A DNA stretch of 64,000 nucleotides from Bacteroidales bacterium. GTDB lineage: Bacteria; Bacteroidota; Bacteroidia; Bacteroidales; UBA932. This document shows, one piece after another, positions 1 through 64,000 of this stretch. The stretch is taken from assembly GCA_017962375.1 (NCBI GenBank), contig JAGCVJ010000014.1, forward strand, positions 42,790 to 106,789, in the 5' to 3' direction. The notes beneath the pieces were generated by a model. That model worked only from the letters and a program-made list of their open reading frames with translations, searched no databases and was not told the DNA's origin. How positions within the stretch are numbered: the stretch's first letter is position 1; the number at the start of each line of letters is the position of its first letter. Both the position numbers and the translations under genes were made by a program.

Positions 1-1870
1 TCTGAGGATTGGCAGCCCAAGTCTTCCCTCGGTCCTCAAAGCTTGCCATTTCCATAGGATCAGGACTGTATGGTCCCGGGATAGCCTCGCTGCTTCCCAT
101 CGTTGATGCATACAGCGGATATGCCACCCAAAGGCAGGTGTACATGCTGTACTGGTACATGTATGTATAATTGCGGTCTCCGTCTGCAAAGAAGGTGCTT
201 GTGAAGTAGTCTGAGCCTGTTTGAGATGCCGGAAGCTCAAGCCAACCGTTGATTGCCTGGCTTCCACCTTCTCCAGGTTCCTGGCTTACTGCAAGTTCTA
301 CAGAAGATGCTCCTGTATAATTAAGCGTAATGGTGCCGGTCCTTGAATTGGCGCCCGCTGCCTGTGCCGCTACATTAAACGTTATGTTATTGCCGCTTAC
401 TGCAACATTGGTTATCCAGGAAGCATTTGAAGTTGCTGTCAGAGTTACTCCCGATACCGGATTTGTAATCGTATAGCTTGCTGTCTGCGAACCGCCGGCC
501 TTACCTACCACTACAGGGTTGGAGGAGGTGATGCTGATGGCAGGGCCTGTCGGGCCAGATCCCTCCGCGATATACAGAGCCACAGGCTTCTGGCTGGAAG
601 TGTAGCAGCAGAATCGCGGGCTGCTCTGATTGTACTGGAGGGTTCTTGTTGTGGCATTGCCGCAGGCAATCGTAGCCACTCCGCTGCTGATGGAAATGTT
701 CCAGTTATAAGCATCTGCCTGCTCTATGCTGGTATTGCCACTATCCCAGGCCAGATAATTGCCGTAATTGACATCGCCGGATTTATCGTTCTGGATAGTC
801 CAGGAACTTCCATTCTTCTTTAACTTGACAGGAAGCACAGTACTTGTATTGTCCAACACGATAGTATTGCCTGTCTTGGTGATATTTTCACTAGTATGGA
901 TTGTTCCGCTCAAGCCCCCCATGGCTTTATCGAATCCGGAAGCGGCGATGATATAAGTTCCTTCAACCAGGCCGGACTGATTCTGTACCAGAGTATAGGT
1001 TACCGACGTGGAAACCGGAGTTGCATAGCCGCTCATGTTCATTCCGAATCTCGTCATCTTGCCGATCGAGAAGCTCAGAGTTCCTGAGAAGGCGCTTTCA
1101 GGCTTGGTATATGTGTTCTGGTCCGTTGAAACCACCACGCTTGAGAAACCAGCATTCTCTACCGGCATCGCTGTGAAATAAACAGGGAAAGTTCCGTCAG
1201 AAGGAACAACGGCATCGTCATAATTCAACGTTATCTTCTTGCCTCCGTTGGCATAAGTTCCAGCATCGTCGCCAGAAACCACATAATAACCGGTGACTAT
1301 CTTGTCGAATGTAACCTCAACTCTCTTGATTTTCTCGCCCGGAACAAGGCCTTTCAACGTCATCTTGTTAACGGTAATGATTCTCTGCATCATGAACTGC
1401 AGCGAGTTAAGAGCCGTAGCGGATGTTATTTCATCGGTTATCATTCCATCTGCATCCGGGTCATAGGAAGACTCTCCAGGGCTCTGAGTATCCTGAATCT
1501 TTATGTTTCCCTTGTTGCTGAATTCCTTGGCAAACCTTGCCGAATAAACATATTCGTCAGCCTGTACAGTAGCAAACTCCACTGTAAGGTCGATTCTTTT
1601 CATATCGGCGCTATAGTCAATTTCGGTAATGGTTCCCAAAGTCCCGTTCTCATAAATCCTGAAGTATTCGTCATCGCCTTCAGACCAAACATATGAAGCT
1701 TTGTCGTCTCCTTCAACCAATGACGTTTTGGTGTCTGCACCCTTGGTAAAAGAAACCTTGACAGTCCTCTTGTAAACCTCCGGCTGAGGTTCAGACTTGT
1801 CCTTTGCGCATCCCAGCAGCATCGCTGAGACAGCTGCTATCAAACCTATTTTGCAAAATATTCTTTTCAT
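1..1870 (-). CDS. Surface lipoprotein A, 3-prime end cut by window edge: pilin-like N-domain, shared mid module, BACON-like Ig domain, then start of a DNA/RNA non-specific endonuclease-like domain
   Basis: Hand translation from the ATG at 1868-1870 gives MKRIFCKIGLIAAVSAMLLGCAKDKSEP (lipobox LLGC). The frame stays open to position 1, so there is no stop and the ORF is absent from the track. Mid module ends RTLQYNQSSPRFCCYTSSQKPVALYIAEGSG. BACON-like stretch: GGSQTASYTITNPVSGVTLTATSNASWITNVAVSGNNITFNV..RTGTITLNY. The last residues, INGWLELPA..DRNYTYMYQYSMYTCLWVAYPL, resemble the N-terminal part of Endonuclease_NS lipoproteins. Confidence 0.6.
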   Translation of the reverse strand, partial: MKRIFCKIGLIAAVSAMLLGCAKDKSEPQPEVYKRTVKVSFTKGADTKTSLVEGDDKASYVWSEGDDEYFRIYENGTLGTITEIDYSADMKRIDLTVEFATVQADEYVYSARFAKEFSNKGNIKIQDTQSPGESSYDPDADGMITDEITSATALNSLQFMMQRIITVNKMTLKGLVPGEKIKRVEVTFDKIVTGYYVVSGDDAGTYANGGKKITLNYDDAVVPSDGTFPVYFTAMPVENAGFSSVVVSTDQNTYTKPESAFSGTLSFSIGKMTRFGMNMSGYATPVSTSVTYTLVQNQSGLVEGTYIIAASGFDKAMGGLSGTIHTSENITKTGNTIVLDNTSTVLPVKLKKNGSSWTIQNDKSGDVNYGNYLAWDSGNTSIEQADAYNWNISISSGVATIACGNATTRTLQYNQSSPRFCCYTSSQKPVALYIAEGSGPTGPAISITSSNPVVVGKAGGSQTASYTITNPVSGVTLTATSNASWITNVAVSGNNITFNVAAQAAGANSRTGTITLNYTGASSVELAVSQEPGEGGSQAINGWLELPASQTGSDYFTSTFFADGDRNYTYMYQYSMYTCLWVAYPLYASTMGSSEAIPGPYSPDPMEMASFEDRGKTWAANPQ

Positions 1871-1880
1871 GGCAGACATT

Positions 1881-2003
1881 TTAAAAATCACCTTCATCAT
1901 CGTAATCGTCGTCCGGAATAGTATTAGTACTCTGGGCAATGCAATTTTCTGTGCAAACGGCAAAGACCCTGCACTTTGGAACGGAGTATTTCTCCCGCTC
2001 CAT
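1881..2003 (-). CDS. Small acidic ORF A-prime (40 aa), 10 nt upstream of lipoprotein A
   Basis: Hand translation: MEREKYSVPKCRVFAVCTENCIAQSTNTIPDDDYDDEGDF. Shares the Y-x-x-P-x-C-[KR]-V-[YF] core and an acidic aromatic C-terminus with the other cassette ORFs. No signal peptide. Confidence 0.5.
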   Translation of the reverse strand: MEREKYSVPKCRVFAVCTENCIAQSTNTIPDDDYDDEGDF

Positions 2004-2137
2004 TTTGTTAAGGCAAATTAATTTCATCAATTAAAAAATTCTTTTTCCGACCCCAATCACTCAAAATCTGGCCCCGCAAAGTGATGCAAGTTAACAAAAA
2101 ATTCTTTTGGTTCTTTCTTTTCTCAGCCCCAGAAACA

Positions 2138-2171
2138 AAGAAGTCCGGAACCTGATTGTTTCGGACTTCTT
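2138..2171 (-). terminator. Hairpin downstream of lipoprotein B
   Basis: AAGAAGTCCG, a 14-nt loop, then CGGACTTCTT. On the minus strand it is followed by TGTTTCT, a weak U-tract. Confidence 0.45.
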
Positions 2172-2193
2172 GCATCACGACAAAAATCGTGTT

Positions 2194-4029
2194 TTATTTA
2201 GGAGCGCCAGCTCCAGCCTGGGCAATATACAGAAGAACTTCCTCTGTATTCTGCCAAACTCCGTCTACCATATTATAGCAGTAGAACAACTGCATATAGC
2301 CGCTTCTGCCAGAGCTTGAAGTATTCTGAGGAAGAGTAATAGTAAGTGTTCCCGTATTTCCAGATACTGAGTTGCTGGTAGTAAGAGGAATATTATAAGT
2401 AGAAACAGGACCCGACTGCGGCTGGATCTCTCCGTCAGCAGCTGGATACTTGATCTCGTAAGTAACGGTATAGGTACCGCCTGCTGCAGGCAGATACATT
2501 GTGTTGCCTACATAAACCATCGGCTCATATCCTGAAGGAGTGTTGACTCCTGAGGTGAAACGGAATTCAGGAACCGGAACAATTAGCGGATCACCTTCGC
2601 CAGTGCCTTCAAGTTTGTAGATTGCCAACGCTTCTGAAGCCAAGAAGGCATTGTCCATAAAGAATTCTTTATTATTATGATGATAACTCAGATACTTAAA
2701 TCGGCTCGCAGTATTATACGGGGTCATAAAGGCTTCGCCGTTTTCTTCCAGATGAACTTCCCAGCTAATGCCCTTCTCAGTCTCAGTAGAAGAACAGTTA
2801 TACAAATAAGTCCACTGGCTATAGTTGGAGCTAGGAGAAGAAGTTATCAAGGCGCCAATATACTTGTTGGCAAACTCCCCATTCTTGCACTCGAGCATAA
2901 CTGTATTCTTGCCGCTTCCCTTCTTCAGGGTGAATACCTGAACATCATCGCCAGGATTCTCGATAGTGGCCTTGTCTGAACTCTTAACGATATCAGCCTC
3001 TTTTCTCCAAGGGTAAGACCACATTTCTGTTGCCATTGCCTTGTCGTAAACGGTTGACGCAATCACGAACTCAGAGCCTGCGGTAAGCTCAGAATAATCG
3101 GTGACAAGCTTATACTGCAGAGGCTCTGGAGTGATGCCGCTCATGTTGAGATTGAAGGATGCAACCTGTCCCATCTTGAAATTGCCCTTTCCAGAAGGGA
3201 ATGTAACTTCCTTGGTGAAAACTCCTGCATCGGTCTTAACCTTTACAGTAAGTGTCTTGCCTTCCAGGTTTACAGGAAGAACTGAGAACCAGAACACCTT
3301 GCTGGCGTTGCTCTCTGCAGAAAGCTTGGAAGGATTGAGAGTCAGATACTTGTTCTGCTCAAATCCACCGGTGTAATACTCGTTTTCAGGATACATGGAG
3401 TTTCCTGTCAGGTACTCGGTAGAAGAAAGCTCAATGCTCTTGATGGTAACATCCTCAGGGAAGTTCTTGAGCATGAATTTTCCGTATGCTGCAATGTGGG
3501 AGAACTTGAGAGTTATCTTCTCAGGCATTGCGTTGGCAACAATAGCATGGTCAAGCGATGCAAACAGAATATGCGCTGCCTCATCGACAGATGTCATAGT
3601 AGGAGTCTGCTCCGAAGGAACTGCAAATCCCAATCCCCATCCGCCGTTATTTCCTGTGAAAGCGGTAGCAGGACTGACAGCCTGAAGCCAAAGCTCTGTG
3701 TCATCCTGTGGAAGATTGCTGAACTGAGCGTCAAAAGAAGCGGTTTTGCCGTCTCCTGAAGGAATGACGGTTGCCTCGTCAGACCAGTTTACGTTCAAGC
3801 TGAAGATAACCTTAACTTTCTGGTCTGCAGACCATACGGTTGGATAACCCTCAGATGTCTTGTCGCCGAAGTAAGTCTTTGTAGAAGGCTCCTGGGTCTG
3901 GGCGTTGAAGCTGATTTTAACAGCCTGCCTTTCCTGCTCTTTTGCAAGAGGAGAACTATCCTTGCTGCAGCTGATGAATGAAGTTGCAACTACTGCAACT
4001 ACTGCGAATAAACTGAAATACTTTCTCAT
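2194..4029 (-). CDS. Modular surface lipoprotein B: pilin-like N-domain, mid module, Ig/BACON-like C-terminus
   Basis: ORF track, 611 aa. Lipobox FISC followed by SKDSS. N-domain is paralogous to C, D and E (FSHIAAYGKFMLKNFPE, SNASKVFWFSV, FPSGKGNF). Mid module ends ALAIYKLEGTGEG. Confidence 0.85.
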   Translation of the reverse strand: MRKYFSLFAVVAVVATSFISCSKDSSPLAKEQERQAVKISFNAQTQEPSTKTYFGDKTSEGYPTVWSADQKVKVIFSLNVNWSDEATVIPSGDGKTASFDAQFSNLPQDDTELWLQAVSPATAFTGNNGGWGLGFAVPSEQTPTMTSVDEAAHILFASLDHAIVANAMPEKITLKFSHIAAYGKFMLKNFPEDVTIKSIELSSTEYLTGNSMYPENEYYTGGFEQNKYLTLNPSKLSAESNASKVFWFSVLPVNLEGKTLTVKVKTDAGVFTKEVTFPSGKGNFKMGQVASFNLNMSGITPEPLQYKLVTDYSELTAGSEFVIASTVYDKAMATEMWSYPWRKEADIVKSSDKATIENPGDDVQVFTLKKGSGKNTVMLECKNGEFANKYIGALITSSPSSNYSQWTYLYNCSSTETEKGISWEVHLEENGEAFMTPYNTASRFKYLSYHHNNKEFFMDNAFLASEALAIYKLEGTGEGDPLIVPVPEFRFTSGVNTPSGYEPMVYVGNTMYLPAAGGTYTVTYEIKYPAADGEIQPQSGPVSTYNIPLTTSNSVSGNTGTLTITLPQNTSSSGRSGYMQLFYCYNMVDGVWQNTEEVLLYIAQAGAGAPK

Positions 4030-4036
4030 TTTAATT

Positions 4037-4042
4037 TCCTCC
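4037..4042 (-). promoter_or_regulatory. Shine-Dalgarno-like GGAGGA, 7 nt before the ATG of lipoprotein B
   Basis: Minus strand reads CTTTAAAATCAGAGGAGGAAATTAAAATG. The stop of the small ORF lies 8 nt upstream of the GGAGGA. Confidence 0.5.
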
Positions 4043-4049
4043 TCTGATT

Positions 4050-4187
4050 TTAAAGATCACCCCAGTCCTCTTCTGGTGAAGGGTCAACCTCGTCGCCTGA
4101 GCTCATTGTGGCGATAGTGCCCTCTAATTTAACGGAATACACTTTGCAAAAAGGCTTAGCATATTCCTCTCTCTTGTGTGTTATCAT
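4050..4187 (-). CDS. Small acidic ORF B-prime (45 aa)
   Basis: MITHKREEYAKPFCKVYSVKLEGTIATMSSGDEVDPSPEEDWGDL. This is the 3-prime part of track ORF 4050..4286. The internal ATG at 4187 is preferred because of homology with D-prime and E-prime, and because the promoter-like box lies downstream of the longer start. Confidence 0.6.
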   Translation of the reverse strand: MITHKREEYAKPFCKVYSVKLEGTIATMSSGDEVDPSPEEDWGDL

Positions 4188-4255
4188 AATTGTTATACGT
4201 ATAATAATATATTTTTCAACTAGTATTCTTCGCAGAAAATCGCGAAAAAGCGGCG

Positions 4256-4264
4256 CAAAGTTTA
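4256..4264 (-). promoter_or_regulatory. Imperfect Bacteroidetes -7-like box (TAAACTTTG) upstream of B-prime
   Basis: Minus strand CTAAACTTTGCGCCGCTTTTTCG. The context matches the box upstream of D-prime (GCTAACTTGCGCCGCTTTTTTCG). Confidence 0.4.
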
Positions 4265-4272
4265 GAATAAAA

Positions 4273-4310
4273 GTCCAAAAAAGCAAGAGCTCGGCGCAAT
4301 ACCGAGCTCT
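4273..4310 (-). terminator. Intrinsic terminator of lipoprotein C
   Basis: AGAGCTCGG, a 7-nt loop, then CCGAGCTCT. Followed on the minus strand by TGCTTTTTTGG. Lies 32 nt after the stop codon. Confidence 0.75.
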
Positions 4311-4341
4311 ATTCCATTTAGAAATCTCAAAAAGAGGTAAG

Positions 4342-5664
4342 TTAGTTCTCGTAGGTTACATCGATATTGTAAGCCTTAACTCCACTGTAAATGTTAGTAA
4401 CAATTATTGTTAAAACTTTTCCTGTTTCTACTGTCGTTGAACTAACAGTCACATCAGGCGTACCCCAAAGTGATCCGCTTCCTACAGCAGTGTCACCTAC
4501 CTTCAAGGTTATTAAGCCATCCGTATCATCGTCAACTCCGCCCAATTTGATAGATAGACTCTTAATTTTTGCAGATCTCTCAAGCGTCGTGGTAAATGTT
4601 ATTGAGCCGGCAGCCCAATGCTCATCGCCAATAATGCTGAAATCAGTCTCCTGATCATAATCAGGGTTCTGAGTAGTGGTAATAGTCCAAGTATTTCCCT
4701 GGCTATCATTACCCGTAACTGTAGCTGCATTAATCTTGGTGCGACCGGTTCCGCTGCCAAATTGAATCGTTGCTGTCTTTTCAACAAGAGGCATTTCGAT
4801 AGTGAATGAAGCAACCCTTCCGGCCTGGAAATTACCTTTTTCTGCAGGGAAAGTGATGGTCTTAACATAATCCCCTACATTGGTGTGTACAGTAACTTTC
4901 AGGTTCTTGCCCTGCAGATCAACAGGCTTAACAGCAAACCAGAAAACTTTGCTTGCATTGCTCTCGGCAGATATCGCTGAGACATTAAGGCTAATAGTCT
5001 TAGAAGCGGTTTTATCTGCATAAGTTCCAGTTGCAGGATAGAAATAAACACTTCCTGCAATATTCTCGTCTGCCTCAAGGTCAATGCCAGAGATTGTTAC
5101 ATCCTCAGGGAAATCTTTGAGTGTAAATCTTCCGTAAGCCGCAATGTGAGAGAAAGAAAGAGATACATTATCAGGGAAAGTAGTAAATGTTGCAGACTTG
5201 GCGGCCATAATGTGAGCAGCTTCATCTACAGAGCTCATGGTCGGAGTCTGAGTTGCAGGAAATACAACTTCAACACGACTAGATGCAGCTTCCCAGGAAC
5301 TAGCGGCTACAGCTGGGCTGAGAGCATAGAACACATAGTTTCCACTGCCATCATCTGTGACCTCAGCATTGAAAGTAGCAGTCTTGCCGTCTGCAGAAGG
5401 AGTTACATCTGCCTGAACGGCATTGGCATAGTTAAGAGCAACGCTAACCTTCTGGGTTGAAGTCCAAATAGTTGGATAACCTGACGAAGTCTTGTCACCG
5501 AATTGAGTCTTAGTAGCTGGGTTAGAAGATTTAGCAATGAAGGTTACCTTTTTGGCTATAGAATCTGAAAGATTCTCCACATCTTCATTTTTGCTGCAAC
5601 TTGCCACAGTCAATCCAGCAACGGCTGCAAGGCATAAAAAACTAAAAAACTTGTTCATTTTCAT
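4342..5664 (-). CDS. Modular surface lipoprotein C: pilin-like N-domain plus a short C-terminal beta-rich module, no mid module
   Basis: ORF track, 440 aa. Lipobox VASC followed by SKNEDVEN. N-domain close to D (SVDEAAHIMAAKSATF, LKVTVHT, TITFPAEKGNFQAG). The GGAGGA position favours the second ATG at 5658. Confidence 0.85.
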   Translation of the reverse strand: MKMNKFFSFLCLAAVAGLTVASCSKNEDVENLSDSIAKKVTFIAKSSNPATKTQFGDKTSSGYPTIWTSTQKVSVALNYANAVQADVTPSADGKTATFNAEVTDDGSGNYVFYALSPAVAASSWEAASSRVEVVFPATQTPTMSSVDEAAHIMAAKSATFTTFPDNVSLSFSHIAAYGRFTLKDFPEDVTISGIDLEADENIAGSVYFYPATGTYADKTASKTISLNVSAISAESNASKVFWFAVKPVDLQGKNLKVTVHTNVGDYVKTITFPAEKGNFQAGRVASFTIEMPLVEKTATIQFGSGTGRTKINAATVTGNDSQGNTWTITTTQNPDYDQETDFSIIGDEHWAAGSITFTTTLERSAKIKSLSIKLGGVDDDTDGLITLKVGDTAVGSGSLWGTPDVTVSSTTVETGKVLTIIVTNIYSGVKAYNIDVTYEN

Positions 5665-5670
5665 TCCTCC
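5665..5670 (-). promoter_or_regulatory. Shine-Dalgarno-like GGAGGA before lipoprotein C
   Basis: Minus strand TTTAAAATTATGGAGGAATGAAAATGAAC. The spacing fits the second ATG. Confidence 0.45.
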
Positions 5671-5676
5671 ATAATT

Positions 5677-5733
5677 TTAAAGATCATCCCAGTCTTCTTC
5701 TGGTGAAGGGTCAACTTCGTCGCCAGAGCTCAT
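5677..5733 (-). pseudogene. Truncated small ORF C-prime: only the conserved 18-codon tail remains (MSSGDEVDPSPEEDWDDL)
   Basis: The tail is near-identical to B-prime, D-prime and E-prime. The upstream in-frame sequence (..DSSLTLCHFSASVA) has lost the EEY..P.C.VYS half. It may still be translated from its own ATG. Confidence 0.35.
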
Positions 5734-5757
5734 AGCAACACTGGCGGAAAAGTGACA

Positions 5758-5765
5758 CAAAGTTA
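5758..5765 (-). promoter_or_regulatory. Exact TAnnTTTG -7 box (TAACTTTG), 24 nt upstream of the C-prime ATG
   Basis: Minus strand TTTAACTTTGTGTCACTTTTCCGCC. Confidence 0.5.
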
Positions 5766-5800
5766 AAGAAGAGTCAACTAAAATTGCAAATCACAGTAAA

Positions 5801-5831
5801 ACAAAAAACGGGCAGGATTTTGTCCTGCCCG
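5801..5831 (-). terminator. Intrinsic terminator of lipoprotein D
   Basis: CGGGCAGGA, a 5-nt loop, then TCCTGCCCG. Followed on the minus strand by TTTTTTGTTTT. Confidence 0.8.
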
Positions 5832-5856
5832 CCCTAAAAGTACTATTCGAAAAAAA

Positions 5857-7956
5857 TTATAATGCAAATGATGCGCTCTTAAACTCAAAGTATCTGTTAT
5901 TATTGCCATTTACATGCACATTGTAGGTAATTTTGTAATAACAGTTGCTCCAGTCTTGTCCGCTAGGTTTTGTGATTGTTACAGATCCGTTTGCGCTGAA
6001 AGAAGGAGTTGCAGTGTAAACTGGATTTGAGAAGTCTGCGTTCTTTGATACAACAACAGTCATGGAATTTACCGTAATCTTGCTAGCAGCGCCATGAGAA
6101 ATTACAATAGAGCTGAAATCTTGCTCAAAAGCTGTTGTACTGAAAATTGTCCTGTCTACATCATCTAGCTGTTTGCCACCAATTCTCCACGGATTTTCTG
6201 TAGTGTTACCCATAACTTTCCAAGAGATATCTCCCTGAGTTATATTTGATTCTGTAGCGTAGCCATTGTCGCCACCAGTTACGGAACCGTCAAGAGTATA
6301 ACCGGAAACGAATGTTGCTGAAATTTCAACATCTGATGTTCCAACAGTGAAGGTTGCAACAGCAGTGTTGCCGCTAACTGTTGCACCAGTTACATACCAT
6401 GAGGAGAATGCGGAACCGGAAGCTGCAGTTGCAGTCAGAGTAACAGTTTTGCCTTCCTGAACCTTAGTGCCAGAAGCTATCTCGTCTCCATCAACGGTAA
6501 CAACGAAGGAGCCTCCAGTCAGTGGCTGGGTGTAGGTAATGGTATGTTTAACTTCGGCTACCAATGGATCACCGGAACCGGTGCCTTCAAGCTTGTAGAT
6601 GGCAACATCCTGCTGACCTGAAGCATAGCAAGCAAAAAGTTTCGCACCATTGTTGAATCTCAGAATGTTGCTTGAATACTGCTTGGCGGATAACTCAGCT
6701 ACACCATCACTGCCAAGGATTACGCCGAATGAAGTATTGTCACCTTTTGTGCTAAAGGTCTTCAAATAATTGCCCCCATTAGCAGAACCAATATAATAGT
6801 CCTCAACAAGGATACCTCCGTTGTTGCCTTTGAATGCAACGGTATTTGTTATCGTGCCTGCCTCAAGGAGGAATGTCTGAACGGCATCACCAGGGTTGAC
6901 AACAGTGTTTGTACCCTTGGTTATAGCAGCGGCAGCTCTGTTATTACCGTTGTCGGTAGTGCCAAGAGCATAATCTGCTTCATTTGCTACAATGATAACC
7001 TCAGAATTAGCGGTAAGCTCGTCATAGCTGGTAACAAGTGTATAAATCTTGTCAGCAGCTGGGGTTATTCCATTAAAGTCGATGTTGAAGGCTGCAACCT
7101 TTCCAGCCTGGAAATTGCCCTTGCCGGAAGGGAAAGTGATGGTCTTTACGTAATCGCCTCCATCGGTATGAACGGTGACTTTCAGGTTCTTGCCCTGCAG
7201 GTCAACTGGCTTGATTCCAAACCAGAACACCTTGCTTGCATTGCTCTCGGCAGAAATCGCTGAGGAGCTAATGCTAACGGTCTTTGCTGCAGAATTGTCT
7301 GCATACTCGCCGGTCTCAGGATAGAAGTAAACTCTTCCAACAATGTTCTCGTCTGCGGTAAGATCAACGCCTGTGATAGCAACTGTCTCAGGGAAGTTCT
7401 TGAGCATGAACTTTCCGTATGCTGCAATATGAGAGAAAGTCAAAGAAACTGAAGACTCTTCTGAAGGGAACTCAGTAAATGTAGCGGACTTGGCTGCCAT
7501 AATGTGAGCTTTCTCGTCAACAGAACCCATTGTAGGTGCCTGATTTGCCGGGAAGTCTACCTGAACGCTCTGATAACTAGCGTTCCAGGAAATAGCGGCA
7601 ACGGCTGGACTGAGAGCGTAGAAAACATAATTACCGCTTTCGTCATCATTAACTGTTACGGTGAAAGTAGCGGTCTTGCCATCTGCAGAAGGGGTTACGG
7701 TAGCCTGCTTTGCATTGGCAAAGTTAAGAGCTATGCTAACCTTCTGGTTGCTTGTCCACACTGTTGGATAACCAGCGGAAGTCTTATCACCAAAAATGGT
7801 CTTGGTGTCTGGATTAGCAGATTTAGCGTTGAAGCTAACCTTCTTTACAGGGGATGTAGGAAGATTCTCTTCTATTTCATTTTTGCTGCAGCTGGCCAAT
7901 GTCATGGCAGCAATGGCAGCAAGGCATAAATAATTAAAGAACTTTTTCATTTTCAT
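5857..7956 (-). CDS. Modular surface lipoprotein D: pilin-like N-domain, mid module, InlB-B-repeat-like module, C-terminal beta-rich module
   Basis: ORF track, 699 aa. Lipobox LASC followed by SKNEIEEN. Mid module ends VAIYKLEGTGSG. Repeat-like segment: HTITYTQPLTGGSF..GSAFSSWYVTGATVSGN. The second ATG at 7950 is favoured by the GGAGGA position. Confidence 0.85.
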   Translation of the reverse strand: MKMKKFFNYLCLAAIAAMTLASCSKNEIEENLPTSPVKKVSFNAKSANPDTKTIFGDKTSAGYPTVWTSNQKVSIALNFANAKQATVTPSADGKTATFTVTVNDDESGNYVFYALSPAVAAISWNASYQSVQVDFPANQAPTMGSVDEKAHIMAAKSATFTEFPSEESSVSLTFSHIAAYGKFMLKNFPETVAITGVDLTADENIVGRVYFYPETGEYADNSAAKTVSISSSAISAESNASKVFWFGIKPVDLQGKNLKVTVHTDGGDYVKTITFPSGKGNFQAGKVAAFNIDFNGITPAADKIYTLVTSYDELTANSEVIIVANEADYALGTTDNGNNRAAAAITKGTNTVVNPGDAVQTFLLEAGTITNTVAFKGNNGGILVEDYYIGSANGGNYLKTFSTKGDNTSFGVILGSDGVAELSAKQYSSNILRFNNGAKLFACYASGQQDVAIYKLEGTGSGDPLVAEVKHTITYTQPLTGGSFVVTVDGDEIASGTKVQEGKTVTLTATAASGSAFSSWYVTGATVSGNTAVATFTVGTSDVEISATFVSGYTLDGSVTGGDNGYATESNITQGDISWKVMGNTTENPWRIGGKQLDDVDRTIFSTTAFEQDFSSIVISHGAASKITVNSMTVVVSKNADFSNPVYTATPSFSANGSVTITKPSGQDWSNCYYKITYNVHVNGNNNRYFEFKSASFAL

Positions 7957-7962
7957 TCCTCC
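7957..7962 (-). promoter_or_regulatory. Shine-Dalgarno-like GGAGGA before lipoprotein D
   Basis: Minus strand TTTAAAATTATGGAGGAATGAAAATGAAAAAG. Confidence 0.45.
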
Positions 7963-7968
7963 ATAATT

Positions 7969-8112
7969 TTAAAGATCACCCCAGTCTTCTTCTGGTGAAG
8001 GGTCAACTTCATCGCCAGAGCTTAAAGTAGCAATGGTGCTCTCGAAATTTACGGAATACACTCTGCAAACTGGAGCAGTGTACTCCTTTTCCGTGTTAAA
8101 ATTGAACTTCAT
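7969..8112 (-). CDS. Small acidic ORF D-prime (47 aa)
   Basis: Hand translation: MKFNFNTEKEYTAPVCRVYSVNFESTIATLSSGDEVDPSPEEDWGDL. Confidence 0.6.
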   Translation of the reverse strand: MKFNFNTEKEYTAPVCRVYSVNFESTIATLSSGDEVDPSPEEDWGDL

Positions 8113-8163
8113 TTTTATAAATATGTATTATTATTTTTGTTCGATTAGGTCGAAAAAAGCGGC

Positions 8164-8171
8164 GCAAGTTA
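8164..8171 (-). promoter_or_regulatory. Imperfect -7-like box (TAACTTGC) upstream of D-prime
   Basis: Minus strand GCTAACTTGCGCCGCTTTTTTCG. Context conserved with the B-prime box. Confidence 0.35.
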
Positions 8172-8264
8172 GCATAATAAATTTGACACTTCCAAATTTT
8201 TTGGCGGAAAAACTCAAAAAATACCACTCAGCGGTGCATTACAGGCCTGTTTTGTAACATCTAT

Positions 8265-8302
8265 GACAAAAACAAAAGCGGGCAGGAATATCCCGCCCGC
8301 TT
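8265..8302 (-). terminator. Intrinsic terminator of lipoprotein E
   Basis: AAGCGGGCAGG, a short loop, then CCCGCCCGCTT (one mismatch). Followed on the minus strand by TTTTGTTTTTGTC. Confidence 0.75.
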
Positions 8303-8324
8303 AAATGCTAATACGTTCCAGAAT

Positions 8325-11246
8325 CTATTCGGCATTAACTCCCCAAACTACAAAACGTTTCCCTGTTGTTGCTGTAAGAGTCAATTGCTTATCCTGAGTC
8401 ATACCAGAAAGCGATATCTCAAAATAGTAATTTGCAGGTGCTCCACTCAAAGTAAATGGAGTATTATTACTGATTCCAGCATCACTAGTCAAAGACAAAA
8501 CAGATGGTGTTGCATCAACACCAGACAAAGTAATCTTGACTGTTTCGTTATTCCAAGCAGCGATATGAACATGAAGTTTGGTTGTTCCAGAAGGAACAGT
8601 AATTATCATTGCGCCAGCCTTACTGCTTGTTCCACACTTTATTGCATTATATTCGGTATTTGAAATAACAACTTTTGCTGCAGTTGCACTAGTTCCACCG
8701 CTAGTGCTTAGTGTTACATTACTTGTATTAATATCAGAATAATCCCCACCTGCCTCTGAGTCAAACCTTGCTGCTATAGAAACATCTGACGTTCCCATAG
8801 TGAAAGTAGCAGTTTCAGTGTTTCCGCTTACGGTAGCTCCAGAAACTGTCCAGCTAGTAAAGTTGTAGCCAGAAGCTGGAGTTGCAGTAAGGGTAACTAC
8901 TGTACCTTCCAAAACTTCAGTTCCTGAAGATATGGCAGAACCATTAACCTTTACGGTGAATGAGCCTCCAGCTGATGGCTGAGTAAATGTAACAGCATGT
9001 GCAGTAGGAGTATGGGCTTGGGTAATGGTAATGCCATCGGTAGACCAAACCTTTATCTGGTCATTGTTGTTATACCATGCTATAGTTCCCACTGCAGTAA
9101 TAACATCTCCTTCGGCAAGTCCGGAAGGAACTCCTGCGGCAGCATAAACCACATATGTATTGCTTCCATTCTTGACAGAAATGTTCTTATCGTTAATTCC
9201 GGTCACCTCAAGGTCATTGACCTGAACATATGCACTCTGATATGTACTGAGATTCCCAACAAGCTGAGAGAGTGTGAATACCTGAGGAGCTACCGTTGCC
9301 TGCGAACCGGTAAAGTTGGCAGTCAGGGCTGTGATTTCAGCACAATTGTGGTACATCGTAGCTGTTACGGTTATTGGACCTGACAATGTCTGACCCTGTA
9401 GCAAACCATGATCTGTTACAAAAACCAATGTAGAACCTGTAGCGTCTTTGATTACTGCATTCTTTGTATCAGGAACAAATGAAATTACTGCATTGGTAAG
9501 AGTTCCGGAATAATCACCTGCAGTAGCTGCCAGAGCGTTGAGTTGGGCAACTGTGGTGAAATCTGAACCAGGAGTGCTTACTTCACACTCTTTCTCTGCG
9601 ATATCACTCATGTTATAACCTGGAGCTCCGGCAAATGCCTTGACTGTGCAAGTTTCAGTGATTGTAAACGGCTCAGTATATTCCTGAGTAGTTCCGATAG
9701 GATTACCGTCATCATCGATACCAGGAGTAGTTCCATCAGTGGTATAGCCGATTCTTGCACCTGATGCGGAGCAAGTGATGGTAACGGTATTCGTTGAAGA
9801 ATTGAACGATATTTCTGGAGTTGGACACTTAGGATCATCAATCAGAGATGAGCCTTCTCCACTTCCTTCGAGTACATATACAACAACTTCCTTCTGACCA
9901 GAAGCATAGCAAGAGAAGATTGGAGGATTATTGCCGCTATTGTATTTAATAATATTACGAGTATTTTCCCCGCTAGCTTTCAATACGGTATAACCATCCT
10001 CAATTGTTACGCTGAAAGAAGCATTTCCATCCTTGGTGTCCTGACTCTTAAGATAATTTGAACCAGAACTTGCAGCATAAATATACTTATCTGTCTGATC
10101 ACCGTTTACGCACTTGAATGCAACTGTGTTGGATTCAGTACCGGCCTCAAGAGTGAATATCTGAACAGCATCGCCAGGATTGGTAATAGTTTTAAGATCT
10201 TCGCTCTTATCAACATCAGTATGAGCTCTATTATTACCATTCTGAGTAGTGCTCATTGCTTTTGCATAATCCTTAGCAACAATTATTGCCTTTGCACCAG
10301 GAAGCAATTGCTTCTTGTCAGTGAGGATTTTATAAACCTTGTCTTCTCCAGGAGTGATGCCTGCCATGCTGATTGTAAATGTAGCAACTTTTCCAGCCAG
10401 GAAGTTACCCTTACCGGTAGGGAATGTGATGGTCTTTGCATATACTCCAGCATCTGTATGAACAGCAACCTTAAGAGTCTTACCCTCCAGATTTACAGGC
10501 TTAAATGAAAACCAGAAATCGGTGGTGTTATTCTTATCTATCTCAAGGTCTGAAACATCAAGATTAACGCTGTTGCCAGCAGAATTTACTTCATAAGACC
10601 CGTCTGAAGGTTTGAAACGGAATCTTCCTGCAACCTGCTCCTGTGCGGTAAGCTCAATGCTGTTGATTGTAACAGTTTCAGGCAGGTTCCTGAACTGGAA
10701 CTTACCATAAGCAGCAATGTGAGAGAAAATCAGTGTAACAGGAGTAGTCTCCTCTGGGAACTCAGAGAATGTAGCTGACTTGGCCGCCATTATATGAGCC
10801 TTTTCATCAACGGAATTCAGGGTTGGTTTCTGTGATGCTGGGAAGTCAACCTGAACGTTGCTGTTATCTGCATTTGCATTCCAGTTTATCACTGAAGCAG
10901 CAGGGCTTAAGGCATAGAAAACATAACTATCCTGTCCGTCATCTTCAATGGTAGCATTGAAAGTAGCGGTTTTACCATCTGAGCTAGGAGTTACCTCTGC
11001 CTGCTTAGCAGAACCGAAGTTAAGGGAAATGCTAACCTTCTCGTTTTCTGTCCAAACGGTAGGATAACCAGCATCTGTCTTGTCGCCGAAAGCGGTCTTG
11101 GTGGAAGGATTGGAAGCCTTTGCACTGAAAGAGATCTTCTTTACAGATTTTTCAGGAAGGTTCTCAACAGTCTCGTTTTTGCTGCAGCTTGCCAGTGTCA
11201 GACCAGCTATGGCAGCAAGGCATAAGTAATTAAAGAACTTTTTCAT
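8325..11246 (-). CDS. Modular surface lipoprotein E, the largest: pilin-like N-domain, mid module, CHB_HEX_C-like segment, OB-fold-like (DUF5689-type) module, InlB-B-repeat-like module, C-terminal module
   Basis: ORF track, 973 aa. Lipobox LASC followed by SKNETVEN. Segments: ARIGYTTDGTTPG..TVKAFA; DFTTVAQLNAL..VIKDATGS..IKVWSTDGITI; HAVTFTQPSAGGSF..GYNFTSWTVSGATVSGN. Confidence 0.85.
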   Translation of the reverse strand: MKKFFNYLCLAAIAGLTLASCSKNETVENLPEKSVKKISFSAKASNPSTKTAFGDKTDAGYPTVWTENEKVSISLNFGSAKQAEVTPSSDGKTATFNATIEDDGQDSYVFYALSPAASVINWNANADNSNVQVDFPASQKPTLNSVDEKAHIMAAKSATFSEFPEETTPVTLIFSHIAAYGKFQFRNLPETVTINSIELTAQEQVAGRFRFKPSDGSYEVNSAGNSVNLDVSDLEIDKNNTTDFWFSFKPVNLEGKTLKVAVHTDAGVYAKTITFPTGKGNFLAGKVATFTISMAGITPGEDKVYKILTDKKQLLPGAKAIIVAKDYAKAMSTTQNGNNRAHTDVDKSEDLKTITNPGDAVQIFTLEAGTESNTVAFKCVNGDQTDKYIYAASSGSNYLKSQDTKDGNASFSVTIEDGYTVLKASGENTRNIIKYNSGNNPPIFSCYASGQKEVVVYVLEGSGEGSSLIDDPKCPTPEISFNSSTNTVTITCSASGARIGYTTDGTTPGIDDDGNPIGTTQEYTEPFTITETCTVKAFAGAPGYNMSDIAEKECEVSTPGSDFTTVAQLNALAATAGDYSGTLTNAVISFVPDTKNAVIKDATGSTLVFVTDHGLLQGQTLSGPITVTATMYHNCAEITALTANFTGSQATVAPQVFTLSQLVGNLSTYQSAYVQVNDLEVTGINDKNISVKNGSNTYVVYAAAGVPSGLAEGDVITAVGTIAWYNNNDQIKVWSTDGITITQAHTPTAHAVTFTQPSAGGSFTVKVNGSAISSGTEVLEGTVVTLTATPASGYNFTSWTVSGATVSGNTETATFTMGTSDVSIAARFDSEAGGDYSDINTSNVTLSTSGGTSATAAKVVISNTEYNAIKCGTSSKAGAMIITVPSGTTKLHVHIAAWNNETVKITLSGVDATPSVLSLTSDAGISNNTPFTLSGAPANYYFEISLSGMTQDKQLTLTATTGKRFVVWGVNAE

Positions 11247-11252
11247 TTTAAT

Positions 11253-11258
11253 TCCTCC
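11253..11258 (-). promoter_or_regulatory. Shine-Dalgarno-like GGAGGA, 6 nt before the ATG of lipoprotein E
   Basis: Minus strand TTTAAAATTTACAGGAGGAATTAAAATGAAAAAG. Confidence 0.5.
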
Positions 11259-11266
11259 TGTAAATT

Positions 11267-11410
11267 TTAAAGATCACCCCAGTCTTCCTCTGGTGAAGGG
11301 TCTACCTCGTCGCCAGAACTCATAGTAGTAATGGCGCCTTCCAAATTGATAGAGTATACTTTGCACTGTGGTGCAAGATACTCTTCTGATTTGATGAACT
11401 TGAGTTGCAT
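11267..11410 (-). CDS. Small acidic ORF E-prime (47 aa)
   Basis: Hand translation: MQLKFIKSEEYLAPQCKVYSINLEGAITTMSSGDEVDPSPEEDWGDL. Starts only 35 nt after the stop of lipoprotein F, with no hairpin between them. Confidence 0.6.
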   Translation of the reverse strand: MQLKFIKSEEYLAPQCKVYSINLEGAITTMSSGDEVDPSPEEDWGDL

Positions 11411-11445
11411 TGTGTCTGTTATTTAATTTTTAGCTAAAAATATAA

Positions 11446-13611
11446 TTATTCAAATGTAACCTTGATGCCCTTAATACGTCTGTGTCCTGTAGTTCCGGTT
11501 ACTGTAAATGTAACAGCGCTAGAAGATCCAGTCCAAACACCAGTAGAATTATTATAAGTTACAACATCAGTAGAAATAGCATTTGATCCGTCACCAGAAC
11601 CGAAGGTAAGCTCAATCATGCTTATCTTCTTGCTAGAGTCGTTAGCGGTAACAGTGAAGTAGCCGCCACCGTAAACTCTTACAGCAGTTCCTGTAGTGTA
11701 GTATTTAGGAGTGTTGCTGTTGGTACCCTTGTCAAATGTGACAGTTGCATTGGTGCCTGTTACGGTCTTTACTTCCTGTGCATTTGAATAACCTGTAGAC
11801 AAGTCAAAGGTCTCGGTGAGAACGCTTGAAGACTCAAGGTTAGCTACAATGTTGATGTCAGCAGTACCTACCTTGAAGGTTACAACATGGGAAGTGGTGC
11901 TGCTGAGATTTACTGCATTGGTAATGCTCCAGGTGGTGAAGTTATAACCGCCAGTCAATACTATCTCGGCCTTTACTTCAGTGCCTTCAATATACTTGGC
12001 GCCTGAAGTGATTTCAGTTCCGCCAACAGTTACTTTGATAGAACCGCCGGCTTCCGGCTGGGTAAAGTTGATGGCGTGCTCTGTTGGAGTGTGCTCGGTA
12101 ATGGTTAAGTCATCAGCCTTCCAAACCTTGAGCTCTTTGAATACAGTATCGTCCTTCTTAAACTGTGTAACGGTTCCGATTACTGTAATCTTATCACCTA
12201 CAACACAGGTTGGAGTGCCATAGTTGCAGTATACGATGAAACCGGTATACTCTCCATCTGTAACGGTAACGTTCTTTCCATCAACAGCAGTAACTTCAAC
12301 ATTTTCAAGCTTAGCGTATGTGTTCTGATAAGTATTATACTGCCAGCCCATATTGAAGATAGTCAATACCTGAGGATCAACTACAGCGCCTTCACCAGTG
12401 AATGTGGCATCCATGGTGGTGATCTCAGAATAGAGGCTCTGGTAATTCTGGAGGGTAACTGTGATGTTGCCGGTATAGGTCTGGCCCTGCTTCAAGCCGT
12501 GGCCGGACTTGTAGTACATAACTGAACCTGTTCCGTCTGTAATGATGGCAACAGTAGTATTAGGAACAAATGAAACAACTGCATTGGTGAGCTTACCTGT
12601 CTTGGATGTTGGGGTTTCGCCAACTTCATCAGCAAGTTCGTTGAGCTCTGCAACAGTTGTGAAGTCGAAAGTTTCGAGAGTCTTGTCGTAAGCGAAAGCT
12701 ATCTTCTTCATCTTGCCAGCCTTGAACTCATAGTCCTTGTCTGCAGAGATAACCTTTTCCTGAGCTCCGTTGGATGCGGTAACGGTGATGGTGAAGTCAT
12801 CGCCTTCGTTAACAACGAAAGGCTTAACTGCAAGATAGAAAGTGGCCTTTTCGCCTGCTGCTATTGCCTCGCCGCTGTTTACAACCAGGTTAGCTACGTT
12901 GCTTACATAGGTTTCGCCGCTTGGGGTGAAGCCAGGATTGTAAGGATCTGTGAAATCGATGTAGTAGGTACCTACGATATCAACTCCGTCGGCTGTGATG
13001 GAAATGCCGGAAACTGTAATAGCTTCTCCTTTCTTTGTAGCGTTCTCAACCTCAACCTCAATAAGAGAGGAAAGATGCCTCATCTGGATAACAGGCCTTT
13101 CGTCGCCAGAAATTTTAGATGCTACACCTGCGATAGGATAGTTGTTGCCGGAAATATGAGCAGTGCTGTTGTTGCCCTTCTGAGTCTGGTTGCCCTTTGC
13201 GGTGGATCCTACAGTCACATAACCTGCAGATGTGTTGGCAGGAGTGGTGATCTGCTTTGTGTAAGGATAGAAAGCGTACCAGTTGTAGGTCTTGGTTTCA
13301 TCAAAGCTGGCATCAAGGGTTCCTGTGAAGGTGGCGGTTGCGCCTGCAGCTGATGTCTTGAACTGGCCGTCGCTGACATAAGCAGGAGTATCCTCGCCAG
13401 CAACATTGTGGAACAGGTTGATAGCGTCATTGGCAGCCCACAGCGTCTTCATGCCGTCATTGGTGGTCTTGGTGTTGACGCCGTTAAGAGTTACTGAGAA
13501 ATCGGTCTTCTCGATTTCCTTCATTCCGGTATCGTTCTTAGAACATCCGGTGAATGCAATGGCAGCTACTGCCAAAGCACTCAAAACGTAAGATTTGAAT
13601 TTCTTTGTCAT
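11446..13611 (-). CDS. Modular surface lipoprotein F: divergent pilin-like N-domain, OB-fold-like module, InlB-B-repeat-like module, C-terminal module
   Basis: ORF track, 721 aa. Lipobox FTGC followed by SKNDTG. Segments: NTKTTNDGMKTLWAANDAINLF, YAFYPY, MRHLSSLIEVEV; FTTVAELNEL..AIITDGTGS..LKVWKADDLTI; HAINFTQPEAGGS..GYNFTTWSI; C-terminus PKYYTTGTAVRVYGGG. Confidence 0.85.
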   Translation of the reverse strand: MTKKFKSYVLSALAVAAIAFTGCSKNDTGMKEIEKTDFSVTLNGVNTKTTNDGMKTLWAANDAINLFHNVAGEDTPAYVSDGQFKTSAAGATATFTGTLDASFDETKTYNWYAFYPYTKQITTPANTSAGYVTVGSTAKGNQTQKGNNSTAHISGNNYPIAGVASKISGDERPVIQMRHLSSLIEVEVENATKKGEAITVSGISITADGVDIVGTYYIDFTDPYNPGFTPSGETYVSNVANLVVNSGEAIAAGEKATFYLAVKPFVVNEGDDFTITVTASNGAQEKVISADKDYEFKAGKMKKIAFAYDKTLETFDFTTVAELNELADEVGETPTSKTGKLTNAVVSFVPNTTVAIITDGTGSVMYYKSGHGLKQGQTYTGNITVTLQNYQSLYSEITTMDATFTGEGAVVDPQVLTIFNMGWQYNTYQNTYAKLENVEVTAVDGKNVTVTDGEYTGFIVYCNYGTPTCVVGDKITVIGTVTQFKKDDTVFKELKVWKADDLTITEHTPTEHAINFTQPEAGGSIKVTVGGTEITSGAKYIEGTEVKAEIVLTGGYNFTTWSITNAVNLSSTTSHVVTFKVGTADINIVANLESSSVLTETFDLSTGYSNAQEVKTVTGTNATVTFDKGTNSNTPKYYTTGTAVRVYGGGYFTVTANDSSKKISMIELTFGSGDGSNAISTDVVTYNNSTGVWTGSSSAVTFTVTGTTGHRRIKGIKVTFE

Positions 13612-13622
13612 AACTGCTGATT

Positions 13623-13775
13623 TTAAGCATTCATAGGATCACCATCGTCTTCCCAGTCATCAATTGTGCCGTCTCCGCTGGCACAGATAATTCCCTCTGA
13701 CTCGAGGTCCAGGAATTCGATCTCAGGAGTCTCATAGAACTCCTTGATTCTCTGAACAGTAAAGTTTTTCTTCAT
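13623..13775 (-). CDS. Small acidic ORF F-prime (50 aa)
   Basis: Hand translation: MKKNFTVQRIKEFYETPEIEFLDLESEGIICASGDGTIDDWEDDGDPMNA. Stop lies 11 nt before the ATG of lipoprotein F. Confidence 0.5.
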   Translation of the reverse strand: MKKNFTVQRIKEFYETPEIEFLDLESEGIICASGDGTIDDWEDDGDPMNA

Positions 13776-13834
13776 AATATGTTAATGTTGTAATAATTCT
13801 ACTGCGCTCCGGGGGCAATACCCCATAGAGCATT

Positions 13835-13842
13835 CAAAGTTA
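13835..13842 (-). promoter_or_regulatory. Exact TAnnTTTG -7 box (TAACTTTG) upstream of F-prime, at the head of the array
   Basis: Minus strand TTCATAACTTTGAATGC, 59 nt upstream of the F-prime ATG. A short GGGG..CCCC hairpin lies in the leader. Confidence 0.5.
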
Positions 13843-13989
13843 TGAAATAAAACAATACTCTACGAGTATTTTTTCAAGAAAACGCAAAAAAAGTTCAGCT
13901 TTTGAGGAAAAAGCGGAAATGAGAAGGAAAAAAGATGAAAGATGATAAAAGTAAGGAAGAAGGAAGGGCGTGGAGATAAAGAGGCGGTA

Positions 13990-14487
13990 TCAGAAGCAGT
14001 ACACGATAATGTAGTACATCATGAAGCCGCAGGAGATGAGCTTGAGAAGGGTGCCGCAGACAAAGCCCGCAAAAGCGCCAAGAGCGGGAACTATGCTCTG
14101 GCCTGCTTTTTTGCCGGAGAAGGCGGCCTCGCAGACGAAGGCTCCTATCATAGGGCCTATGATTATCCCGATGGGGGCGAAGAACAGGCCCACCAGAACC
14201 CCTGCCAGAGCGCCTCTGGAAGCGTATTTGCTGCCTCCAGATGCCTTGGTGAGGTAGGAAGGGACCAGGTAGTCCAGAACCGTAACCACAGCCATGATGG
14301 CCATCCAGATTAGAAGCAGGCGGGTGGACATGGTGTTGCCCGCAGAGTCTGTGCCCTTGCCCCAGAAGTAAAGGACCACCATTCCCAGCCAGGAGATAGG
14401 AGGGCCGGGAATGACCGGAAGCACGCATCCGATGATGCCGAGCAGTCCGAGGAATATTGCAAGAGCTATGATGACGTATGAGAGCAT
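13990..14487 (-). CDS. DUF456-like membrane protein
   Basis: Track ORF 13990..14559. The internal ATG at 14487 (MLSYVIIALAIFLG..) avoids overlap with the upstream gene. LPVIPGPP and GGSKYASRGALAGVLVG patterns are present. Confidence 0.65.
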   Translation of the reverse strand: MLSYVIIALAIFLGLLGIIGCVLPVIPGPPISWLGMVVLYFWGKGTDSAGNTMSTRLLLIWMAIMAVVTVLDYLVPSYLTKASGGSKYASRGALAGVLVGLFFAPIGIIIGPMIGAFVCEAAFSGKKAGQSIVPALGAFAGFVCGTLLKLISCGFMMYYIIVYCF

Positions 14488-14503
14488 CTGCGTTGGGTTT
14501 AGG

Positions 14504-15394
14504 TTAGTCTCGGCCTTTGTACGGATAGTCTTTGAGGTTGATGTTGCACCAGGCGTCAATCAGCTCGTTGTCCTTGCTCTTGAGGGCTTTCTTGTAAAGG
14601 TCGCGGATGATCTTCATGTAGTTCAGGGAGCGTCCTTCGCGGAAGGAGCTGACCCCAACGTCTTCTGTTCCGCCCCAGCTGTAGTACATCTCTCTGGTGG
14701 TGGAGCAGATGCGGGCAAAAGAGCCTGTGTAAGGCTTGAGGTCTGAGTCGGTGAGGTCAAGGTAGAACTGGAGCTGCTCCTCTGTGCACTCGGCAAGCTG
14801 CTCGTCGCCGGCCTTCATCTTAGGGTCTGCAACATAAACGGTTATGCCGTCTTTGAAGACGTATGGCTCATAGTAGCCTGCGGTGTACATATCTTCGTAA
14901 ACCACTCCCCTGACGGCAAACTGGGCGCCGCTCTGCCAGCGGATGAAACGAGTTAAGGTGTTGGTGTACTGGTAGTCCAGGCTGTGGACGGTTTTCCAGC
15001 AGGCGGAAATCACCCAGTAGGCAAGCTGCTCGGCAGAAGGCATCAGAAGATAGACTCTGCCTTTTTTCGGCTTGCCGGTCTTGATGTCCTTTCCCGTATA
15101 GTAAGTGTACTCCTCCACAGGATAGCCCTCCCAGCCGGGAACGTCATAGTGGGTGGTTACATACTCCCCTTTCATGTAGGCGGCCTTGAGGACTGTCTCG
15201 CAGCGGGCTATAAGAGTCTGGAGGCTGTCTTTGACATACTGCTTTACTGCCTTGTCCTTGAACGGGTTCATCTTGCGGAGCTTCTCCACCTTCTGTCCGT
15301 TGGTGGCGAGCAGGTCCTTGTCCTGGGCCGAGGCGCCGGACTGGATGCCGCAGAGGATGATCGCGATAATAAATATGCTGGCTATCCGCTTCAT
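14504..15394 (-). CDS. Secreted hypothetical protein
   Basis: ORF track, 296 aa. Signal peptide MKRIASIFIIAIILCGIQSGASA. No family recognised. Confidence 0.7.
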   Translation of the reverse strand: MKRIASIFIIAIILCGIQSGASAQDKDLLATNGQKVEKLRKMNPFKDKAVKQYVKDSLQTLIARCETVLKAAYMKGEYVTTHYDVPGWEGYPVEEYTYYTGKDIKTGKPKKGRVYLLMPSAEQLAYWVISACWKTVHSLDYQYTNTLTRFIRWQSGAQFAVRGVVYEDMYTAGYYEPYVFKDGITVYVADPKMKAGDEQLAECTEEQLQFYLDLTDSDLKPYTGSFARICSTTREMYYSWGGTEDVGVSSFREGRSLNYMKIIRDLYKKALKSKDNELIDAWCNINLKDYPYKGRD

Positions 15395-15400
15395 TTGCTG

Positions 15401-17668
15401 TTATTTGTTTGAGGCTGGTTCCTTGTCTTTCTTGTTGTAGATCATCACCGGGCCATCTTCTCTCTTTTCGGCTTCCTTCTGGATCCTCACCTCTTCATCC
15501 AGGTCTCTAAGGCGCTTGGCCTCAGCGTCCTGGGCTTCTTTCTGCCGCTGCCTTTCCAGCTCGGCCTGGTCTTCTTCACGGATTTTCTGCCTTACGCTGT
15601 TGGCGATATCCATAATCTGGTCGTAGGACTTAGGGAAGAAGTCTCTGGTCTGGAAGAAATGCGGGAAAGTCTTCTTGCGGAGGAAGCCGCCGCGGTTGGA
15701 AGGCTTAACCTTACGGGTGGTGAGCTCGCTTCTGGAATGAGGCATTTCTTCCCCTCTCCAGTTGAAGTCTCTGAGCCTCATCTTTTCAATAGGAAGGCCG
15801 TAGGTCGGGTGGACGTCGCTCTTCACGTCCTGGATGTATCTTACTCTCTCAATGTTCTGGTCAACGATCTTGGCCGTGAGAAGCTTGCACTCCTTCTGGT
15901 TCATCAAGGTGATGGTGCTGTCTCTCTCTGCGAGGAATATCATGGCCTGCACTCCGCCCAGGGCGTCGAAACGGTAAACGTCGTTGTCCTTGAAGTAGGC
16001 CACCATCTCCGTGCTCTTGATCTGGTGGTAATGGATGGAGTCTTCCTGGCTTATGATGAAGGCGTTCTCTATGAGGTTGGCCTTGTAGATTGCGTTGTCG
16101 CGGACCGAAAGCTGGATGCTGTCGGCGGTGAACTGATTCTTCTCCTCGTTCCACAAGGCCGGGTTCTTGTAGAAGCGGGCTATGCTGTCCAGAGTGGTGT
16201 AAATCAGAGAGTCGCACACGCCTCTGAGGTCGCTTCGGTAGAGTTTCACGTTGTGGAACACGCTCATGAAAGTAACAGCCGTGGTGTCAAGCTGGGCTAG
16301 CGAGTCGGCAGCCATTGAAAGGGAGTCGCTGAGCACGGACAAGGAGTCCGTTTGAAGCTGATTTTTGTCCGGCTTCAGACCGCCTTTCATTTCAAGGCTC
16401 GGCTGCTGATTATCATTCAATTCGGGCTGGGAAGGGTCCTGGCCGTACGGCTGCTGGGCGTCCGGCTTTTTGACAGGAGGAGGCGGAAGAATCTTGCCCT
16501 CGTTTGCCTTGTTTCGGCGATAGGCTGCCAGAAACTCCCTGTTCTGGCGGTCTATCTCCACCATAGGGTCAAGATCTGCCAGCTGCCGGCGATTCTTGGC
16601 GTTGACAACTTCGGACGAATCTACCTGATTCATAGGTACCTGCCACATCTTCAGGGTATCTCCGCCAAGGAAGAGCGTGTCTCGCTTGTAGATGGGGCGC
16701 TGGGTAAGGGAATCCACGCCGGTCTTCTCCTCGGAGTACATTCCGGCAACGGCGTTTTCCGTCATATAGACCATCATCGGCCGCTGGACATACACGCCCT
16801 TGTCGCCCATAATGATGGCGGACTGAGCCTGGTCTCTAACCTGCACGTTGTCGTAGAGCTCAGCGTTGCCGGTTTCTCGGTGGTAGTCTATCCACCCTGC
16901 CCAGAGCTCCTGGTCTTTGGTGGCTATGTAGTTGTCTGTCTTCAGGACGAGGATCTTCTGCCTTACGCCGTATTCCGCGTTGTTGGAAAAGAGGGTATCG
17001 CGGCCTCTCCATGCGGTGGTGTTCTCGCCGAAGATGGCCACTTCCTGGTTGGAGTGGTACTCAGCCATCTCCGAAGCCACGAAGATGGAGTCAGAGTACA
17101 TGCAAACGTCATCGTTGAACATGAACATCCTCTCGGCCACGTCGTAGATGCCTTCCAGGCCTTCAACAATGTCGCCCTTGGCAGAGCGCATGGCTCCGCC
17201 GTTGTAGAACGTGGCAACGCTGTCGGCAGTGTTGTAGTCCAGGAACTGAGTCTTGAGCTGGTCGCCTTTCTTGTTGTAGAGCTTCACCTCCGTTCCGCGG
17301 AACTGTACCATGTTTTCATCGGCCAGATATGTTGCAAACTCGCTCTCGAGATGGGTGTCCTGCTGGATGATCTGCACATGGCCCATAGCGTCTATGACGT
17401 TGGAATTCACGTCCCAGGCGGCGCTGTCGCAGAGAAGATAAGCGTTGTTGTGCATGAAGCGGGCCGGGCCGTGGACCACCCTGAAAGGAGCGCCGTTGAT
17501 TTCTGTAAGCTGAATGGCCTTGGCTGAAATCAGGCGGACCAGGCTGTCTCTGTCCTGTCCGAAGTCCTGGGCCTTTGCCATCGATGTTCCCAAGGCAACA
17601 AGAAGCACGCAGAGGAACGCTCCCCTGAATCTGAAATGCAGTTTTCTTATGGTTGTCCAGACAGGCAT
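15401..17668 (-). CDS. OstA/LptA-like repeat protein (organic-solvent-tolerance N-terminal-like)
   Basis: ORF track, 755 aa with a signal peptide. Repeated OstA_N-like beta segments (HGPARFMHNNAYLLCDSAAWD..). Sits next to the SurA-like gene, as is common in Bacteroidales. Confidence 0.6.
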   Translation of the reverse strand: MPVWTTIRKLHFRFRGAFLCVLLVALGTSMAKAQDFGQDRDSLVRLISAKAIQLTEINGAPFRVVHGPARFMHNNAYLLCDSAAWDVNSNVIDAMGHVQIIQQDTHLESEFATYLADENMVQFRGTEVKLYNKKGDQLKTQFLDYNTADSVATFYNGGAMRSAKGDIVEGLEGIYDVAERMFMFNDDVCMYSDSIFVASEMAEYHSNQEVAIFGENTTAWRGRDTLFSNNAEYGVRQKILVLKTDNYIATKDQELWAGWIDYHRETGNAELYDNVQVRDQAQSAIIMGDKGVYVQRPMMVYMTENAVAGMYSEEKTGVDSLTQRPIYKRDTLFLGGDTLKMWQVPMNQVDSSEVVNAKNRRQLADLDPMVEIDRQNREFLAAYRRNKANEGKILPPPPVKKPDAQQPYGQDPSQPELNDNQQPSLEMKGGLKPDKNQLQTDSLSVLSDSLSMAADSLAQLDTTAVTFMSVFHNVKLYRSDLRGVCDSLIYTTLDSIARFYKNPALWNEEKNQFTADSIQLSVRDNAIYKANLIENAFIISQEDSIHYHQIKSTEMVAYFKDNDVYRFDALGGVQAMIFLAERDSTITLMNQKECKLLTAKIVDQNIERVRYIQDVKSDVHPTYGLPIEKMRLRDFNWRGEEMPHSRSELTTRKVKPSNRGGFLRKKTFPHFFQTRDFFPKSYDQIMDIANSVRQKIREEDQAELERQRQKEAQDAEAKRLRDLDEEVRIQKEAEKREDGPVMIYNKKDKEPASNK

Positions 17669-17686
17669 TGTTGCAGACTATAGCCG

Positions 17687-19078
17687 CTATTTCTTTTCCT
17701 CGGCGGTCTTTACCCAGCCGTCCATCTCAAACTGGCAGTCTCTGAACATCTCGTCTATGCGGATGAAGGTGGTCTTCTGCTTTTCGCTGATGAACTTCTT
17801 GATTGCCTCCTGCTGCTTGAGGTTCTGGGCGAAATTCTGCACCACTACAAAATCGCGGTCGATGTCTGCGGTGTGAGACGGAACTATTTCCTCCAGCTTG
17901 ATGATCTTGAAGATAATCTGGCCGTGGCCTTCGTTGTCCTGGCTCTCGAACGGAGCGGAAATGTCGCCGATCTTCATGTCTTTGAGAACGGCATAGTCGG
18001 AAGGCTTGAGCATATCTTTCTCAAAGTAGGTGCTTCCGGTGTTCTCGTCCACCATCACTCCGCCGTTCAGGTACGACTTAGGATCCTGGGAATACATCAG
18101 GGCAGCCTTGTCAAACGTCAGGCTGTCAGAGAGTATGGCCGTGCGGATGCTGTCCAGGCGGTTGATGCACTTCTGCCTGTTCTCGTAGCTGTACTTAGGC
18201 TTGAGAAGCAGATGGCGCACGTTGAACATGTCGCCGTTCTTCTCTATCATCTGGATCAGGTGGTATCCGTCCGGAGTTTCCACTATCTGCGATATCTGGC
18301 CTTCCTTGAGGCTTATGGCCGCGTCGGAGAAAGAAGCCCAGAACATGGTGCCGGGAGCCATTCCAAGCTCGCCGCCCCTGATGGCAGACTCCTTGTCGTC
18401 GGAATACAGGGCGCAAAGGGAGGAGAACCTCTCGCCGTTGATCACTCTCTGGCGGAACTCCAGCAGCTTCTCCTTCACATCCATAACAGCATCTTCCTTG
18501 TCGGGATAAAGCACTATATGCCTCATCTTGTACTCGGTGGAGATTATCGGGAGAGTGTCCTTGTCCACCTTCTTGTAGAACCGGCGAACCTCGCTCGGAG
18601 TGAGATTAGGCACTTCGCTAACAATCTGCCTCTGCTCCTGCTGGATGAGGCTCTGCTCGCCGAAAATGGCCCTCCAGTCTTCCTTCAGGCGGAAAAGCGG
18701 CTTGCGGAAATACTCCTCAACCTGTTTCTCTCCGCCCAGGCGGTAGAGGATGTTGTCCACCCTTTCCTGGAGCTGCATCTCAACCATATCCGAATTAATG
18801 GTAAGGCTGTCCAGCTTAGCCTGGTTCAAGAAGAGCTTCTGCTGAAGGGTCTGCTCCAGAACCTGGCAGCGCATCTTCTTGTCCTCGGTGGGAGCCACTC
18901 CGTTTGCCAGCATCAGCTGAACCTGCTCCTCAATCTGAGAAAGCAGAATGGACTCGTTGCCTATGAGAGCTATAGTTTTGTCTATCAATCCGTTATTGTA
19001 CACCTGAGCTTCCGCCTCAGAGGCCGATGCCAGGATAACCAAAGCTGCAAGAACTGCAGAAATCTTTCTAAGGAACAT
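17687..19078 (-). CDS. SurA-like periplasmic peptidyl-prolyl isomerase (parvulin type)
   Basis: ORF track, 463 aa with a signal peptide. Two parvulin-like segments (MRHIVLYPD.., VRHLLLKPK..). Confidence 0.8.
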   Translation of the reverse strand: MFLRKISAVLAALVILASASEAEAQVYNNGLIDKTIALIGNESILLSQIEEQVQLMLANGVAPTEDKKMRCQVLEQTLQQKLFLNQAKLDSLTINSDMVEMQLQERVDNILYRLGGEKQVEEYFRKPLFRLKEDWRAIFGEQSLIQQEQRQIVSEVPNLTPSEVRRFYKKVDKDTLPIISTEYKMRHIVLYPDKEDAVMDVKEKLLEFRQRVINGERFSSLCALYSDDKESAIRGGELGMAPGTMFWASFSDAAISLKEGQISQIVETPDGYHLIQMIEKNGDMFNVRHLLLKPKYSYENRQKCINRLDSIRTAILSDSLTFDKAALMYSQDPKSYLNGGVMVDENTGSTYFEKDMLKPSDYAVLKDMKIGDISAPFESQDNEGHGQIIFKIIKLEEIVPSHTADIDRDFVVVQNFAQNLKQQEAIKKFISEKQKTTFIRIDEMFRDCQFEMDGWVKTAEEKK

Positions 19079-19146
19079 CTGTTATACTTTTTTCAACTAT
19101 TATCTTTTTCTCAGCGACGGCTTCATCTGCCGCCTCTGCCGCCAGG

Positions 19147-20637
19147 CTAAAGCCCGCGGCTGTAGTTCGGAGCCTCACGGGTGATGGTCACATCGTGAGG
19201 ATGGTTCTCCCTCACTCCGGCTGAAGTGATTCGCACGAACTTGGCGCTGCGCAGGGTTTCTATGTCCTTTGCTCCACAGTAGCCCATTCCGGCTCTCAGT
19301 CCTCCGGCCAGCTGGTAGATAACCTCGTTGAGCTGACCCTTGAACGGAACCTGAGCCACGATGCCTTCCGGAACCAGTTTCTTCACGTCGTCTTCCATAT
19401 CCTGGAAGTAGCGGTCCTTGCTGCCCTGCTGCATCGCCTCCAGAGATCCCATTCCGCGGTAAGACTTGAACTTCCTACCGTTGAGGATGATGGTTTCTCC
19501 CGGAGACTCCTCCACTCCTGCAAACAAAGACCCTGCCATTATGGTGCTCGCTCCAGCTGCCAGAGCCTTCACTATATCGCCCGAGTAGCGGATTCCTCCG
19601 TCAGCGATTACCGGTATGCCCGTGCCCTTGAGGGCATTTGCGGCCAGCATTACGGCCGTGAGCTGCGGCACGCCCACTCCGGCTACCACTCTTGTGGTGC
19701 AGATTGATCCAGGACCGATACCCACCTTAACGGCATCCACGCCGCACTCAGCCAGCGCCAGGGCTCCTTCTGCCGTAGCCACGTTTCCGGCCACTATCTG
19801 CATGCTCGGGAACGCCTTCCTGACTGCCTTGAGCGTCTTGAGCACCCCTTCTGAATGTCCGTGGGCCGTGTCTATGACGATAGCGTCCACGCCCGCCTCA
19901 GCCAACAGCGCCACTCTGTCCGTAACGTCTGCGGTCACTCCTACGGCGGCGGCTGTCATCAGCCTTCCCATAGAGTCTTTGCTGGCGCTCGGGTTGTCCT
20001 TTATCTGGGTAATGTCCTTGTAGGTAATCAGTCCTATGAGCTCGCCCTGCTTGTTCACCACCGGAAGCTTCTCAATCCTGTACTTCTGCAGCAGACGAGT
20101 AGCCTCAGCCAGATCCGTGCGGGTTGTGGTTATCAGGTTCTCGCTGGTCATCACCTTGCGGATAGGAGTTTTCTTGTTGGAAACAAAGCGGAGGTCTCTG
20201 TTTGTCACGATTCCTATGAGCTTTTTCTCCGGATCCACCACCGGTATTCCGCCGATGTGATTCTCCGCCATCAGCTTCAGCGCGTCTGCCACACATGCGT
20301 CCGGGGAAATGGTTATCGGGTCGAAGATCATTCCGTTCTCGGCCCTTTTCACCCGGCGCACCTGATCTGCCTGCACGTCAATCGGCATATTCTTGTGAAT
20401 CACGCCTATACCGCCCTCCCTGGCCATGGCTATCGCCATCCTGTAGTCGGTAACCGTATCCATCGCTGAAGAAACAACAGGTACCTGGAGAGTGATCTCG
20501 CGAGTAAACTTTGAAGCTATGTTTACCTCCCTCGGAAGAACGTTGGAGTGGGCGGGAACAAGAAGTACATCATCAAATGTCAGACCTTCCATGATTATCT
20601 GGTCTGCGAAGCTGCTTGGGTTAACTTTCTGTGGCAT
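19147..20637 (-). CDS. guaB: IMP dehydrogenase
   Basis: Track ORF reaches 20697. The ATG at 20637 ([17 protein letters not shown]) gives the canonical length. CBS pair, [11 protein letters not shown] and GGIRYSGD motifs are present. Confidence 0.95.
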
Positions 20638-20737
20638 GACGAGCGTATTGTTATTCCAACAAACAATAATTTGGCGAATATACTCAATTCTGCCCAAACG
20701 CCCAAAAACAACTTTCAGTTGAAGTTCAAAAACCGTC

Positions 20738-21634
20738 TCACTTCATCCTCTTTCGGAGCATGGCCAGGAGCTCCTGGTAGCGGACAAGCCCCCAGCTTTT
20801 CTGAAGCGGGGAAAGAAACCTCGGAGGAACCTCCCCTGCAAAGCGGTCTATGTAAATGTCAGGCCTGAGACGGCCTATGAAATCTGCCATGAAGTCCAGA
20901 TACTCCTCCAGCGTGAACTCGTGGAAATCCTCCCGATGCTCAGCGAACTCCTTCTCCATCCGGGTGCCGCGGATGATCTGCAGCTGATGGAACTTGACCG
21001 CCGTCACGGGCAGGGAGTTTATAACCTGGGCTTCGTCTCTCATCATGCTCAGCGATTCTCCCGGAAGGCCGAAGATGAAGTGCGCGCACTGCGTCAGCCC
21101 TCTTCTGGCCGTCTCCTCCACCGCCTTGACCGCGCACTCGAAGTCGTGCCCGCGCCCTATCCTCTCCAGCGTCTTGTTGTAGCAGCTCTCAATCCCGTAC
21201 TCCACTATCACAATCTTCCCATCATCCTGGATGCTCTGCAGCAAATCCAGCTTCTCGGAATCCACACAGTCCGGGCGGGTGCCAACAACAATGCCCTCGA
21301 TCAGCGGATGAGAAAGAGCCGTGGCATAAAGCTCCCGAAGCTTTTCCACCGGAGCGTAAGTATTGCTATATGGCTGAAAATACGCAATGTACCTCTGGGC
21401 ATGGCGGTAACGTACAGTATGAAACTCAATGCCCTCGTCTATCTGCTGGAACAGCGGCTTGTCCGGAGTGCAGTAGTTCGGATGGAAGGCATCGTTGAGG
21501 CAGAAAGAGCAGCCCCCCACTCCCTTTGTCCCGTCGCGGTTCGGGCAGGTAAAACCAGCATCCACGACCACCTTCTGCAGCCGCGCCCCGTACTTCTTCC
21601 TGAAATAGTCCACAAACGAATTCAGCTCCGCCAT
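20738..21634 (-). CDS. TIGR01212-type radical SAM protein
   Basis: ORF track, 298 aa. GFTCPNRDGTKGVGGCSFC motif. Confidence 0.85.
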   Translation of the reverse strand: MAELNSFVDYFRKKYGARLQKVVVDAGFTCPNRDGTKGVGGCSFCLNDAFHPNYCTPDKPLFQQIDEGIEFHTVRYRHAQRYIAYFQPYSNTYAPVEKLRELYATALSHPLIEGIVVGTRPDCVDSEKLDLLQSIQDDGKIVIVEYGIESCYNKTLERIGRGHDFECAVKAVEETARRGLTQCAHFIFGLPGESLSMMRDEAQVINSLPVTAVKFHQLQIIRGTRMEKEFAEHREDFHEFTLEEYLDFMADFIGRLRPDIYIDRFAGEVPPRFLSPLQKSWGLVRYQELLAMLRKRMK

Positions 21635-21640
21635 AACAAG

Positions 21641-22555
21641 CTATTTTCTAGTAACACCTGGAGTTGGGAGATACTTGCAGCCTACGCTGTCTTTGGTCAC
21701 AGTTACAACCTCATAGCCCGAGTAACCGCGTCCAAGCGGACTGCCGACAGGCCCGGCCGTTACAAAGCGGATGCCGTCAACAGTTGTATCATAGTCCATG
21801 TGCGTATGCCCGGCAAACACCACGTCCACTCCATACTTTTTGAAAAGTTCTATGTACTTTATCCTTCTTTTCTTGTGGAAATTGAAGTAGTCATCCTTCT
21901 CAGCGATATCCTCACGAATAACTGGACAATGCAAGAACACGAAAATATAGCGGCAGCTGCGGGCCTTCCTAAGCTCTCGTTCCAACCACTTGAACTGATT
22001 ATCTTCAGCATCCATCGCATCTTGCCAAAGGTCCATGTCTTTGAAGAAAGGAAGAATTTGAGAACCGGTTGCCTGCTGATTTTGAACAGAAACTACTGAA
22101 TCCTCAAATTTTTCCCATCCGTCTTTGATGCAGTTGGAGTCAAAGCCTATGAAAGCGCAGCCGTTGACGCGGATGGAAAAGCCATCGTAATCTCGAAGCG
22201 CAATATAATTGCTATGGTTTTCTTTGTTCCATGGCCGGATGTCGTGATTGCCCGGGATTTCATACACCTCGGCTTTGATCTTGGAGCGGTTGGCTCTGTA
22301 GATAGAGTCCTGGTACTTGTCGTAGGCATCGTTGATAAGGTCTCCGGTAATTATCACGCACTCAGGATTCAGGGCATTGACAGCCTCTACGGCTTTGCTG
22401 AAAAGAGTGTCGGTATGCACCAGGCCTTGGGAGTTATCGCGGAAGCCGATCTGGGGATCGGTCATCTGAACGAACGTGAACTCCGTAAACTTCGGGCTGC
22501 AAGATGCCAGAAGGCAAAGTGTTATGGTTAAGCTGAGGGCTGTATGCTTTCTCAT
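21641..22555 (-). CDS. Metallophosphoesterase lipoprotein
   Basis: ORF track, 304 aa. Lipobox LLASC. Motifs DPQ, GDLIND, GNHD and GHTHMD. Confidence 0.85.
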   Translation of the reverse strand: MRKHTALSLTITLCLLASCSPKFTEFTFVQMTDPQIGFRDNSQGLVHTDTLFSKAVEAVNALNPECVIITGDLINDAYDKYQDSIYRANRSKIKAEVYEIPGNHDIRPWNKENHSNYIALRDYDGFSIRVNGCAFIGFDSNCIKDGWEKFEDSVVSVQNQQATGSQILPFFKDMDLWQDAMDAEDNQFKWLERELRKARSCRYIFVFLHCPVIREDIAEKDDYFNFHKKRRIKYIELFKKYGVDVVFAGHTHMDYDTTVDGIRFVTAGPVGSPLGRGYSGYEVVTVTKDSVGCKYLPTPGVTRK

Positions 22556-22562
22556 GCGAGAA

Positions 22563-23378
22563 TTACTTGACTCTGTAGTAGAGGGTGCCGTCTACATAGA
22601 GGGCGTCCTTATCTCCGATGTAAGCAACGGAATGCGTCATAGGAATATCCACAGTCCTTTCAAGCGGAACCAGAAGATTTCCGTTTTCGTCATAAGCGGA
22701 TTTCTTGTAGTCCCAGTCGCCTTTGACATACCAGCCGTCCTCAATGGCTCCGGAATATACAGGGTTTGCGGCGTCCTCTTCATAGTTGTAAATGCAGATG
22801 ATGTCGCCTTTGGTTTCCAGCGGCTCTTCAAACAGCCCGTCAGGGAAATGGACACTGATCACATAGCAGTTGTCATAGCGTTTCAGAAGCTCCTCGGGAC
22901 CTGGTTCAAATTCCCATTTCTCGTCATTCATTATGTATAAAGGCTGGCCGTTTCTGCTGGACTTGAATATGGTGGCCAGGTTGCCGTCTTTATCTTTGAA
23001 GACTATCCTGTTCCCGACAAGTTCGGTTGTCAGCTGGTTCTGGTTGTAAACAACCTTTTCGGCCTTGGACTTAGGGAAGACGAATGCGCCATACACGGTG
23101 CCGTCTTCGGCTTCTTCCGGGAGAAACTTGTAGTTGTCCGCGTCATAGTCGACTACGGAGTTGTATTCATTGTTGTCATCGCAGATCAAATCTCCTTTCT
23201 CGAAATGGTAGCTGCTGGTGACATCGCTGAAATCTTCGGTGGCATAGTAGGCGGTCAAGGTTCCGGCCTCCGGAGTCTTTACCGGAGCCTGCTGGGTCTG
23301 GGTCTGGCTGTTGGATTTGCAGCAAACAGACAAAGCTGAAACCGCAAAAATGGCTGAGATGGTCAGGATTCTTTTCAT
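22563..23378 (-). CDS. Hypothetical lipoprotein
   Basis: ORF track, 271 aa. Signal peptide with Cys (SALSVCC). No family recognised. Confidence 0.7.
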   Translation of the reverse strand: MKRILTISAIFAVSALSVCCKSNSQTQTQQAPVKTPEAGTLTAYYATEDFSDVTSSYHFEKGDLICDDNNEYNSVVDYDADNYKFLPEEAEDGTVYGAFVFPKSKAEKVVYNQNQLTTELVGNRIVFKDKDGNLATIFKSSRNGQPLYIMNDEKWEFEPGPEELLKRYDNCYVISVHFPDGLFEEPLETKGDIICIYNYEEDAANPVYSGAIEDGWYVKGDWDYKKSAYDENGNLLVPLERTVDIPMTHSVAYIGDKDALYVDGTLYYRVK

Positions 23379-23414
23379 AGGTATAATGTGTTTTTACAAA
23401 GTTACTAAATTTTG

Positions 23415-23422
23415 TATATTTG
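23415..23422 (+). promoter_or_regulatory. TAnnTTTG -7 box (TATATTTG)
   Basis: Ends 23 nt before the ATG at 23445. Confidence 0.45.
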
Positions 23423-23444
23423 TTATCTGTAAACATTCATCGCG

Positions 23445-24659
23445 ATGAAAAGAATCTTAATGCTGCTGTCGGCAGCCCTTCTGCTGAACGTTTCCTGTTT
23501 TGGACAGAACGTGAATCAGCTGTTCCAGAGAATCAACAACGAAGTACGTGACATCTACGCTCCTGACGAGAGGGACAAGACTTACGAGGTTTCCCTGATT
23601 GACAACAAAGGCACGCTTACCCTGGTAGGTTCAACCACTGAAAAGGAAGCCATAGACGCCCTGTTTTCAAGGCTTGGCAAGGCCGGCATCAAGGCCGTGA
23701 ACAAGATAGATCTGCTTCCGTCCAAAAAGCTGAACGGCAAGACCTACGGAATCGTCTGCATGTCCACCGCCAGCTTCAACTGCGGCGGAAGTTTCAGCGC
23801 GGAGAGCGGAACGCAGGCCCTGATGGGAATGCCGGTCAGGATCCTGGAGGAGAATAATGACGACTGGTACCGCTGCATCAACATGGAGGGCTATACGGCC
23901 TGGGTGATTACCCGCAGCGTAAAGGCAATGACCGAGGAAGAATACAAGGCCTATCTGGCAAAGCCGAAGGTTTTTGTAAAGGTAAAGTACTCAACCCTGT
24001 ACTCAGAGAAGAATGTCAACAGCCTGCCGGTGAGCGACCTTGTCTGGGGATGTATCCTCATCGATGAAGGAAAGCACGGGGCCTGGAGGAAAGTGTCCGT
24101 AGCGGACGGCAGAACGGGATATGTTCCGGCAGCCGATGTTGTGGACCTCAAGACCTGGATGGACAACGCCGAGCCAACGGAGAAGAATATCGTGGAAACC
24201 GCCAAGCAGTTCTGCGGCTTCCCTTACGTTTGGGGAGGAACCAGCATCAAGGGCGTGGACTGCAGCGGACTTAGCAAGAGCGTCTATTTCCTCAACGGCT
24301 ATGTTCTAAGAAGAGACGCATCGCAGCAGTGCAAGACCGGAGACAGCGTGGACGTGAGCAAGTTTGTTGCAGGAAACTACACCAAGGAGGCTCTTTCCAA
24401 CCTCCGTCCAGGAGACCTGGTGTTCTTCGGACGCAAGGCCGAGAACGGAAGAAGGGAGAGAGTGACCCACGTAGCCATCTACATGGGCGACGGAATGATC
24501 ATCCACTCCTCAAATATCGTCAGAATCAACAGCCTGATTCCTGGTGAGAAAGACTACTACGCCGGATCCAAGAGAATGCTCAAGGCCCGCCGCATAATCG
24601 GCACCGCAGACCAGGGCAAGGGAGTGGTAAGCGTAAGGAAAATCGGCCTTACCGAATAA
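23445..24659 (+). CDS. NlpC/P60 cell-wall peptidase with SH3-like domains (YkfC-like gamma-D-Glu-diamino acid endopeptidase)
   Basis: ORF track, 404 aa with a signal peptide. FPYVWGGTSIKGVDCSGL (catalytic Cys) and HVAIYMGDGMIIHSS. Confidence 0.85.
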   Translation: MKRILMLLSAALLLNVSCFGQNVNQLFQRINNEVRDIYAPDERDKTYEVSLIDNKGTLTLVGSTTEKEAIDALFSRLGKAGIKAVNKIDLLPSKKLNGKTYGIVCMSTASFNCGGSFSAESGTQALMGMPVRILEENNDDWYRCINMEGYTAWVITRSVKAMTEEEYKAYLAKPKVFVKVKYSTLYSEKNVNSLPVSDLVWGCILIDEGKHGAWRKVSVADGRTGYVPAADVVDLKTWMDNAEPTEKNIVETAKQFCGFPYVWGGTSIKGVDCSGLSKSVYFLNGYVLRRDASQQCKTGDSVDVSKFVAGNYTKEALSNLRPGDLVFFGRKAENGRRERVTHVAIYMGDGMIIHSSNIVRINSLIPGEKDYYAGSKRMLKARRIIGTADQGKGVVSVRKIGLTE

Positions 24660-24699
24660 TCGCAGAGAAATAACTGATAAACATTTAAACATACACAAG

Positions 24700-25884
24700 A
24701 TGACCGACAGAAGAACTTTCTTGAAGAGCGCAGGACTGCTCACAGCTGCAGCCGCTCTTCTGAGTCCATCACAGATTTTCGCCCGGGCAAAGGGTGTTTC
24801 CAAACCGAGCGGAAAGAAAGAACTCGAACTGGAGTGGTGCCCTTTCACCGCCAAGATGAAGCACGTATTCACCATCTCCAACAGTTCCAGAACCACAACC
24901 CCTATCGTTCTGACAAGAATCACCTACGACGGATATGTAGGATACGGTGAAGCCGCCATGCCGCCATATCTTGGAGAGACCACAAACTCCGCGATCGACT
25001 ACCTGAAGAAGGCAAGGCCGGTTCTGAAGAAGTTCAAGGATCCGTTCATGATCGGAGCAATCATGGCCGAGATGGATGCCATCACCACCAACAACACCGC
25101 TGCAAAGGCTTCCATAGACATCGCCCTCCACGATCTGGTAGGAAACATCTTCGGACAGCCTTGGTGGAAGATATGGGGATTTGACCCTGCAAACTGCCCT
25201 TACAACTCCTTCACCGTAGGTCTGGCAGAAAGGGCAGAAGTTCTGGAAAAGGCAAAGGAAGCCGCTTCCGAAGGCCATCTTATCAAGGTTAAACTCGGAA
25301 GAAGCGAGGAACAGGACAAGATGATGATCAACACCATCCGCGAAGTCACCGACACCACCATCTGCATCGACGCCAACCAGGGATGGAAGGACAAGCACTA
25401 TGCCCTTGACATGATCAACTGGCTCGCCACCAAGAACGTGAACATGATCGAGCAGCCTATGCCTAAACTGATGCTCGAGGAAACCGGATGGCTGACAGAG
25501 AGAAGCCCGCTGCCAATCATGGCCGACGAGGCCTGCCAGAGGCTCAGCGATGTACGCAAGCTCTACGGCCACTACTCCGGAATCAACATAAAGCTGATGA
25601 AATGTACAGGTCTGCACGAGGCAAGGGAGATGGTATCCCTGGCCCAGGCACTGGGAATGAAGCTGATGATCGGCTGCATGACCGAGACTTCTGTCGCCAT
25701 CGCCGCCGGAGCACAGATCGCTCCTGTCTGCGAATGGACCGACCTGGACGGCAACTGGCTGATTGCAAACGACGTATTCCACTCCTCAACCGTAGTTGAC
25801 GGAAGGATTGTTCCTTCATCCAAGCCAGGTCTCGGACTCGAGATGAACAAGGGCGTAGACCTCAAATATGCCGCAGAAGAATAA
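24700..25884 (+). CDS. Dipeptide epimerase (enolase superfamily, L-Ala-D/L-Glu epimerase family) with a twin-arginine signal
   Basis: ORF track, 394 aa. N-terminus MTDRRTFLKSAGLLTAAAALL. Motifs IKVKLG, DANQGW, IEQP, IKLMKCTG and DLDG. Confidence 0.8.
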   Translation: MTDRRTFLKSAGLLTAAAALLSPSQIFARAKGVSKPSGKKELELEWCPFTAKMKHVFTISNSSRTTTPIVLTRITYDGYVGYGEAAMPPYLGETTNSAIDYLKKARPVLKKFKDPFMIGAIMAEMDAITTNNTAAKASIDIALHDLVGNIFGQPWWKIWGFDPANCPYNSFTVGLAERAEVLEKAKEAASEGHLIKVKLGRSEEQDKMMINTIREVTDTTICIDANQGWKDKHYALDMINWLATKNVNMIEQPMPKLMLEETGWLTERSPLPIMADEACQRLSDVRKLYGHYSGINIKLMKCTGLHEAREMVSLAQALGMKLMIGCMTETSVAIAAGAQIAPVCEWTDLDGNWLIANDVFHSSTVVDGRIVPSSKPGLGLEMNKGVDLKYAAEE

Positions 25885-25901
25885 CTAAAAACAAACACTA
25901 T

Positions 25902-26180
25902 ATGAGAAACCTCAGAACAATAAAGAAGGACGTTGAATTCCTTGTTGCAGAACTAGTGGATGACTGCTTCATCTATCTGGAACTCAATGGAGAAGAGAAA
26001 ATGGAAAAAGTTGGTGAAATCATCGGCGAAGCCCTTGATCTCCAGGACGACACTATGGACAAGATCAACCGCCGTCCAAAGGAAGAGAAGGCCAGCAAAT
26101 ACTACAATGCCGTCACCAAGGAGTTCCTGGAAGGCATAGACACTCTCTACGAGAAGCTCAGCGACCTCAGCAAAAAGTAA
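25902..26180 (+). CDS. Small hypothetical protein
   Basis: ORF track, 92 aa, helical-looking. Followed by a hairpin terminator. Confidence 0.6.
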   Translation: MRNLRTIKKDVEFLVAELVDDCFIYLELNGEEKMEKVGEIIGEALDLQDDTMDKINRRPKEEKASKYYNAVTKEFLEGIDTLYEKLSDLSKK

Positions 26181-26193
26181 GCATTAACCGACG

Positions 26194-26230
26194 GGCTTGT
26201 CTGCAGCAAAACCTCAGGCAAGCCTTTTTT
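26194..26230 (+). terminator. Intrinsic terminator
   Basis: GGCTTGTCTG, a loop, then CAGGCAAGCC, followed by TTTTTT. Confidence 0.65.
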
Positions 26231-26242
26231 ATAAACTGAAAC

Positions 26243-26971
26243 ATGAAAACATACATTGCAGCCATTGTGATAATGGCTATTGCAGCCCTCGCCGGATGCA
26301 AGAACAACACCCAGACAAATCAGGAGAACCCTGAGCAGAAGCCTGAAACTGAAAACGTGGCCACCCAGGAACCTGAGGCTCAGGAAACACCTCTGATAGA
26401 CCACGCCCAGAACGTGCTCAAGCTCATAGACCGCAGTCTGATTCCTGAAAGAATCAACGATTCCATCTACATGGACGCTACTGTAACGGTCAGGCCTCTT
26501 GACGATGTATATGTATCTCCTTACAGCATAAGCGCCATGAACGGAGAAGGCGGCATCTACAACATTGTTTACGTAGACCTTCTGCCAAGAACTGCAAAGG
26601 ACTACTTTGTCCTGTTCTACACTGAAGCGGGAGTGGACGGTTCCGTTACAGATTTGGTAAAGACCTACATCTACAACCCGGAAGCAGGCACCCTGAATGA
26701 AATTCCTGTGGAAGAACAGTTTGCTCCTTTCAACGTAAACGAGATGTTTGAGGGCGTAACCGTTCCGGACGACCTGAAGCTGGACTACAAGGAGCTAGTG
26801 AAAAATTATGCAGGCAAGAAAGGATTCAAGGGATTTGACATCCGCCTTGCCGGCGAAAACAGAGACACTCTGGAAGTAAGGCCAAGCTCTATAGGCTTCG
26901 GCGAGTTCTGGGATTTGGTAAAGCCTGTGAAGTACGCCTTCAACGGAGAGGGCTTTGTCAAGGTCAAATAA
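26243..26971 (+). CDS. Lipoprotein, first copy of a tandem paralog pair
   Basis: ORF track, 242 aa. Lipobox LAGC. Shares LIPERI../GGIYNIVYV../YTEAGVDGSV with the next ORF. Confidence 0.75.
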   Translation: MKTYIAAIVIMAIAALAGCKNNTQTNQENPEQKPETENVATQEPEAQETPLIDHAQNVLKLIDRSLIPERINDSIYMDATVTVRPLDDVYVSPYSISAMNGEGGIYNIVYVDLLPRTAKDYFVLFYTEAGVDGSVTDLVKTYIYNPEAGTLNEIPVEEQFAPFNVNEMFEGVTVPDDLKLDYKELVKNYAGKKGFKGFDIRLAGENRDTLEVRPSSIGFGEFWDLVKPVKYAFNGEGFVKVK

Positions 26972-26993
26972 TCGCGATTAAAACTCAGCAATT

Positions 26994-27740
26994 ATGAAAA
27001 CACTGCAATTCACAGCCCTTTTGATCTGCATCGCGATTCTGGCCTCTTGTAGCAGCGGACCTAAGAACAGCTCCGTACCGGAGGAGGATATGGAGATAGT
27101 AAGCGATGAAGAAGCCCCTATGTTTGCTGCGGAGGAATCTGTTGCCGAAGAGCCTGCCATCAACGAAGACGTTGCCCAGAACGTGTTCCACCTTCTGGAA
27201 AGAAACCTCATTCCTAAGGAGATAACGGAAGAGGAGCTCAGAGAAGCTCTGGAGAGCCAGAGGGAATTTGACGAGTACACTTCTCCTCTGAAGCTGGACA
27301 TAACCCACTGCGACGGCGGGGTGTACAACATTGCTCACGTAAACTGCTACCCTATCCTCAACAAACCGGGCAGCTACTATGTCCTCTACCGCACAGAAGC
27401 CGGCGTAGACGGTGCCGTGCTGGACAACATCAAGACCTTCACCTACAAGAACGGCATGCTTCTGGACGAGCCAAACCCTTTCAAGGCTCCTAAGTTCGAC
27501 GAGTTCTTCGAGGGAGTTGAAATCCCTGCCGAACTCAAGGCTGAGGCCAACCAGATGAAGAAACAGTACGCCAGGAACAAGAATCCGTTCCAGGGCCTGG
27601 ACCTGAGGTTCGGCGCTCAAGATGACTGCGTGATTGAATTCCGTCCAAGCTACATAGGCTCAGACGAGCTATGGGACCTGGCCAATCCGGTCTCTTACGA
27701 ATTCAACGGCACCACTTTCGTGAAGATGCCACGCTACTAG
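26994..27740 (+). CDS. Lipoprotein, second copy of the tandem paralog pair
   Basis: ORF track, 248 aa. Lipobox LASC. GGVYNIAHV.., YRTEAGVDGAV. Confidence 0.75.
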   Translation: MKTLQFTALLICIAILASCSSGPKNSSVPEEDMEIVSDEEAPMFAAEESVAEEPAINEDVAQNVFHLLERNLIPKEITEEELREALESQREFDEYTSPLKLDITHCDGGVYNIAHVNCYPILNKPGSYYVLYRTEAGVDGAVLDNIKTFTYKNGMLLDEPNPFKAPKFDEFFEGVEIPAELKAEANQMKKQYARNKNPFQGLDLRFGAQDDCVIEFRPSYIGSDELWDLANPVSYEFNGTTFVKMPRY

Positions 27741-27742
27741 TT

Positions 27743-28360
27743 TCAGAGCTTAATCCTTCTAAGACGGGCGGCAAGAGTCTTTTCTTTGCCGTCCGTTATT
27801 GCATTCAGCAATGTATGGAATCTGTCGCTGTGGTTGGGATAGACCAGATGACAGAGCTCGTGGGCTATTACATAGTCCATGAGTTCTTCCGGAAGCCTTA
27901 CCAGGTTCATGTTGAGATTGATGTTCCGCTTGGTTGAGCAGCTGCCCCAGTTGGAGGAGTTGTTCTTTATTGCTATGCGGTTGTAGCGGAACGGGTCTTC
28001 AACGATATTTCCCCTGCTGTCCCGGATCTTGACTTTGTTGGTCATAAGCTCGTACATTTGCCGAGTTCTCTGGGGCAGGATCTTGTGGGCGAGCTTGTTT
28101 ATCTCGTATGAAGACAGGGCGCCTGATTCCCTCTGGGCTTTTGCCCTCTCAAGGATTTCCTTGCGCTTGGCGATGATGCTTCCCCCTACCGAGAACAGGA
28201 AGCGCTCCGCCTCCTGGTACGAGCCGAACAAAGGCAAGGTAACCTTAACCTGCCCCTGGGATGTCACAAACACCCTTATGCTGCGGCTCTGGGGATATTT
28301 GGTGTAGATCACATCCCCCAGGCCGTTGTCATACTTTACCGTTCTGGTCTGAAGCGTCAT
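27743..28360 (-). CDS. YgjP-like (DUF45/M48-type) metal-dependent hydrolase
   Basis: Track ORF reaches 28414; the ATG at 28360 (MTLQTRTVKYDN) is preferred. HELCHLVYPNHSDRF motif. Confidence 0.8.
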   Translation of the reverse strand: MTLQTRTVKYDNGLGDVIYTKYPQSRSIRVFVTSQGQVKVTLPLFGSYQEAERFLFSVGGSIIAKRKEILERAKAQRESGALSSYEINKLAHKILPQRTRQMYELMTNKVKIRDSRGNIVEDPFRYNRIAIKNNSSNWGSCSTKRNINLNMNLVRLPEELMDYVIAHELCHLVYPNHSDRFHTLLNAITDGKEKTLAARLRRIKL

Positions 28361-28439
28361 TTGCTGTCTTTTCTCGGTGCAAAAATATGAAATCACACTG
28401 TAAAATACCGGCAAGGCGTTGATTTCTCAAAAACTTTTA

Positions 28440-28447
28440 TATCTTTG
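28440..28447 (+). promoter_or_regulatory. TAnnTTTG -7 box (TATCTTTG) for rpsO
   Basis: Ends 54 nt upstream of the ATG at 28501. Confidence 0.5.
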
Positions 28448-28500
28448 CGTCCCCGATTGTCGAGGAACAAACAATTATTAACCACAAAAATCTTAAGCAA

Positions 28501-28776
28501 ATGGCTGAGTATTTGAATTCAGACAAGAAGCAAGAGATATTTGGCAAGTACGGAAAGTCTAATAAAGACACTGGATCTGCTGAAAGTCAGATTGCTTTAT
28601 TTTCCTACCGTATCGCTCACCTTACCGAGCATATGAAGAGGAATAAGAAGGACCACGCAACACAGCGCGCACTTCTTATGCTCGTTGGTAAGAGACGCCG
28701 CTTCCTGGATTATCTTAAGGAAGTTGACATCGAGAGATACAGGAACATCGTTAAGGAACTCAATCTGCGTAAGTAA
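28501..28776 (+). CDS. rpsO: 30S ribosomal protein S15
   Basis: ORF track, 91 aa. GSAESQIALFSYRIAHLTEHMKRNKKDH.. Confidence 0.97.
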   Translation: MAEYLNSDKKQEIFGKYGKSNKDTGSAESQIALFSYRIAHLTEHMKRNKKDHATQRALLMLVGKRRRFLDYLKEVDIERYRNIVKELNLRK

Positions 28777-28793
28777 TTACGAGAGTTTCTTCA

Positions 28794-28829
28794 AAATAAA
28801 AAGGCTGACCGTTTGGGCCAGCCTTTTTT
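28794..28829. terminator. Bidirectional hairpin terminator between rpsO (+) and pnuC (-)
   Basis: A-run, GGCTGACC, loop, GGCCAGCC, then TTTTTT. Confidence 0.65.
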
Positions 28830-28839
28830 GTTTCATCGC

Positions 28840-29625
28840 TTAAGCTTCAACCGGTTCGGGCTTTTCAGGGCGGCTGAGGCGGAGCCAGATGCGCAGGCCG
28901 TTGATAGAGTTGAGCAGGTAGAAGGAGTACTTGATAACCATCACGATGGTGTAGCTGTCGCTTCCGGCGCTCATCAGGCGGTTGGTCCAGAGCATAATCG
29001 AGAAGATGTTGACCAGGTTCCAAAGATACCACTGGTCCATATAGGCCCAGGACATAAGTATCTGGCCGATAAGGTTCAGCACCAGCACAAAGGCATCCAG
29101 AAAAAGCTTGGCCTTGTCTATCTCGGCAATTTTTCCAGCCTCCAGGAGCTTGAGGTCAACCCAGTAGAGTATGCCGTAGCAGAGAGCTGTGCCCAAGATT
29201 ATCGCGATGGCAACATAAATCCACTGCCTTCCGGTAAGTCTTCTTGCCTTGACCTTGGAGGTTTCCCCTTCTTCGGTCTTCTTGCCGGCGCCCCTCTTTC
29301 TCCACTGCCACCAGCCGATGAACTGCATAGGCAGGAAGTAGAAGGCGTGCTGGGCGAACTGGCCCATATTGCCGCTGTCATAGTTGGCGTAGGCACCAAT
29401 GCTCACGTCCAGCACCCCGAACAGGAAAGTCCAGATGTTGCCGTTGGCGCTGAGGACGGTGTTTACAACGCCCATTATAGCGCCAATAGTTACAACTATC
29501 TGCTTTACGGTAATGGCATCCTGGGCTCTGATCTTGAAGATGTTGACCACTACAACGGCGGTAATCATGCCCACCAGGATGAACATGTTGAACCAGAAGT
29601 TGAACTTCTTTTCGCTTATTCTCAT
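28840..29625 (-). CDS. pnuC: Nicotinamide riboside transporter PnuC family
   Basis: ORF track, 261 aa, multi-TM. FIGWWQWRK and WYLWNLVNIFSIMLW patterns. Preferred over the antisense ORF 28813..29709. Confidence 0.8.
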   Translation of the reverse strand: MRISEKKFNFWFNMFILVGMITAVVVVNIFKIRAQDAITVKQIVVTIGAIMGVVNTVLSANGNIWTFLFGVLDVSIGAYANYDSGNMGQFAQHAFYFLPMQFIGWWQWRKRGAGKKTEEGETSKVKARRLTGRQWIYVAIAIILGTALCYGILYWVDLKLLEAGKIAEIDKAKLFLDAFVLVLNLIGQILMSWAYMDQWYLWNLVNIFSIMLWTNRLMSAGSDSYTIVMVIKYSFYLLNSINGLRIWLRLSRPEKPEPVEA

Positions 29626-29694
29626 ACTCTTTCAAAAATGGTGGGGCGTGTCGTGCACACCCCACCAGTCTTAATCTTTCTACGACAAATCCTT

Positions 29695-31980
29695 TTATTC
29701 AGCGTTTGAAGGATTATCGTCGTGATGATTGTTCCTTGGACGGCTGTTTGGACGGTCGCCGCGGTTGTTATTCGGGCGGTTGCCGTTAGGACGGTTACCT
29801 GCCGGACGGTTGTTGCCTCCGGTTGGGCGAGGCCTTCTCTGAGGCTCTACATAGCCCTCAGGCTTAGGAAGAAGAGCCTTCATTGAAAGGCGCATCTTGC
29901 CGGTCTTCTCGTCAATCTCGAGGAGCTTCACGTCTACCTCGTCGCCCAGCTTGACAACATCCTCAACCTTGTTGGTCTTCTGCCAAGCCATCTCGGAGAT
30001 GTGGAGCAGGCCTTCCTTGCCAGGAAGAATCTCCACGAATGCTCCGAAATCCTGGATGGAAACAACCTTGCCGTGGTAAACCTCTCCGGCTTCCGGAACG
30101 GTGGTGATGTCCTTGATCCACTTGAGAGCCTTGTCCATAGACTCCTTATCTGTTCCGAAGATGTCAACAGCTCCGATGCTGGTGCCGTCGTCCTTCTTCT
30201 CCTCGGTGATGGTAACGGTGGTGCCGGTCTCCTTCTGGATCTTCTGGATAACCTCTCCGCCCTTGCCGATAACGGCGCCGATGAACTCGCCAGGGATTCT
30301 GATCTGCACGATACGCGGAGCATAAGGCTTGAGCTCAGGACGCGGAGCATCCAGAGTCTTCATCATCTCGCCCATAATGTGCTGGCGTGCCTGGTTGGCC
30401 TGTGCAAGAGCCTTGGCCATAATCTCTTCAGAAAGACCGTCGCACTTGATGTCCATCTGGGTGGCGGTGATGCCGTCTTTAGTTCCCGCAACCTTGAAGT
30501 CCATATCGCCGAGGTGATCCTCGTCGCCGAGAATATCGGAAAGGATGGCGAACTTGCCGTCCTGCTCAATGAGTCCCATTGCAACACCTGCCACAGGCTT
30601 CTTGATCTGGATACCTGCATCCATAAGAGCAAGGCAGCCGGCGCAAACGCTGGCCATGGAAGAAGAACCGTTGCTCTCCAGGATGTCTGAAACCACCCTG
30701 ATTGCATAAGGATTCTCTTCTCCGGTAGGGATCATTGGCTTGAGGGCTCTCATTGCAAGGTTGCCGTGTCCAACCTCTCTTCTGGAGGTTGCCCTGGCGG
30801 CTCTTGCCTCTCCGGTTGCGAACGGAGGGAAGTTATAGTGGAGAACGAATGGCTCGGTTCTCTCTATCAGCACCTCATCCATCTCCTTCATATCCAGCTT
30901 GGTGCCCAGGGTTACGGTTGCAAGGCTCTGGGTTTCGCCTCTGGTGAAGATGGCGCTTCCGTGAGCGCAAGGCAGATAGTCAACCTCGCACCAGATCGGG
31001 CGCACGTCGGTAGTTGCACGTCCGTCCAGGCGGCGGCCTTCGTTGAGTATGAGGTCTCTCATGGCCTTCTTTTCAACTGCGGCATAATAGCGGTTGACCA
31101 TTGCGGTCTTCTCCTCTCTTTCCTCTTCAGGGATGGTCTCCATGAACTCTTCCTTGAGAGCGTCGAAAGCGTCGGTTCTCTCCTGCTTAGGAAGAGCGCT
31201 CTTGGCTATCTGGTAGCAGCGGTCATAGCAGAACTTGGCACAGGCCTCGCGAATTGCCTCGTCGTTGACCTCGTGGCAGTATTCTCTCTTGACGCGCTTG
31301 CCAACTGCATCGGTGAGCTCCTCCAGAACGGCGCAGTGCTTTTTGATTTCCTGGTGAGCGAACATGATGGCTCCGAGCATCACTTCCTCGGAAACTTCCT
31401 TCATTTCGCCCTCAACCATCATGATGTTCTGGGCTGTGGCTCCGACCATCAGCTCCAGGTCTGCCCTCTCCAGATCCTTGAATCCTGGATTGATGCAGTA
31501 CTGGCCGTCTATCCTGGCTACTCTAACCTCGGATATAGGACCGTTGAAAGGTATGTCGGAAACAGCCAGCGCACTTGCTGCGGCAAGGCCTGCCAGAGCG
31601 TCAGGCTGAGTGTCCTTCTCTGCCGAAATAAGATTTACGGTAACAAATACGGCTGCGTGGAAATCTTCCGGGAACAAAGGCCTGAGAGCGCGGTCTATAA
31701 GCCTGGCTATCAGAATCTCGTAATCGCTTGCCTTTCCCTCTCTCTTCATGAATCCGCCAGGGAAACGTCCTGCGGAATAGAATTTCTCCTTGTAGTCTAC
31801 CTGGAGAGGAAGGAAGTCCACGTCCTCTTCTGCTTCTTTGGCGCATGTAACGGTGGCAAGAAGCATTGTGCCACCCATTTTCACTACGGCCGAGCCATCT
31901 GCCTGCTTAGCCAGTTTTCCAGTCTCAATTTCAATTGTACGTCCGTCTGCGAGCTGGATTGTTTTCTTGATAATATTCAT
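29695..31980 (-). CDS. pnp: Polyribonucleotide nucleotidyltransferase (PNPase) with an Arg/Asn/Pro-rich C-terminal tail
   Basis: ORF track, 761 aa. Two RNase PH domains, KH and S1 domains, then [39 protein letters not shown]. Confidence 0.97.
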
Positions 31981-32010
31981 AATGTCGTCTAAATAATCGC
32001 GATAAAGATG

Positions 32011-33291
32011 TTACCATATGTTAAGAGGACGGCCTACCATAAGCTGCTCTACCTGGTGGCGAACATCTTCCAGAACCTTCTCGTCTGTGAGGTTGTTCAG
32101 AACCTTGTCTATCAGAGCTACAACATGCTTGATGTCGTTCTCCTTGAGGCCTCTGGTGGTAACGGCAGGAGTGCCCACCCTTATACCTGATGTCTGGAAC
32201 GGAGAGCGGGTGTCGAACGGAACCATGTTCTTGTTCACGGTGATGTCTGCCTGAACCAGGGTGTTCTCCACTACCTTTCCGGTAAGATCAGGGAACTTGG
32301 TCCTCAGATCGATAAGCATCATGTGGTTGTCGGTTCCGCCGCTGACTACCTTGTAGCCTCTTGCCATGAACTCTTCTGCCATTACTACGGCGTTCTTGTG
32401 AACCTGCTCAACGTAGGTCTTGAACTCAGGCTGCAGAGCCTCGAAGAATGCAACAGCCTTTGCGGCGATGCAGTGCTCCAGCGGTCCGCCCTGGATGCCA
32501 GGGAATACGGAAGAGTTGAGGATGGCGCTCATCTTCTTGATTTCTCCCTTAGGAGTCTTCTGTCCCCAAGGGTTCTCGAAGTCCTTGCCCACGAGGATGA
32601 TTCCTCCGCGAGGTCCACGGAGAGTCTTGTGGGTTGTTGAGGTGACGATGTGAGCGTACTTTACAGGGTTCTTCAAAAGGCCCTTTGCAATGAGTCCTGC
32701 AGGGTGAGCCATGTCTACCCAGAGGATAGCTCCAACCTTGTCTGCAATTGCTCTCATCCTCTCCCAGTCCCACTCTCTGGAGTATGCGCTAGCGCCGCCG
32801 ATGATCAGTTTCGGCTTGTGCTCCAGAGCCTTCTTTTCCATATCGTCATAGTCTATCAGTCCGGTTTCCTTGTCCAGGCCGTAAGCCACAGCGTTGTACA
32901 TTTTTCCTGATACGTTTACAGGGGAGCCGTGAGTCAGGTGTCCGCCCATGTCCAGGTTCAGGCCCATGAAGGTGTCGCCAGGATTGATGCAGGCCATCAT
33001 TACGGCCATATTTGCCTGGGCTCCGGAGTGAGGCTGAACATTTGCGTATTCAGCGTCAAAGAGCTTGCAGATACGGTCGATTGCCACCTGCTCTATCTTG
33101 TCCACTTCCTGGCATCCGCCATAGTATCTGTGGCCAGGATATCCCTCGGCATATTTGTTAGTACATACGCTACCCAGGGCAGCGAGCACCTGGTCGCTTA
33201 CAAAGTTCTCAGAAGCAATCAATTCCACGCCTCTGGACTGACGATTTTCCTCTCTTTTTATGAGTTCGGATATTTCGAGATCTTGTTTCAT
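32011..33291 (-). CDS. glyA: Serine hydroxymethyltransferase
   Basis: ORF track, 426 aa. [15 protein letters not shown] (PLP lysine motif). Confidence 0.97.
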
Positions 33292-33338
33292 ATTGTTTAA
33301 ACTGTATTAATATTCAATTTTCTGTACGCACAGACGAG

Positions 33339-33346
33339 CAAATATA
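33339..33346 (-). promoter_or_regulatory. TAnnTTTG -7 box (TATATTTG) for glyA
   Basis: Minus strand GTTATATTTGCTCG, about 48 nt upstream of the ATG at 33291. Confidence 0.5.
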
Positions 33347-33378
33347 ACAAATTAATTACAAAATCGTTGAGGAAAAGG

Positions 33379-33419
33379 CAATAAAAGAAAGAGGAGACAA
33401 CCAAAATCAGGTCGTCTCC
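33379..33419 (-). terminator. Hairpin terminator after the FGE-like gene
   Basis: GGAGACAAC, loop, GTCGTCTCC. Followed on the minus strand by TCTTTCTTTTATT. Confidence 0.55.
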
Positions 33420-33443
33420 CCTTTTTGACAAGCAAAACTGTTT

Positions 33444-34280
33444 CTAGTCATTTTCTTCCGGTGCAGGAACATCGTGGCAAACTATGCGGAATCCGCGATA
33501 GCCTGCGCGCCTCTCAGGAGAGTTGTGTCCGCGGTAAGAAACGCGGCAGCGGGATGCAGGGTTGTGCCAGCTTCCGCCTCTGATTACACGCTCTTCTCCG
33601 GTCATAGGGCCTTCCGGATTGAAGGTCTCGTTTCTGTTGTAGGCTCCGTACCAGTCGTAGCACCATTCCCATACATTGCCGCTCATATCGTAGATATTCA
33701 GCTCGTTAGGCTCCAGCTGCCCTACAGGATGGCAGGATCCGCGGTCATACCAGGCAACCCTCTCAACCAGATTGCTGCCGGAGTATTTTGTGCGGGAGCG
33801 GGCGTCGCTCTTCAGGCCGCCTCTTGCTGCAAATTCCCACTCGGCTTCTGTAGGAAGAGAGTACTTCTTGCCGGTCTTCTTGCTCAGAAGGCGGCAGAAC
33901 TCCATAGCCTCTTCCCAGGTCACATAATACATAGGATAGTCAGGGCCTACGCCGTTCAGCTTGTCAAGAGTCAGTTTGGCATCTGCCTTCCTGCTCTGCT
34001 GCACAACGCTTGTCTCCATTACAGCCTCCCACTGGGACTGGGTGATCTCGAACTGGCCGATGAAGAAGTCTCCGACAGTTACCCTGTGGATAACCTCGTC
34101 CTTGTCAGCCTCTTTGCCTTGCTCGGAAGTTCCGCCCATCATGAACTCGCCGCCCTCGACATAGATCATGGAGATCTCAATTCCGTAAACGGACTCTTTG
34201 AAATTCTCTCTCAGCTTGCCCTGCGAGAAAGCAGGCACTGTCAACAGAATCGCCAGTAAAATACTTAGAATCTTTTTCAT
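33444..34280 (-). CDS. Secreted formylglycine-generating-enzyme-fold (SUMF1/EgtB/PvdO family) protein
   Basis: ORF track, 278 aa with a signal peptide. YYVTWEEAMEFC, PTEAEWEFAARGG, NVWEWCYDWY and RGGSWHN motifs. Confidence 0.85.
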   Translation of the reverse strand: MKKILSILLAILLTVPAFSQGKLRENFKESVYGIEISMIYVEGGEFMMGGTSEQGKEADKDEVIHRVTVGDFFIGQFEITQSQWEAVMETSVVQQSRKADAKLTLDKLNGVGPDYPMYYVTWEEAMEFCRLLSKKTGKKYSLPTEAEWEFAARGGLKSDARSRTKYSGSNLVERVAWYDRGSCHPVGQLEPNELNIYDMSGNVWEWCYDWYGAYNRNETFNPEGPMTGEERVIRGGSWHNPASRCRVSYRGHNSPERRAGYRGFRIVCHDVPAPEEND

Positions 34281-34376
34281 ATCAAGTTTGTTTTTTGTGT
34301 GATAAATTCGAGAGTTTTAGGTTTGTAAATATACTCATTCTGGCGGAATATTCCAATTTAATTCAAAACAACTTGC

Positions 34377-34384
34377 TATCTTTG
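34377..34384 (+). promoter_or_regulatory. TAnnTTTG -7 box (TATCTTTG)
   Basis: Ends 31 nt before the ATG at 34415. Confidence 0.45.
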
Positions 34385-34414
34385 ACAAGCAATAGAGCAA
34401 ATTCTTTTATCGCG

Positions 34415-34954
34415 ATGGGCAACAGGAAACTACTCAACAGCGAATTGGGCCGCGACTCCATAGAGCAGTTCAAGGAAAGGCGGAAACTGCCGGTTGCGGT
34501 TGTGCTGGACAATGTGCGCAGCCAGTTCAACATAGGAAGCGTGTTCCGCTCCAGCGACGCTTTTATCGCCGAGAAGGTTATTCTCTGCGGAATCAGCGCC
34601 ACTCCCCCTTCTGCCGAAATCCACAAGTCCGCCTTGGGAGCCGAGTTCTCCGTAGACTGGGAATACTTTGAAAACACGGAAGATGCCGTTGCCGCTTTAA
34701 AAGCCTGCGGCTACAGGATTGTCAGCATTGAGCAGACGGAGAATTCCGTTTCTCTGAGCGACTTCAAGACAGCGCCCGGAGAAAAATACGCTCTTGTTTT
34801 CGGCAACGAGGTGCACGGGGTGCAGCAGAGCGTGGTAGATCTCAGCGATGCCTCCATCGAGATTCCTCAGTTCGGCACCAAGCACTCCCTGAACGTTTCC
34901 GTCTGCATTGGAGTGGTGCTCTGGGAATTCCTCCGCAAGCTGGGAAAAGTCTGA
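34415..34954 (+). CDS. TrmH/SpoU family RNA 2-prime-O-methyltransferase
   Basis: Track ORF starts at 34295; the ATG at 34415 (MGNRKLL..) is preferred because it follows the promoter box. NIGSVFRSSDAF and FGNEVHGV motifs. Confidence 0.8.
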   Translation: MGNRKLLNSELGRDSIEQFKERRKLPVAVVLDNVRSQFNIGSVFRSSDAFIAEKVILCGISATPPSAEIHKSALGAEFSVDWEYFENTEDAVAALKACGYRIVSIEQTENSVSLSDFKTAPGEKYALVFGNEVHGVQQSVVDLSDASIEIPQFGTKHSLNVSVCIGVVLWEFLRKLGKV

Positions 34955-34983
34955 CAATATTTCCTGTTGAATTTCTATTTTGT

Positions 34984-34991
34984 TATATTTG
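34984..34991 (+). promoter_or_regulatory. TAnnTTTG -7 box (TATATTTG)
   Basis: Ends 51 nt before the ATG at 35042. Confidence 0.45.
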
Positions 34992-35041
34992 TATTTGCGC
35001 AAGTTTCCAAGGATAATAACAACTTAAAAATACTACATACT

Positions 35042-35920
35042 ATGAGAATGCAAGGAAGAAGAACCAGCTCCAATGTGGATGACCGCAGAGGAATGTCTGG
35101 TGGAGCCGCTGCCGGACTTGGCATCGGCGGAATAATCATTGCCGGTCTTGTTATGCTTCTGCTTAACGGCGGCAAGCTCGACCTCGGATCTCTGGGTTCA
35201 ATCATTGAACAGACAGGAGGCATGGGCGGAACTCAGACTACCCAAGAGTATCAGCCAACCGCAGAGGAAGAGGCTTTGGCAGAGTTTTCAAAGCAGATTC
35301 TGGCATCTACCGAGGATGTCTGGACTAAGGTTTTCAGAGAGCAAGTGGGAAGAGAGTACGAACCGCCTAAGATGGTTCTTTTCACCAATGCAGTCCAGAC
35401 CGGATGCGGCGGAGCTACCGCTTCAGTAGGCCCATTCTACTGCTCTGCAGACAAATCGCTTTATATAGACCTGTCTTTCTTCTCCCAGATGAAGCAGCAG
35501 CTGGGCGCAGACGGTGAGTTCGCATACGCATATGTAATAGCCCACGAGGTTGGCCACCACGTAGAGAACCTCCTGGGAACCCTCGGGCAGGTACACCAGA
35601 AGATGCAGACCTCAGACCAGACAACCGCCAACAACTGGAGCGTAAGGCTTGAGCTTCAGGCAGACTTCCTGGCAGGCGTATGGGGCTATCACGAGAACAA
35701 GATGTTCAACTCCATCGACCAGCAGGATATCATGAACGCCATCAACTGCTCAAAGGTTATCGGCGACGACTATCTCCAGAAGAAGTCTCAGGGCTACACC
35801 GTTCCTGACGCCTTCACTCACGGAACCAGCGCCCAGAGAGAGAAGTGGCTCAAACGCGGCCTGCAGACCGGCGACCTCCGCTACGGCGACACCTACAACA
35901 TCCCTTACAGCCAGCTGTAG
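35042..35920 (+). CDS. YpfJ-like neutral zinc metallopeptidase
   Basis: Track ORF starts at 34967; the ATG at 35042 (MRMQGRRTSSNVDDRRG) is preferred. One TM helix. AHEVGHHVENLLG motif. Confidence 0.85.
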   Translation: MRMQGRRTSSNVDDRRGMSGGAAAGLGIGGIIIAGLVMLLLNGGKLDLGSLGSIIEQTGGMGGTQTTQEYQPTAEEEALAEFSKQILASTEDVWTKVFREQVGREYEPPKMVLFTNAVQTGCGGATASVGPFYCSADKSLYIDLSFFSQMKQQLGADGEFAYAYVIAHEVGHHVENLLGTLGQVHQKMQTSDQTTANNWSVRLELQADFLAGVWGYHENKMFNSIDQQDIMNAINCSKVIGDDYLQKKSQGYTVPDAFTHGTSAQREKWLKRGLQTGDLRYGDTYNIPYSQL

Positions 35921-35970
35921 GGCGATTCGGCGATGGTGCTTTGCAAATAGCTGAAAATCAGCACTCCCCT

Positions 35971-36007
35971 AATATTACCCCTCAAAAAGCGAGGGGTAAT
36001 ATTTTGT
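35971..36007 (+). terminator. Strong intrinsic terminator
   Basis: AATATTACCCCTC, a 7-nt loop, then GAGGGGTAATATT, followed by TTG. Confidence 0.8.
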
Positions 36008-36122
36008 TATGCCTGACTGTCAATAAGTTACAAGACACCATCGTCGGGTCTTCCTCGGCAAGGTATTTGAGAGGTAATAACTAAGACGATTATAGATAAA
36101 TAACAGAATAATCAATAAGATT

Positions 36123-36761
36123 ATGAAGAAAGGATTTTTTGTTGCCGCTATGGCACTGGCATTGATGTTTGCCACTGATTCCTATGCACAGGTTATCGGG
36201 AAAGACATCGTTACAAAGAATGAAATATCCGTTTCTTACGGAACGCTTTCCAACTCCGAGTGGATTGAGGTTTTTCAGGATGTTGTTACAGTCATGTTCG
36301 GTGGAGAAACAAAGCAGAAGAGCGCAGTGGGTCCTGTTTCGGTTGAGTATTTCAACCGTCTCACCCCGGTTGTTGCCGTGGGTGCCATCGGGTCCGTTGC
36401 CTCGTTCAAAGACGACGTGTTTTCTAGAGACCTGTCTGGCACCACAACAGGAGAAGCCGCCAAAACCAAAACTGGAAGCTACACCCGCTCTTACCTGACT
36501 TTCATGCCAGCGGCCAAGTTCAACTGGCTGAGGAAAGAGCATTTCGGAATGTACTCCAAAGTTGCCGCAGGCATCAGCTTCGTGAATACCAACATGAAAG
36601 ACGTTGACCCTGCAGTTGCCACTGAAAAGAACAAGGACGTGGCGTTCAACTTCCAGGCATCGCTGATCGGCATCGAGGCCGGCGGAAAGCTCCGCGGCTT
36701 TGCCGAGTTCGGAATGGGAGAGCAGGGCGCCATCCTTCTGGGCATCCGCTACAACTTCTAA
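36123..36761 (+). CDS. Outer-membrane beta-barrel (porin-family) protein
   Basis: ORF track, 212 aa. Signal peptide ending SYAQ. Alternating beta pattern and a C-terminal ..GIRYNF. Confidence 0.75.
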   Translation: MKKGFFVAAMALALMFATDSYAQVIGKDIVTKNEISVSYGTLSNSEWIEVFQDVVTVMFGGETKQKSAVGPVSVEYFNRLTPVVAVGAIGSVASFKDDVFSRDLSGTTTGEAAKTKTGSYTRSYLTFMPAAKFNWLRKEHFGMYSKVAAGISFVNTNMKDVDPAVATEKNKDVAFNFQASLIGIEAGGKLRGFAEFGMGEQGAILLGIRYNF

Positions 36762-36809
36762 AAACCTTCTTTAAAATTCTTTCTGAAGAAGCTTTTTTGA
36801 AATTATTTC

Positions 36810-36817
36810 TATATTTG
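36810..36817 (+). promoter_or_regulatory. Orphan TAnnTTTG box (TATATTTG) in an intergenic region
   Basis: No ORF follows it. A hairpin with a T-run lies about 35 nt downstream (see findings). Confidence 0.3.
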
Positions 36818-36849
36818 CATTGTCATACGATTTAATTAGAGAGCAAGTA

Positions 36850-36890
36850 GCAGGTATCGAAACATTGAATGTGGAGATGCCTGCTTTTTT
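36850..36890 (+). terminator. Intrinsic terminator, either for the OMP gene or for a short transcript
   Basis: GCAGGTATC, a 17-nt loop, then GATGCCTGC (one G-U pair), followed by TTTTTT. Confidence 0.6.
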
Positions 36891-36907
36891 ATTGATAACA
36901 CATAAGC

Positions 36908-36946
36908 AAAAACAACCGGTTACAAAGCATAACCGGTTGTTTTTTT
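36908..36946. terminator. Bidirectional terminator; serves the minus-strand protease gene
   Basis: AAAAA, ACAACCGGTTA, a 7-nt loop, TAACCGGTTGT, then TTTTTT. Confidence 0.75.
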
Positions 36947-36967
36947 GTTTTGTATAATTCTAGTTGG

Positions 36968-39517
36968 TTACAGGCTTAAATCCTCCTCAGCGATGAAAGG
37001 CGGCATATTGTTGGTGGAAGGGGTTGTGGCCTTCTGCCTCTGGTCGGTGATGGCGCGCCTAACCCTCTCATAGAGGAAGCGGTTGTGCGCTCCGTTGAGA
37101 GTAGTGGTATTGGCAGATGCCGCCTTGAACCTGGCCTGGAGCATCTCCAGCTGGCCGAGTATCATTGAAGTAACATCTGAATTTCCCTTCTCCGCAGGAG
37201 TGTAGAGGGCCGTCGTTCCTCGGGTGGCGAAGCTGCTGCCGGAATACATGTCGCAAAGCTTCTGCACATAGATCTTCTGCATCATGCGGCGGAATGCAGC
37301 CTCCTGAGGGTCTGAAGGCATTGGGGCAAAGACCAGGTTGTTGAGGTCCGTGAAGTAATTCTCGATGGTGTAGGCGCTCTTTCCAAGAGCTTCTTCTGCC
37401 TGGAGGAGGTTACCCATTACGCGGCTGTCCACAAGCCTCGAGAGGGTTCCGTTGTAGATACCCTGCATAATGCTCAGCTTGTCCTTCTTTGTCTTGGCGA
37501 AAATCTCGTCCTTGAGCAGCCACTTAGGGGTGATGAAGAAATGCTTCTTGAGGAAGGCAAGGGCTTCCTGCTGCTTTGCCTTGCTTACGAAGGAGCGGAT
37601 GTCGCCAGGTTCCTCGGCCAGTTTCTCTTCAGTCATCACTCCGCCGATATATTTGGCAACGTGGTTGACATACCTCTTGTACTGGCCCACTACCTCGTCG
37701 TATATTTCGCTGAGGTTGGTGTAAGGCTCGTTAGGAGTGGCGGTCCAGGCTTCGATATTGTCCATTACAACCTTGAGGTTGTTCATTCCTATCTCGTTGC
37801 TCTCCATATGGTTTACGCCCAGGTCTTCGCTCTGGTAACGAGGGTCGGACGGGTCAAGCTCATCACCGTATTTATAAATTCCGGTTGGATCCTTGAGTTT
37901 TTCTGTCACTATCTTTTTCAGGTATTCGCTTTCCTCCTCGGGAGTCTTGAACTGAGGATAATACCTGTAGCCCCACTCTATCGCCCACTTGTCATAAGGG
38001 CCGATGCAAGGGAAAAGAAGCTCCTGAGGGATCTTGTCCTTCTCCTCTGCGACATAGAGGAAACGTGCGTAGTCCATGATGGAGGATGCGTGGCCGTACT
38101 TCTTGAGAAACTCCACGTCCTTAAGGTTCTCCAAGGTGTAAACCGGGCAGTTGCTGCCGGCAAAATTATGCATCAATCCAAGGGTATGGCCTACCTCGTG
38201 GGATGAGACGAAACGTATAAGCTGTCCCATAAGCTCGTCAGGAAGCAGCATGTTCCTGGCCATAGAGTCAGATGGCGCACATTGTATAAAGTACCATTTG
38301 CGAAGCAGGTCCATAACGTTATGATACCAGTTGATGTGGGTCTCGATGATCTCTCCGCTTCGCGGGTCTGATACGTGAGGGCCGCTGGCATTGGCAACGG
38401 TGGACGGCTTATAGACGATAGCGGAATGGGTGGCGTCGTCCAGGCTCCAGGTCGGGTCCTCTTCCTTGGTCGGGGCCACCTTTGCCATGATGGCGTTCTT
38501 GAATCCGGCTGCCTCAAACGCTGCCTGCCAGTCGTTTACACCGGCTATCAGGTAAGGAATCCACTCCTTAGGAGTTGTAGGGTCTATGTATATCACGATT
38601 GGCTTTGCAGGCTCGACAAGTTCTCCGTTGATGTATTTCTGAAGGTCTTCCGGCTTTGGCTCCAGCCGCCAGCGGGCTACAAGACCGACTTTCTTTACTC
38701 CCTGAGGGTTCATGTCAAAGTCCGTGTACCTTTCCGTGAAATAGCCTACCCTCGGATCCACAAGACGTCCCATCATAGGCACCTTTGGAAGCAGGACCAG
38801 AGAAGCGTTGTACTCGTAGGTAGCGTTCTGGCCGTTTTCCTTAGCGTAGGTTATGACGCTGCGGAACTCGGTGTTGATAGGATAAGTCTTGATATCTGAC
38901 ACATAGCAGCGGTCCTTCATGAAGTTCTGCAAGGTTAAGGTCCTCTTCAGGCTCTTGTCGAAATGCAGAAGGGAGTTTTCCGTAAGAAGGAAGTTTGTAA
39001 CGTCTATCAGATTATCCGACTTGTCGTCATTCCAGGCAGCTATGTCGAAGGAAGCCACAATAGCCGCCGTGTTGGAATTCTTCACATTTTCCGCCATGCT
39101 TCCCGAGGCTCTTTCCTCAAGCATCACCTCATGCATGAATATCTTGTTACCGGGACCCTTGGAGAATCTGACCATAGTATGGCCGACAATATCCCCGGCA
39201 TAGCCTTCGGAGCCTCTTCTTCCGCCCTCGGCTCCCTTGCCGATTCTGGAAACCAGCGCGAGGTCTCTTCCGATTATGGAATCGTTGATGGTGATATACC
39301 ACTTGTCCTCCTGGTTGTAGACAGTGGTGAAACCTTTCATCACCTTGGCGTCTTTCTTTATGAATTTTTCAATAGACTCAGGAGCTTTCTTCTTTGAAGG
39401 CTGAAGCGGTGCCTGTCCGTCCTTCGGAGGAATCTGGGCAGAAGATGGCATTGCACTCAGGCACATTACAGCAGCGAAGCAGAATGCTGACAAAAGAGTT
39501 GATAGACGTGATTTCAT
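36968..39517 (-). CDS. Secreted zinc-dependent metalloprotease (DUF5117/DUF4953-type), paralog 1
   Basis: ORF track, 849 aa with a signal peptide. VSSHEVGHTLGLMHNF motif. Confidence 0.85.
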   Translation of the reverse strand: MKSRLSTLLSAFCFAAVMCLSAMPSSAQIPPKDGQAPLQPSKKKAPESIEKFIKKDAKVMKGFTTVYNQEDKWYITINDSIIGRDLALVSRIGKGAEGGRRGSEGYAGDIVGHTMVRFSKGPGNKIFMHEVMLEERASGSMAENVKNSNTAAIVASFDIAAWNDDKSDNLIDVTNFLLTENSLLHFDKSLKRTLTLQNFMKDRCYVSDIKTYPINTEFRSVITYAKENGQNATYEYNASLVLLPKVPMMGRLVDPRVGYFTERYTDFDMNPQGVKKVGLVARWRLEPKPEDLQKYINGELVEPAKPIVIYIDPTTPKEWIPYLIAGVNDWQAAFEAAGFKNAIMAKVAPTKEEDPTWSLDDATHSAIVYKPSTVANASGPHVSDPRSGEIIETHINWYHNVMDLLRKWYFIQCAPSDSMARNMLLPDELMGQLIRFVSSHEVGHTLGLMHNFAGSNCPVYTLENLKDVEFLKKYGHASSIMDYARFLYVAEEKDKIPQELLFPCIGPYDKWAIEWGYRYYPQFKTPEEESEYLKKIVTEKLKDPTGIYKYGDELDPSDPRYQSEDLGVNHMESNEIGMNNLKVVMDNIEAWTATPNEPYTNLSEIYDEVVGQYKRYVNHVAKYIGGVMTEEKLAEEPGDIRSFVSKAKQQEALAFLKKHFFITPKWLLKDEIFAKTKKDKLSIMQGIYNGTLSRLVDSRVMGNLLQAEEALGKSAYTIENYFTDLNNLVFAPMPSDPQEAAFRRMMQKIYVQKLCDMYSGSSFATRGTTALYTPAEKGNSDVTSMILGQLEMLQARFKAASANTTTLNGAHNRFLYERVRRAITDQRQKATTPSTNNMPPFIAEEDLSL

Positions 39518-39537
39518 TGTTATTCCAATATCTTGTT

Positions 39538-39545
39538 CAAATATA
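39538..39545 (-). promoter_or_regulatory. TAnnTTTG -7 box (TATATTTG) for protease paralog 1
   Basis: Minus strand TCTATATTTGAAC, 21 nt upstream of the ATG at 39517. Confidence 0.5.
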
Positions 39546-39556
39546 GAGATTTTTTT

Positions 39557-39594
39557 GAAAAAGCACCCTCGGGAATCCCGTGGGTGCTTTTTTT
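39557..39594. terminator. Strong bidirectional hairpin between the two protease paralogs
   Basis: GAAAAA, GCACCCTCGGG, loop AAT, CCCGTGGGTGC, then TTTTTTT. Confidence 0.8.
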
Positions 39595-39636
39595 AGGATT
39601 AGCTGATCTTCAGCTATTTACAACGGACCATAGCCC

Positions 39637-42252
39637 TTATTCTCCAAGAACGCAGGCGGTGCCGAAGTCTTCCTCTGCGATGCCGAACGGAGTTGCGGCT
39701 GCCGGGGTGGATGCCTTCTGCCTCTGGTCGGTGATGGCGCGCCTTACCCTCTCATAGAGGAAACGGTTGTGAGCTCCGTTGAGAGTGGTGGTGTTGGCGG
39801 ATGCTGCCTTGAACTTGTTCTGGAGCATCTCCAGCTGGCCAAGGATCATTGAAGAAACATCGGAATTGCCTTTCTCTTCCGGAGTGTAGATCACTATCAT
39901 TCCGCCGGTGGAATTGCCGCTGCCGCTGCCGGTGTACATGTCGCAGAGTTTCTGGACATAGATTTTCTGCATCAAACGGCGGTAAGCTGCCTCTTCAGGG
40001 TCTGTTGGCATAGGGCCGAAGACAATGGAGTTCATGTCGGTGAAGAAGTTCTCAATGGTGTAGGCATTCTTGCCCAGGGCAACTTCTGCCTTGCACATAT
40101 TGTCAAGCACGCGGTTGTCCAGAAGCTTGCCGAGGGTTCCGTTGTAGATGCCCTGCATAATGGTAAGCTTGTCCTTCTTTGTCTTCTTGAAGATCTCGTC
40201 CTTGAGCAGCCACTTAGGAGTGGTGAAGAAATGCTTCTTGAGAAAGGCAAGGGCTTCCTGCTGCTTTGCCTTGCTTACGAAGGTGCGGATGTCGCCAGGC
40301 TCTTCGGCCAGTTTCTCCTCGGTAGTGATTCCGCCGATGTACTTGGCAACGTGGTTGATGTATCTCTTGTACTGGCTTACAACCTGGTCGTAAATGTCGC
40401 TGAGGTTGGTGTAAGGCTCGTTAGGAGTGGCCGTCCAGGTCTCGATGTTGTTCATTATGACCTTGAGGTTGTTCATTCCGATTTCGTTGCTGAGCATGTG
40501 GTTAACGCCCAGGTCTTCGCTCTGGTAGCGTGGATCGGACGGGTCAGACTCGGTTCCGAACTTGTAGATTCCGGTAGGATCCTTGAGCTTTTCGGTGACG
40601 ATTGGCTTGAGGAAATCTGCCTCCTCCTTAGGAGTCTTGAACTGAGGATAGTACCTGTAGCCCCACTCGATGGCCCACTTGTCGTAAGGGCCGATGCAAG
40701 GGAACAGAAGCTCCTGAGGGATGTTGTCCTTCTCCTCTGCAAGATACAGGAAGCGGGCATAGTCCATAATGGACGAAGCGTGGCCGTACTTCTTGAGGAA
40801 CTCAACGTTCTTGAGGTTCTCCACGGTATAGATCGGGCAGTTGCTGCCGGCGAAGTTATGCCTCAGGCCAAGGGTATGTCCAACTTCGTGAGATGACACG
40901 AAGCGGATGAGCTCGCCCATAAGCTCGGTTGGCAGAACCATGTTCCTGGCGGCCTTGTCTGAAGGGGCGCACTGTACAAAGTACCAGTTCCTGAGAAGGT
41001 TCATCACGTTGTGGTACCAGTTGATGTGAGTCTCTATGATTTCGCCGCTTCTCGGGTCGGATACGTGAGGGCCGCTGGCGTTTGCAACGTCACTTGGCTT
41101 ATAGACGATTGCTGAATGAGTTGCATCCTCCAGGCTCCAGGTAGGATCTTCTTCCTTGGTAGGAGCAACCTTGGCCATGATGGCGTTCTTGAAGCCGGCC
41201 TTTTCGAATGCTGCCTGCCAGTCGTTCACTCCGGCAATCAGGTAAGGAACCCACTCCTTTGGAGTTGTAGGGTCTATGTATATCACGATAGGCTTCTTTG
41301 GTTCCACAAGCTCGCCATTGATGTACTTCTGAAGGTCTTCATCCTTTGGCTCAAGCCTCCAGCGGGCAACCAAGCTAACCTGCTTCACTCCCTGAGGGTT
41401 CATGTCAAAGTCTGTGTACCTGACGGTGAAGTAGCCTACTCTCGGATCAACGATACGGCCCATCATAGGTTCCTTAGGAAGAAGTACCATAGAAGCGTTG
41501 TACTCGTAGGTTGCGCTCTGGCCGTTCTCCTTGCCGTAGGTTATCACGCTCTTGAACTCCGTGTTGATAGGATAGGTGTTGACCTCCTTCACGTAAGAAC
41601 GGTCTTTCATTATGTTCTGGAGAGTGAAGGTGCGCTTGAGGTACTTGTTGAAGTGCAGCAGAGGGTTTTCCGTAAGCAGGAAGTTGGAAACTTCAATCAG
41701 GTTCTCGGACTTGTCGTCATTCCAGGCGGCTATGTCGAATGAAGCCACAATAGCCGTGGTGTTGGACTTGAGAACATTGTCCGCCATGCTTCCGGTAGCC
41801 CTTTCGCGGAGCATCACCTGGTGGAGGAAAATCTTGTTGCCCGGGCCTTTGGAGAAACGTACCATAGCCTCGCCAACAATGTCGCCGGCATAGCCGTTGA
41901 AGCCCCTGCGGCCTCCCTCGGCGCTCTTGGAAATACGTGAAACCAGCTCGATGTCACGGCCGATGATACTGTCGTTGATGCTGATGTACCACTTGTCTTC
42001 CTGATTGTAGACAGTGGTGAAGCCCTTCATTATCTTGGCGTCTTTCTTTACGAATTTCTCCAGCGATTCAGGGCCTTTCTTCTTCTGGGCCTGGCCTTGC
42101 GGGCCGCCTTCACCGCTCGGCATCTGGCCTGGAGGAGGCGGGAAGTTGCCGTTTCTCTGAGAATAGCCCTCAGAAACGTTAAGCGTCATCATTGCCGCTA
42201 TGCAAAGTGCTGACACAAGAGTTGTCAGACGTGCTTTTGTAGTTGATTTCAT
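39637..42252 (-). CDS. Secreted zinc-dependent metalloprotease (DUF5117/DUF4953-type), paralog 2
   Basis: ORF track, 871 aa with a signal peptide. VSSHEVGHTLGLRHNF motif. Long identical runs with paralog 1. Confidence 0.85.
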   Translation of the reverse strand: MKSTTKARLTTLVSALCIAAMMTLNVSEGYSQRNGNFPPPPGQMPSGEGGPQGQAQKKKGPESLEKFVKKDAKIMKGFTTVYNQEDKWYISINDSIIGRDIELVSRISKSAEGGRRGFNGYAGDIVGEAMVRFSKGPGNKIFLHQVMLRERATGSMADNVLKSNTTAIVASFDIAAWNDDKSENLIEVSNFLLTENPLLHFNKYLKRTFTLQNIMKDRSYVKEVNTYPINTEFKSVITYGKENGQSATYEYNASMVLLPKEPMMGRIVDPRVGYFTVRYTDFDMNPQGVKQVSLVARWRLEPKDEDLQKYINGELVEPKKPIVIYIDPTTPKEWVPYLIAGVNDWQAAFEKAGFKNAIMAKVAPTKEEDPTWSLEDATHSAIVYKPSDVANASGPHVSDPRSGEIIETHINWYHNVMNLLRNWYFVQCAPSDKAARNMVLPTELMGELIRFVSSHEVGHTLGLRHNFAGSNCPIYTVENLKNVEFLKKYGHASSIMDYARFLYLAEEKDNIPQELLFPCIGPYDKWAIEWGYRYYPQFKTPKEEADFLKPIVTEKLKDPTGIYKFGTESDPSDPRYQSEDLGVNHMLSNEIGMNNLKVIMNNIETWTATPNEPYTNLSDIYDQVVSQYKRYINHVAKYIGGITTEEKLAEEPGDIRTFVSKAKQQEALAFLKKHFFTTPKWLLKDEIFKKTKKDKLTIMQGIYNGTLGKLLDNRVLDNMCKAEVALGKNAYTIENFFTDMNSIVFGPMPTDPEEAAYRRLMQKIYVQKLCDMYTGSGSGNSTGGMIVIYTPEEKGNSDVSSMILGQLEMLQNKFKAASANTTTLNGAHNRFLYERVRRAITDQRQKASTPAAATPFGIAEEDFGTACVLGE

Positions 42253-42289
42253 AATTGATATGGTTCTTTATTGATTTTATTTCCTCGAA

Positions 42290-42580
42290 TTAAACTCCTT
42301 CTGAAGACATCTGCTCCACCACCCAGTCTACGGCAGCGGCGGCAGGGCCTTCGGGTTCCAGGAGCTTGGAGTTGCTGTAGGCCTCCAGCGCCTCCCTGAA
42401 GAGCTGCTGGCGGCTGTAGAGGTTTCCGAGCAGATACCAGGCGTAGGAATTGTTGGGCTCCTTCTTCAAAAGAGAGGAAAGGCTGGAGTGAGCTTCCTCA
42501 TTCCTGCCTTCCCGCATAAGAGCCTCAATCTCCACGGCGGAGATTATCCTTCCCAGTATCTTGTTCTTGTCCTCCATCAA
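42290..42580 (-). CDS. Small TPR-like protein
   Basis: ORF track, 96 aa. NSYAWYLLGNLYSRQQLFREALEAY is TPR-like. Confidence 0.6.
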   Translation of the reverse strand: MMEDKNKILGRIISAVEIEALMREGRNEEAHSSLSSLLKKEPNNSYAWYLLGNLYSRQQLFREALEAYSNSKLLEPEGPAAAAVDWVVEQMSSEGV

Positions 42581-42604
42581 TGCTTTATCGCCGAGAATAA
42601 AGTT

Positions 42605-43225
42605 TTATACGATTCCCTGGAATCCCATAAACGCGAGGGCCAGAAGTCCTGCGGTTATGAGGGCGATAGGAGTTCCTTTGAGAGCCTTAGGCACGTTGCT
42701 CAGCTCCAGCTGCTCCCTCATTCCGGCAAACAGAATGATGGCGATTCCGAAACCGATGGCCAGGCTCATTGAATAAACCACGCTTTCTCCCAGGTTCATC
42801 ATGTGAGACTCAACACCCTTGGCGGAAAATTCCTTGGTTACAACCAGGATTGAAGCTCCCAGAACGGCGCAGTTGGTAGTGATCAGAGGAAGGAAGATTC
42901 CCAGTGCCTGATAGAGCGTAGGGTTGATCTTCTTGAGTATGATCTCCACCATCTGAACCAGGGCGGCAATCACCAGGATGAACACGATGGTCTGCATGAA
43001 GGTGATGTCCATCTTCTCGCCGAACCAGGTGTTTATCAGAACATAATTCTGGATCAGGTATGTAACCAGAGTGGCAAGGCCCATCACAAGCACCAGGGCA
43101 AGGCTCATTCCGAAAGCAGTGGAAACTTTCTTGGACACGCCCAGGAACGGGCAGATTCCCAAGAACTGGCTGAGTACTACGTTGTTTACGAATACTGCCG
43201 ATATTATGATAATCAAATATTCCAT
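42605..43225 (-). CDS. rnfA: Rnf complex subunit A
   Basis: ORF track, 206 aa. VNNVVLSQFLGICPFLGVS motif. Confidence 0.92.
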   Translation of the reverse strand: MEYLIIIISAVFVNNVVLSQFLGICPFLGVSKKVSTAFGMSLALVLVMGLATLVTYLIQNYVLINTWFGEKMDITFMQTIVFILVIAALVQMVEIILKKINPTLYQALGIFLPLITTNCAVLGASILVVTKEFSAKGVESHMMNLGESVVYSMSLAIGFGIAIILFAGMREQLELSNVPKALKGTPIALITAGLLALAFMGFQGIV

Positions 43226-43255
43226 AATGAAAATCTTAAAAGTTTAACACTGCGC

Positions 43256-43849
43256 CTAAGCCTTTTTCTTGCGGTCCTTAAGCTTGTTGAACAATACCAT
43301 CAGGTAGCCCAGCACCAGGAATGCTCCCGGAGCCAGAACGAATACCAGCATACCGTCTGAAGAAGAGAACTTGTTCTCGAAAGCGGAAAGGTTTCCGAGC
43401 ACTTCTCTTACCAGGCCGATGCAGGTCAGAGCCAGGGTGAAGCCGATGCCTATTCCCAGTCCGTCCAGGGCGCTCTCCAGTACTGAATGCTTGTTGGCGA
43501 AAGCCTCGGCTCTTCCGAGCACGATGCAGTTAACCACAATCAGAGGGATGAAGATGCCCAAGGTCTCGTACAGGCCAGGAGTATAGGCCTGCATTACCAG
43601 CTGGACTACAGTCACAAACGCAGCTATCACAACAATATAGCAAGGTATTCTCACCTTGTTCGGAATAACCGGAGCAAGAAGAGATATAACCATATTGGAG
43701 CAGAGCAGAACCGCCATGGTGGCCAGTCCCATACCCATTCCGTTTACAGCAGAAGTAGTTGTTGCAAGCGTAGGGCACATACCCAGTACCAGAACGAAGG
43801 TAGGGTTGTTCTTGACAATACCGTCTATCAGATATTTGAACTTGCTCAT
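43256..43849 (-). CDS. rnfE: Rnf complex subunit E
   Basis: ORF track, 197 aa. KNNPTFVLVLGMCPTLATT motif. Confidence 0.92.
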   Translation of the reverse strand: MSKFKYLIDGIVKNNPTFVLVLGMCPTLATTTSAVNGMGMGLATMAVLLCSNMVISLLAPVIPNKVRIPCYIVVIAAFVTVVQLVMQAYTPGLYETLGIFIPLIVVNCIVLGRAEAFANKHSVLESALDGLGIGIGFTLALTCIGLVREVLGNLSAFENKFSSSDGMLVFVLAPGAFLVLGYLMVLFNKLKDRKKKA

Positions 43850-43852
43850 AGT

Positions 43853-44452
43853 CTATTTGTTTTCTGAAGTAATATTGCTGAATACGTTTGCGGCAATTTC
43901 CATCGCGTCGCAGAAAGCTCTTGACGAGATGGTGGAAGCGGTGATGGCGTCAATGTCGCCGCCGTCTTTCTTTACGGAAAGGTTCACGCTTCCGTCTGTG
44001 AGGTTCTTGCCGTTCCACTGAGTGATGAAATGGCTGGACTTGTCGGTGATCTTGGCGCCCAGGCCCGGAGTCTCGGAGTGAGACAGCACGGAAGTGTTGT
44101 ACACTGTGCCGTCCGGGGTGAAGCCCACCATAATGGTGAACGGGCCGCCGAAACCTTTTTTGGTAGTGCTCTCAACGGCATAGCCTACAACCTCTCCGCC
44201 TTTCTTGGCAACGTAAACCTTGTTGGTTTCGTCCGGTTTCTGAAGGTCGGCTGCAATGTTGAGCACCTCCTCTGAAGGGTTGTTGTCAAATGCCGGAACC
44301 ACTTCTTCTATCGCCTTGTTGGTCTTGGCCGTAGCGGCTGCGGCGATAGGATCTTTGGTGACAGAGTAAATGACTGCCACTGCGGCGGATGCGCCCAGGC
44401 AAACCAGCGTGAGCACAAGCACCATGTTTCTGAGTGATGATTTGATAGCCAT
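43853..44452 (-). CDS. rnfG: Rnf complex subunit G (FMN-binding)
   Basis: ORF track, 199 aa. One TM helix. DAITASTISSRAF motif. Confidence 0.9.
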   Translation of the reverse strand: MAIKSSLRNMVLVLTLVCLGASAAVAVIYSVTKDPIAAAATAKTNKAIEEVVPAFDNNPSEEVLNIAADLQKPDETNKVYVAKKGGEVVGYAVESTTKKGFGGPFTIMVGFTPDGTVYNTSVLSHSETPGLGAKITDKSSHFITQWNGKNLTDGSVNLSVKKDGGDIDAITASTISSRAFCDAMEIAANVFSNITSENK

Positions 44453-45489
44453 TACTTTTTCTGCGCCTCCTCCGCAAATCTCTTAGGTTGGAATTTGTTC
44501 AAAAGCGGAACGGTAGCGTTCATTATAAGTATCGCGAAGGAAACTCCTTCCGGATAAGCGCCGAATGTTCTGATAAGAACCGTGATGACACCTATTCCGA
44601 TACCGAAGATCACCTGCCCCTTTGCTGTCATAGGAGAAGTCACATAGTCTGTAGCCATGAAGAACGCTCCCAGAAGCAGACCTCCGTTCAGCACGTGGAA
44701 TACAGGATCAACATACTTGGAAGAATCGCCGAGATAGAGGATTCCTGCAAATACAAATACCGTAGCCAGAATGCTCAGCGATATCCAAGGCTTGATAACC
44801 CTTCTGCAGAGCAGATAGATGAAGCCTAGAATCAGAGCCACGGCTGAAAGCTCGCCGGCGCTGCCGCCCATGTTGGCAAACAGGAGCTGAGTGTAAGACA
44901 GGCCAGGAGTTGCCATTATTTCCTGCATGGAAACGCCCTTTGCCAGCTGCTCCTTCACGAATCCGAGAGGAGTGGCGCCGGAAGTGGCGTCCAGAGCGGC
45001 TGAAGCCAGATCGGAGTTGCCGAAAAGATAACCGGTTTCAGGGGCGTGGAATGCAGTTCCCGTCATAAGCACAGGGAACGATACCAGCAGAACCACGCGG
45101 GCTACCAGAGCCGGGTTGAACAGGTTCTGCCCCAAGCCTCCGAAAGACATCTTGGCGATGCCGATTGCCACGAAGGCGCCGATAAGAATCAGCCACCAAG
45201 GCGAGCAAACCGGAAGGTTGAGGGCCAGCAGCACTCCGGTAACCACTGCGGAGAGGTCTCCCACAGTGCTTCTTTTCTTCATCAGGACCTTCTGGATAAA
45301 ATACTCGAACACCACGCAGGCCAGTACGCTCACGCATACCAGGTGTATGGCGCTCAAGCCGAAGAACCAGATTGAAACCAGAACGGCAGGAAGCAACGCT
45401 ATTATAACGTCTCCCATAATCTTTCTGGTTGATTCCTTCCCGTGGACATGCGGGGAAGGAGATACAATCAATGTATTCATTTGTTGCAC
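44452..45489 (-). CDS. rnfD: Rnf complex subunit D
   Basis: ORF track, 345 aa, polytopic. Position within the operon supports the call. Confidence 0.9.
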   Translation of the reverse strand: MQQMNTLIVSPSPHVHGKESTRKIMGDVIIALLPAVLVSIWFFGLSAIHLVCVSVLACVVFEYFIQKVLMKKRSTVGDLSAVVTGVLLALNLPVCSPWWLILIGAFVAIGIAKMSFGGLGQNLFNPALVARVVLLVSFPVLMTGTAFHAPETGYLFGNSDLASAALDATSGATPLGFVKEQLAKGVSMQEIMATPGLSYTQLLFANMGGSAGELSAVALILGFIYLLCRRVIKPWISLSILATVFVFAGILYLGDSSKYVDPVFHVLNGGLLLGAFFMATDYVTSPMTAKGQVIFGIGIGVITVLIRTFGAYPEGVSFAILIMNATVPLLNKFQPKRFAEEAQKK

Positions 45490-45503
45490 GTTTTAATAGT
45501 CAA

Positions 45504-46835
45504 TTACTTCTTTGGACGGCTCCTCATTATCTTCATCACTGCAGCCTTGCTCTGGCGGATGGTGTCCAGCAGAGGAATGAATGCAGGACAAGTGAACGAG
45601 CAGCAACCGCACTCGATGCAGTCATAAACGTGATGCTCTTCCAGCTCGTCCATCATGCCAGCCTTGCCCAGCTTGTTCAGCAGATAAGGCTCAAGTCCCA
45701 TAGGGCATGCGCCCACGCATTTGCCGCAGCGGATGCAGTTGCTCTCCTCCTTCCTCTTTGTCTGGGCCTCTGTCATATAGAGGATTGAGGAAGTACCCTT
45801 GAGGGTTGGAGCGTTGATGTTGGAAATGGCCTTGCCCATCATAGGGCCGCCGCTGATGATCTTGGAAGCGTCCTCAGGCACTCCGCCGCAGTAGTCCATA
45901 ATGAAGCTCAGCGGTGTTCCCACCCTGTGCAGGAAGTTTCTCTGGGCCTTGCTGCAGTCTCCGGTAACGGTCATAATGCCTTCGAACAGAGGCTTGTTCT
46001 TCTGGACAGCCTCGTAAACGGCAAAGGCAGTGCCCACGTTCTGCACTACAGCGCCCGTATCTACAGGAAGCCCCTGAGAAGGAACTCTCTTGCGGATGAC
46101 AGCGTCTATGAGCTGTTTCTCGCCGCCCTGCGGATATTTCTTTTTCAGCGGAACAATTTCAACTCCAGGATATTTCGGAGCCAGATCTGAAAGCTTCTTT
46201 ATGGCCTCAGGCTTGTTCTCCTCAATTCCAACATAGTACTTGTCCACTCCCAGGGCCTTCATAAGTATGGTTCCTCCGATGAGCACCTGCTCCGGCATCT
46301 CCATCATAACCCTGTAGTCTGATGTCAAATAAGGCTCGCACTCGGCGCCGTTTATTATAACGCAGGTAGGAGTTGCTGTTGGAGGAGGAGACAGCTTCAC
46401 GTTTGTAGGGAAAGTGGCGCCTCCCAGACCTACAACTCCGCAGGCCTTGATCCTGTCAACTATCTCTTTCTTGTCCAGCTTAATTTCTCTCACGATTTCC
46501 TCCGAGCGGTCTATGTCTTCCATCCACTCGTCGCCTTCCACCTCAATGGTTACGGTGTTGACAGGCCTCTTCGCCAGGTCGTTGACCATGCCGATAGCCT
46601 TTACCGTACCGCTTACAGAAGAATGAACCGGCGCTGAAACAAAACCGGTAGGATTTCCTATGATCTGGCCCACTTTCACCTTGTCGCCCACTGCAACGCA
46701 AGGCGCTGCCGGAGCTCCAAGATGCTGTGCCATGGAAATGTACACGATCTTAGGAATAGGAAGTTTCTCGATTTTGGCGTCCTTTGATATTTTCTTGTCT
46801 GCAGGATGGACGCCTCCCATTCTGAATGTTCTCAT
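45504..46835 (-). CDS. rnfC: Rnf complex subunit C
   Basis: ORF track, 443 aa. CIRCGKCVGACP and CIECGCCSFTCP motifs. Confidence 0.93.
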   Translation of the reverse strand: MRTFRMGGVHPADKKISKDAKIEKLPIPKIVYISMAQHLGAPAAPCVAVGDKVKVGQIIGNPTGFVSAPVHSSVSGTVKAIGMVNDLAKRPVNTVTIEVEGDEWMEDIDRSEEIVREIKLDKKEIVDRIKACGVVGLGGATFPTNVKLSPPPTATPTCVIINGAECEPYLTSDYRVMMEMPEQVLIGGTILMKALGVDKYYVGIEENKPEAIKKLSDLAPKYPGVEIVPLKKKYPQGGEKQLIDAVIRKRVPSQGLPVDTGAVVQNVGTAFAVYEAVQKNKPLFEGIMTVTGDCSKAQRNFLHRVGTPLSFIMDYCGGVPEDASKIISGGPMMGKAISNINAPTLKGTSSILYMTEAQTKRKEESNCIRCGKCVGACPMGLEPYLLNKLGKAGMMDELEEHHVYDCIECGCCSFTCPAFIPLLDTIRQSKAAVMKIMRSRPKK

Positions 46836-46838
46836 AGC

Positions 46839-47774
46839 CTATTCTGTTTTTTGAACCGGTATCTCTACTTTCTTTTCTTCTGGCTGGGCCTGGGGCTGAA
46901 CCGGCTTTGCCTGCGCTGCTGCGGCAGGGGTTGCGGCTGCCGGCTTAACAGCTGCCGGCCTAGGAGGGAAGTTCACTTCGTGAATTGCTCCGGTAGGACA
47001 TTCAACCACGCACTTGCGGCACATGCGGCACTTGGTGAAGTCGATATAAGCCAGATTGGTTTCTACGGTTATGGCCTCGAAAGGACAAACCTTGGCGCAT
47101 TTTCCGCAGCCGATGCAGGCGCTCAGGCAAGCCTTTCTGGCAACCGCGCCTTTTTCCTTGTTGCGGCAGGCCACATAAACTCTCCTGCCCTTAGGACCCT
47201 TGTTCCTGAGCTCGAGAAGCAGCTTAGGACAAGCCTTGGTGCAGGCTCCGCAGCCCGTGCACTTTTCTTCATCCACCTCCGGAAGCCCGGTCTTAGGGTT
47301 AACCTTGATGGCGCCGAACTGGCAGGCAGCCTCACAGTCTCCGTAGCCGAGGCAGCCGAACAGGCAGTCCGTCTCTCCTCCGTACAGAGAGGCAACCGTG
47401 GCACAAGAGGCAACGCCTTCGTACCTGGTGGTCTTCTTTCTTTTTTCGCAATTTCCATTGCATCTCAAAACTGCAACCTGAGGTTCTTTGGCTTCAATTG
47501 TCTGGCCGAGTGCCTCAGCGACTTTCTGCATAACAGCATTGCCGCCCACCGGACAGAAAAGAGAGCCCAATCCCTCTTTTACAGCAGCTTCCGCAAATGC
47601 CCTGCATCCGGCCTTGCCGCAGCCGCCGCAATTGGCGCCCGGCATCAGAGCTTCCACGGTATCGATCCTAGGATCTTCTTCTACCTTGAACTTCTGAGCC
47701 ACAATGTAGAGCACAATCGCCAGCAACAGTCCCAGAACTGCAAGTGCGGCGATAGTAAAGATTATTATATTCAT
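46839..47774 (-). CDS. rnfB: Rnf complex subunit B (polyferredoxin) with an Ala/Pro-rich C-terminal extension
   Basis: ORF track, 311 aa. N-terminal TM helix and several CxxCxxC clusters. Tail PPRPAAVKPAAATPAAAAQAKPVQPQAQPEEKK. Confidence 0.9.
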   Translation of the reverse strand: MNIIIFTIAALAVLGLLLAIVLYIVAQKFKVEEDPRIDTVEALMPGANCGGCGKAGCRAFAEAAVKEGLGSLFCPVGGNAVMQKVAEALGQTIEAKEPQVAVLRCNGNCEKRKKTTRYEGVASCATVASLYGGETDCLFGCLGYGDCEAACQFGAIKVNPKTGLPEVDEEKCTGCGACTKACPKLLLELRNKGPKGRRVYVACRNKEKGAVARKACLSACIGCGKCAKVCPFEAITVETNLAYIDFTKCRMCRKCVVECPTGAIHEVNFPPRPAAVKPAAATPAAAAQAKPVQPQAQPEEKKVEIPVQKTE

Positions 47775-47785
47775 TTAGTTATTAG

Positions 47786-48217
47786 TTAGTTGTCTTCTTC
47801 ACTGGGAGCAATTTCAAAGCTGAAATGGCGGCCGATTTTCTTTCTGAAAAGGTAGAGGAAAAAGAAATAGACCGTTATAGCTCCCAGAACGGTCAAACCC
47901 GTTGCCAATTCGCTTGCTCCCAAGTGTTGCAAATATAACAAAAAGGTTACTAATATGACAGCGGGAATTGCATAAACAAGCCAGACGGCTTTCATTCCCA
48001 TAGATTCTTTCAGATTGACGCAAACTTTATCACCCACCTTGAAGCGGCCGGTGTCGGATGTCTTGACTTCTATTGTCTTTTCAGCCATGTCGGCGGCAGA
48101 GCACAGCCCCTTGGCGTGGCAGGACGCGCAGGCGCTCTTGGACACGATCGAAACCTTGTATCCGGAGGGGGTTACCTCAGCAACAATGCCGTCGTGACCA
48201 ATTATCCCTTTTTTCAT
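47786..48217 (-). CDS. RseC/MucC-family (SoxR-reducing system) protein
   Basis: ORF track, 143 aa. N-terminal Cys-rich segment plus two TM helices. Leads the rnf operon. Confidence 0.75.
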   Translation of the reverse strand: MKKGIIGHDGIVAEVTPSGYKVSIVSKSACASCHAKGLCSAADMAEKTIEVKTSDTGRFKVGDKVCVNLKESMGMKAVWLVYAIPAVILVTFLLYLQHLGASELATGLTVLGAITVYFFFLYLFRKKIGRHFSFEIAPSEEDN

Positions 48218-48229
48218 CGCCGATGAAAA

Positions 48230-49024
48230 CTATTTGATTTTGCACTCAACCGGATACTTGGTGCCGGTTATAGCAGAGATTCTTCCCTGAACCTTGCCCA
48301 CAATCACAGGAGACTCGAAAAACAGAGGAATCTTGTTCTGGTCGTCAGATACCCAGATGGTCATGTCCTCCTTGCCGTCGAACACGTTTCCGGCCACCAC
48401 CTTGGCGGTGAACTTCATTGTCCTGTAGGTGCCCATTCCCGGGATCTTCTTGTTCTCCTTGCCCTGATATATGAAATACAGGTTGTAGATTTCCTTGTCA
48501 ATGACAAACTCCAGAGGCTTCTTCACCCCGATGCTCGACTCGGCAAAACTCATTGTCCTGTACTTGAAGAACAGCGTCAGCAGATCCATAGTGTTAGCCG
48601 TTCCCTTGAGAAGGGTGTCAACCGCCGGCTTGTCTCTTTTCTGGGTGCGGCTGTTAATTGTATAGTTGGCGTTGAAAACCAGGGTGTTGTTCATGTGATA
48701 CTTTCCCTCGGAGGCTTCTCTGTGGAATTTCACCGGCCGGAAAGTTTTCTCGTTGAACCTTGTCTCAAACCTCTCCCTGACCTTGAAGAACATGTCGAAA
48801 AACTTGAATGAACGGCCTGTCAGAAGGACATAGTAACACCCGTCTGAATATGTCAGCTGACACGTTGCGCTCCCCACGTCGGTGACAACTCCGCCCCAGG
48901 TGTAGTTCATTATGAAATTAAGCTTCTCGCCACTCTGGAAAGGATAGTCGTTCTTCTCCTGAGCATAGATGGCAGAAGAAAAAGCAGTTATGGTCAATAC
49001 CAGACAAACAAAGAATTTTTTCAT
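48230..49024 (-). CDS. DUF3108-like secreted protein
   Basis: ORF track, 264 aa with a signal peptide. FQSGEKLNFIMNYTWGGV pattern. Confidence 0.5.
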   Translation of the reverse strand: MKKFFVCLVLTITAFSSAIYAQEKNDYPFQSGEKLNFIMNYTWGGVVTDVGSATCQLTYSDGCYYVLLTGRSFKFFDMFFKVRERFETRFNEKTFRPVKFHREASEGKYHMNNTLVFNANYTINSRTQKRDKPAVDTLLKGTANTMDLLTLFFKYRTMSFAESSIGVKKPLEFVIDKEIYNLYFIYQGKENKKIPGMGTYRTMKFTAKVVAGNVFDGKEDMTIWVSDDQNKIPLFFESPVIVGKVQGRISAITGTKYPVECKIK

Positions 49025-49056
49025 AGCCGTTCCGTTTTCTTCCTGTTTTGAAAAAA

Positions 49057-50562
49057 TTATGCCATAGGGTCGTATTCGTCTTCAGGCATGGTCGGGAACT
49101 CGCCCATGCCGCTGTTGATTCTGGACTGGTAGGAAATCGGAGAAGGAGCGGAAGGAGGCATGGAAGCGTACGAGTCGTTGCGGTCCACAAACTTCATCTG
49201 GGAAGCTATGAACTTGAGTTGAACCTCTCCGGTGGCGCCATTACGGTGCTTGGCTATGATTACGTCGGTGAGGCCCGGCTCCATGTTGATGTCTTCCAGC
49301 CCGTAATACTCAGGACGGTGGAGGAAAAGCACAATGTCCGCATCCTGCTCAATGGCTCCTGACTCTCTCAGGTGAGTCAGCTGAGGCTTTTTCTGTCCGC
49401 CGGTAGAAGACTCTGCCTGGCGGCTGAGCTGCGCCAGCGCTATAACCGGAACGTCCAGCTCCTTGGCAATTGCCTTCAGGCTTCGGGAAATCTCCGCAAC
49501 TTCCTGCTCTCGAACTCCCTTGAGTTCCTTGGAGCCGGTCATAAGCTGCAGGTAGTCTATGATTATCAGCTTCACGCCGCTGTTGCGCACAAGCCTGCGG
49601 GCCTTGGCCCTGAGGTCCACTATAGGGAGTGAAGGAGTGTCGTCTATATAAATCGGAGCTTCCACCAGACGCTTGATGCTGTCGTCCAGCTGTGTCCAGT
49701 CTGCCTGAGTCATCTTGGTGCTTCCCTTGATCTTGTCTGAAGGAAGCCCGCTCTCGGCCACCAGAAGCCTCTCGATGAGCTGGGTAGGAGCCTGCTCCAG
49801 GGAGAAGAACGCAATCGGGATATTGAAATCCACCGCCATGTTTCTGGCCATTGTCAGCACGAAGGCGGTCTTTCCCATACCAGGACGGCCGGCTATGATC
49901 ACCAGGTCAGAAGGATGCCATCCGAAGGTAATCTTGTCCAGAGCCATGTATCCGCTCTGCAGGCCGGTCTGCCCGCCCTCTTTGCTCTGCAGCTCCTCCA
50001 GGCTGGCCAGCTTGTTCTTTATGATTTCGGAAATGGTCTGCTCCTTGCGGCTCATGTTGGTCTCCGACAGCTCGAACAGCTTCTGCTGCACGGTGTTCAA
50101 AAGAGAGTCCACCGGCTCGCTCTCGTCGTAAGACTTGCGGAGAGTCTCGTTGGTGATAGAGATCATCTCTCTCTGGATGAACTTGTCCACCAGAATCTTG
50201 GCGTAGAAGTTCACATGCACCGCCGCTCCTATGTCGGAAGTGAGGCGAGTCAGGTAGTCCAGCCCGCCTGCGGCATCAAAGTCTCCGTTGAGCTTCAGCC
50301 TTTCAGCCACCGTCATCATGTCCACCGGGCGGGAGGACGCGCTCAGCTGGCTGATTGCCTTGAATATCATCTTGTTCTCCGGCTTGTAAAAACAGCCTTC
50401 CTGAAGAACCGTCATAAGCTCTTCCACTATATCCTGGTCCAGCATCAAAGCTCCCAGCACGGAAGCCTCCACCTCCGGAGCCTGAGGCACTTTCACCCCG
50501 TGCTCCAGCGCTGACACCTCGAGGTCTGCCTCTGCTTTCCTGTTTCTTGCAGTCTTTGCCAT
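49057..50562 (-). CDS. dnaB: Replicative DNA helicase
   Basis: ORF track, 501 aa. Walker A GRPGMGKT, plus IIIDYLQLM. Confidence 0.96.
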   Translation of the reverse strand: MAKTARNRKAEADLEVSALEHGVKVPQAPEVEASVLGALMLDQDIVEELMTVLQEGCFYKPENKMIFKAISQLSASSRPVDMMTVAERLKLNGDFDAAGGLDYLTRLTSDIGAAVHVNFYAKILVDKFIQREMISITNETLRKSYDESEPVDSLLNTVQQKLFELSETNMSRKEQTISEIIKNKLASLEELQSKEGGQTGLQSGYMALDKITFGWHPSDLVIIAGRPGMGKTAFVLTMARNMAVDFNIPIAFFSLEQAPTQLIERLLVAESGLPSDKIKGSTKMTQADWTQLDDSIKRLVEAPIYIDDTPSLPIVDLRAKARRLVRNSGVKLIIIDYLQLMTGSKELKGVREQEVAEISRSLKAIAKELDVPVIALAQLSRQAESSTGGQKKPQLTHLRESGAIEQDADIVLFLHRPEYYGLEDINMEPGLTDVIIAKHRNGATGEVQLKFIASQMKFVDRNDSYASMPPSAPSPISYQSRINSGMGEFPTMPEDEYDPMA

Positions 50563-50571
50563 AAATCTCTC

Positions 50572-51768
50572 CTAAAGTTTGTCCAAAGCCCTCCTTACCG
50601 CCTCAATTCCAAGGTCTATCTCCTGATCGGTGATGCACAGCGGAGGGGCTATCCTGAAGGATGTCGGCTGGAAAAGGAACCAGTCCGTAAGCACTCCCTC
50701 ATCAAGTAGTAAATATAGCACTTTTTTCGCTTTCTCTGCATCCCCCAGATCAACGGCAATCAGCAGGCCCGCCGCACGAATCTCTTTGACAGCGGGATGT
50801 GAAATCAGGGCGTCATAAATTTTTTTCGACTTTCTTTCCACTTCCCCCACCCAGTCTTTCTCAAGCAGGAGCTTCAGCGATGCCAGGGCCGCCGCGCAGC
50901 ACACCGGATGGCCGCCGAAGGTGGTGATATGCCCCAGAGGAGGGTCTGTCTGCCAGCATTTCATCCTCTCTGAAGATGTTACCATCGCTCCCAGCGGCAT
51001 TCCTCCACCCAGCGCCTTTGCCAGAGTAAGTATATCGGGGACAACACCGTACTTTTCAAACGCGAACATCTTTCCCGTTCTCCCGAATCCGGTCTGCACC
51101 TCGTCAAATATCAGCAGAGCCCCCACGGAGTCGCATTTTTTCCTCAGCGATGCCAGAAATCCGTCCTTAGGTATCTGCACTCCGCCTTCTCCCTGTACCG
51201 GCTCTATTATAACGGCTGCGGTATGTTCGTCGATTACCGACAGAGAATCCACATCGTTGAACACGATATGCTCCACCATTGGCATAAGCGGGCGGAAGGC
51301 TCCCTTGAACTCCTCGCTGCTCATAAGGCTGAGGTTGCCCTGGGTGCTTCCGTGATAGGCATTGCGGCAGCTCACTATTTTTCTTCGGCCGGTTATCCTC
51401 TTTGCCAGCTTCACAGCGGCCTCGTTTGCCTCGCTTCCGCTGTTCACATAATACACGCAGTCCAGAGATGAAGGAAGTATCGATGTCAAAAGACGGGCGT
51501 GCAGCACCTGCGGAGACTCTATCATCTCCCCGTAGACCATCAGGTGGGCATAGTTTTCCATCTGCTGCTTTACAGCCTCCACCACTTCACGCCTGGCATG
51601 GCCCACGTTGCTTACGCATACGCCGGATATGAAATCGAGATATCTTCTGGATTCGGAGTAAAAGAAAACACCCTCTGCCTTCACTATGGATAATCCTAGC
51701 GGGGAAGAGGATGTCTGTCCTACATGCCTGAAGAAGAGATCCCTTAAAGTATAGGACCTGTCCTCCAT
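50572..51768 (-). CDS. Class-III PLP aminotransferase (acetylornithine/ornithine aminotransferase-like)
   Basis: Track ORF reaches 51837. The ATG at 51768 (MEDRSYTL..) starts just after the upstream stop. LIFDEVQTGFGRTG motif. Confidence 0.85.
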   Translation of the reverse strand: MEDRSYTLRDLFFRHVGQTSSSPLGLSIVKAEGVFFYSESRRYLDFISGVCVSNVGHARREVVEAVKQQMENYAHLMVYGEMIESPQVLHARLLTSILPSSLDCVYYVNSGSEANEAAVKLAKRITGRRKIVSCRNAYHGSTQGNLSLMSSEEFKGAFRPLMPMVEHIVFNDVDSLSVIDEHTAAVIIEPVQGEGGVQIPKDGFLASLRKKCDSVGALLIFDEVQTGFGRTGKMFAFEKYGVVPDILTLAKALGGGMPLGAMVTSSERMKCWQTDPPLGHITTFGGHPVCCAAALASLKLLLEKDWVGEVERKSKKIYDALISHPAVKEIRAAGLLIAVDLGDAEKAKKVLYLLLDEGVLTDWFLFQPTSFRIAPPLCITDQEIDLGIEAVRRALDKL

Positions 51769-51772
51769 AACG

Positions 51773-52636
51773 CTATTTTTTCTTTGCTGCTTTCTTTGCA
51801 GTTTTCTCTTCTGACTCTTGAGCCTGGTCTTCTGCAAACCTGGAGCTTACGAGAATCCTTCCGCAGTACTCGCAAACGACAATCTTCCTGCTCTCGTCTA
51901 TGTCTATCTCCCTCTGAGGAGGTATCTTGTTGAAGCATCCGCCGCAAGCGCCTTTCCAGACGGTAACCACAGCCATCTTGTTGCGCACGTTGCCTCTAAC
52001 CTTCTTGTAGGCTGCCAGCATCCTGGCATCGAGCTGCTCCTGGTAGGATGAGCTTACCTGCTGAAGCTGCTGTACTTCTTTCTCGGTCTCTTTCTCAATG
52101 TTCTCCAGCTCCTTGCGCTTTGCCTCAAGGTCTGCCTCACGGCCCTTGGTCTCCTCATCCAGAAGCGCCAGTTCCTCTTTCTTCTCCACCAGCTTCTTTG
52201 TGCCCTCGTTCGCCTTCTTCTCGGCCAGCTGCACTGCCAGCTGCTGGAACTCTATCTCCTTGGAAATGGACTCGAACTCGCGGTTGTTCCTTACGTTGTT
52301 CCTCTGCTGCTCGTACTTCTTGATGGACATGCGCCTTTCTTCCATCTCGTTTTTTCTCTCGGCGATGAAAGCCTCTATCTCCTTGATATCTTTCTGGATA
52401 TCTTGGTGCTTGACCTTCAGGCCGGTTACCTCGTCTTCAAGATCTCTGACCTCCAGAGGAAGCTCTCCCCTGAGAAGGTAAATGGAGTCTATCTTGGAGT
52501 CTGTCTGCTGGAGAAGATACAGCAGGTGGAGCTTGCGTTCCATTTCCGCTGCGTCAGCGTTCTTTGTGGAAATCTGCAGGGATGTAAAGGTCTCCCCGCC
52601 AGTCTGAGGTTTTTTCGTATTCTTTGTTGTTGCCAT
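51773..52636 (-). CDS. COG1579-type coiled-coil zinc-ribbon protein
   Basis: ORF track, 287 aa. Long coiled coil followed by CGGCFNKIPPQ..CEYCGRIL. Classic partner of NIF3. Confidence 0.8.
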   Translation of the reverse strand: MATTKNTKKPQTGGETFTSLQISTKNADAAEMERKLHLLYLLQQTDSKIDSIYLLRGELPLEVRDLEDEVTGLKVKHQDIQKDIKEIEAFIAERKNEMEERRMSIKKYEQQRNNVRNNREFESISKEIEFQQLAVQLAEKKANEGTKKLVEKKEELALLDEETKGREADLEAKRKELENIEKETEKEVQQLQQVSSSYQEQLDARMLAAYKKVRGNVRNKMAVVTVWKGACGGCFNKIPPQREIDIDESRKIVVCEYCGRILVSSRFAEDQAQESEEKTAKKAAKKK

Positions 52637-52637
52637 A

Positions 52638-53435
52638 TCAATAATAAAATATCGGGCTCTTGTCGGCCTCGCTCAATAGGACGGCAAATTTAGGAAATTT
52701 TTTCTTAATAATGTGTTCCAGAAGCTCTATTGCCGGAAGTTCGGAGTAATGATGACCCACGTCCACCACCATAAATCCGGAAGGACAATAAAAATTGTGA
52801 TGCGTAACATCCCCTGTCACAAGCACTTGCGCACCAGCCTCCACTGCATCTGCAATTGCTCCCTGTCCCCCTCCCGAAGAAACCGCCACCTTGGATACTT
52901 TCCCCGGAATCAAAGACGACGTCCTTACGCATTCACATCCAAACGCCTTCTTAACTTTCTCCACAAAGGCATCGCTTCCCATCGGCCGGGCAAGCTTCCC
53001 CACCCGAGAAAAACCGTCCGCTCCCAGCACAGACACATCTCCCAGCCCCAAACGTCCGGCCATTATATCGTTCAGCCCTCCACTGGCCTTGTCAAGCGGC
53101 GTGTGAGAAGAGTAAACCGTTATCCCGGAACGAATCGCGAGCATTATTGTATCTGACCTGACATCCCCTTCCAGAATGGAAAGGCACGGCTTGTGCACAA
53201 TCAGAGGATGGTGGGTAACTATCATATCGCACCCTTTCTCCACTGCCTCTTTCACTACTTCAAGCGAGCAGTTCAGCGCTATCAACGCCTTCGAAACCAG
53301 AGCCTGCGGATTTCCTACTGTAAACCCACTGTTGTCCCACTCGGCCTGCAGGCCAAGCGGCGCAAATTCCTCTATCGCCTCAGCGATTTGCCTCGCCCTG
53401 ACCTTATTCTGTTTCATTTTCGCTGTCATTTTCAT
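52638..53435 (-). CDS. Nif3-like dinuclear metal-centre protein
   Basis: ORF track, 265 aa. MIVTHHPLI motif. Start uncertain: ATGs at 53435, 53429 and 53417. Confidence 0.85.
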   Translation of the reverse strand: MKMTAKMKQNKVRARQIAEAIEEFAPLGLQAEWDNSGFTVGNPQALVSKALIALNCSLEVVKEAVEKGCDMIVTHHPLIVHKPCLSILEGDVRSDTIMLAIRSGITVYSSHTPLDKASGGLNDIMAGRLGLGDVSVLGADGFSRVGKLARPMGSDAFVEKVKKAFGCECVRTSSLIPGKVSKVAVSSGGGQGAIADAVEAGAQVLVTGDVTHHNFYCPSGFMVVDVGHHYSELPAIELLEHIIKKKFPKFAVLLSEADKSPIFYY

Positions 53436-53763
53436 CGCCCTCCTGATTCATTACCGCCACCAGCCTTGCCCTGATAGACCTGAGCCTCTCAATGACTTCC
53501 AGCTTGCTGTCAGCCCCTGAAAGATTCTGCTTCAGGCGTGCCTTGGCCCCTTCCAGAGTCATCCCGCACTCTTTCACCAGATGGTGTATCATCTTGAAAG
53601 TGCCAATGTCTTTCTGGGTGAAAAACCTGTTGCCTTTCTTGTTTCTTACCGGCTTGATGAACGATGAGAACTTGTCTGACCAGAACCTGACCAGCGAAGC
53701 GTTCTCTCCCAGGATCGCTGAGACATCCCCTACCGTATAATATAGTTTGCTGCCTTCTTCCAT
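53404..53763 (-). CDS. MerR-family HTH transcriptional regulator
   Basis: The track ORF begins with TTG at 53772; the first ATG is at 53763 (MEEGSKLYYTVGDVSAILGENASLVRFW). Confidence 0.75.
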   Translation of the reverse strand: MEEGSKLYYTVGDVSAILGENASLVRFWSDKFSSFIKPVRNKKGNRFFTQKDIGTFKMIHHLVKECGMTLEGAKARLKQNLSGADSKLEVIERLRSIRARLVAVMNQEGDENDSENETE

Positions 53764-53864
53764 ACTCTGCAAATTTAAACAAAAATGAGAAACGCACTAA
53801 AAGACTTTTAGAAGCAAGAATATTTCGCACCCCATTCCTTGAATTTTGAACAGTTCCACTATAT

Positions 53865-54617
53865 TTAAGAGGATGATAACAAGAATAGAGCTATTTCATA
53901 CATAAGTTCATATTGCTCCATAAATGGAGCACAAAAAGACAATCCCGATTGTTCTAAAAAAGAATTGACTGTCTCGAAATCAACATAATAGATGTTATTC
54001 TTAAAAGAAATACACCAAGGAGTTCCTTTAAAAAAACTATATGGATATATATCTATTATGTTGTTTCCATCTTTATCTATCAGCAACATTTCAAAATCAG
54101 GAATGTAGACAATTAACTCCGGATTATGCGAAAGTTTTTCAAAATCCTTAAATGATAATTGAAACGAATTAATTTTTAATTTCCTGAGCTTTTTCTTTGT
54201 GTATTTTTTACTTGGATTAATAAATCTATAGTCAGTATTTGCAAAATCATCTATGCCCTTTAGGTATTTTTTATACAGCTTCTCATCAACATTGAATTTC
54301 AATAAATCACAAAGCTGGTTCTGATTGTTATTTATTTGATGACATAAACTATCAACCATACTGGATTTAATTATTTGAGGTATCTGACGATGAGAAAAGG
54401 ACGAGTTTTCTTGCGGTATATACTCATAACAATCACCCTTCTTCTTAAAACAAAGGGAGCAGAAAGGTGGTGCATACCCTACGGAATACTCTCTATACTT
54501 AATCACAATATCGGCAATAGTGTCTTTATCAATTTCTTGAGAATACAATACTCCTATATTGAAGAATACAAGTAATATACAAAGAGTCTTATTTTTAATT
54601 CTGTTGTTACTGGACAT
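53865..54617 (-). CDS. AT-rich secreted ORFan
   Basis: Track ORF 53865..54623 starts with TTG; the first ATG is at 54617. Signal-like LCILLVFFNIGVLYSQ. No family recognised. Very low G+C. Confidence 0.55.
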   Translation of the reverse strand: MSSNNRIKNKTLCILLVFFNIGVLYSQEIDKDTIADIVIKYREYSVGYAPPFCSLCFKKKGDCYEYIPQENSSFSHRQIPQIIKSSMVDSLCHQINNNQNQLCDLLKFNVDEKLYKKYLKGIDDFANTDYRFINPSKKYTKKKLRKLKINSFQLSFKDFEKLSHNPELIVYIPDFEMLLIDKDGNNIIDIYPYSFFKGTPWCISFKNNIYYVDFETVNSFLEQSGLSFCAPFMEQYELMYEIALFLLSSS

Positions 54618-54786
54618 TACCAATATTAGCCTCTAATTATACCAAGTACAAGATAATAAAAAAGAAAGTAGTTTTGTTGACCATAGTGCACAAAATGCAA
54701 TTATTTTTGAATTTGTTCATTATAAAAAACATCCCAACATCTATGTCATCAGGTAAAAGAAGATAAATGTTTTCGAAAAGAAATGT

Positions 54787-54794
54787 TAATTTTG
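54787..54794 (+). promoter_or_regulatory. TAnnTTTG -7 box (TAATTTTG) for alaS
   Basis: Ends 45 nt upstream of the ATG at 54839. A GCCGAAA..TTTCGGC hairpin (54804-54824) lies in the leader. Confidence 0.45.
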
Positions 54795-54838
54795 TACGAT
54801 TATGCCGAAATGTGTGTTTTCGGCAGATTTGACAGTAT

Positions 54839-57466
54839 ATGGAATCAAGAAAGATAAGAGAAACATTTCTGGAGTATTTCAGAAGCAAGGAGCACGAGAT
54901 AGTGCCGAGCGCGCCGATGGTGGTGAAGAATGACCCGACGCTGATGTTTACAAATGCAGGCATGAACCAGTTCAAGGACATATTCCTGGGCAATGCCGCG
55001 CCATTTGCCAAGAGAGCGGCGGATAGCCAGAAGTGCCTGAGAGTTAGTGGAAAACACAACGACTTGGAAGAAGTGGGGCACGATACCTACCATCACACAA
55101 TGTTTGAGATGCTGGGCAACTGGAGCTTCGGGGACTACTTCAAGAAAGAAGCCATTGAGTGGAGCTGGGAGCTGCTGACCAAGGTGTTTGGCATAGATCC
55201 GGGAAGGCTGTATGCTACGGTGTTTGAAGGATATGAGCCGGATGGCCTGGGAATGGATGAAGAGGCCAGAGACAACTGGCTGAAATTCCTGCCTGCCGAC
55301 AGAGTGCTGATGGGAAACAGGAAAGACAACTTCTGGGAGATGGGAGAGCAGGGTCCGTGCGGCCCGTGCAGCGAGGTGCATATAGATCTTCGCGATGATG
55401 ATGAAAGGGCAAAGGTGCCAGGGAGAGAACTGGTGAACAAGTCTGACCCTCTGGTAATTGAGATATGGAACCTGGTGTTCATGCAGTTCAACAGGAAGGC
55501 AGACGGAAGCCTGGAGAAACTCCCTCACAACAATGTAGATACGGGAATGGGATTCGAGAGGCTCTGCATGGCCCTGCAGGGAAAGAAGAGCAACTACGAC
55601 ACAGACGTGTTCACCCCGCTGCTGAACAAGGTTGGAGAGATTGCAGGTGTTAACTATGCAACTGCTGACGAGAAAGTCAGAGTGGCAATGAGAGTGGTGT
55701 CTGACCACGTGAGGGCAATAACGTTCTCCATTGCAGACGGGCAGCTGCCGTCTAACGTGAAGGCCGGATATGTGATCCGCAGGATTTTGCGAAGGGCGGT
55801 AAGATACGCCTACACATTCCTAGGAGTTAAAGAGCCGCTGCTGTTCAAGCTGGTGCCTACGCTGGTGGAACAGATGGGAGACTTCTATCCTGAGATCAGA
55901 AAGCAGGAGACGCTGATTTCCAAGGTGATCAAGGAAGAAGAAGACGCCTTCCTCAGGACTCTGGAAAGAGGAATCAGGCTGATGGACGAGGTAGTGGCCA
56001 AGTGCAAAAGCACAGGATCTTCCCTTGTAAACGGAACAGACGCGTTTGTATTGTATGACACATTCGGATTCCCGATAGACCTTACTGAACTTATTGCAAA
56101 GGAGAACTCTCTGGAAGTGGATCTTCCGGGCTTTGAGGCTGAGCTCAAGAAGCAGAAGGAAAGAAGCCGCAACGCGGACGCCAAGAAAGAAGGAGACTGG
56201 GTATATGTCCTGGATCCGGAAGAAGAGTCTGTGTTCACGGGATATGACAACATTTGTGAAGAAAGAGTTCAGATACTCCGCTACAGAGAAGTCAAGACCA
56301 AGGGCAAAGACCTGTTCCACTTAGTATTGTCCAAGACTCCGTTCTATGCCGAAAGCGGCGGACAGGTGGGAGACAAGGGATGGCTCTGCTCTGTTTCCGG
56401 AGAGAAAATCGCGATAATAAACACAGTAAAGGAAAACGGGCTGAGCATACACGTGGCAGAGAAAATGCCTTCTGACGTGAATGAGCTGTTCACGGCCCAG
56501 GTGGACGAGGAGCTCAGGCTCTCCACCACAGCCAACCACAGCGCCACCCACCTTCTGGACTATGCGCTGAGGAAAGTGCTCGGAACACACATTGAGCAGA
56601 AAGGCTCCTATGTAAGCCCTCAGAACCTGAGGTTCGACTTCTCACATTTCGAGAAAGTTTCTCCGGACAAGCTCCGCGAAGTGGAAAGGCTGGTGAATGC
56701 CCTTATCCGCAAGGATATCAAGAAGGAAGAAATGAGAGACATGCCGATAGAAGAAGCCAAGAAGCTTGGAGCAATTGCCCTCTTCGGCGAGAAATACGGA
56801 GACAAGGTAAGGGTGATCAAGTTTGCAGACAGCGTTGAGTTCTGCGGCGGAACCCACATTCCTTCCACCGGAATGATAGGCTATTTCAAGATCCTCAGCG
56901 AAAGCGCCATTGCAGCGGGAGTCAGAAGAATAGAGGCTACAACAGGAAAGAACGCGGAAGACATTATCTACGCTTCAGAAGACCTGATGCTGAACCTGAA
57001 GGAGCTGTTCAAGAACGCCCCTAACCTGATGGACAGCGCCAAGAGGATGATTCTTGAGAACGACCAGCTCCGCAAGCAGGCCGAGGACATGATGAAGGAG
57101 AAGGCCGTCACCCTCAAGGACAAAGCCAAGACTCTGGCGGAAAACATAAACGGAATAGACTTTATCCGCGTGAAAGGCGTGTTCCCGGCAGAACTTATGA
57201 AGACCGTGGCCTTTATGCTAAGGGCCGAATGCACGAGTACGGTATTTGCAGGCGGTATAGCAGATCCTGCAAAGCCGGGGCTGGTGCTGATGTACACCGA
57301 TGACCTGGTAGCCAAGGGAATGAACGCCGGCAAAGACATACGTCCTGCAGCCAAGTTCATAAACGGAGGCGGAGGCGGACAGCCGTTCTTCGCCAGCGCC
57401 GGAGGTAAGAATGCGGAAGGAATAGACGCTGCCCTGGATTGCATTAGAGAAAACCTGACCAAGTAA
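54839..57466 (+). CDS. alaS: Alanine-tRNA ligase
   Basis: ORF track, 875 aa. [15 protein letters not shown], and the HSATH editing motif (NHSATHLL). Confidence 0.97.
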
Positions 57467-57472
57467 AGGGGG

Positions 57473-59026
57473 ATGAATTCAATTAAAGAGGCCATAAAGG
57501 GTTTCTTGAAGAAACTGGGAGTAAAGACTTTGGATATGTATATGCTGAAGTCTTTCCTGGGGCCTTTTATTGCCGTGTTCGCCATTGTCACCTTCATCCT
57601 GATGATGCAGTTCTTGTGGCTGTACATCGACGAGCTTGTAGGAAAGGGCTTGGGCTTCAAGGTTATAGCCCAGTTCCTTATGTGGGGAAGCTGCACGCTG
57701 ATTCCTTACGCCCTGCCGCTTGCCACCCTGCTGGCTTCCATCATGACAATGGGAAACCTGGGCGAGAACAGCGAGCTGCTCTCAATGAAAGCAGCCGGCA
57801 TCTCCCTCCAGAGAATAATCAGGCCGCTCAGCTATGTGGCCATAGTGATAGTTGTGGGAGCCTTCTTCGCTTCCAACAACCTAATTCCTGTAGCATACAA
57901 CAAGATCTACACCCTCAGGGAAGACATAACCAACACCAAGGAGGAGATCAAGATTCCGGTTGGCATATTCTACGACGGAATCGAGGGCTTCTCCATAAGG
58001 GTGGGTGCAAGAGACAAGAACATGCTCATGCACCAGATAATGATCTACAACCACACCAAGGAAAGCGGAAACTCAGACCTGACCATCGCCGATTCCGGAA
58101 GATTTTCCATCACTCCAGACAAGAAGGGATTCCTGATCACACTTTACAACGGCATCAACTACAAGGAAACCAACGAGCGCACCTATACCGACACCACTCT
58201 CCAGCTTCAGAGGATCAAGTTCAAGTTCCAGCAGATAGCCATCCCGCTTGAAAACTACGCTTTCAGCCAGAGCAAGGAAGGCAGGTACAGCGGAGAGGTA
58301 ATGGCAAAGAACATTACCCAGCTCAGCCGCGACAAGGATTCCCTTTCACACGCTAACGACTCTTCTTTGAACTACCACACCCAGAGGGCTATACACGGAG
58401 ACTGGCTGGGGCATCAGGACCAACTGGACACGGCCCGCAACAAGGGCTACCGAAAGAGCTTCAAGGCAGAGGAACTGTATAAATGGAAGACAGATGCAGA
58501 CAAGGTCAACGCCCTCCAGAGCGTGTACGGAGCCCTGAACAACGAGAAAGTTTCTCACTCGTTCTACAACGCCCAGATTTACCAGACCGCATATCCTCTC
58601 AGAAGAACCATCATAGAGAGATACCGCAAGTTCACCTTGAGCCTGGCCTGCCTGATTTTCTTCTTCATCGGCGCCCCTATTGGAGCCATCGTGAGGAAGG
58701 GCGGACTGGGAACGCCGGCCATTATCTCCATACTGTTCTTCGTGCTGTACTGGGTGGTGGACATCAGCGGAAAGAAACTGGCCAACGACGGAGCCATAAC
58801 CCCGTTCCTGGGAGCTTTCATTTCAACGATTGTACTTGCACCACTTGCGGCATTCCTAACCTGGAAATGCACCCAGGACTCCGTTACATTCAATCTTGAA
58901 ACTTTCGGAAAGGACATAAAGAACTTCTTCCAGAGACTTTTCAGCAAGACCAAGAGACTTCAGTATAAGCTCAACATGCAGAAGATCCTCAAAGAGGAAG
59001 AAGAGAAGATGCAACAGAATGGATAA
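57473..59026 (+). CDS. LptF/LptG (YjgP/YjgQ) family permease
   Basis: ORF track, 517 aa. LDMYMLKSFLGPFIAVF motif. Six TM helices with a periplasmic insert. Confidence 0.85.
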   Translation: MNSIKEAIKGFLKKLGVKTLDMYMLKSFLGPFIAVFAIVTFILMMQFLWLYIDELVGKGLGFKVIAQFLMWGSCTLIPYALPLATLLASIMTMGNLGENSELLSMKAAGISLQRIIRPLSYVAIVIVVGAFFASNNLIPVAYNKIYTLREDITNTKEEIKIPVGIFYDGIEGFSIRVGARDKNMLMHQIMIYNHTKESGNSDLTIADSGRFSITPDKKGFLITLYNGINYKETNERTYTDTTLQLQRIKFKFQQIAIPLENYAFSQSKEGRYSGEVMAKNITQLSRDKDSLSHANDSSLNYHTQRAIHGDWLGHQDQLDTARNKGYRKSFKAEELYKWKTDADKVNALQSVYGALNNEKVSHSFYNAQIYQTAYPLRRTIIERYRKFTLSLACLIFFFIGAPIGAIVRKGGLGTPAIISILFFVLYWVVDISGKKLANDGAITPFLGAFISTIVLAPLAAFLTWKCTQDSVTFNLETFGKDIKNFFQRLFSKTKRLQYKLNMQKILKEEEEKMQQNG

Positions 59027-59981
59027 GAAGACAAGAATCATCTATATGGGCACTCCGGAATTTGCGGTGGGCCCGCTGAAGGCGTTGCTGGATGCCGGAT
59101 ATGACATTCCGGCGGTGGTAACCGTTCCCGACAAGCCTAAAGGCAGAGGGCTGCAGATGGCCCAGAGCGATGTTAAAAAGTTTGCTCTCGAAAGAGGAAA
59201 CATAGACATCCTCCAGCCGGAAAAACTCCGCGACGAAAACTTCCTCTCCCGGCTTAAAAGCTACAATGCCGATCTTTTTATCGTGGTGGCTTTCAGGATG
59301 CTGCCGGAAGTTGTCTGGAAGATGCCCAAGATGGGAACTTTCAACCTTCACGCCTCTCTTCTGCCAAAGTTCAGGGGCGCCGCCCCTATCAACTGGGCCA
59401 TAATCCAGAGAGAAAAGGAAACCGGAGTCGCCACGTTCTTCATCGACGATAAAATAGATACTGGCTGCATCCTTCTCCAGGAAAAATGCCCAATTGAGGA
59501 AAGGGAAACCGTGGAGACTCTTCACGACAAACTGATGGAAATGGGCTCAAGCCTTGTAGTCAAGACCGTACAGGAGCTTGAAAAAGGCACGATTACGCCT
59601 CAGCCTCAGGACGCTTCTTCTCTCACCGAGACAAACTCTGCCGCTCCAAAGCTCAACAAGACCAACTGCAGAATAGACTGGAGCAGAACCGCCGAAGAAT
59701 GCGACGCCCTGGTAAGGGGCCTCTCTCCTTTTCCCGCAGCCCTGGCTACAATGGAAACCGGCAGCGGAGAAACTGTGGAGATGAAAATCTTTGCAACGGA
59801 ACTCTCAGACAAAAAAGCGGGGAAAGTTATCTTTACAGACAAGTCCATATTTGTTCCTTGCTCAGACAAGATGCTGGAGATAACCTCTTTGCAGCCGGCC
59901 GGCAAAAAGAGAATGGGCGCAAAAGACTTCATAAACGGCCACAAAAACCTCATCGACGATGAAAACATCCGCTTCTTCTGA
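59019..59981 (+). CDS. fmt: Methionyl-tRNA formyltransferase
   Basis: ORF track, 320 aa. IIYMGTPEFAV, NLHASLLPKFRGAAPI motifs. Confidence 0.95.
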   Translation: MDKKTRIIYMGTPEFAVGPLKALLDAGYDIPAVVTVPDKPKGRGLQMAQSDVKKFALERGNIDILQPEKLRDENFLSRLKSYNADLFIVVAFRMLPEVVWKMPKMGTFNLHASLLPKFRGAAPINWAIIQREKETGVATFFIDDKIDTGCILLQEKCPIEERETVETLHDKLMEMGSSLVVKTVQELEKGTITPQPQDASSLTETNSAAPKLNKTNCRIDWSRTAEECDALVRGLSPFPAALATMETGSGETVEMKIFATELSDKKAGKVIFTDKSIFVPCSDKMLEITSLQPAGKKRMGAKDFINGHKNLIDDENIRFF

Positions 59982-60645
59982 AAAGACAATTGTCATTCTC
60001 TGCGACGGAAATTTCCCTTCTAAAGGCAAAGCCAGAAAACTCCTGGAAAAGGCCTCCAAGAAGGACCATGTTCTAATTGCCTGTGACGGGGCCGTCTTGA
60101 GCCTGGTCAAAAACGGGATGAGCGCAGACCACATAGTGGGCGACATGGACACTCTTCCCAAGAAGTGGCAGCAGAAATTCAAGGCCATAATCCACAAGGA
60201 AGAAGAACAGGATTTCAATGACCTTTGCAAGGCTTTCCGCTTTGCCATGGGGCTGATAGACAGCTCTACCAGCAACATCGTGATACTGGGAGCCACCGGC
60301 AAGAGGGAAGACCATTCTCTTGGCAACATCTCCTACCTTCCGCTCTTTGCCCAGACTCTCAGAGAGAAATTCCCGAAGCAGAAAATCAATATCTCAATGG
60401 CAACAGACTATGGCGTGTTTGTCCCGGTCCTTAACACCACAAGGCTGAAAGGAGAAATCGGTGACAAGATCTCCATATTCGCCTTTGACAACACGCTTCA
60501 GATAAAGTCCACGGGCCTTGAATACAAGACCGATGACGTTGTGTTTGACCTGTGGTGGAAAGCCACTCTGAACACATTCAAAAAGCGGGATGTGCTGCTT
60601 AAGTTCAGCCATCCCGCCAAAGCCTTGCTTTATTTTCCTTTCTAA
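59959..60645 (+). CDS. Thiamine diphosphokinase
   Basis: ORF track, 228 aa. IVGDMDTL and ILGATGKREDHSLGNI motifs. Confidence 0.85.
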   Translation: MKTSASSEKTIVILCDGNFPSKGKARKLLEKASKKDHVLIACDGAVLSLVKNGMSADHIVGDMDTLPKKWQQKFKAIIHKEEEQDFNDLCKAFRFAMGLIDSSTSNIVILGATGKREDHSLGNISYLPLFAQTLREKFPKQKINISMATDYGVFVPVLNTTRLKGEIGDKISIFAFDNTLQIKSTGLEYKTDDVVFDLWWKATLNTFKKRDVLLKFSHPAKALLYFPF

Positions 60646-62309
60646 GCCAGGAACATTCCTACCATTGCGGCTGAAACCAGTGCAACGAGGGCAGATCCGA
60701 GCAATGCCCTGATTCCGTATTCGCCGAGTATGGACTGCTTGTTAGGAGCCATGCCTCCGACACCTCCGATTATGATACCGATAGAGGCGAAGTTTGCGAA
60801 TCCGCAGAGCACGTAAGTTGCCATCACGATGGACTTAGGAGAAGAGAATACACTGTTCTGGAGCATCTCGGTAAGAGAGCCGTAGCCGATGAACTCGGTG
60901 AGGATGAGTTTCTCTCCGAGGAGTCTTCCCACATAACCTATATCCGCGCTCGGAACTCCGATGAGCCAGATGATCGGATAGAACAAGTATGAGAGTATGC
61001 ACTCCAATGAGAGGTCTGTGTACCTTCCCTCTGTAGCTGCGGCAATCCAGCGGTCCATAGCCGGGAAGCTTATGATGTTCAGAATGTAGTTTACACCTGC
61101 AATCAGAGCGTAGAATACCAGCAGCATCGCTGCCACGTTTGCGGCGAGCTTCAGACCCTGGGTTGTTCCTATTGATATGGCATCCAGCACGTTGCTTCCG
61201 AGTTTTTCCTTGGAAACCTGTACGGAGTTATCTATCTTCTCGGTCTCTGGCTTGAGGATCTTGGCCATTGCGATTGCTCCAGGAGCCGCCATCACGGAGG
61301 CGCTCAGAAGGTGCTTTGCAAATTCTACTGTCATCACCGGATCTCCGCATCCCAGCATTCCGATATATGCCGCCAGCACTCCACCACTCATCGTGGCCAT
61401 ACCGGACACCATAATCAGCATAAGTTCGCTTCGGCTCATTCTAGGAATATATTCCTTGACCATCAGCGGAGCCTCGGTCTGACCCAGGAAGACGTTTCCG
61501 GCGCAAGACAAAGACTCAGCACCTGAAATGTTCATAAGCTTGGTCATTATCCATCCCATAAACCATACGACCTTCTGCAGAATGCCGAGATAGAACAGCA
61601 AGCTAGTCAGGGCTGAGAAGAATACGATGGTAGGAAGAATCTGGAATACGAAAATATATCCTATGCTCGTGGTGTCCATCAAAGGACCGAACAAAAAGTC
61701 TGCACCCGCCTTGGTCCAGCCCAAGACGGCCACGAAGCATTTGCCGAATACCTCGAAGAATTTCTGAACCGGAGGGAACATCAATACGCAGAACGCAATG
61801 ATGAACTGCAGCAGCAGAGCCATGCCCACAGTCCTCCAGTTAACCTTCTTGCGGTCAGTTGAGAACAGCCAGGCTATCAGCACGATAACTGCAATACCAA
61901 GGATTCCCTTTCCTATTGCTCCGGCACTGAAATGCAGTTCCTTTTCCTGCAGAATCCTGCTGAACATCTCCTTACGTTTAGCCAGTTGCTCATCCTTTGA
62001 GATTTCGTCAGGATTGACGCTCCCTGCTGAAATACTCTGAGCTGACGCATTTTCAACTTCAGCAGCATCTGCTCCGGCAACTTCAGCTACGGTCTCTGAG
62101 GTTTGAGGTTCAGCAGCCTGCGGCTGTTCAACCTGGGCGGTAGCTGTTGGTTCATTCTGGTTAGTTACCGCTGCATTCACAATGCCGCATACAAATCCCA
62201 CGGCAATGATAACCAGCGCAACCTTCAGAAACTTAGGCCCCATGAATCCAATCCTGGGCCCGCTTTTCTTTGTAGTTTTCTTCATATAGATTTGGTTTTG
62301 TCTTTCCAA
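60642..62309 (-). CDS. NupC/CNT-family nucleoside transporter with an N-terminal extension of roughly 125 aa
   Basis: ORF track, 555 aa, with a TTG start at 62309; the first ATG is at 62285 (MKKTTKK). CNT core begins around ..ILGIAVIVLIAWLFSTDRKKVNWR. Confidence 0.85.
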   Translation of the reverse strand: MERQNQIYMKKTTKKSGPRIGFMGPKFLKVALVIIAVGFVCGIVNAAVTNQNEPTATAQVEQPQAAEPQTSETVAEVAGADAAEVENASAQSISAGSVNPDEISKDEQLAKRKEMFSRILQEKELHFSAGAIGKGILGIAVIVLIAWLFSTDRKKVNWRTVGMALLLQFIIAFCVLMFPPVQKFFEVFGKCFVAVLGWTKAGADFLFGPLMDTTSIGYIFVFQILPTIVFFSALTSLLFYLGILQKVVWFMGWIMTKLMNISGAESLSCAGNVFLGQTEAPLMVKEYIPRMSRSELMLIMVSGMATMSGGVLAAYIGMLGCGDPVMTVEFAKHLLSASVMAAPGAIAMAKILKPETEKIDNSVQVSKEKLGSNVLDAISIGTTQGLKLAANVAAMLLVFYALIAGVNYILNIISFPAMDRWIAAATEGRYTDLSLECILSYLFYPIIWLIGVPSADIGYVGRLLGEKLILTEFIGYGSLTEMLQNSVFSSPKSIVMATYVLCGFANFASIGIIIGGVGGMAPNKQSILGEYGIRALLGSALVALVSAAMVGMFLA

Positions 62310-62336
62310 ACTGCATTGATATTACAAATATACAAT

Positions 62337-63014
62337 TTATTGGTGCAATTCGGGAATTGGATCCAAGATTATACCCTTGCTGCGGAATTCTCGAAGATTG
62401 TGCATCTTGGTAAGTATCATGTCTGAAGGTATTGTAAAAGTCATATATCTCTGAATAAACTCTTCTTCCGTCATACCTTCTTCCAAGTCTTCAATAACGC
62501 ACTCAGGTAACTTCAGGCGCCAATGAACCTGCTCACAGCCTGTGGATGAGGAAATAATTGTCAAGTATGCCCGTCCATCTGTATCTGTATTTAAAGGATC
62601 ACTTAGCTTTAAAACAACCTCTCCAGTATTTATATCATACTCGGAGGTTATAATATTAACATTATAATGCTCCTGCTCAAACAAAACAGAAACTTCGGCC
62701 CTATCTGTCATACCAAGAAATCTGTTCAGATCTGACAACCTGTTTACTATTATGCTATCGTTCTTGTAGTACAATATACTTGCAATATAAGAATTCGCTC
62801 CTAATCCAGAAGTGTCAAATCTGTCCATTTGGCGGCGGAGAGCTTTTATTTTTAAAATGAATATTTCATTGTCATCTAGGTTGACATACTTCCAATATCC
62901 CTGATAAAAAGATGGTTGGTCTTCTTCAGGTAAAGAAATAAGTTCCTGAGCAAAAAGGTTTTTAGGAAAAAGTACAAAACCAATTAGCAAAATCATTAAA
63001 AAACACTGTTTCAT
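62337..63014 (-). CDS. AT-rich small secreted protein; candidate immunity-type partner of the upstream gene
   Basis: ORF track, 225 aa. Signal peptide MKQCFLMILLIGFVLFPKNLFAQ. Starts 8 nt after the upstream stop. No family recognised. Confidence 0.6.
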   Translation of the reverse strand: MKQCFLMILLIGFVLFPKNLFAQELISLPEEDQPSFYQGYWKYVNLDDNEIFILKIKALRRQMDRFDTSGLGANSYIASILYYKNDSIIVNRLSDLNRFLGMTDRAEVSVLFEQEHYNVNIITSEYDINTGEVVLKLSDPLNTDTDGRAYLTIISSSTGCEQVHWRLKLPECVIEDLEEGMTEEEFIQRYMTFTIPSDMILTKMHNLREFRSKGIILDPIPELHQ

Positions 63015-63022
63015 ATCTGTTT

Positions 63023-64000
63023 TTATTGAATAATCATACGATTACAATCAAAGGGCTGGACATAATCATAATCTATATTCTTCCACCCTATATCTAAACT
63101 CAAGGTATCGATAGCATTATCATACAAACTTGTTTCTCCAAAAAACACTTCAAATCCTATTCCCTCTAAAACTTCTCTTATTCGTTGCACTCTATTGAAA
63201 TCCGAGGTGTACTTAGAGCTATCAAACATATCATCAAAAAAGTGTCGTAGGTTTCTTGTAAGTGTTCCATATGATTTTTCTTGTATAAAGGTATTAAAAG
63301 TTGCTTGATCTCGGAGCCTAACTATCAGAACATTACTTGCCGTAACTATGCCGTATGTGAAATCCAAAGGTGAATTGGCGCGAGAGCTGAAATCATTACA
63401 CATTGCAGCAAAATCTGCTGAAGTCATACCTATACTTCCTTCAGGATGAAGGTGAAAATGATACACTCTGTTCACACTAACAGGTACAGGAACACTGTGA
63501 TGCCCGCCTTTAATTACGATATCAGAGGAAGAACCGGCTATTCTCAATACAGCGTACTCCCTGAGGGAGTCGCCAGGAAAAGATCTCTGTATAAATTGTT
63601 TTGCAAGCAATTTTCTTACAGCTTCAGGAATATTCTCATTTTCTGACAATAATGCTAAGCGAGTACAAGCGTCGTTAAAGGTATAACTTGCAACAAAACT
63701 CATAGTGCTCTGGACATTATGAATTTGCAGATAATTACCAGAAAAGGAAACATTGCTGCCAGCATTGCCCATCATATTCAAAGCTTTGAACCAGCAGCTA
63801 TCAGAATATTTCTTTGGTATTTCGATATAAGGAGAAGGAGAGCCTTCTACTATATCATCTTGATAGATTACTGCCTGGTGACAACCCCCGGAAAGAACCG
63901 TTACCGTATAATAGGTTTTGTTATTTTGAATATTACCACCTCCATATCCCGGATCTGGAGGAATTCCGCCTCCATCATAATTACCTGTCTGATAATCTAA
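63023..64000 (-). CDS. C-terminal part of a larger protein, open to the window edge: Gly-rich linker followed by a JAB/MPN-like domain
   Basis: The track lists 63023..63781 from a TTG start. The same frame has no stop up to position 64000 (hand translation LDYQTGNYDGGGIPPDPGYGGGNIQNNKTYY..). REYAVLRI..HFHLHPEGSIGMTSADF matches E..HxHx7[ST]xxD. Confidence 0.55.
   Translation of the reverse strand, partial: LDYQTGNYDGGGIPPDPGYGGGNIQNNKTYYTVTVLSGGCHQAVIYQDDIVEGSPSPYIEIPKKYSDSCWFKALNMMGNAGSNVSFSGNYLQIHNVQSTMSFVASYTFNDACTRLALLSENENIPEAVRKLLAKQFIQRSFPGDSLREYAVLRIAGSSSDIVIKGGHHSVPVPVSVNRVYHFHLHPEGSIGMTSADFAAMCNDFSSRANSPLDFTYGIVTASNVLIVRLRDQATFNTFIQEKSYGTLTRNLRHFFDDMFDSSKYTSDFNRVQRIREVLEGIGFEVFFGETSLYDNAIDTLSLDIGWKNIDYDYVQPFDCNRMIIQ

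Follow-up and report, generated by a model that had tools for sequence, protein, structure and literature searches.

Why should the lipoprotein genes of an array be preceded, at a distance of only 10–20 nt, by an ORF of 45–50 aa, and to which part of its neighbour is the product of that ORF tied? The array considered here is from a rumen Bacteroidales genome and is in a window, i.e., the whole stretch of DNA that was analysed, of 64,000 nucleotides. All six lipoprotein genes, and the small ORFs, are on the minus strand, and the one exception to the arrangement is C, where the upstream position is taken by an 18-aa remnant. Positions are coordinates inside the window and the labels run from A to F in rising coordinate order, a prime denoting the small ORF that goes with each lipoprotein gene. 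The features are as follows.

2..1870, minus strand: lipoprotein A, with a divergent pilin-like N-domain and a BACON domain; its 3′ end is beyond the window, and its open frame in the genome is 867 codons.
1881..2030, minus strand: small ORF A′, 48–49 aa, of divergent type; tail TNTIPDDDYDDEGDF.
2194..4029, minus strand: lipoprotein B, 611 aa; N-domain of the B–E type, 42–45% identical to those of C, D and E.
4050..4187, minus strand: small ORF B′, 45 aa from MITHK; the open frame reaches 4286.
4342..5664, minus strand: lipoprotein C, 440 aa; N-domain of the B–E type (71% identical to that of D), with a different C-terminal part.
5677..5733, minus strand: C′ remnant, an 18-codon ORF with its own ATG in which the tail alone is kept (MSSGDEVDPSPEEDWDDL); 12 nt upstream of C.
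5803..5834, minus strand: terminator-like element after D, a GC-rich hairpin and T run read from the sequence; directly upstream of the C′ remnant.
5857..7956, minus strand: lipoprotein D, 699 aa, of which residues 1–300 were modelled.
7957..7968, minus strand: spacer from the D′ stop to the D start, 12 nt, with a conserved GGAGGA (Shine-Dalgarno-like).
7969..8112, minus strand: small ORF D′, 47 aa; residues 26–47 are its predicted interface with the D N-domain.
8325..11246, minus strand: lipoprotein E, 973 aa; pilin-like N-domain and shared second domain, then CHB_HEX_C/Fn3_assoc and Flg_new_2.
11267..11410, minus strand: small ORF E′, 47 aa, of the B–E type; tail SSGDEVDPSPEEDWGDL.
11446..13611, minus strand: lipoprotein F, 721 aa, with a lipobox Cys; its pilin-like N-domain is divergent, and it has a C-terminal block in common with E.
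13623..13775, minus strand: small ORF F′, 50 aa; head MKKNFTVQRIKEFYETPEIEFLDLESEGIICAS, tail GDGTIDDWEDDGDPMNA.

Stalk or anchor pilin genes are absent from the array, no exporter adjoins it, and the genes upstream are housekeeping ones (DUF456, OstA/LptD-like, PPIase and IMPDH, among others).

Are the small ORFs genes in their own right? They match no family in Pfam or NCBIfam, and in the ESM Atlas all matches were nameless clusters (‘hypothetical protein’) scoring 0.88–0.89, under the lead threshold of 0.9. A profile search of the whole library gave 2113 clusters at 50% identity (E ≤ 0.001), all of them without a name or a Pfam family. What is here termed the head is the family-wide N-terminal part, in which K-x-x-Y-x-x-P is followed by a beta-hairpin-like stretch and then by E-G-h-h-C-x-S; the tail is the type-specific acidic part, about 17–22 residues long, whose terminal residue is aromatic or hydrophobic. 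By gene order the tail is also the part of the small ORF nearest to the lipoprotein gene. The 150 matches listed include 7 that were already known, and the motif Y..P is in all 143 of the newly returned proteins; among the same listed matches the tails of these 143 are 26% D/E and 2.5% K/R, and 131 of them have a hydrophobic or aromatic residue in the last three positions. The genome that carries the array has at least 18 small ORFs of the family, 45 of 150 genomes of the taxonomic family have them, and a related-loci search with the small-ORF alignment identified six loci in four MAGs. Gene callers mostly miss the small ORFs of the family.

What follows a small ORF is, with few exceptions, a lipoprotein gene. 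The loci fetched contain 112 unique small-ORF matches, 107 with enough downstream room for a judgement, and directly downstream of 98 of the 107 is a lipoprotein gene (86 found with a lipobox regular expression and 12 by eye). In the other direction, 16 of the 18 N-domain-like ORFs in the array’s own genome have a small ORF upstream, and the remaining two include one truncated where its contig ends; the loci were picked via small-ORF matches, and pilin-like genes without a small ORF were examined in that genome only. We found no description of this pairing, and excerpts of a preprint on tip pilins (bioRxiv 10.1101/2024.11.15.621889) contain no mention of a small upstream ORF.

The lipoproteins themselves are more readily placed. 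In the window all six carry a hydrophobic signal whose last residue is a lipobox-type Cys preceded by S, A or G, and C23 is invariant in the N-domain alignment. An AlphaFold2 model of residues 1–300 of D (pLDDT 86, pTM 0.81) consists of two beta-sandwich subdomains, and its top Foldseek matches are type V pilins, those of Bacteroides among them, with E-values of 1.6e-8 to 1e-5 and TM-scores of only 0.4–0.5, the best being 3ufi (1.6e-8), followed by 3t2l, 4k4k, Mfa3 (5nf4), Mfa4 (5dhm), Mfa2 (5nfi) and FimA (6jzk). At E ≤ 0.01 none of the six window lipoproteins matches Pfam PF13149 (Mfa_like_1); the family is matched by three paralogous partners, L008 (2.1e-32), L016 (2.3e-11; 41% identical to F) and L012 (2e-8), and is carried by the distant homologs P0155 and P0158. 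On the modelled structure the N-domain has the type V (FimA/Mfa) pilin fold, which agrees with its having been called pilin-like by a sequence-only reading of this DNA. In the D model the anchor strand is 37–46, a low-confidence loop is at 50–57 and the last core strand is 287–293; T51 and K52, conserved in at least 90% of 41 sequences, mark the loop after the anchor strand as a candidate protease site. C-terminal donor strands are absent, the pilin-like part continuing into other modules (those of the lipoproteins are LRR, Cleaved_Adhesin, Lcl_C, BACON and Flg_new_2). Pilin-only partners, of 284–334 aa, stop 5–12 residues past the last core strand and so have no donor strands of their own. 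To lack them is the pattern of the tip pilin class, to judge from excerpts of PMC13655056.

Within the array, B′, D′ and E′ are 66–80% identical overall, their last 17 residues (SSGDEVDPSPEEDWGDL) are the same in all three, and the C′ remnant has one mismatch within those 17; the identity of A′ and F′ to B′, D′ and E′ is about 29–33%. Among B–E the N-domains are 42–71% identical, and those of A and F are 24–28% identical to them (BLASTP and tblastn). The sequence-only reading had put B′, D′, E′ and the C′ remnant in one type, their partners in one N-domain type, and A′, F′ and the N-domains of A and F apart as divergent, and in this it was right. It had also described the C-terminal architectures of B–E as quite different, which they are not wholly, as a second domain reaching to about residue 490–500 is common to A, B, D and E, and a C-terminal block is common to E (562–830) and F (316–594) with 44% identity. 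The likeness within the array is not due to recent copying, as synonymous sites are near saturation both in the small ORFs (dS 0.8 to >1.2) and in the N-domains (1.15–1.9). For the small ORFs dN is 0.14–0.20, and the differences in the tails are mostly third-position changes; the small ORFs are under purifying selection.

Does the type of small ORF follow the N-domain or what lies beyond it? The set used to address this has 79 small-ORF/lipoprotein pairs from 23 genomes, related cassettes among them not being independent data points. On the N-domain tree the tail clusters require 43 changes, which is the minimum possible, compared to a mean of 64, and at least 60, when the labels were shuffled. 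For 52.9 of 56 cassettes the closest tail belongs to a cassette of their own N-domain cluster, and for 37 of 56 the closest head does; just 82 of the 315 same-head pairs are within one N-domain cluster, so that tracking by the head is less strict than tracking by the tail. Similar tails are absent from all 44 cassette pairs whose members have a C-terminal module in common and belong to different N-domain clusters. A Mantel test over all 3081 pairs gave weak correlations (rho 0.05–0.14) since most pairs are unrelated and at the noise floor, and for that reason the cluster, nearest-neighbour and tree tests were used instead. No cassette mixing tail type and N-domain type was found among the 79 pairs of the 23 genomes. 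The tail type of A′ recurs beside A’s N-domain cluster in L004 and L006, and that of F′ upstream of F’s N-domain type in L002 and L018. Tail and N-domain are congruent, and the earlier contention that small-ORF type goes with the N-domain and not with the C-terminal modules, for which a comparison of trees across genomes had been proposed as the check, has thus been upheld for the tail.

Is there a place for the tail on the N-domain? The complex was predicted for one pair, D′ with the D N-domain cut at residue 300. It has an ipSAE of 0.83 (0.82, 0.84 and 0.83 in individual runs) versus 0.01 for the best control; 116 of 157 solved complexes attain the ipSAE mark, compared to 2 of 215 mismatched pairs. 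Contact agreement between runs is at least 72%, with a partner pLDDT of 59–61. In the prediction D′ 26–47 is apposed to D 55–67, 94–104, 169–176 and 285–293, with D′ 40–47 parallel to the last D strand (286–293) and the anchor strand 37–46 outside the contacts. Residues of the predicted interface have an entropy of 1.28 bits versus 1.71 elsewhere (p = 0.002; p = 0.016 with strands only). Binding of the tail and its geometry are predictions: the score may echo likeness to solved pilin polymers, of which the tool itself warns, and a segment of full-length D beyond residue 300 could occupy the same edge. The suggestion that the small protein is functionally tied to the pilin-like N-domain rather than to the distal modules gains support from the tracking and the predicted interface together.

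The reading that we favour, with a probability of about 0.5 for its two parts jointly, is that the small ORFs encode real proteins of 45–50 aa, of a large unnamed family paired with type V pilin-like lipoproteins, and that the tail of the small protein would be a donor strand encoded in trans for the pilin-like domain of its own lipoprotein. The tail and the last strand of the head would bind in the groove of that domain, replacing the C-terminal strands which, in polymerised type V pili, a neighbouring subunit supplies, and the pilin-like domain might be stabilised, capped or released as a consequence. A tail contacting the pilin-like domain alone would be expected to co-diverge with it and to be indifferent to the distal adhesin modules. 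The donor-strand reading is weakened by the missing export signal of the small protein and by co-duplication, from which the same congruence would be expected. Neither a signal peptide nor a lipobox is present in the small proteins, with stop codons close upstream (52-codon open frames), while the signal that exports the pilin-like domain is a lipoprotein signal of the Sec type. A further point against it is that the tail is acidic whereas the Mfa1 donor region, hydrophobic in 11 of 21 residues according to excerpts of PMC13655056, is largely hydrophobic. An earlier start that would give a signal peptide is ruled out, the open frames of D′, E′ and F′ being only 51–52 codons, and so is a read-through fusion of small ORF and lipoprotein, since frame is not kept consistently across the gaps, and fusion would leave the signal peptide in an internal position.

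How much of the above would be expected from proximity? Congruence alone cannot reject co-duplication of genes that are 10–20 nt apart, as co-duplication predicts it equally, and the tail adjoins the lipoprotein gene more closely than the head does. An unlikely though by no means negligible alternative combines co-duplication with a role in cis: as a translationally coupled upstream ORF, the small ORF would control or enable translation of the lipoprotein, and its type would follow the N-domain through that proximity with no protein contact. Stop-to-start gaps are mostly 2–36 nt, 12 nt being the commonest (15 of 79 pairs), and in 27 of 79 pairs GGAGG occurs no more than 22 nt before the lipoprotein start, versus 37 of 1089 long ORFs of the array’s own genome, the starts of which were roughly called. 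Short upstream ORF and ribosome-binding signal are thus both present, as translational coupling calls for, which is still compatible with a role for the protein itself. Likewise in keeping with a cis role, dS is alike in small ORF and N-domain, so that both are of the same age, and a contig from an RNA library (7944–8036) bridges the start of D and the 3′ part of D′, a weak hint of a shared transcript, as the RNA data are assembled contigs from two libraries with small word shares, covering parts of D, from which neither a transcript nor its strand or expression level can be read and in which gaps in coverage carry no meaning. Coupling, however, needs no conserved peptide, yet the amino-acid sequence is under purifying selection, and Y..P, the hairpin and the acidic, aromatic-ended tail are kept in the family of 2113 clusters, among the matches listed. 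Nor does a cis role explain why tails are strictly congruent while heads cross N-domain clusters, or the confident predicted interface. Retention of the pair across very divergent paralogs, purifying selection, the difference between tail and head, and the predicted interface all lend support that goes beyond the co-duplication null.

If it is the protein that acts, might it do so before export? A cytoplasmic factor that holds or targets the new pre-lipoprotein, and stays behind at the Sec translocon, would suit a product that has no export signal and is encoded immediately upstream, probably on the same mRNA. Many dedicated secretion chaperones are small and acidic, as is this protein, and the predicted N-domain contact is compatible. 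Nevertheless, the predicted interface is with a folded two-domain groove, lipoprotein residues 1–33 being outside it, while Sec substrates traverse the membrane unfolded, and we know of no such pre-export factor for Bacteroidota lipoproteins; we regard this as improbable. The family also has a member elsewhere in the genome (C4:162976-163161), with the same head and a Cys-rich tail. A radical SAM/SPASM enzyme is encoded 139 nt downstream of it and matches best the RiPP-maturase family TIGR04463 (E 8.6e-41), although its 140 bits fall short of the 525 bits at which that family has its cutoff. Might the head then be a leader for a maturase or exporter, and the tail a modified, secreted core? Many tails have C-x-S-G-D, which we take to resemble the Cys-X3-Asp sites of ranthipeptides, and the genome has a single C39 peptidase ABC transporter. 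But that transporter is unlinked to the array, neither exporter nor peptidase is beside the array or the RiPP locus, and the head is without a double-glycine motif. A maturase is next to only 1 of the at least 18 members in the genome, the others adjoining a lipoprotein instead. Radical SAM homologs (E ≤ 1e-30) are in 4 of the 150 family genomes, one of them close (43% identity), as against 45 of 150 for small ORFs, and G003 and G167, with 8–10 small ORFs, have none. On such co-occurrence RiPP maturation was rejected as a general mechanism, and that the small ORFs specify RiPP-like exported peptides is very improbable.

To return to the donor-strand reading, a bolder and rather doubtful extension of it is that the lipoproteins of this rumen Bacteroidales lineage are ‘split pilins’, adhesins that may have lost their donor strand, each being complemented by a separate small gene directly upstream. 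If so, this would be the first dedicated strand-complementing partner in trans, whether chaperone or cap, for proteins of the type V pilus type, and a novel route would be implied by which an acidic peptide of ~45 aa reaches the cell envelope without a signal; to our knowledge, no dedicated chaperone figures in descriptions of type V pilus assembly. Bacteroidota of gut, rumen and mouth have type V pili and related pilin-like adhesins as major structures of their surface, and the assembly scheme that has been described calls for no more than pilins, the lipoprotein export pathway and a protease. A partner-specific small protein in the donor-strand groove would, if the reading is true, be a new component of that scheme, would explain how pilin-like domains without donor strands remain folded or monomeric, and would give a function to a family of >2000 small-protein clusters. 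As a peptide of ~20 residues set against a receptor domain, small ORF and N-domain are also a compact test case for co-evolution.

How does the arrangement compare with known systems? As in type V pili (FimA/Mfa), which assemble by protease-mediated donor-strand exchange, the N-domain is that of a lipoprotein and has a two-domain fold with an N-terminal anchor strand and, in the loop that follows, a basic residue that is conserved, K52. Excerpts of PMC13655056 relate that in polymeric Mfa1 the donor strands take the place of the anchor strand next to beta4, with betaC parallel to beta13, and that the last residues are essential; similarly, the tail is predicted to be against strand 94–104, which is the fourth of the first subdomain and, by its place in the order of strands, the presumed beta4 equivalent, and to run parallel to the final strand of the second subdomain. 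From the same excerpts, the tip pilins Mfa4 and Mfa5 are, like the N-domain, without donor strands of their own. Unlike the donor strand of type V pili, which is the C-terminus of a neighbouring, exported pilin, the putative donor strand here is in a separate upstream product of 45–50 aa that has no export signal, its tail is acidic and not hydrophobic, and it is encoded in an array without stalk or anchor pilin genes. In regard to the principle, in chaperone-usher pili a non-pilin protein, PapD or FimC, supplies a strand in trans to the incomplete groove of a pilin. The same donor-strand complementation is what is proposed for the small protein, but fold and machinery are unrelated, and the chaperone of those pili, a periplasmic protein of 25 kDa that has a signal peptide, serves all subunits, whereas in the present arrangement one small partner goes with each lipoprotein. 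RiPP precursors, those of radical SAM/SPASM systems for example, have a conserved leader and a variable core much as the family has a conserved head and a variable tail, and one member of the family does adjoin a radical SAM/SPASM enzyme; unlike such precursors, 17 of the at least 18 members in the genome adjoin a lipoprotein with no maturase nearby, and the maturase is rare in family genomes. Finally, a pilin-like N-terminal part with diverse C-terminal modules is what the lipoproteins have in common with PF13149 adhesins, including the DGR-diversified tip pilins of Bacteroides, and excerpts of bioRxiv 10.1101/2024.11.15.621889 describe tip pilins built in a similar way.

At the start of the window (1-13775) six lipoprotein genes, A to F, stand in tandem on the minus strand, with a small ORF, A' to F', 10-20 nt ahead of each:

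2-1870, minus strand, lipoprotein A
1881-2030, minus strand, small ORF A'
2194-4029, minus strand, lipoprotein B
4050-4187, minus strand, small ORF B'
4342-5664, minus strand, lipoprotein C
5677-5733, minus strand, C' remnant, 18 codons
5857-7956, minus strand, lipoprotein D
7969-8112, minus strand, small ORF D'
8325-11246, minus strand, lipoprotein E
11267-11410, minus strand, small ORF E'
11446-13611, minus strand, lipoprotein F
13623-13775, minus strand, small ORF F'

The array forms an island of low G+C (41-48% in 1-14000 versus 50-55% in 14001-64000), with housekeeping genes (LptD/OstA-like, PPIase, IMPDH) upstream. A Shine-Dalgarno-like GGAGG(A) lies between small-ORF stop and lipoprotein start at 4030-4049, 7957-7968 and 11247-11266.

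Identity among B', D' and E' is 66-80%, and all three share the same final 17 residues. The C' remnant, MSSGDEVDPSPEEDWDDL, differs from that common end by one mismatch, has its own ATG, and retains exactly the tail (the acidic C-terminal part of the small protein), the head (its N-terminal part) being lost; a terminator-like hairpin from the end of D (5803-5834) now abuts it (5677-5834). A' and F' have ~30% identity to the B-E type, and the pilin-like N-terminal domains (N-domains) of the lipoproteins are 42-71% identical among B-E and 24-28% for A and F against B-E. With dS close to saturation (0.8 to over 1.2 for the small ORFs, 1.15-1.9 for the N-domains) while small-ORF dN is low, 0.14-0.20, the small ORFs are old and under purifying selection, with no recent homogenisation. 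The sequence-only reading's description of the C-terminal architectures as quite different stands in part, and needs correction for a second domain common to A, B, D and E, reaching residue ~490-500, and for a C-terminal block common to E and F at 44% identity despite differing N-domains and small ORFs, a module exchange that has arisen naturally across N-domain types. The second domain (residues ~300-490) has no Pfam match; the block occupies E residues 562-830 (8325-9560) and F residues 316-594 (11830-12665), in proteins whose N-domains are ~26% identical.

How widespread is the small-ORF family? Pfam and NCBIfam searches of the small ORFs matched no family, and full-text literature searches found no paper linking them to type V pilins. 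An HMM search of the source genome (2.17 Mb, 18 contigs, 87% complete) gave at least 18 members plus the C' remnant, each, with one exception, directly ahead of a lipoprotein gene, and in the reverse check 16 of the 18 N-domain-like ORFs there had a small ORF upstream; of the two others one is truncated by a contig end. The second, C10:113297-114253 (319 codons, E 7e-16 to the N-domain HMM), is the sole complete one in that genome with no detectable upstream small ORF. At E<=0.001 the family profile matched 45/150 other genomes of the same taxonomic family, matches occurring in 14 of its 37 sampled genera with the source genus counted, and in an order-wide sample 1/300 other genomes at E<=1e-6; where a matching record carries a title, it is a rumen MAG of uncultured Bacteroidales. 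When the profile was run against 1.84 billion representative proteins, 2113 clusters matched (E<=0.001), and among the 150 matches listed the small-ORF proteins are all 37-81 aa, the source annotation being 'hypothetical protein' wherever named. Seven of the 150 were among the members already collected; Y..P is kept in all 143 newly returned proteins, whose tails have 26% D/E and 2.5% K/R, and 131 of them have a hydrophobic or aromatic residue in the last three positions. Two loci, L031 (G026:C1:923900-936700) and L052, hold a variant subfamily whose heads read ...EGFIATSG and whose tails are longer, less acidic and end in ...MYNPKPDKNKLIG, its small ORFs being 113-144 nt ahead of the lipoprotein genes versus 2-36 nt elsewhere.

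Pairing was assessed in 60 regions surrounding small-ORF matches from other genomes, together with earlier related loci and the window. Their 117 hits, 112 of them unique, include 5 lacking downstream room to judge, leaving 107; directly downstream is a lipoprotein ORF in 86 by lipobox regex and in 12 more by eye, and the 9 exceptions comprise 4 with no downstream ORF, the rest including a radical SAM enzyme, a secreted non-lipoprotein and ambiguous cases. For statistics 79 unique pairs from 23 genomes were used (lipoprotein of at least 280 aa, gap <=60 nt, regex lipobox; remaining hits excluded), with the small ORFs divided at their conserved C-x-S into head (D' residues 1-30) and tail (31-47).

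Small-ORF type tracks the N-domain, and the tail does so more strictly than the head. Pairs of the same tail type fall within one N-domain cluster in 111/119 cases, and pairs of the same head type in 82/315. The AUC for 'same N-domain cluster' is 0.82 for tail and 0.73 for head at a threshold of 33%, 0.92 and 0.80 at 40%, and 0.997 and 0.93 at 50%, with similar values when pairs are restricted to different genomes; the most similar cassette (small ORF plus lipoprotein) is in the same cluster for 52.9/56 by tail and 37/56 by head. On a FastTree tree of the 79 N-domains the 44 tail types need 43 changes, the minimum possible, and the 31 head types 34 against a minimum of 30, the means for 300 shuffled label sets being 64 (lowest 60) for tail and 54 for head; all these figures come from cassettes that are related, hence non-independent, and from loci selected through the small ORF. 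The B-E cluster includes cassettes with quite different heads yet a (D/E)DDW-G tail (L003|2851, L044|237). Among 61 cassettes with at least 100 aa past the N-domain, taking a shared module as BLASTP E<1e-10 over at least 80 aa and similar tails as at least 50% identical, tails were similar in 0/44 pairs that share a C-terminal module and differ in N-domain cluster, in 22/74 with the same cluster and no shared module, and in 53/77 sharing both. What had been noticed in one array, that small-ORF type follows the N-domain and is independent of the distal modules, is thus confirmed and generalised, neither incongruent phylogenies nor frequent mixed cassettes having been found in the tree, cluster and module tests, and the suggestion that the small protein is functionally tied to that domain or its export is supported. 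However, congruence is predicted by linkage alone, and most for the tail, which adjoins the lipoprotein gene.

A Pfam search of the six window proteins gave distal modules only (BACON, Flg_new_2, CHB_HEX_C/Fn3_assoc); homologs of D carry OB-fold PF01336, Endonuclease_NS PF01223, Big_3 and Lcl_C modules as well. The best PDB matches of an AlphaFold2 model of D residues 1-300 (41-row alignment, pLDDT 86) are type V pilin or 'cell adhesion' proteins from Bacteroides; after these come Mfa3, Mfa4, Mfa2 and FimA of P. gingivalis (E 1.6e-8 to 1e-3 and TM-scores of roughly 0.4-0.5 for the set). At other loci of the source genome, paralogous partners match Pfam Mfa_like_1 directly (2.1e-32, 2.3e-11, 2e-8), and PF13149 is present in distant homologs of D. 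No donor strands follow the last core strand of the pilin-like part, and pilin-only partners (284-334 aa) end 5-12 residues past it.

When the same 300 residues of D, with their own alignment, were folded together with D' (53-row alignment), ipSAE was 0.83 (runs 0.82, 0.84, 0.83) against 0.01 for the best control, a mark attained by 116/157 solved complexes and 2/215 mismatched pairs, counts that are rough here given the custom alignments; contact agreement between runs was at least 72% and partner pLDDT 59-61. The predicted interface comprises 22 residues of D' (26-47) and, on D, 55-67, 75, 85, 94-104, 112, 114, 153-157, 166, 169-176, 180, 186, 273-280 and 285-293, the signal peptide and strand 37-46 being outside it. 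Its surest contacts put D' 40-47 in register with D 286-293, the two being parallel since both residue indices rise together. Conservation is higher at the interface than elsewhere in the domain, with mean entropies of 1.28 and 1.71 bits respectively (p=0.002; p=0.016 when just strand residues are compared). The model supports binding of D' to the D N-domain; it does not show it, and the high score may stem from the model having memorised solved pilin polymers, so reflecting likeness, not binding.

The best explanation, to which we give a probability of about one half, is that a donor strand is encoded in trans for pilin-like lipoproteins lacking their own: the tail of the small protein would act as donor strand of its partner's pilin-like domain. 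The main difficulty is that the small proteins have no signal peptide nor upstream space for one; the lipoproteins have ordinary Sec-type lipoprotein export signals without twin arginines, and no linked exporter was found beside the array or the radical SAM locus considered below. Could the small protein instead be a cytoplasmic factor acting before export? That seems doubtful, and less probable than co-duplication combined with a role of the small ORF in translational coupling, itself unlikely though the foremost competitor, an in-cis role also being plausible. In its favour, 27/79 pairs have GGAGG no more than 22 nt from the lipoprotein start, versus 37/1089 long ORFs of the source genome (starts roughly called), an approximately tenfold excess; to our knowledge Bacteroidota rarely use Shine-Dalgarno sequences, and such an excess would be unusual for the phylum. 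An RNA-library contig bridging the start of D and the 3' portion of D' is a weak hint of co-transcription.

Least probable of all is a RiPP-like exported peptide, for which the head as a possible leader is suggested by a usual-head member with a Cys-rich tail, 139 nt ahead of the gene for a radical SAM/SPASM enzyme (source genome C4:162976-164680, L013:177-1881; L079), the enzyme's best match being RiPP-maturase family TIGR04463 (8.6e-41, 140 bits, below the 525-bit cutoff). However, homologs of that enzyme occur in just 4/150 genomes of the taxonomic family (E<=1e-30), one of them close, and there are genomes rich in small ORFs that have none, so co-occurrence rules out this enzyme as their general partner. 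A PKD-domain protein is encoded upstream at that locus, with no exporter nearby.

How does the donor strand in trans compare with known pili? In D, the modelled N-terminal strand 37-46 and the low-confidence loop after it, with T51-K52 shared by at least 90% of sequences, would correspond to a type V pilin's anchor strand and protease loop, and tip pilins such as Mfa4 and Mfa5 are, in the Mfa1 pilus report (PMC13655056), also described as without donor strands. According to the same report, the donor strands of the next Mfa1 subunit, beta14-betaC, ~21 residues, take over the position of anchor strand beta1 next to beta4 in subdomain one, and in subdomain two that of the subunit's intrinsic beta14, betaC being parallel to beta13 with its last one or two residues essential (PMC13655056). 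The predicted D' peptide would similarly sit alongside the fourth strand (94-104), with the last core strand running parallel to it, an equivalence drawn from strand order alone.

What the first reader, a model, noticed from the sequence alone, without database searches (positions are those of the whole stretch)
1881..13775. The small ORFs look like real proteins: substitutions in the conserved tail are almost all synonymous
All of these ORFs are below the 60-aa track cutoff.

Four copies (B, C, D, E) share a 3-prime tail encoding [ML]SSGDEVDPSPEEDW[GD]DL. Aligning the four 54-nt tails by hand shows seven variable codons that are synonymous: AGC/AGT, TCA/TCT, GAC/GAT, GAG/GAA, GTT/GTA, GAA/GAG and GAG/GAA. 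Only two are non-synonymous: ATG to TTA and GGT to GAT. That is the pattern expected for purifying selection on a translated product, not on an RNA element.

The N-terminal halves are more diverged but keep E-[EK]-Y-x-[AK]-P-x-C-[KR]-V-Y-S-[VI]-x-[LF]-E. A-prime and F-prime keep Y-x-x-P and an acidic aromatic end (DDDYDDEGDF; DDWEDDGDPMNA).

The products are strongly acidic, lack signal peptides, and end in an acidic-plus-aromatic tip reminiscent of the SSB C-terminal tip.

Possible roles, all speculative:
- a chaperone or escort for the N-domain
- a nucleic-acid mimic or inhibitor
- a regulatory leader peptide
Basis: seen in the sequence. Interest (0 to 1): 0.85.

Follow-up and report, generated by a model that had tools for sequence, protein, structure and literature searches.

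The report
Small acidic partner of pilin-like lipoproteins
Each gene in a tandem array of pilus-like surface lipoprotein genes in this rumen or gut Bacteroidales genome is preceded by a real, selectively maintained gene for a roughly 47-residue acidic protein from a previously undescribed family, whose function is not yet known.

Summary
Among the four 54-nt tails, exactly 7 variable codons are synonymous and 2 are non-synonymous (P≈3e-4).

**Selection.** On 16 distinct sequences from this window and related contigs, dN/dS is 0.155 (bootstrap CI 0.08-0.27). The other two forward frames give 1.1 and 4.0, and the neighbouring lipoprotein N-domains give 0.17-0.33.

**Copies.** Five copies are intact, at 45-50 aa. 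Copy B is an 18-codon relic that has decayed further in related strains, while its lipoprotein stays intact.

**Family.**
- The ORFs belong to an unannotated family of at least 129 clusters, 37-107 aa long, median pI 4.2, with no signal peptide.
- The signature is Y-x-x-P-x-C-x-V…E-G-x-I, then an acidic linker of variable length, then a [DE]-[WYF] tip.
- Every copy found ends 1-20 nt before, or overlaps, the start of a lipoprotein gene.
- Where tested, that lipoprotein's N-domain has the type V pilin (FimA/Mfa) fold.
- All 8 loci fetched through the lipoprotein alone carry the small ORF.

**Function.** It is not established. My best reading, at moderate confidence, is a disordered cytoplasmic protein that acts in trans and binds or escorts the lipoprotein precursor. 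A nascent-peptide or translational-coupling role in cis remains a live rival. A RiPP precursor and a pure RNA element are unlikely.

The parts
13623..13775 (-). Small ORF F' (50 aa, MKKNFTVQRIKEFYETPEIEFLDLESEGIICASGDGTIDDWEDDGDPMNA). It is a divergent family member. Its stop lies 11 nt before the lipoprotein ATG.
   Evidence: family HMM E=7.5e-17; dN/dS 0.06-0.14 against L002 and L016 orthologues
11446..13611 (-). Lipoprotein gene (721 aa) with a pilin-like N-domain; partner of F'.
   Evidence: N-domain HMM E=2.3e-92
11267..11410 (-). Small ORF E (47 aa), core type with the SSGDEVDPSPEEDWGDL tail.
8325..11246 (-). Lipoprotein gene (973 aa): pilin-like N-domain plus Fn3_assoc/CHB_HEX_C and InlB B-repeat domains. 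A GGAGGA motif lies at 11253-11258.
7969..8112 (-). Small ORF D (47 aa), core type. It is identical to database protein P0001, a 'hypothetical protein' from a Bacteroidales MAG.
5857..7956 (-). Lipoprotein gene (699 aa; the likely true start is the second ATG at 7950). Its N-domain was modelled and has the type V pilin fold. GGAGGA lies at 7957-7962.
   Evidence: pLDDT 88; Foldseek 3ufi, 4rdb, 3t2l, 4k4k, 4h40, Mfa3, Mfa4
5677..5733 (-). Copy B: an 18-codon relic (MSSGDEVDPSPEEDWDDL) that lacks the N-terminal half.
   Evidence: In L001 and L017 the orthologous relics are MSSGGEVDTSP*.
5758..5790 (-). Full match to the Bacteroides-type promoter consensus (TTTG-N21-TAACTTTG), directly upstream of relic B.
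   Evidence: a consensus match only; 3 in the window against 1.25 expected
4342..5664 (-). Lipoprotein gene (440 aa), partner of relic B. It is intact here and in L001 and L017. GGAGGA lies at 5665-5670.
4050..4187 (-). Small ORF C (45 aa counted from its ATG), core type.
2194..4029 (-). Lipoprotein gene (611 aa), partner of C. GGAGGA lies at 4037-4042.
1881..2027 (-). Small ORF A' (48 aa, or 40 aa from the ATG at 2003), a divergent member ending DDDYDDEGDF. Its stop lies 1 nt before the next ATG.
   Evidence: (P0013)
1..1879 (-). Sixth lipoprotein gene (more than 626 aa; it runs off the left end of the window), partner of A'.
   Evidence: N-domain HMM E=1.1e-109
8276..8302 (-). Intrinsic-terminator-like hairpin after the 973-aa gene. 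Similar hairpins lie at 5805-5835, 4286-4310 and 2138-2171. They separate units D, B, C and A' into their own transcription units.
13835..13842 (-). TAACTTTG, a -7-box-like motif about 60 nt upstream of the F' start.
   Evidence: a consensus match only

Best explanation
**What is shown**
- The small ORFs are genuine protein-coding genes. Five are intact and one is a decaying relic.
- They belong to an undescribed Bacteroidales family of acidic proteins, 40-60 aa long, with no signal peptide.
- They form a fixed two-gene module with surface-lipoprotein genes whose N-terminal domain has the type V pilin (FimA/Mfa) fold.
- The small gene comes first. Its TAA stop lies 1-20 nt before the lipoprotein start, or overlaps it.
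- Most units have their own promoter-like motif and terminator. The whole unit duplicates in tandem.

**What is inferred**
- The product acts in trans in the cytoplasm as a disordered, two-part binding peptide.
- One part is a beta-strand-forming segment, Y-x-x-P-x-C-x-V-[YF]-x-[VIL]-x-x-E-G-x-I-[AC]-x-S.
- A variable-length acidic linker joins it to the other part, a [DE]-[WYF] tip.
- The peptide docks on the newly made lipoprotein precursor, or on the machinery that handles it, and escorts or holds it before Sec export.
- Close coupling of the two genes keeps production roughly 1:1.

**Sub-confidences**
- Coding and under purifying selection: about 0.95.
- Obligate module with pilin-fold lipoproteins: about 0.9.
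- Acts in trans as a protein: about 0.55.
- Escort or holdase of the precursor specifically: about 0.3.
For: **Coding and selection**
- dN/dS is 0.155 (bootstrap CI 0.08-0.27), against 1.1 and 4.0 in the other forward frames.
- The tree-based count is 88 synonymous to 65 non-synonymous events, P=1e-21.
- Both halves are constrained: 0.13 for the N-half and 0.19 for the tail.
- The constraint is at least as strong as on the lipoprotein N-domain, which gives 0.17-0.33.

**Module**
- All 8 loci fetched with the lipoprotein N-domain alone carry a family small ORF directly upstream.
- Of 48 N-domain genes in all the sequence held at that point, 42 have one 11-37 nt upstream of where the N-domain match begins.
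- Distant members are also directly upstream of lipoprotein genes. These are P0033, P0038, P0055, P0066, P0141, P0167 and P0189, plus five pairs in L027.
- The stop codon is TAA at all 27 distinct junctions.

**Partner fold**
- The AlphaFold model has pLDDT 88. Its top Foldseek hits are Bacteroidales 'cell adhesion' and fimbrial proteins, including Mfa3 and Mfa4.
- A homologue carries Pfam Mfa_like_1.

**Acting in trans, and the two-part design**
- Family-wide conservation sits on Y11, P14, C16, V18, E24, G25, I27 and W44. The spacing between the strand motif and the aromatic tip varies, and the tails after it vary in length.
- The monomer model has no secondary structure, but pLDDT is 85 over residues 11-20.
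- Median pI is 4.2 and median net charge is -6. There is no hydrophobic segment.
- The relic B peptide decays while its lipoprotein persists.
- Recombination has re-paired small ORFs with lipoprotein genes between strains. Between L001 and the window the N-domain is 98% identical but the small ORF differs at 11 of 47 residues.
Against: - No direct evidence of translation, binding or localisation exists.
- A complex prediction could not be run.
- The small protein and the mature lipoprotein end up in different compartments, so any contact must occur before export. No precedent is known for a 47-aa Sec-lipoprotein escort.
- Some pilin-fold lipoprotein genes lack an intact small ORF: the B orthologues and L002 8165-9985. 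The partner is therefore not universally required in cis.
- The strand motif shows no sequence resemblance to the lipoprotein's own first strand.
- Several features fit a cis role equally well. These are the nucleotide-level invariance of the last four codons plus TAA plus GGAGGA in the core group and the tight stop-to-start spacing.
Confidence: 0.45

Rival explanations
1. The small ORF is a cis-acting regulatory upstream ORF. Its translation, or its nascent peptide, controls translation of the lipoprotein gene. This could work through termination-reinitiation coupling, or through pausing or ribosome destabilisation on the acidic, proline-containing tail just before the stop. On this view the free peptide has no function.
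For: - The stop lies 1-20 nt from the lipoprotein ATG or overlaps it, and it is always TAA.
- In the core group, the stretch from -79 to -19 relative to the lipoprotein ATG is the most conserved DNA of the whole unit, at 80-96% identity between paralogues.
- The last four codons are invariant even at synonymous sites (P≈0.003, chosen post hoc).
- A GGAGGA motif is found only in front of the four core-type lipoprotein genes in a genome that otherwise lacks SD motifs.
- The tails are rich in D, E and P, like the 'intrinsic ribosome destabilization' sequences described in bioRxiv 10.1101/2021.02.02.429294 and the translation-aborting uORF of PMC8092293.
- Relic B still forms a short ORF ending at the same TAA, both in the window (18 codons) and in L001 and L017 (11 codons, after an in-frame 21-nt deletion).
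Against: - Selection acts on the whole peptide, and the family-wide invariant residues are in the N-terminal half, 20-35 residues from the stop.
- The spacing from those residues to the C-terminus varies, and 0-15 residues follow the aromatic. Known arrest peptides need fixed geometry.
- The lipoprotein start region is AU-rich and is not consistently sequestered in predicted folds.
- Subgroups outside the core have no GGAGGA.
- The L002 8165 gene has a homologous leader with no uORF.
- The relic B peptide sequence is free to decay.
Confidence: 0.25
2. The small ORFs are precursor peptides of a ribosomally made, post-translationally modified peptide (RiPP). The Y-x-x-P-x-[CV]-x-V segment would be the leader recognised by a modifying enzyme. 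The acidic, Trp-containing tail would be the core.
For: From my own knowledge, the Y-x-x-P-x-h motif followed by a hydrophobic strand resembles leader motifs bound by RRE/PqqD-type domains, as in lasso peptides and PqqA. The products are small, vary at the C-terminus, occur in multiple paralogues, and have frequent Cys and Trp.
Against: - No maturase, RRE, peptidase or transporter is a conserved neighbour in more than 10 independent contexts. The only constant neighbour is the lipoprotein.
- The flank of the window array is housekeeping: DUF456, an OstA-like protein, PPIase and IMPDH. The only radical SAM gene is 7 kb away, carries the Radical_SAM_C domain and shows no SPASM-domain match.
- Pfam, including its RiPP precursor models, gives no hit at E≤1.
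Confidence: 0.05
3. The ORFs are not functional genes. Their apparent conservation reflects gene conversion between tandem units, or an RNA or 5'-UTR element that serves the lipoprotein gene.
For: - The units are tandem paralogues.
- The tail-to-SD stretch is the nucleotide-identity peak.
- A weak hairpin has a few compensatory changes.
Against: - Substitutions follow codon periodicity, with 16, 9 and 31 variable sites at codon positions 1, 2 and 3.
- dN/dS is 0.155 in the ORF frame, against 1.1 and 4.0 in the other two forward frames; the one antisense frame that shares the ORF's third-codon positions also gives 0.21, as expected from that overlap.
- Synonymous divergence of 0.8-1.2 shows the copies are not homogenised.
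- The ORF stays open, with conserved start and stop positions, down to about 25% amino-acid identity in many species.
- The RNAalifold covariation term is only -0.21 kcal/mol, and no Rfam family reaches its threshold.
- In the B orthologues the tail DNA decays although the lipoprotein gene it precedes is intact.
Confidence: 0.03
4. The product is a trans-acting small acidic regulator or mimic. It could be an anti-sigma or anti-adaptor-like factor, or a nucleic-acid mimic, that reports or limits expression of the surface-lipoprotein family rather than escorting the lipoprotein itself.
For: - The product is strongly acidic and disordered.
- The units are independently promoted and multi-copy.
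- One distant unit sits behind a candidate invertible promoter next to a serine recombinase. That suggests phase-variable surface genes, for which cross-regulation is known in Bacteroides (the UpxY/UpxZ precedent, from my own knowledge).
Against: - No regulator, sigma factor or DNA-binding gene is conserved nearby.
- There is no similarity to any known family.
- The strict 1:1 arrangement with tight coupling is more typical of physical partners.
Confidence: 0.12

Closest known systems
Type V pilins and fimbrillin-like lipoproteins of Bacteroidia (FimA/Mfa superfamily; structures 3ufi, 4rdb, 3t2l, 4k4k, 4h40, 5nf4 Mfa3, 5dhm Mfa4). This compares the partner gene, not the small ORF.
   Same: - It has a lipoprotein signal peptide with a Cys.
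- It has a two-lobed beta-sandwich N-domain whose best fold matches are these proteins.
- A conserved Lys-containing, low-confidence loop (TKT.FGDKT) follows the first strand. That is where type V pilins are cut (PMC8512630).
   Different: - The window copies have no Pfam fimbrillin hit. Only 2 of 23 homologues hit Mfa_like_1.
- Large variable C-terminal domains follow the pilin-like module.
- Neither the papers found in the pilus-related searches here nor the review consulted mention a small upstream ORF in the fim or mfa operons.
Dedicated small acidic secretion chaperones encoded next to their substrate (class I type III secretion chaperones, flagellar FliS/FliT). The comparison rests on my own knowledge.
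   Same: Both are acidic, cytoplasmic, encoded adjacent to one cognate exported protein, co-expressed with it, and lack an enzymatic domain.
   Different: - Those chaperones are folded dimers of about 120-140 aa that serve type III export. This protein is about 47 aa and is predicted to be disordered.
- Its neighbour is a Sec-dependent lipoprotein.
- No sequence or structural similarity was found.
Regulatory leader and arrest peptides, and acidic/proline 'intrinsic ribosome destabilization' uORFs (SecM, TnaC, MgtL-type; bioRxiv 10.1101/2021.02.02.429294; PMC8092293).
   Same: It is a short ORF immediately 5' of the regulated gene, with a peptide sequence under selection and a D/E/P-rich segment just before the stop.
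   Different: - The conserved residues are far from the stop and at variable distance from it.
- No RNA switch is evident.
- The peptide decays in relic B without loss of the downstream gene.
RiPP leader peptides bound by RRE/PqqD domains (the lasso-peptide YxxP leaders and PqqA). This is a resemblance recalled from memory.
   Same: Both have a Y-x-x-P motif followed by an alternating hydrophobic strand and a small C-terminal variable region.
   Different: No modifying enzyme or RRE is found in any context. The ORF is always paired with a lipoprotein gene.
The SSB C-terminal acidic tip
   Same: Both have an acidic run ending in an aromatic or hydrophobic residue at or near the C-terminus. An aromatic lies within the last 12 residues in 63 of 67 members.
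   Different: There is no OB-fold domain and no homology. The tip sequence and the distance from the aromatic to the C-terminus are not fixed. The resemblance is compositional only.

Membership tests
Any curated protein family (Pfam-A, NCBIfam, PHROGs, PADLOC, PDB sequences), tested for the small ORFs | A profile match at or near the curated threshold | tested here: not met
   There are no hits better than E=0.13, and none is near a cutoff. A PDB profile search gave a best E of 1.3. Database homologues carry no Pfam domain, and the few that a source names are called only 'hypothetical protein'.
Type V pilin / fimbrillin superfamily (the lipoprotein partner) | A lipoprotein precursor: signal peptide plus lipobox Cys | tested here: met
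   All six window genes, and the partners in other loci, begin with the pattern MKK...[hydrophobic]...C[SAQ]K.
Type V pilin / fimbrillin superfamily (the lipoprotein partner) | The FimA/Mfa two-domain beta-sandwich fold | tested here: met
   The AF2 model has pLDDT 88 and pTM 0.85. The top 16 Foldseek PDB hits are Bacteroidales adhesin or fimbrial proteins, with E from 1e-9 to 1e-4, probability 1.00 and TM 0.34-0.56.
Type V pilin / fimbrillin superfamily (the lipoprotein partner) | A sequence match to the Pfam fimbrillin models (Mfa_like_1, P_gingi_FimA) | tested here: not met
   The window proteins have no such hit. Only 2 of 23 aligned homologues hit Mfa_like_1, with best E=8.9e-9.
Type V pilin / fimbrillin superfamily (the lipoprotein partner) | Proteolytic removal of the N-terminal strand at Arg/Lys, and polymerisation by donor-strand exchange | not testable with these tools
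   A conserved, low-pLDDT TKT.FGDKT loop follows the first strand. Its position is compatible with the cleavage loop described in PMC8512630. Cleavage and polymerisation need experiment.
Ribosome arrest or leader peptide | Conserved residues at a fixed distance from the stall or stop site | tested here: not met
   The spacing between the E24-G25 motif and the aromatic residue varies, and so does the length after the aromatic, across 67 members.
Ribosome arrest or leader peptide | A downstream start site masked by an RNA structure that uORF translation opens | tested here: not met
   MFE folds of 17 sequences do not consistently pair the start region. The consensus fold is -11 kcal/mol with a covariation term of -0.21.
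Ribosome arrest or leader peptide | A uORF that ends immediately upstream of, or overlaps, the regulated start codon | tested here: met
   The gaps are 1-20 nt, and the ORFs overlap by 4 nt at P0033.
RiPP precursor peptide | Co-located modifying enzyme, RRE, or export and peptidase genes | tested here: not met
   None is present in the window flank or in the contexts of seven distant members.
SSB-type C-terminal tip | An acidic tip appended to an OB-fold ssDNA-binding domain, with a conserved terminal motif | tested here: not met
   There is no OB fold, since the whole protein is 45-50 aa and is modelled without secondary structure. The terminal residues vary among L, F, A, W, Y, I and D.

The most novel reading that the evidence does not exclude
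The family is a new class of miniature, substrate-dedicated pre-export factor. It would be a disordered peptide of about 47 residues, made in fixed ratio with each type V pilin-fold lipoprotein. It would bind the precursor by beta-strand addition and use its acidic, aromatic tip to engage the export machinery or the basic signal-peptide n-region. Bacteroidia would thereby gain a gene-by-gene way to keep fast-folding pilin modules export-competent, or to time their export.
Probability: 0.25. Interest if true: 0.8.

Novelty: new variant of a known kind. Interest (0 to 1): 0.6.

Why it matters
Type V pilin-fold lipoproteins are among the most expanded surface-protein families in gut, oral and rumen Bacteroidia. 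Their biogenesis model has no cytoplasmic accessory factor: Sec export, lipidation, transport to the outer membrane, then protease-triggered strand exchange.

A conserved, selected small gene fused into one expression unit with many of these genes points to a missing step in their production or regulation. It is also a clear example of a widespread small-protein family with no Pfam or NCBIfam model; some assemblies do call these genes, and the few that carry a name are labelled only 'hypothetical protein'.

The question is directly testable, because the module is only two genes, is self-contained, and is present in many copies. Separately, the SD-like GGAGGA in front of the core-type lipoprotein genes is odd in a lineage whose ribosomes ignore SD sequences. 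That may connect these genes to specialised translation.

Tried and rejected
1. **Mimic of the lipoprotein's first strand.** I asked whether the small protein's strand copies the lipoprotein's own N-terminal strand. Local alignment of the strand motif against the first 60 mature residues of the cognate lipoprotein, compared with 500 shuffles, gave z between -1.65 and +1.7 for 33 pairs. There is no signal.
2. **Known or conserved RNA element.** No Rfam family reaches its threshold; the best hit is L20_leader at 28 bits against a 58.7-bit cutoff. The RNAalifold consensus is weak.
3. **Read-through or frameshift fusion of the small ORF to the lipoprotein.** The gaps are 1, 9-15 and 18-20 nt, with no constant frame. 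No fused protein exists among 129 database clusters.
5. **Invertible promoters in the window.** Only terminator hairpins were found upstream of the small ORFs.
6. **P0072.** This 339-aa secreted protein has four repeats that resemble the strand motif. Its E-value is borderline (6.7e-4) and its Pfam scan is uninformative, so I treated it as chance.
7. **The six-sequence N-domain alignment (A2).** It was too divergent for the locus search, so I replaced it with the four-sequence alignment A3.
8. **Defence-system or phage origin.** PADLOC and PHROGs gave no hits.
9. **Literature.** Four full-text searches found no description of this module.

Full report
**Anatomy**

The minus strand of window 1-13,800 carries six tandem units. 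Each is a small ORF followed by a lipoprotein gene.

| Small ORF | Coordinates | Partner lipoprotein |
|---|---|---|
| F' | 13623-13775 | 721 aa |
| E | 11267-11410 | 973 aa |
| D | 7969-8112 | 699 aa |
| B | 5677-5733 | 440 aa |
| C | 4050-4187 | 611 aa |
| A' | 1881-2027 | more than 626 aa; runs off the window |

The small ORF's TAA stop lies 1-20 nt before the lipoprotein ATG. Terminator-like hairpins follow four of the lipoprotein genes, so D, B, C and A' look like separate transcription units. E follows the 721-aa gene with only 35 nt between them.

The array is 41-45% G+C, against 52-55% for the housekeeping flank.

**Checking the observation**

The degenerate tail pattern occurs four times in the window and never in 100 shuffles. 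The four 54-nt tails differ at nine codons. Only 20% of sites in the tail are synonymous, so this has binomial P=2.9e-4.

B needs a correction. It is not a full copy but an 18-codon remnant. Its similarity to the others starts about 12 nt before its ATG, right after a full match to the Bacteroides promoter consensus.

**Formal selection tests**

I collected related DNA in two independent ways. One search used the lipoprotein N-domain alone against one genome per species (8 loci). The other used the small-protein alignment against metagenomes (11 loci).

Sixteen distinct core-type sequences (38 aligned codons) gave these Nei-Gojobori results:

| Comparison | dN/dS |
|---|---|
| ORF frame | 0.155 (bootstrap 95% CI 0.08-0.27; maximum of 2000 resamples 0.42) |
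| Forward frame +1 | 1.10 |
| Forward frame +2 | 3.98 |
| N-terminal half | 0.13 |
| Tail | 0.19 |
| Window paralogues C, D, E alone (pooled) | 0.11 |
| Flanking lipoprotein N-domains, same paralogues | 0.17-0.33 |
| F'-type subgroup | 0.04-0.14 |
| L006-L008 subgroup | 0.14-0.55 |

Variable sites number 16, 9 and 31 at codon positions 1, 2 and 3. Parsimony on a neighbour-joining tree gives 88 synonymous and 65 non-synonymous events on 24.8 and 89.2 sites, a ratio of 0.205 (P=1e-21).

The window paralogues C, D and E have dS of about 0.9-1.2, so they are old copies and not recently homogenised.

**Family and synteny**

- A profile search of 1.84 billion representative proteins found 71 clusters at E≤1e-3. 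All but one are small proteins of 34-82 aa.
- A second profile search of 5.8 billion proteins found 129 clusters. The 120 listed are 37-107 aa, none has a Pfam domain, and the few that a source names are called only 'hypothetical protein'.
- Pfam, NCBIfam, PHROGs, PADLOC and PDB sequences gave nothing.
- Across 67 aligned members, Y11 and P14 are invariant and E24 is in 64 of 67. V18, I27, C16, G25 and W/Y/F44 are strongly conserved.
- Hydrophobic and polar residues alternate over positions 16-23, as in a beta-strand. The segment between S30-G33 and the aromatic residue varies in length and is acidic.
- Median length is 49 aa, median pI is 4.2 and median net charge is -6. There is no hydrophobic stretch, and 63 of 67 members have an aromatic residue in the last 12 residues.

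Every occurrence I could inspect sits directly upstream of a lipoprotein gene:

- This holds for all 8 loci found through the lipoprotein alone.
- It holds for 42 of 48 N-domain genes in all the sequence held at that point. Of the six without a hit:
  - two sit at a locus edge and cannot be assessed (L011 and L015);
  - one fell just below the threshold (L006);
  - two are B-relic orthologues;
  - one is a divergent gene with no small ORF.
- It holds for seven distant members examined individually, including a cluster of five pairs in both orientations.
- Many of these loci are related strains, so the counts are not independent. They do span subfamilies with only about 25-35% identity.

**The partner**

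The N-domain of the 699-aa protein models confidently (pLDDT 88). Its best structural matches are the Bacteroidales 'cell adhesion' and fimbrial proteins of the type V pilin superfamily, including P. gingivalis Mfa3 and Mfa4.

At sequence level, only distant homologues reach Pfam Mfa_like_1. Type V pilins are made as lipoprotein precursors, exported by Sec, lipidated, moved to the outer membrane and cut after an Arg following the first strand (PMC8512630). The window proteins have the signal peptide and Cys. They also have a conserved but poorly modelled TKT.FGDKT loop after the first strand.

**Evidence on mechanism**

*For a protein that acts in trans*

- Constraint covers the whole peptide. 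The invariant residues lie 20-35 residues from the stop, at variable distance, which does not fit arrest peptides.
- The monomer model is extended, with no secondary structure but locally high confidence over residues 11-20. That is what a strand-addition motif would look like.
- In the strains represented by L001 and L017, relic B has changed to MSSGGEVDTSP*. It shows two non-synonymous changes and an in-frame 21-nt deletion, while the 440-aa lipoprotein gene stays intact. So the tail DNA is not kept for the lipoprotein's sake once the full small protein is lost.
- Recombination has re-paired small ORFs and lipoprotein genes. Between L001 and the window the N-domain is 98% identical but the small protein differs at 11 of 47 residues. 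One L003 copy is a chimera of a core-type N-half and an A'-type tail.

*For a cis component*

- Stop-to-start spacing is tight.
- TAA is the stop at all 27 distinct junctions.
- The nucleotide-identity peak of the whole unit lies over the tail, stop and GGAGGA, at 80-96%.
- There are no synonymous changes in the final GAC TGG GGT GAT across 16 sequences, where about 6 were expected (P≈0.003, post hoc).
- GGAGGA occurs on this strand of the array only in front of the four core-type lipoprotein genes. At most 3 of the 41 other long ORFs in the window have any GGAGG near an in-frame ATG, and two of those ATGs lie well inside the ORF.
- Bacteroidia ribosomes normally cannot use SD sequences (PMC7797042, PMC9976891, PMC10798248), so this motif is unexplained.
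- The start region is not masked by predicted RNA structure. Other subgroups lack the motif.

**Verdict**

These are real genes of a new small-protein family, tied one-to-one to pilin-fold lipoprotein genes.

The function is unknown. I favour a disordered cytoplasmic binding partner or escort of the precursor that acts in trans (about 0.45 overall). A cis-acting nascent-peptide or coupling role is the main rival (about 0.25), and the two could coexist. A RiPP precursor, an RNA element or a gene-conversion artefact are unlikely.

The decisive work is complex prediction, Ribo-seq or proteomics, and genetics that separates a stop codon from synonymous recoding from trans-complementation.

Noticed in passing
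window 4037-4042, 5665-5670, 7957-7962, 11253-11258 (minus strand): A perfect GGAGGA lies 6-8 nt before the likely ATG of the four core-type lipoprotein genes and nowhere else on this strand of the array. At most 3 of the 41 other long ORFs in the window have any GGAGG near an in-frame ATG, and two of those ATGs lie well inside the ORF. Bacteroidia ribosomes are reported to be SD-blind unless they lack bS21 (PMC7797042, PMC9976891), so a conserved SD here is odd.
   Followed up: partly
L001 about 8180-8260; L017 about 345-425; window 5677-5733: In two related strains the relic of small ORF B has decayed to MSSGGEVDTSP*. An in-frame 21-nt deletion keeps the same TAA, while the downstream 440-aa lipoprotein gene is intact.
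   Followed up: yes
L025 5121-6126 (also L026): A serine recombinase gene (Pfam Resolvase) ends 280 nt upstream of a distant family member. A 29-nt inverted repeat (5711-5739 and 5876-5904, 90% complementary) brackets 136 nt. This looks like an invertible promoter driving the small-ORF and lipoprotein unit.
   Followed up: partly
L027 3331-11423 (also L028): Five small-ORF and lipoprotein pairs lie in both orientations within 8 kb, next to an AbiEi/AbiEii pair. All five small ORFs match the family HMM.
   Followed up: partly
L002 8040-9985: A divergent pilin-fold lipoprotein gene has no small ORF. Its leader (TAACTTTG...CTTTTTCGCGA) is visibly similar to the one upstream of window unit C. It amounts to a natural version of the unit without the small ORF.
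   Followed up: partly
window 1-13800 against 14000-22000: The lipoprotein array is 41-45% G+C, while the adjacent housekeeping genes (DUF456, OstA-like, PPIase, IMPDH) are 52-55%. This could reflect foreign origin or the compositional bias typical of variable surface-protein genes.
   Followed up: no
L006, L007, L008: Three contigs carry the same Bacteroidales-style module, and their small proteins are about 80-90% identical to each other. They are binned as Treponemataceae, Lachnospiraceae and Firmicutes CAG:460 in one study. This is probably mis-binning rather than transfer across phyla.
   Followed up: no
L003 8862-9017: This small ORF is a chimera. Its N-half is core-type (MKFNFDTEKEYTAPVCKVYSI...) and its tail is A'-type (...AQSPNSSDDGYDDNNDLGEI). 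It suggests the two halves are exchangeable modules.
   Followed up: no
window 7800-7870 (residues about 29-38 of the mature 699-aa lipoprotein) and the equivalent in its paralogues: The motif TKT.FGDKT..GYPT.W is highly conserved but poorly modelled (pLDDT about 47). It follows the first beta-strand, in the position where type V pilins are cleaved (PMC8512630).
   Followed up: no
window 5950-7956 and 5658-5664: For the 699-aa and 440-aa genes the first ATG abuts GGAGGA with no spacer. The second ATG, 6 nt downstream, gives MKKFF.../MNKFF... and matches the starts of the paralogues, so the true starts are probably 7950 and 5658.
   Followed up: partly

Follow-up and report, generated by a model that had tools for sequence, protein, structure and literature searches.

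The block of low G+C at the right edge of the window (the whole 64,000-nucleotide stretch of Bacteroidales DNA analysed here) raises the question of whether a large protein with a JAB/MPN-like C-terminus and the small exported protein encoded directly behind it act together as toxin and antidote, and if so, of which kind. The two genes of the block form an accessory module in an uncultured Bacteroidales bacterium, and comparisons with relatives, with sequences that all come from MAGs or metagenomes, suggest a toxin/antidote pair of uncultured gut and rumen Bacteroidales that has not been described before.

The extent of the large gene was established first from the minus-strand frame, in which 325 uninterrupted codons and a TAA stop span 63023-64000, the first residues being LDYQTGNYDGGGIPPDPGYGGGN. 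An initial annotation of this DNA had taken the frame to be open at 64000 and the gene to extend outside the window, as is borne out by the metagenome contig L001, which is 100% identical to the window across 1701 shared bases and completes a gene for 611 aa (L001 1706-3541) whose 5' 286 codons lie outside the window edge. The same arrangement is present in contig L019, which has the window's own fmt. The initial annotation had also named what would speak against it, namely an ordinary short protein with its own start at about 63775-63781; since the gene runs on upstream as a longer, lipoprotein-encoding frame, this is not what is found. The corresponding 252-aa ORF (63023-63781, TTG start) was rejected as an artefact of ORF listing, as the L001 frame runs through it and homologues align uninterrupted past 63781, the position of the putative TTG start. 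In the 611-aa protein, a lipoprotein signal is followed by an N-terminal domain that contains four Cys; a linker rich in Gly then leads to an Ig-like sandwich, and the C-terminus is formed by the JAB/MPN+ domain (Table 1). Elsewhere in the window (2194-5664), a 611-aa and a 440-aa ORF were considered as kin of the 611- and 441-aa genes of this locus, but they are unrelated lipoproteins of near-equal lengths.

Table 1. Features of the two-gene module and its downstream flank, in window coordinates.
Feature	Position	Strand	Basis or remark
Large gene, 3' part (codons 287-611 and TAA stop)	63023..64000	-	Translation; identical contig L001
Gly-rich linker DGGGIPPDPGYGGGN, full-length residues 295-309	63932..63976	-	Translation
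Ig-like beta-sandwich, small (fragment residues 28-108; C40 and C69 invariant)	63677..63919	-	AF2 model, alignment
JAB/MPN+ (JAMM) metallopeptidase-like domain, fragment residues 109-325, full-length 395-611	63026..63676	-	AF2 model, Foldseek
Candidate catalytic Glu, fragment E148, full-length E434	63557..63559	-	Family-wide E-[YW] motif
JAMM zinc-site motif HLHPEGSIGMTSAD, H183-L-H185-PEGSIGM-T193-SA-D196	63413..63454	-	Translation, alignment, model
DUF6705 gene (225 aa)	62337..63014	-	Pfam PF20448; 8 nt past JAB stop
Predicted signal peptide of DUF6705 protein, residues 1-22, cleavage LFA|Q	62949..63014	-	Sequence, Q23 conservation
17-nt element AAATTGTATATTTGTAA, overlapping the DUF6705 stop codon, upstream of nupC	62322..62338	-	Contains TAnnTTTG
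nupC leader and first ~20 codons	62227..62288	-	Diverged copy (81% identical) starts the 611-aa gene

The assignment of the C-terminal domain to the JAB/MPN+ (JAMM) fold is supported by a conserved motif together with an AF2 model and Foldseek comparisons. The JAMM signature noticed earlier, with Thr in place of Ser, was recovered at 63557-63559 (Glu) and 63413-63454 (HxHx7TxxD), i.e., H469, H471, T479, and D482 of the full-length protein in the pattern H-x-H-x7-T-x-x-D. The motif E..HxHx7(S/T)xxD is intact in 13/13 full-length relatives at 20-47% identity, with Ser at the T193-equivalent position in 7/9 aligned sequences; the sole degenerate motif is that of P0008, an N-terminally truncated relative in which the second His of HxH is replaced by Gln. 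The motif arose in 341 of 200,000 shuffles of the fragment (0.17%) and occurs twice over the window's six frames. In the AF2 model of the 325-aa fragment (pLDDT 80.3, pTM 0.72), the JAB domain carries a helical insert (fragment residues 232-279), E148 opens beta-strand 148-154, HxH closes one strand, and T/SxxD opens the following helix. The zinc site (E434, H469, H471, T479, D482) is complete, and the domain is predicted to be a zinc (iso)peptidase.

A structure search had been proposed as a check for a JAB fold, and the best Foldseek matches in the PDB are indeed mostly JAB/MPN proteins (Prp8-Jab1, CSN5, AMSH, and Sst2; probability 0.9-1.0), with weak E-values from 3.8e-3 (best) to 1e-1 and coverage of ~110-170 of the 325 residues. 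Against BFVD, 13 matches were obtained at E <= 1e-3 (2e-5 to 1e-3), including giant-virus proteins, a 'deubiquitination hydrolase', and a phage 'metalloprotease'; the strongest matches in this viral library are iridovirus, mimivirus, frog virus 3, and ASFV proteins. Profile searches downstream of the linker, proposed as a parallel check, matched no curated JAB sequence model: Pfam JAB, Prok-JAB, RadC, Toxin-JAB1, and DUF4329 gave no match at E <= 10 with the fragment, the full protein, or eight relatives, NCBIfam, PADLOC, PHROGs, and Pfam gave nothing informative for the JAB protein, and sequence and profile searches of the PDB gave only weak matches to the PheRS beta chain and oxalate-CoA ligase, which were discarded as spurious. 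As no curated sequence model detects the family, it is missed by annotation pipelines.

The N-terminal part, which lies outside the window, starts with a signal peptidase II signal ending LFS-C34 and followed by V-K-E-D (LFSC-VKEDK), and all full-length relatives have the lipobox Cys in the context C-x-[KR]-[ED]-D. In Bacteroidetes, the export signal of surface lipoproteins is K-(D/E)2 at +3 to +5 after the lipobox Cys (PMC5080379). The 611-aa protein has both the lipobox Cys and K-(D/E)2 at +3 to +5, and because V-K-E-D after C34 matches that signal, the lipoprotein should be flipped outward and be exposed on the cell surface. Vesicle packing is coupled with surface exposure in Bacteroides (PMC6222051), and the protein could also be packed into outer-membrane vesicles. 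The signal is followed by a beta-rich N-terminal domain of ~250 aa with a CxxC..CxxC knuckle at its end, and by the linker, which has the form GGG..DP..GGG in most relatives in the alignment and falls in a region of pLDDT <50 (fragment residues 1-26). The Ig-like sandwich has six strands (pLDDT 81-94) and a sub-threshold match to Pfam Ig_7 (E = 0.037).

The layout of a linker, a C-terminal enzymatic domain, and an adjoining small gene, on which the initial annotation had based a polymorphic toxin/immunity module, would suit a classical polymorphic toxin with T6SS, T9SS, or Rhs trafficking and swappable C-termini, and JAB toxins, with a proposed nuclease activity, have been catalogued in such systems (PMC3482391). 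Here, however, the N-terminus is a lipoprotein signal with an unassigned domain, lacking Rhs, PAAR, VgrG, and a T9SS C-terminal domain, and Pfam searches of the full-length proteins found no markers of Rhs/YD repeats, PAAR, VgrG, T5SS, T6SS, T7SS, or T9SS. Among 1.84 billion representatives, every relative found at E <= 1e-3 has the same JAB domain, as do the loci fetched; as it is present on each full-length relative, nothing shows swapping of C-terminal cassettes. The lack of Pfam Toxin-JAB1 and DUF4329 matches counts against a classical polymorphic toxin as well, and for the variant of a RadC-like nuclease acting in the target cytoplasm, an exported partner is ill-suited. This explanation is thus considered highly improbable. 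From the earlier proposal, the JAB/MPN+ assignment, the upstream continuation of the gene, and the conserved, tightly coupled, and exported partner are supported, whereas the polymorphic layout in the strict sense, with Rhs/YD, T6SS, or T9SS parts and C-terminal swapping, is not.

The partner itself was previously described as having no recognisable family. It matches Pfam DUF6705 (PF20448) above the gathering threshold (40.7 bits vs a cut-off of 24.4, E = 2.9e-10, model positions 1-187 of 188), and 16/17 of its relatives carry the same annotation; the literature search found no paper that mentions DUF6705. Its signal peptide is of the signal peptidase I type, with predicted A|Q cleavage and a conserved Q23 that is invariant in one alignment and nearly so in another; according to the 'Q-rule' of Bacteroidetes, substrates of signal peptidase I have Gln at +1 (PMC5837995). 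The protein was modelled as mostly beta-strand (pLDDT 81, pTM 0.80), apparently an eight-stranded calycin-like beta-barrel that would be exported through Sec and processed by signal peptidase I. Its best structural matches are beta-barrels, Tp0751, avidins, and nitrophorins, with calycin, lipocalin, and avidin types represented, all weak (E >= 0.1), and for this reason the term 'calycin-like inhibitor' is used for DUF6705 as an analogy only.

The association of the two genes is close and conserved. The eight-nt gap noted before the 225-aa gene was reproduced (ATG at 63014, 8 nt past the stop of the JAB gene), DUF6705 adjoins the JAB gene in nine independent loci, and the spacing from JAB stop to DUF6705 start in eight loci is -14 to +15 nt; the two genes are probably translationally coupled. 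Their identities co-vary by pair (JAB/DUF6705 94/92, 47/38, 33/29, 73/71, 52/64, and 50/61%), and the pair diverges faster than the flanking NupC, which stays 70-90% identical. Judging from the searches, the JAB family is very rare: a word-indexed homology search with the 325-aa fragment found nothing although relatives exist, an exhaustive HMMER search found seven, the full-length query found three, a genome-contig scan with alignment A2 gave a single locus in a yak-rumen Bacteroidales MAG, and a metagenome-contig scan for the family as well as tblastn searches of plasmids and phages gave nothing.

Several features point to a foreign origin. The estimate of about 37 percent G+C, below that of the neighbouring core genes, agrees with the measured 0.371 for 62337-64000 vs 0.505 for 54839-62309. 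In the same genome pairs, dS is 0.07-0.16 for the module vs 0.32-0.79 for nupC, and by this measure the module has been exchanged between lineages more recently than its flanks diverged. All contigs that share the window's fmt have the same three genes, with no empty site among them. As a separate observation, the module carries an in-frame copy of the 5' end of the housekeeping gene that follows it; the duplication of the nupC 5' end (family D1) corresponds to L001 1703-1764 vs 4276-4337. The 17-nt element AAATTGTATATTTGTAA, whose TAnnTTTG we take to be the Bacteroides -7 promoter element, has an exact second copy before the 441-aa gene beyond the window (L001 313-329 and 4226-4242) and similar copies in L002, L004, and L006.

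The fate of DUF6705 where the JAB gene is damaged bears on what the pair does. In L007 and 21 similar contigs, DUF6705 is kept and the JAB gene is deleted, the deletion in L007 spanning from just past the JAB ATG to the final 20 nt when compared with L008 at the same site, and DUF6705 is intact in most contigs of the lineage with this deletion. In L014-L017, an N-terminal stretch of 113 aa is what remains of the JAB gene, and DUF6705 is kept behind it; in L009, DUF6705 directly follows tgt; in L010 there is an extra DUF6705 upstream, and in L005 a second copy that is broken. Per site, orphan DUF6705 copies have fewer nonsynonymous than synonymous differences (pN 0.20 vs pS 0.76, quoted as pN/pS rather than dN/dS since synonymous sites are saturated). 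Orphan and extra copies of this kind, next to a JAB gene that is deleted or cut short, are consistent with DUF6705 acting in immunity. Orphan DUF6705 sits 23-51 nt upstream of dnaE or nupC and is probably part of their transcription unit, and because of this position its retention may not reflect function alone.

An alternative is that the surface JAMM peptidase acts on substrates of host or dietary origin, for example by taking off modifications that are ubiquitin-like or isopeptide-linked or by digesting peptides, and that DUF6705 merely protects the producer's own periplasm during export, much as the periplasmic beta-barrel inhibitors of serralysin proteases (AprA/AprI) shield the periplasm of their producers. 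Its expected architecture and export signals equal those of a toxin and antidote, the C-terminal domain is invariant family-wide, and the dN/dS of the module (~0.3) gives no sign of an arms race or diversifying selection in the close comparisons available; surface lipoproteins of Bacteroidetes, moreover, serve mostly in nutrient acquisition (PMC5080379). An inhibitor without its protease should vanish, however, yet DUF6705 is intact after JAB deletion, persists behind truncated JAB genes, and occurs in extra copies, and the module is rare, AT-rich, and horizontally exchanged. We consider this self-protection explanation unlikely, though worth keeping in view.

A natural fusion could be read in yet another way. 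In L001, L002, L019, and L020, the neighbouring gene (441/436 aa) is a DUF6705::N-domain fusion without the JAB domain; the 441-aa fusion is the sole variant of the family, and in it the C-terminal domain is absent altogether. Such fusions can signal physical interaction, and DUF6705 might thus be a functional partner, i.e., a lipocalin-like ligand binder, a chaperone, or a processed or docked substrate, in a surface capture system in which it would dock onto the lipoprotein's N-terminal domain. The calycin-like fold, calycins being typically ligand binders, and the survival of DUF6705 alone would agree with this. The fusion nevertheless resembles a deletion product of a decaying tandem array, as in L002 it is followed immediately by 194 nt left from the 3' part of a further DUF6705 copy, and L010 has an intact DUF6705 at that place. 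In addition, no JAB gene was found without DUF6705 directly downstream whereas DUF6705 without JAB is common, an asymmetry typical of toxin/immunity genes. A capture system is accordingly given little weight.

The toxin/immunity reading is plausible, and at a probability of roughly 0.55 we favour its specific form, in which the JAMM lipoprotein would be a surface or vesicle weapon against competitors and DUF6705 its cognate periplasmic inhibitor. Enzymatic activity, target, inhibition by DUF6705, and delivery route are what we infer in this proposal: the JAMM zinc (iso)peptidase on the surface or on vesicles would attack an extracytoplasmic target in competing bacteria, preferably a peptidoglycan or envelope (iso)peptide bond, DUF6705 would shield the producer while the enzyme crosses the periplasm, and DUF6705 alone would also shield non-producers that keep it. 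Counting against a weapon, the C-terminal domain is constant throughout the family, in contrast to polymorphic toxins, and we know of no route for a Bacteroidales surface lipoprotein into a competitor's periplasm.

More tentatively, the pair may represent a new class of interbacterial weapon in Bacteroidales, a JAMM zinc isopeptidase that is delivered as a lipoprotein of the surface or of vesicles, works without T6SS, T9SS, or Rhs, hits the envelope, has DUF6705 as its immunity protein, and spreads via nupC and dnaE 5' ends; the literature search found no JAMM lipoprotein toxin described in Bacteroidales. If true, DUF6705 would open a new family of immunity proteins of the periplasm as its first member, and the module would insert in frame into the 5' ends of nupC and dnaE, copying the promoter and the first 11-21 codons so that toxin and host gene are both kept expressed. 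A candidate role would be assigned to DUF6705, namely that of an inhibitor or immunity protein that is exported, and the in-frame copying of housekeeping 5' ends is an unusual insertion pattern that merits a systematic survey. JAB-domain toxins were reportedly predicted in 2012, and to our knowledge none has been characterised biochemically. The nuclease activity proposed for them conflicts with an exported immunity partner, also in the present case. As it is small and tractable, a pair of this kind could reveal the cleavage target of extracytoplasmic JAB toxins.

Among known systems, the JAMM/MPN+ isopeptidases AMSH, Sst2, CSN5, and Rpn11 share with the present domain the core fold and the zinc site E..HxHx7SxxD, in which a strand bears HxH and the helix after it SxxD, and the Jab1 domain of Prp8 is an inactive relative of theirs. 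These enzymes work on ubiquitin-like tails in the cytoplasm or nucleus, whereas the protein described here is predicted to be exported and lipid-anchored, has an extra helical insert and conserved Cys, and is 7-14% identical to them. Serralysins with AprI/Inh are secreted zinc metalloproteases with a neighbouring gene for a small eight-stranded beta-barrel of the calycin superfamily that carries a signal peptide. The AprA/AprI pair thus resembles the present one in joining a zinc metalloprotease to a small exported beta-barrel in neighbouring genes, but AprA has a metzincin instead of a JAB fold, the role of AprI is self-protection and not competition, and the fold match of DUF6705 is weak.

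SitA toxins are polymorphic nucleases that depend on TraAB and have cytoplasmic immunity, and we know of no outer-membrane exchange system of the TraAB kind in Bacteroidales. The SitA/SitI systems of Myxococcus (lipoprotein toxins delivered by outer-membrane exchange; PMC5562445) are nonetheless similar in layout, in that the toxin is made as a lipoprotein whose N-terminal region serves as escort and whose C-terminal domain is toxic, with an immunity gene adjoining; both they and the present module are mobile with many orphans. SitA has no sequence similarity to the 611-aa protein. Tox-JAB-2 (Pfam DUF4329; PMC3482391) has the same E, HxH, S, D motif and has been reported in iridoviruses and mimiviruses (PMC3482391), virus groups also seen among the viral matches here, a likeness at the level of the virus group. 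It differs in its cytoplasmic NTF2-fold immunity protein and its T6SS, T7SS, or Rhs delivery, and no DUF4329 sequence match is found here.

Tox-JAB-1/Imm65 (PMC3482391) differs from the present pair in that Tox-JAB-1 domains are borne by RHS-repeat proteins and have an NxxxE motif, whereas here the carrier is a lipoprotein with a different N-terminal domain and an E-[YW] context; the 611-aa family lacks RHS repeats, gives no match to Toxin-JAB1, and does not have Asn at the fourth position ahead of the Glu. Imm65 is an alpha+beta lipoprotein with a YxC motif, and DUF6705 is mostly beta and predicted to be cleaved by signal peptidase I. Both systems, however, have a C-terminal JAB-fold domain with an HxH, S, D motif on a Sec-exported Bacteroidetes protein and an adjoining partner with a signal peptide, which implies extracytoplasmic action, and the Tox-JAB-1 toxins of Bacteroidetes with their exported lipoprotein immunity protein Imm65 (PMC3482391) thereby set a precedent for the pair proposed here.

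The minus-strand frame at the right edge of the window, open from position 64000 (starting LDYQTGNYDGGGIPPDPGYGGGN...) for 325 codons, continues outside the window as the initial annotation had proposed. A Logan metagenome contig with the exact 225-aa neighbor (L001) is 100% identical to the window across 1701 shared bases and completes a 611-aa gene, here referred to as the JAB gene, while a second contig, which carries the window's own fmt (L019), also extends the frame and has the same gene order past the edge. A TTG-started 252-aa ORF in this frame is therefore an artifact of mechanical ORF listing. The motif coordinates given initially, the 8-nt gap between the JAB stop and the 225-aa ORF, and the low G+C of the block (0.371 for 62337-64000 vs 0.505 in the adjacent 7.5 kb) were all correct. 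The window's AlaRS and Fmt exactly match proteins of NCBI Bacteroidales MAGs. Elsewhere in the window, the sharpest G+C dip (0.32) contains a 252-aa ORF just upstream of alaS that has no Pfam match.

A JAB/MPN+ fold of the C-terminal domain is supported by its motif, its predicted structure, and structural matches. The motif H-x-H-x7-S/T-x-x-D is present in 13/13 full-length relatives (e.g., HYHPSGQLNPSFGD and HSHPNGNPIISAGD), with an E-[YW] motif approximately 35 residues upstream, and the N-terminally truncated P0008 has Gln in place of the second His. The pattern arose in 0.17% of fragment shuffles, and the window's six-frame translation (~128,000 residues) contains it twice. In an AF2 model of the window fragment (pLDDT 80.3, pTM 0.72; 9-sequence alignment), residues 1-26 are disordered, ~28-108 form an Ig-like sandwich, and 109-325 form an alpha/beta domain, in which strand 178-184 ends in HxH and the next helix (194-207) starts with T/SxxD; in this model, the predicted layout is the canonical JAMM arrangement. 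The best Foldseek matches in the PDB were mostly JAB/MPN proteins, i.e., Prp8 Jab1, CSN5, AMSH, AMSH-LP, and Sst2, although these are weak (E 3.8e-3 to 0.1; 110-170 aligned columns; probability 0.9-1.0). Among predicted viral structures, 13 matched at E <= 1e-3, including iridovirus, mimivirus, frog virus 3, and ASFV proteins, a 'deubiquitination hydrolase', and a phage 'metalloprotease'. Tox-JAB-2 domains have been reported in iridoviruses and mimiviruses (Zhang et al., PMC3482391), virus groups also represented among these matches. Neither the Pfam models (including Toxin-JAB1, DUF4329, Prok-JAB, and RadC) nor NCBIfam, PADLOC, PHROGs, or PDB sequences detected the domain. Since motif and model fit JAB, yet all curated sequence models miss it, the domain is taken here to be a JAB-fold family that is new at the sequence level.

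Relatives of the large protein are few: when 1.84 billion representative proteins were searched exhaustively with HMMER, only 7 reached E <= 1e-3, all but one 578-626 aa long; word-indexed searches contributed P0002 in addition and found P0001 and P0003 again; and a single related locus was found among 185,579 species representatives (L006, a yak-rumen Bacteroidales MAG). The relatives have a common architecture that starts with a lipoprotein signal whose final Cys precedes x-[KR]-[ED]-D. Next come a conserved domain of ~250 aa without a Pfam match, mostly closing with CxxC..CxxC, then a Gly-rich linker, a small beta domain in which two Cys are invariant, and finally the C-terminal domain. In Bacteroidetes, the K-(D/E)2 export signal is enough to expose lipoproteins on the surface (PMC5080379), and the stretch behind the lipoprotein Cys fits this signal; in Bacteroides, packing into outer-membrane vesicles is coupled to surface exposure (PMC6222051). 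Near the left of the window, in a region of 40-46% G+C, lies a separate tandem array of five lipoprotein paralogs (611, 440, 699, 973, and 721 aa) with a common N-terminal domain; the 973-aa product has Fn3-associated, CHB_HEX_C, and InlB B-repeat-like domains, and two others have no Pfam match. Its 611- and 440-aa genes are unrelated to the JAB locus genes, the lengths being coincidental.

The 225-aa neighbor, initially described as lacking a recognizable family, matches Pfam DUF6705 (PF20448) above threshold, a family for which no mention was found in the literature searched. Its proposed signal peptide is indeed predicted, with cleavage exposing Gln23, which is invariant or nearly so among relatives, in keeping with the Q-rule described for substrates of signal peptidase I in Bacteroidetes (PMC5837995). 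The AF2 model (pLDDT 81, pTM 0.80; 17 sequences) is mostly beta-strand, and the PDB structures closest to it are small barrels of eight strands (designed barrels, Tp0751, avidins, nitrophorins, and CpeS lyase). As every match has E >= 0.1, a predicted calycin-like barrel is only tentative.

In every JAB-bearing locus (L001, L002, L004, L005, L006, L008, L010, L013, and L019; all comparison sequences are metagenome-derived), DUF6705 starts -14 to +15 nt from the JAB stop. JAB/DUF6705 identities co-vary (94/92, 47/38, 33/29, 73/71, 52/64, and 50/61%), with the NupC flank at 70-90% across compared loci. No JAB gene without DUF6705 was found among the loci compared, whereas DUF6705 is frequently present with no JAB gene. 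At the iPGM/dnaE site, L008 carries both genes and L007, representing 21 further similar contigs, carries a clean JAB deletion whose scar fuses the JAB ATG to the last 20 nt of the gene, leaving DUF6705 intact upstream of dnaE. L014-L017 keep a 113-aa N-terminal JAB remnant followed by DUF6705, L009 has DUF6705 directly after tgt, L010 has an extra diverged copy upstream, and L005 a broken second copy downstream. Toxin/immunity genes usually show such asymmetry. Retention of DUF6705 may be partly owed to transcription of dnaE or nupC, because it lies 23-51 nt upstream of these genes.

In several loci the JAB ORF opens with an in-frame copy of the promoter/leader and initial 11-21 codons of whichever housekeeping gene lies 3' of DUF6705, giving direct repeats (62-300 nt; period 2573-2607 nt) and three independent junctions (two different ones in nupC, one in dnaE); in L005, L006, and L013 the JAB gene has its own start. 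Two mechanisms could account for the copies: a tandem duplication whose junction is in frame, or an insertion accompanied by a long target duplication. In the window, the Nucleos_tra2 core of NupC is preceded by an N-terminal extension of ~140 aa that has a basic start, a hydrophobic segment, and a low-complexity stretch rich in Ala, Glu, and Gln; what the JAB gene carries as a copy is the start of this extension. For L001 vs L002, dS is 0.09 for JAB, 0.16 for DUF6705, and 0.79 for nupC, and for L001 vs L010 it is 0.07, 0, and 0.32 (JAB dN/dS ~0.3). By synonymous divergence, the module is far younger than its nupC flank in close genome pairs and therefore moved between lineages after these had diverged; these values and the G+C deficit of 13 points indicate horizontal exchange.

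Coordinates of features at the JAB/DUF6705 locus, in related contigs, and elsewhere in the window
Feature	Sequence	Position	Strand	Remark
JAB gene, part in window	window	64000 to stop	-	TAA at 63023-63025
TTG-started ORF (rejected)	window	63023-63781
E434 (Glu148 of fragment)	window	63557-63559	-
H-L-H-PEGSIGM-T-SA-D	window	63413-63454	-
DUF6705 gene	window	62337-63014	-	225 aa
nupC	window	60642-62285	-
Complete JAB gene	L001	1706-3541		611 aa
DUF6705::N-domain fusion (441/436 aa)	L001	332-1657		just past window edge
same	L002	8424-9734
same	L019	15889-17214
same	L020	8131-9456
Repeat	window	62227-62338
Repeat	L001	313-329, 1703-1764, 4226-4337		nupC, junction codon ~20; 62 nt, 81% (copy at 1703-1764)
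Repeat	L002	9756-10055, 12329-12628		nupC, junction codon ~20; 300 nt, 99%
Repeat	L010	8541-8800, 11114-11373		nupC, junction codon ~20; 260 nt, 86%
Repeat	L004	1120-1206, 3728-3813		nupC, junction codon 11; ~87 nt, nearly 100%
Repeat	L008	4106-4172, 6687-6753		dnaE, junction codon 21; 67 nt, 91%
JAB deletion scar	L007	5955-6000		vs L008 4100-5990
Five lipoprotein paralogs	window	2194-13611	-
Region holding the 252-aa ORF (minus strand) upstream of alaS	window	53865-54838
Sharpest G+C dip	window	54001-55000

The orphan DUF6705 copies strengthen the plausible idea that JAB and DUF6705 form a toxin/immunity pair. The JAB protein would then be a surface- or vesicle-displayed zinc (iso)peptidase. 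Export of the partner points to an extracytoplasmic target, with an envelope or peptidoglycan (iso)peptide bond favored, and DUF6705 would be the cognate periplasmic inhibitor. The same pair might instead be a self-protecting protease with its inhibitor, directed at host or food substrates. DUF6705 might also be a non-inhibitory partner or ligand binder, as hinted at by the natural fusion gene that adjoins the 611-aa gene on its far side in the window's own locus. This fusion joins an exported DUF6705 domain, which shares 30% identity with the 225-aa protein, to an N-terminal-type domain that shares 37% with its counterpart in the 611-aa protein. It keeps the CxxC..CxxC knuckle and ends where the linker would be expected to start, without linker or JAB domain. 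Either the fusion is a decayed member of an array, or it hints at an interaction between DUF6705 and the N-terminal domain. The initial polymorphic-toxin label is not supported, and a classical polymorphic toxin is rejected, because Rhs and secretion-system markers are absent and the C-terminal domain does not vary among the relatives found. For the toxin/immunity pairing, Tox-JAB-1/Imm65 offers a precedent, Imm65 being the sole immunity protein with a lipoprotein signal in the 2012 catalogue (PMC3482391). An exported partner is a poor fit for the nuclease activity that the same catalogue proposed for JAB toxins.
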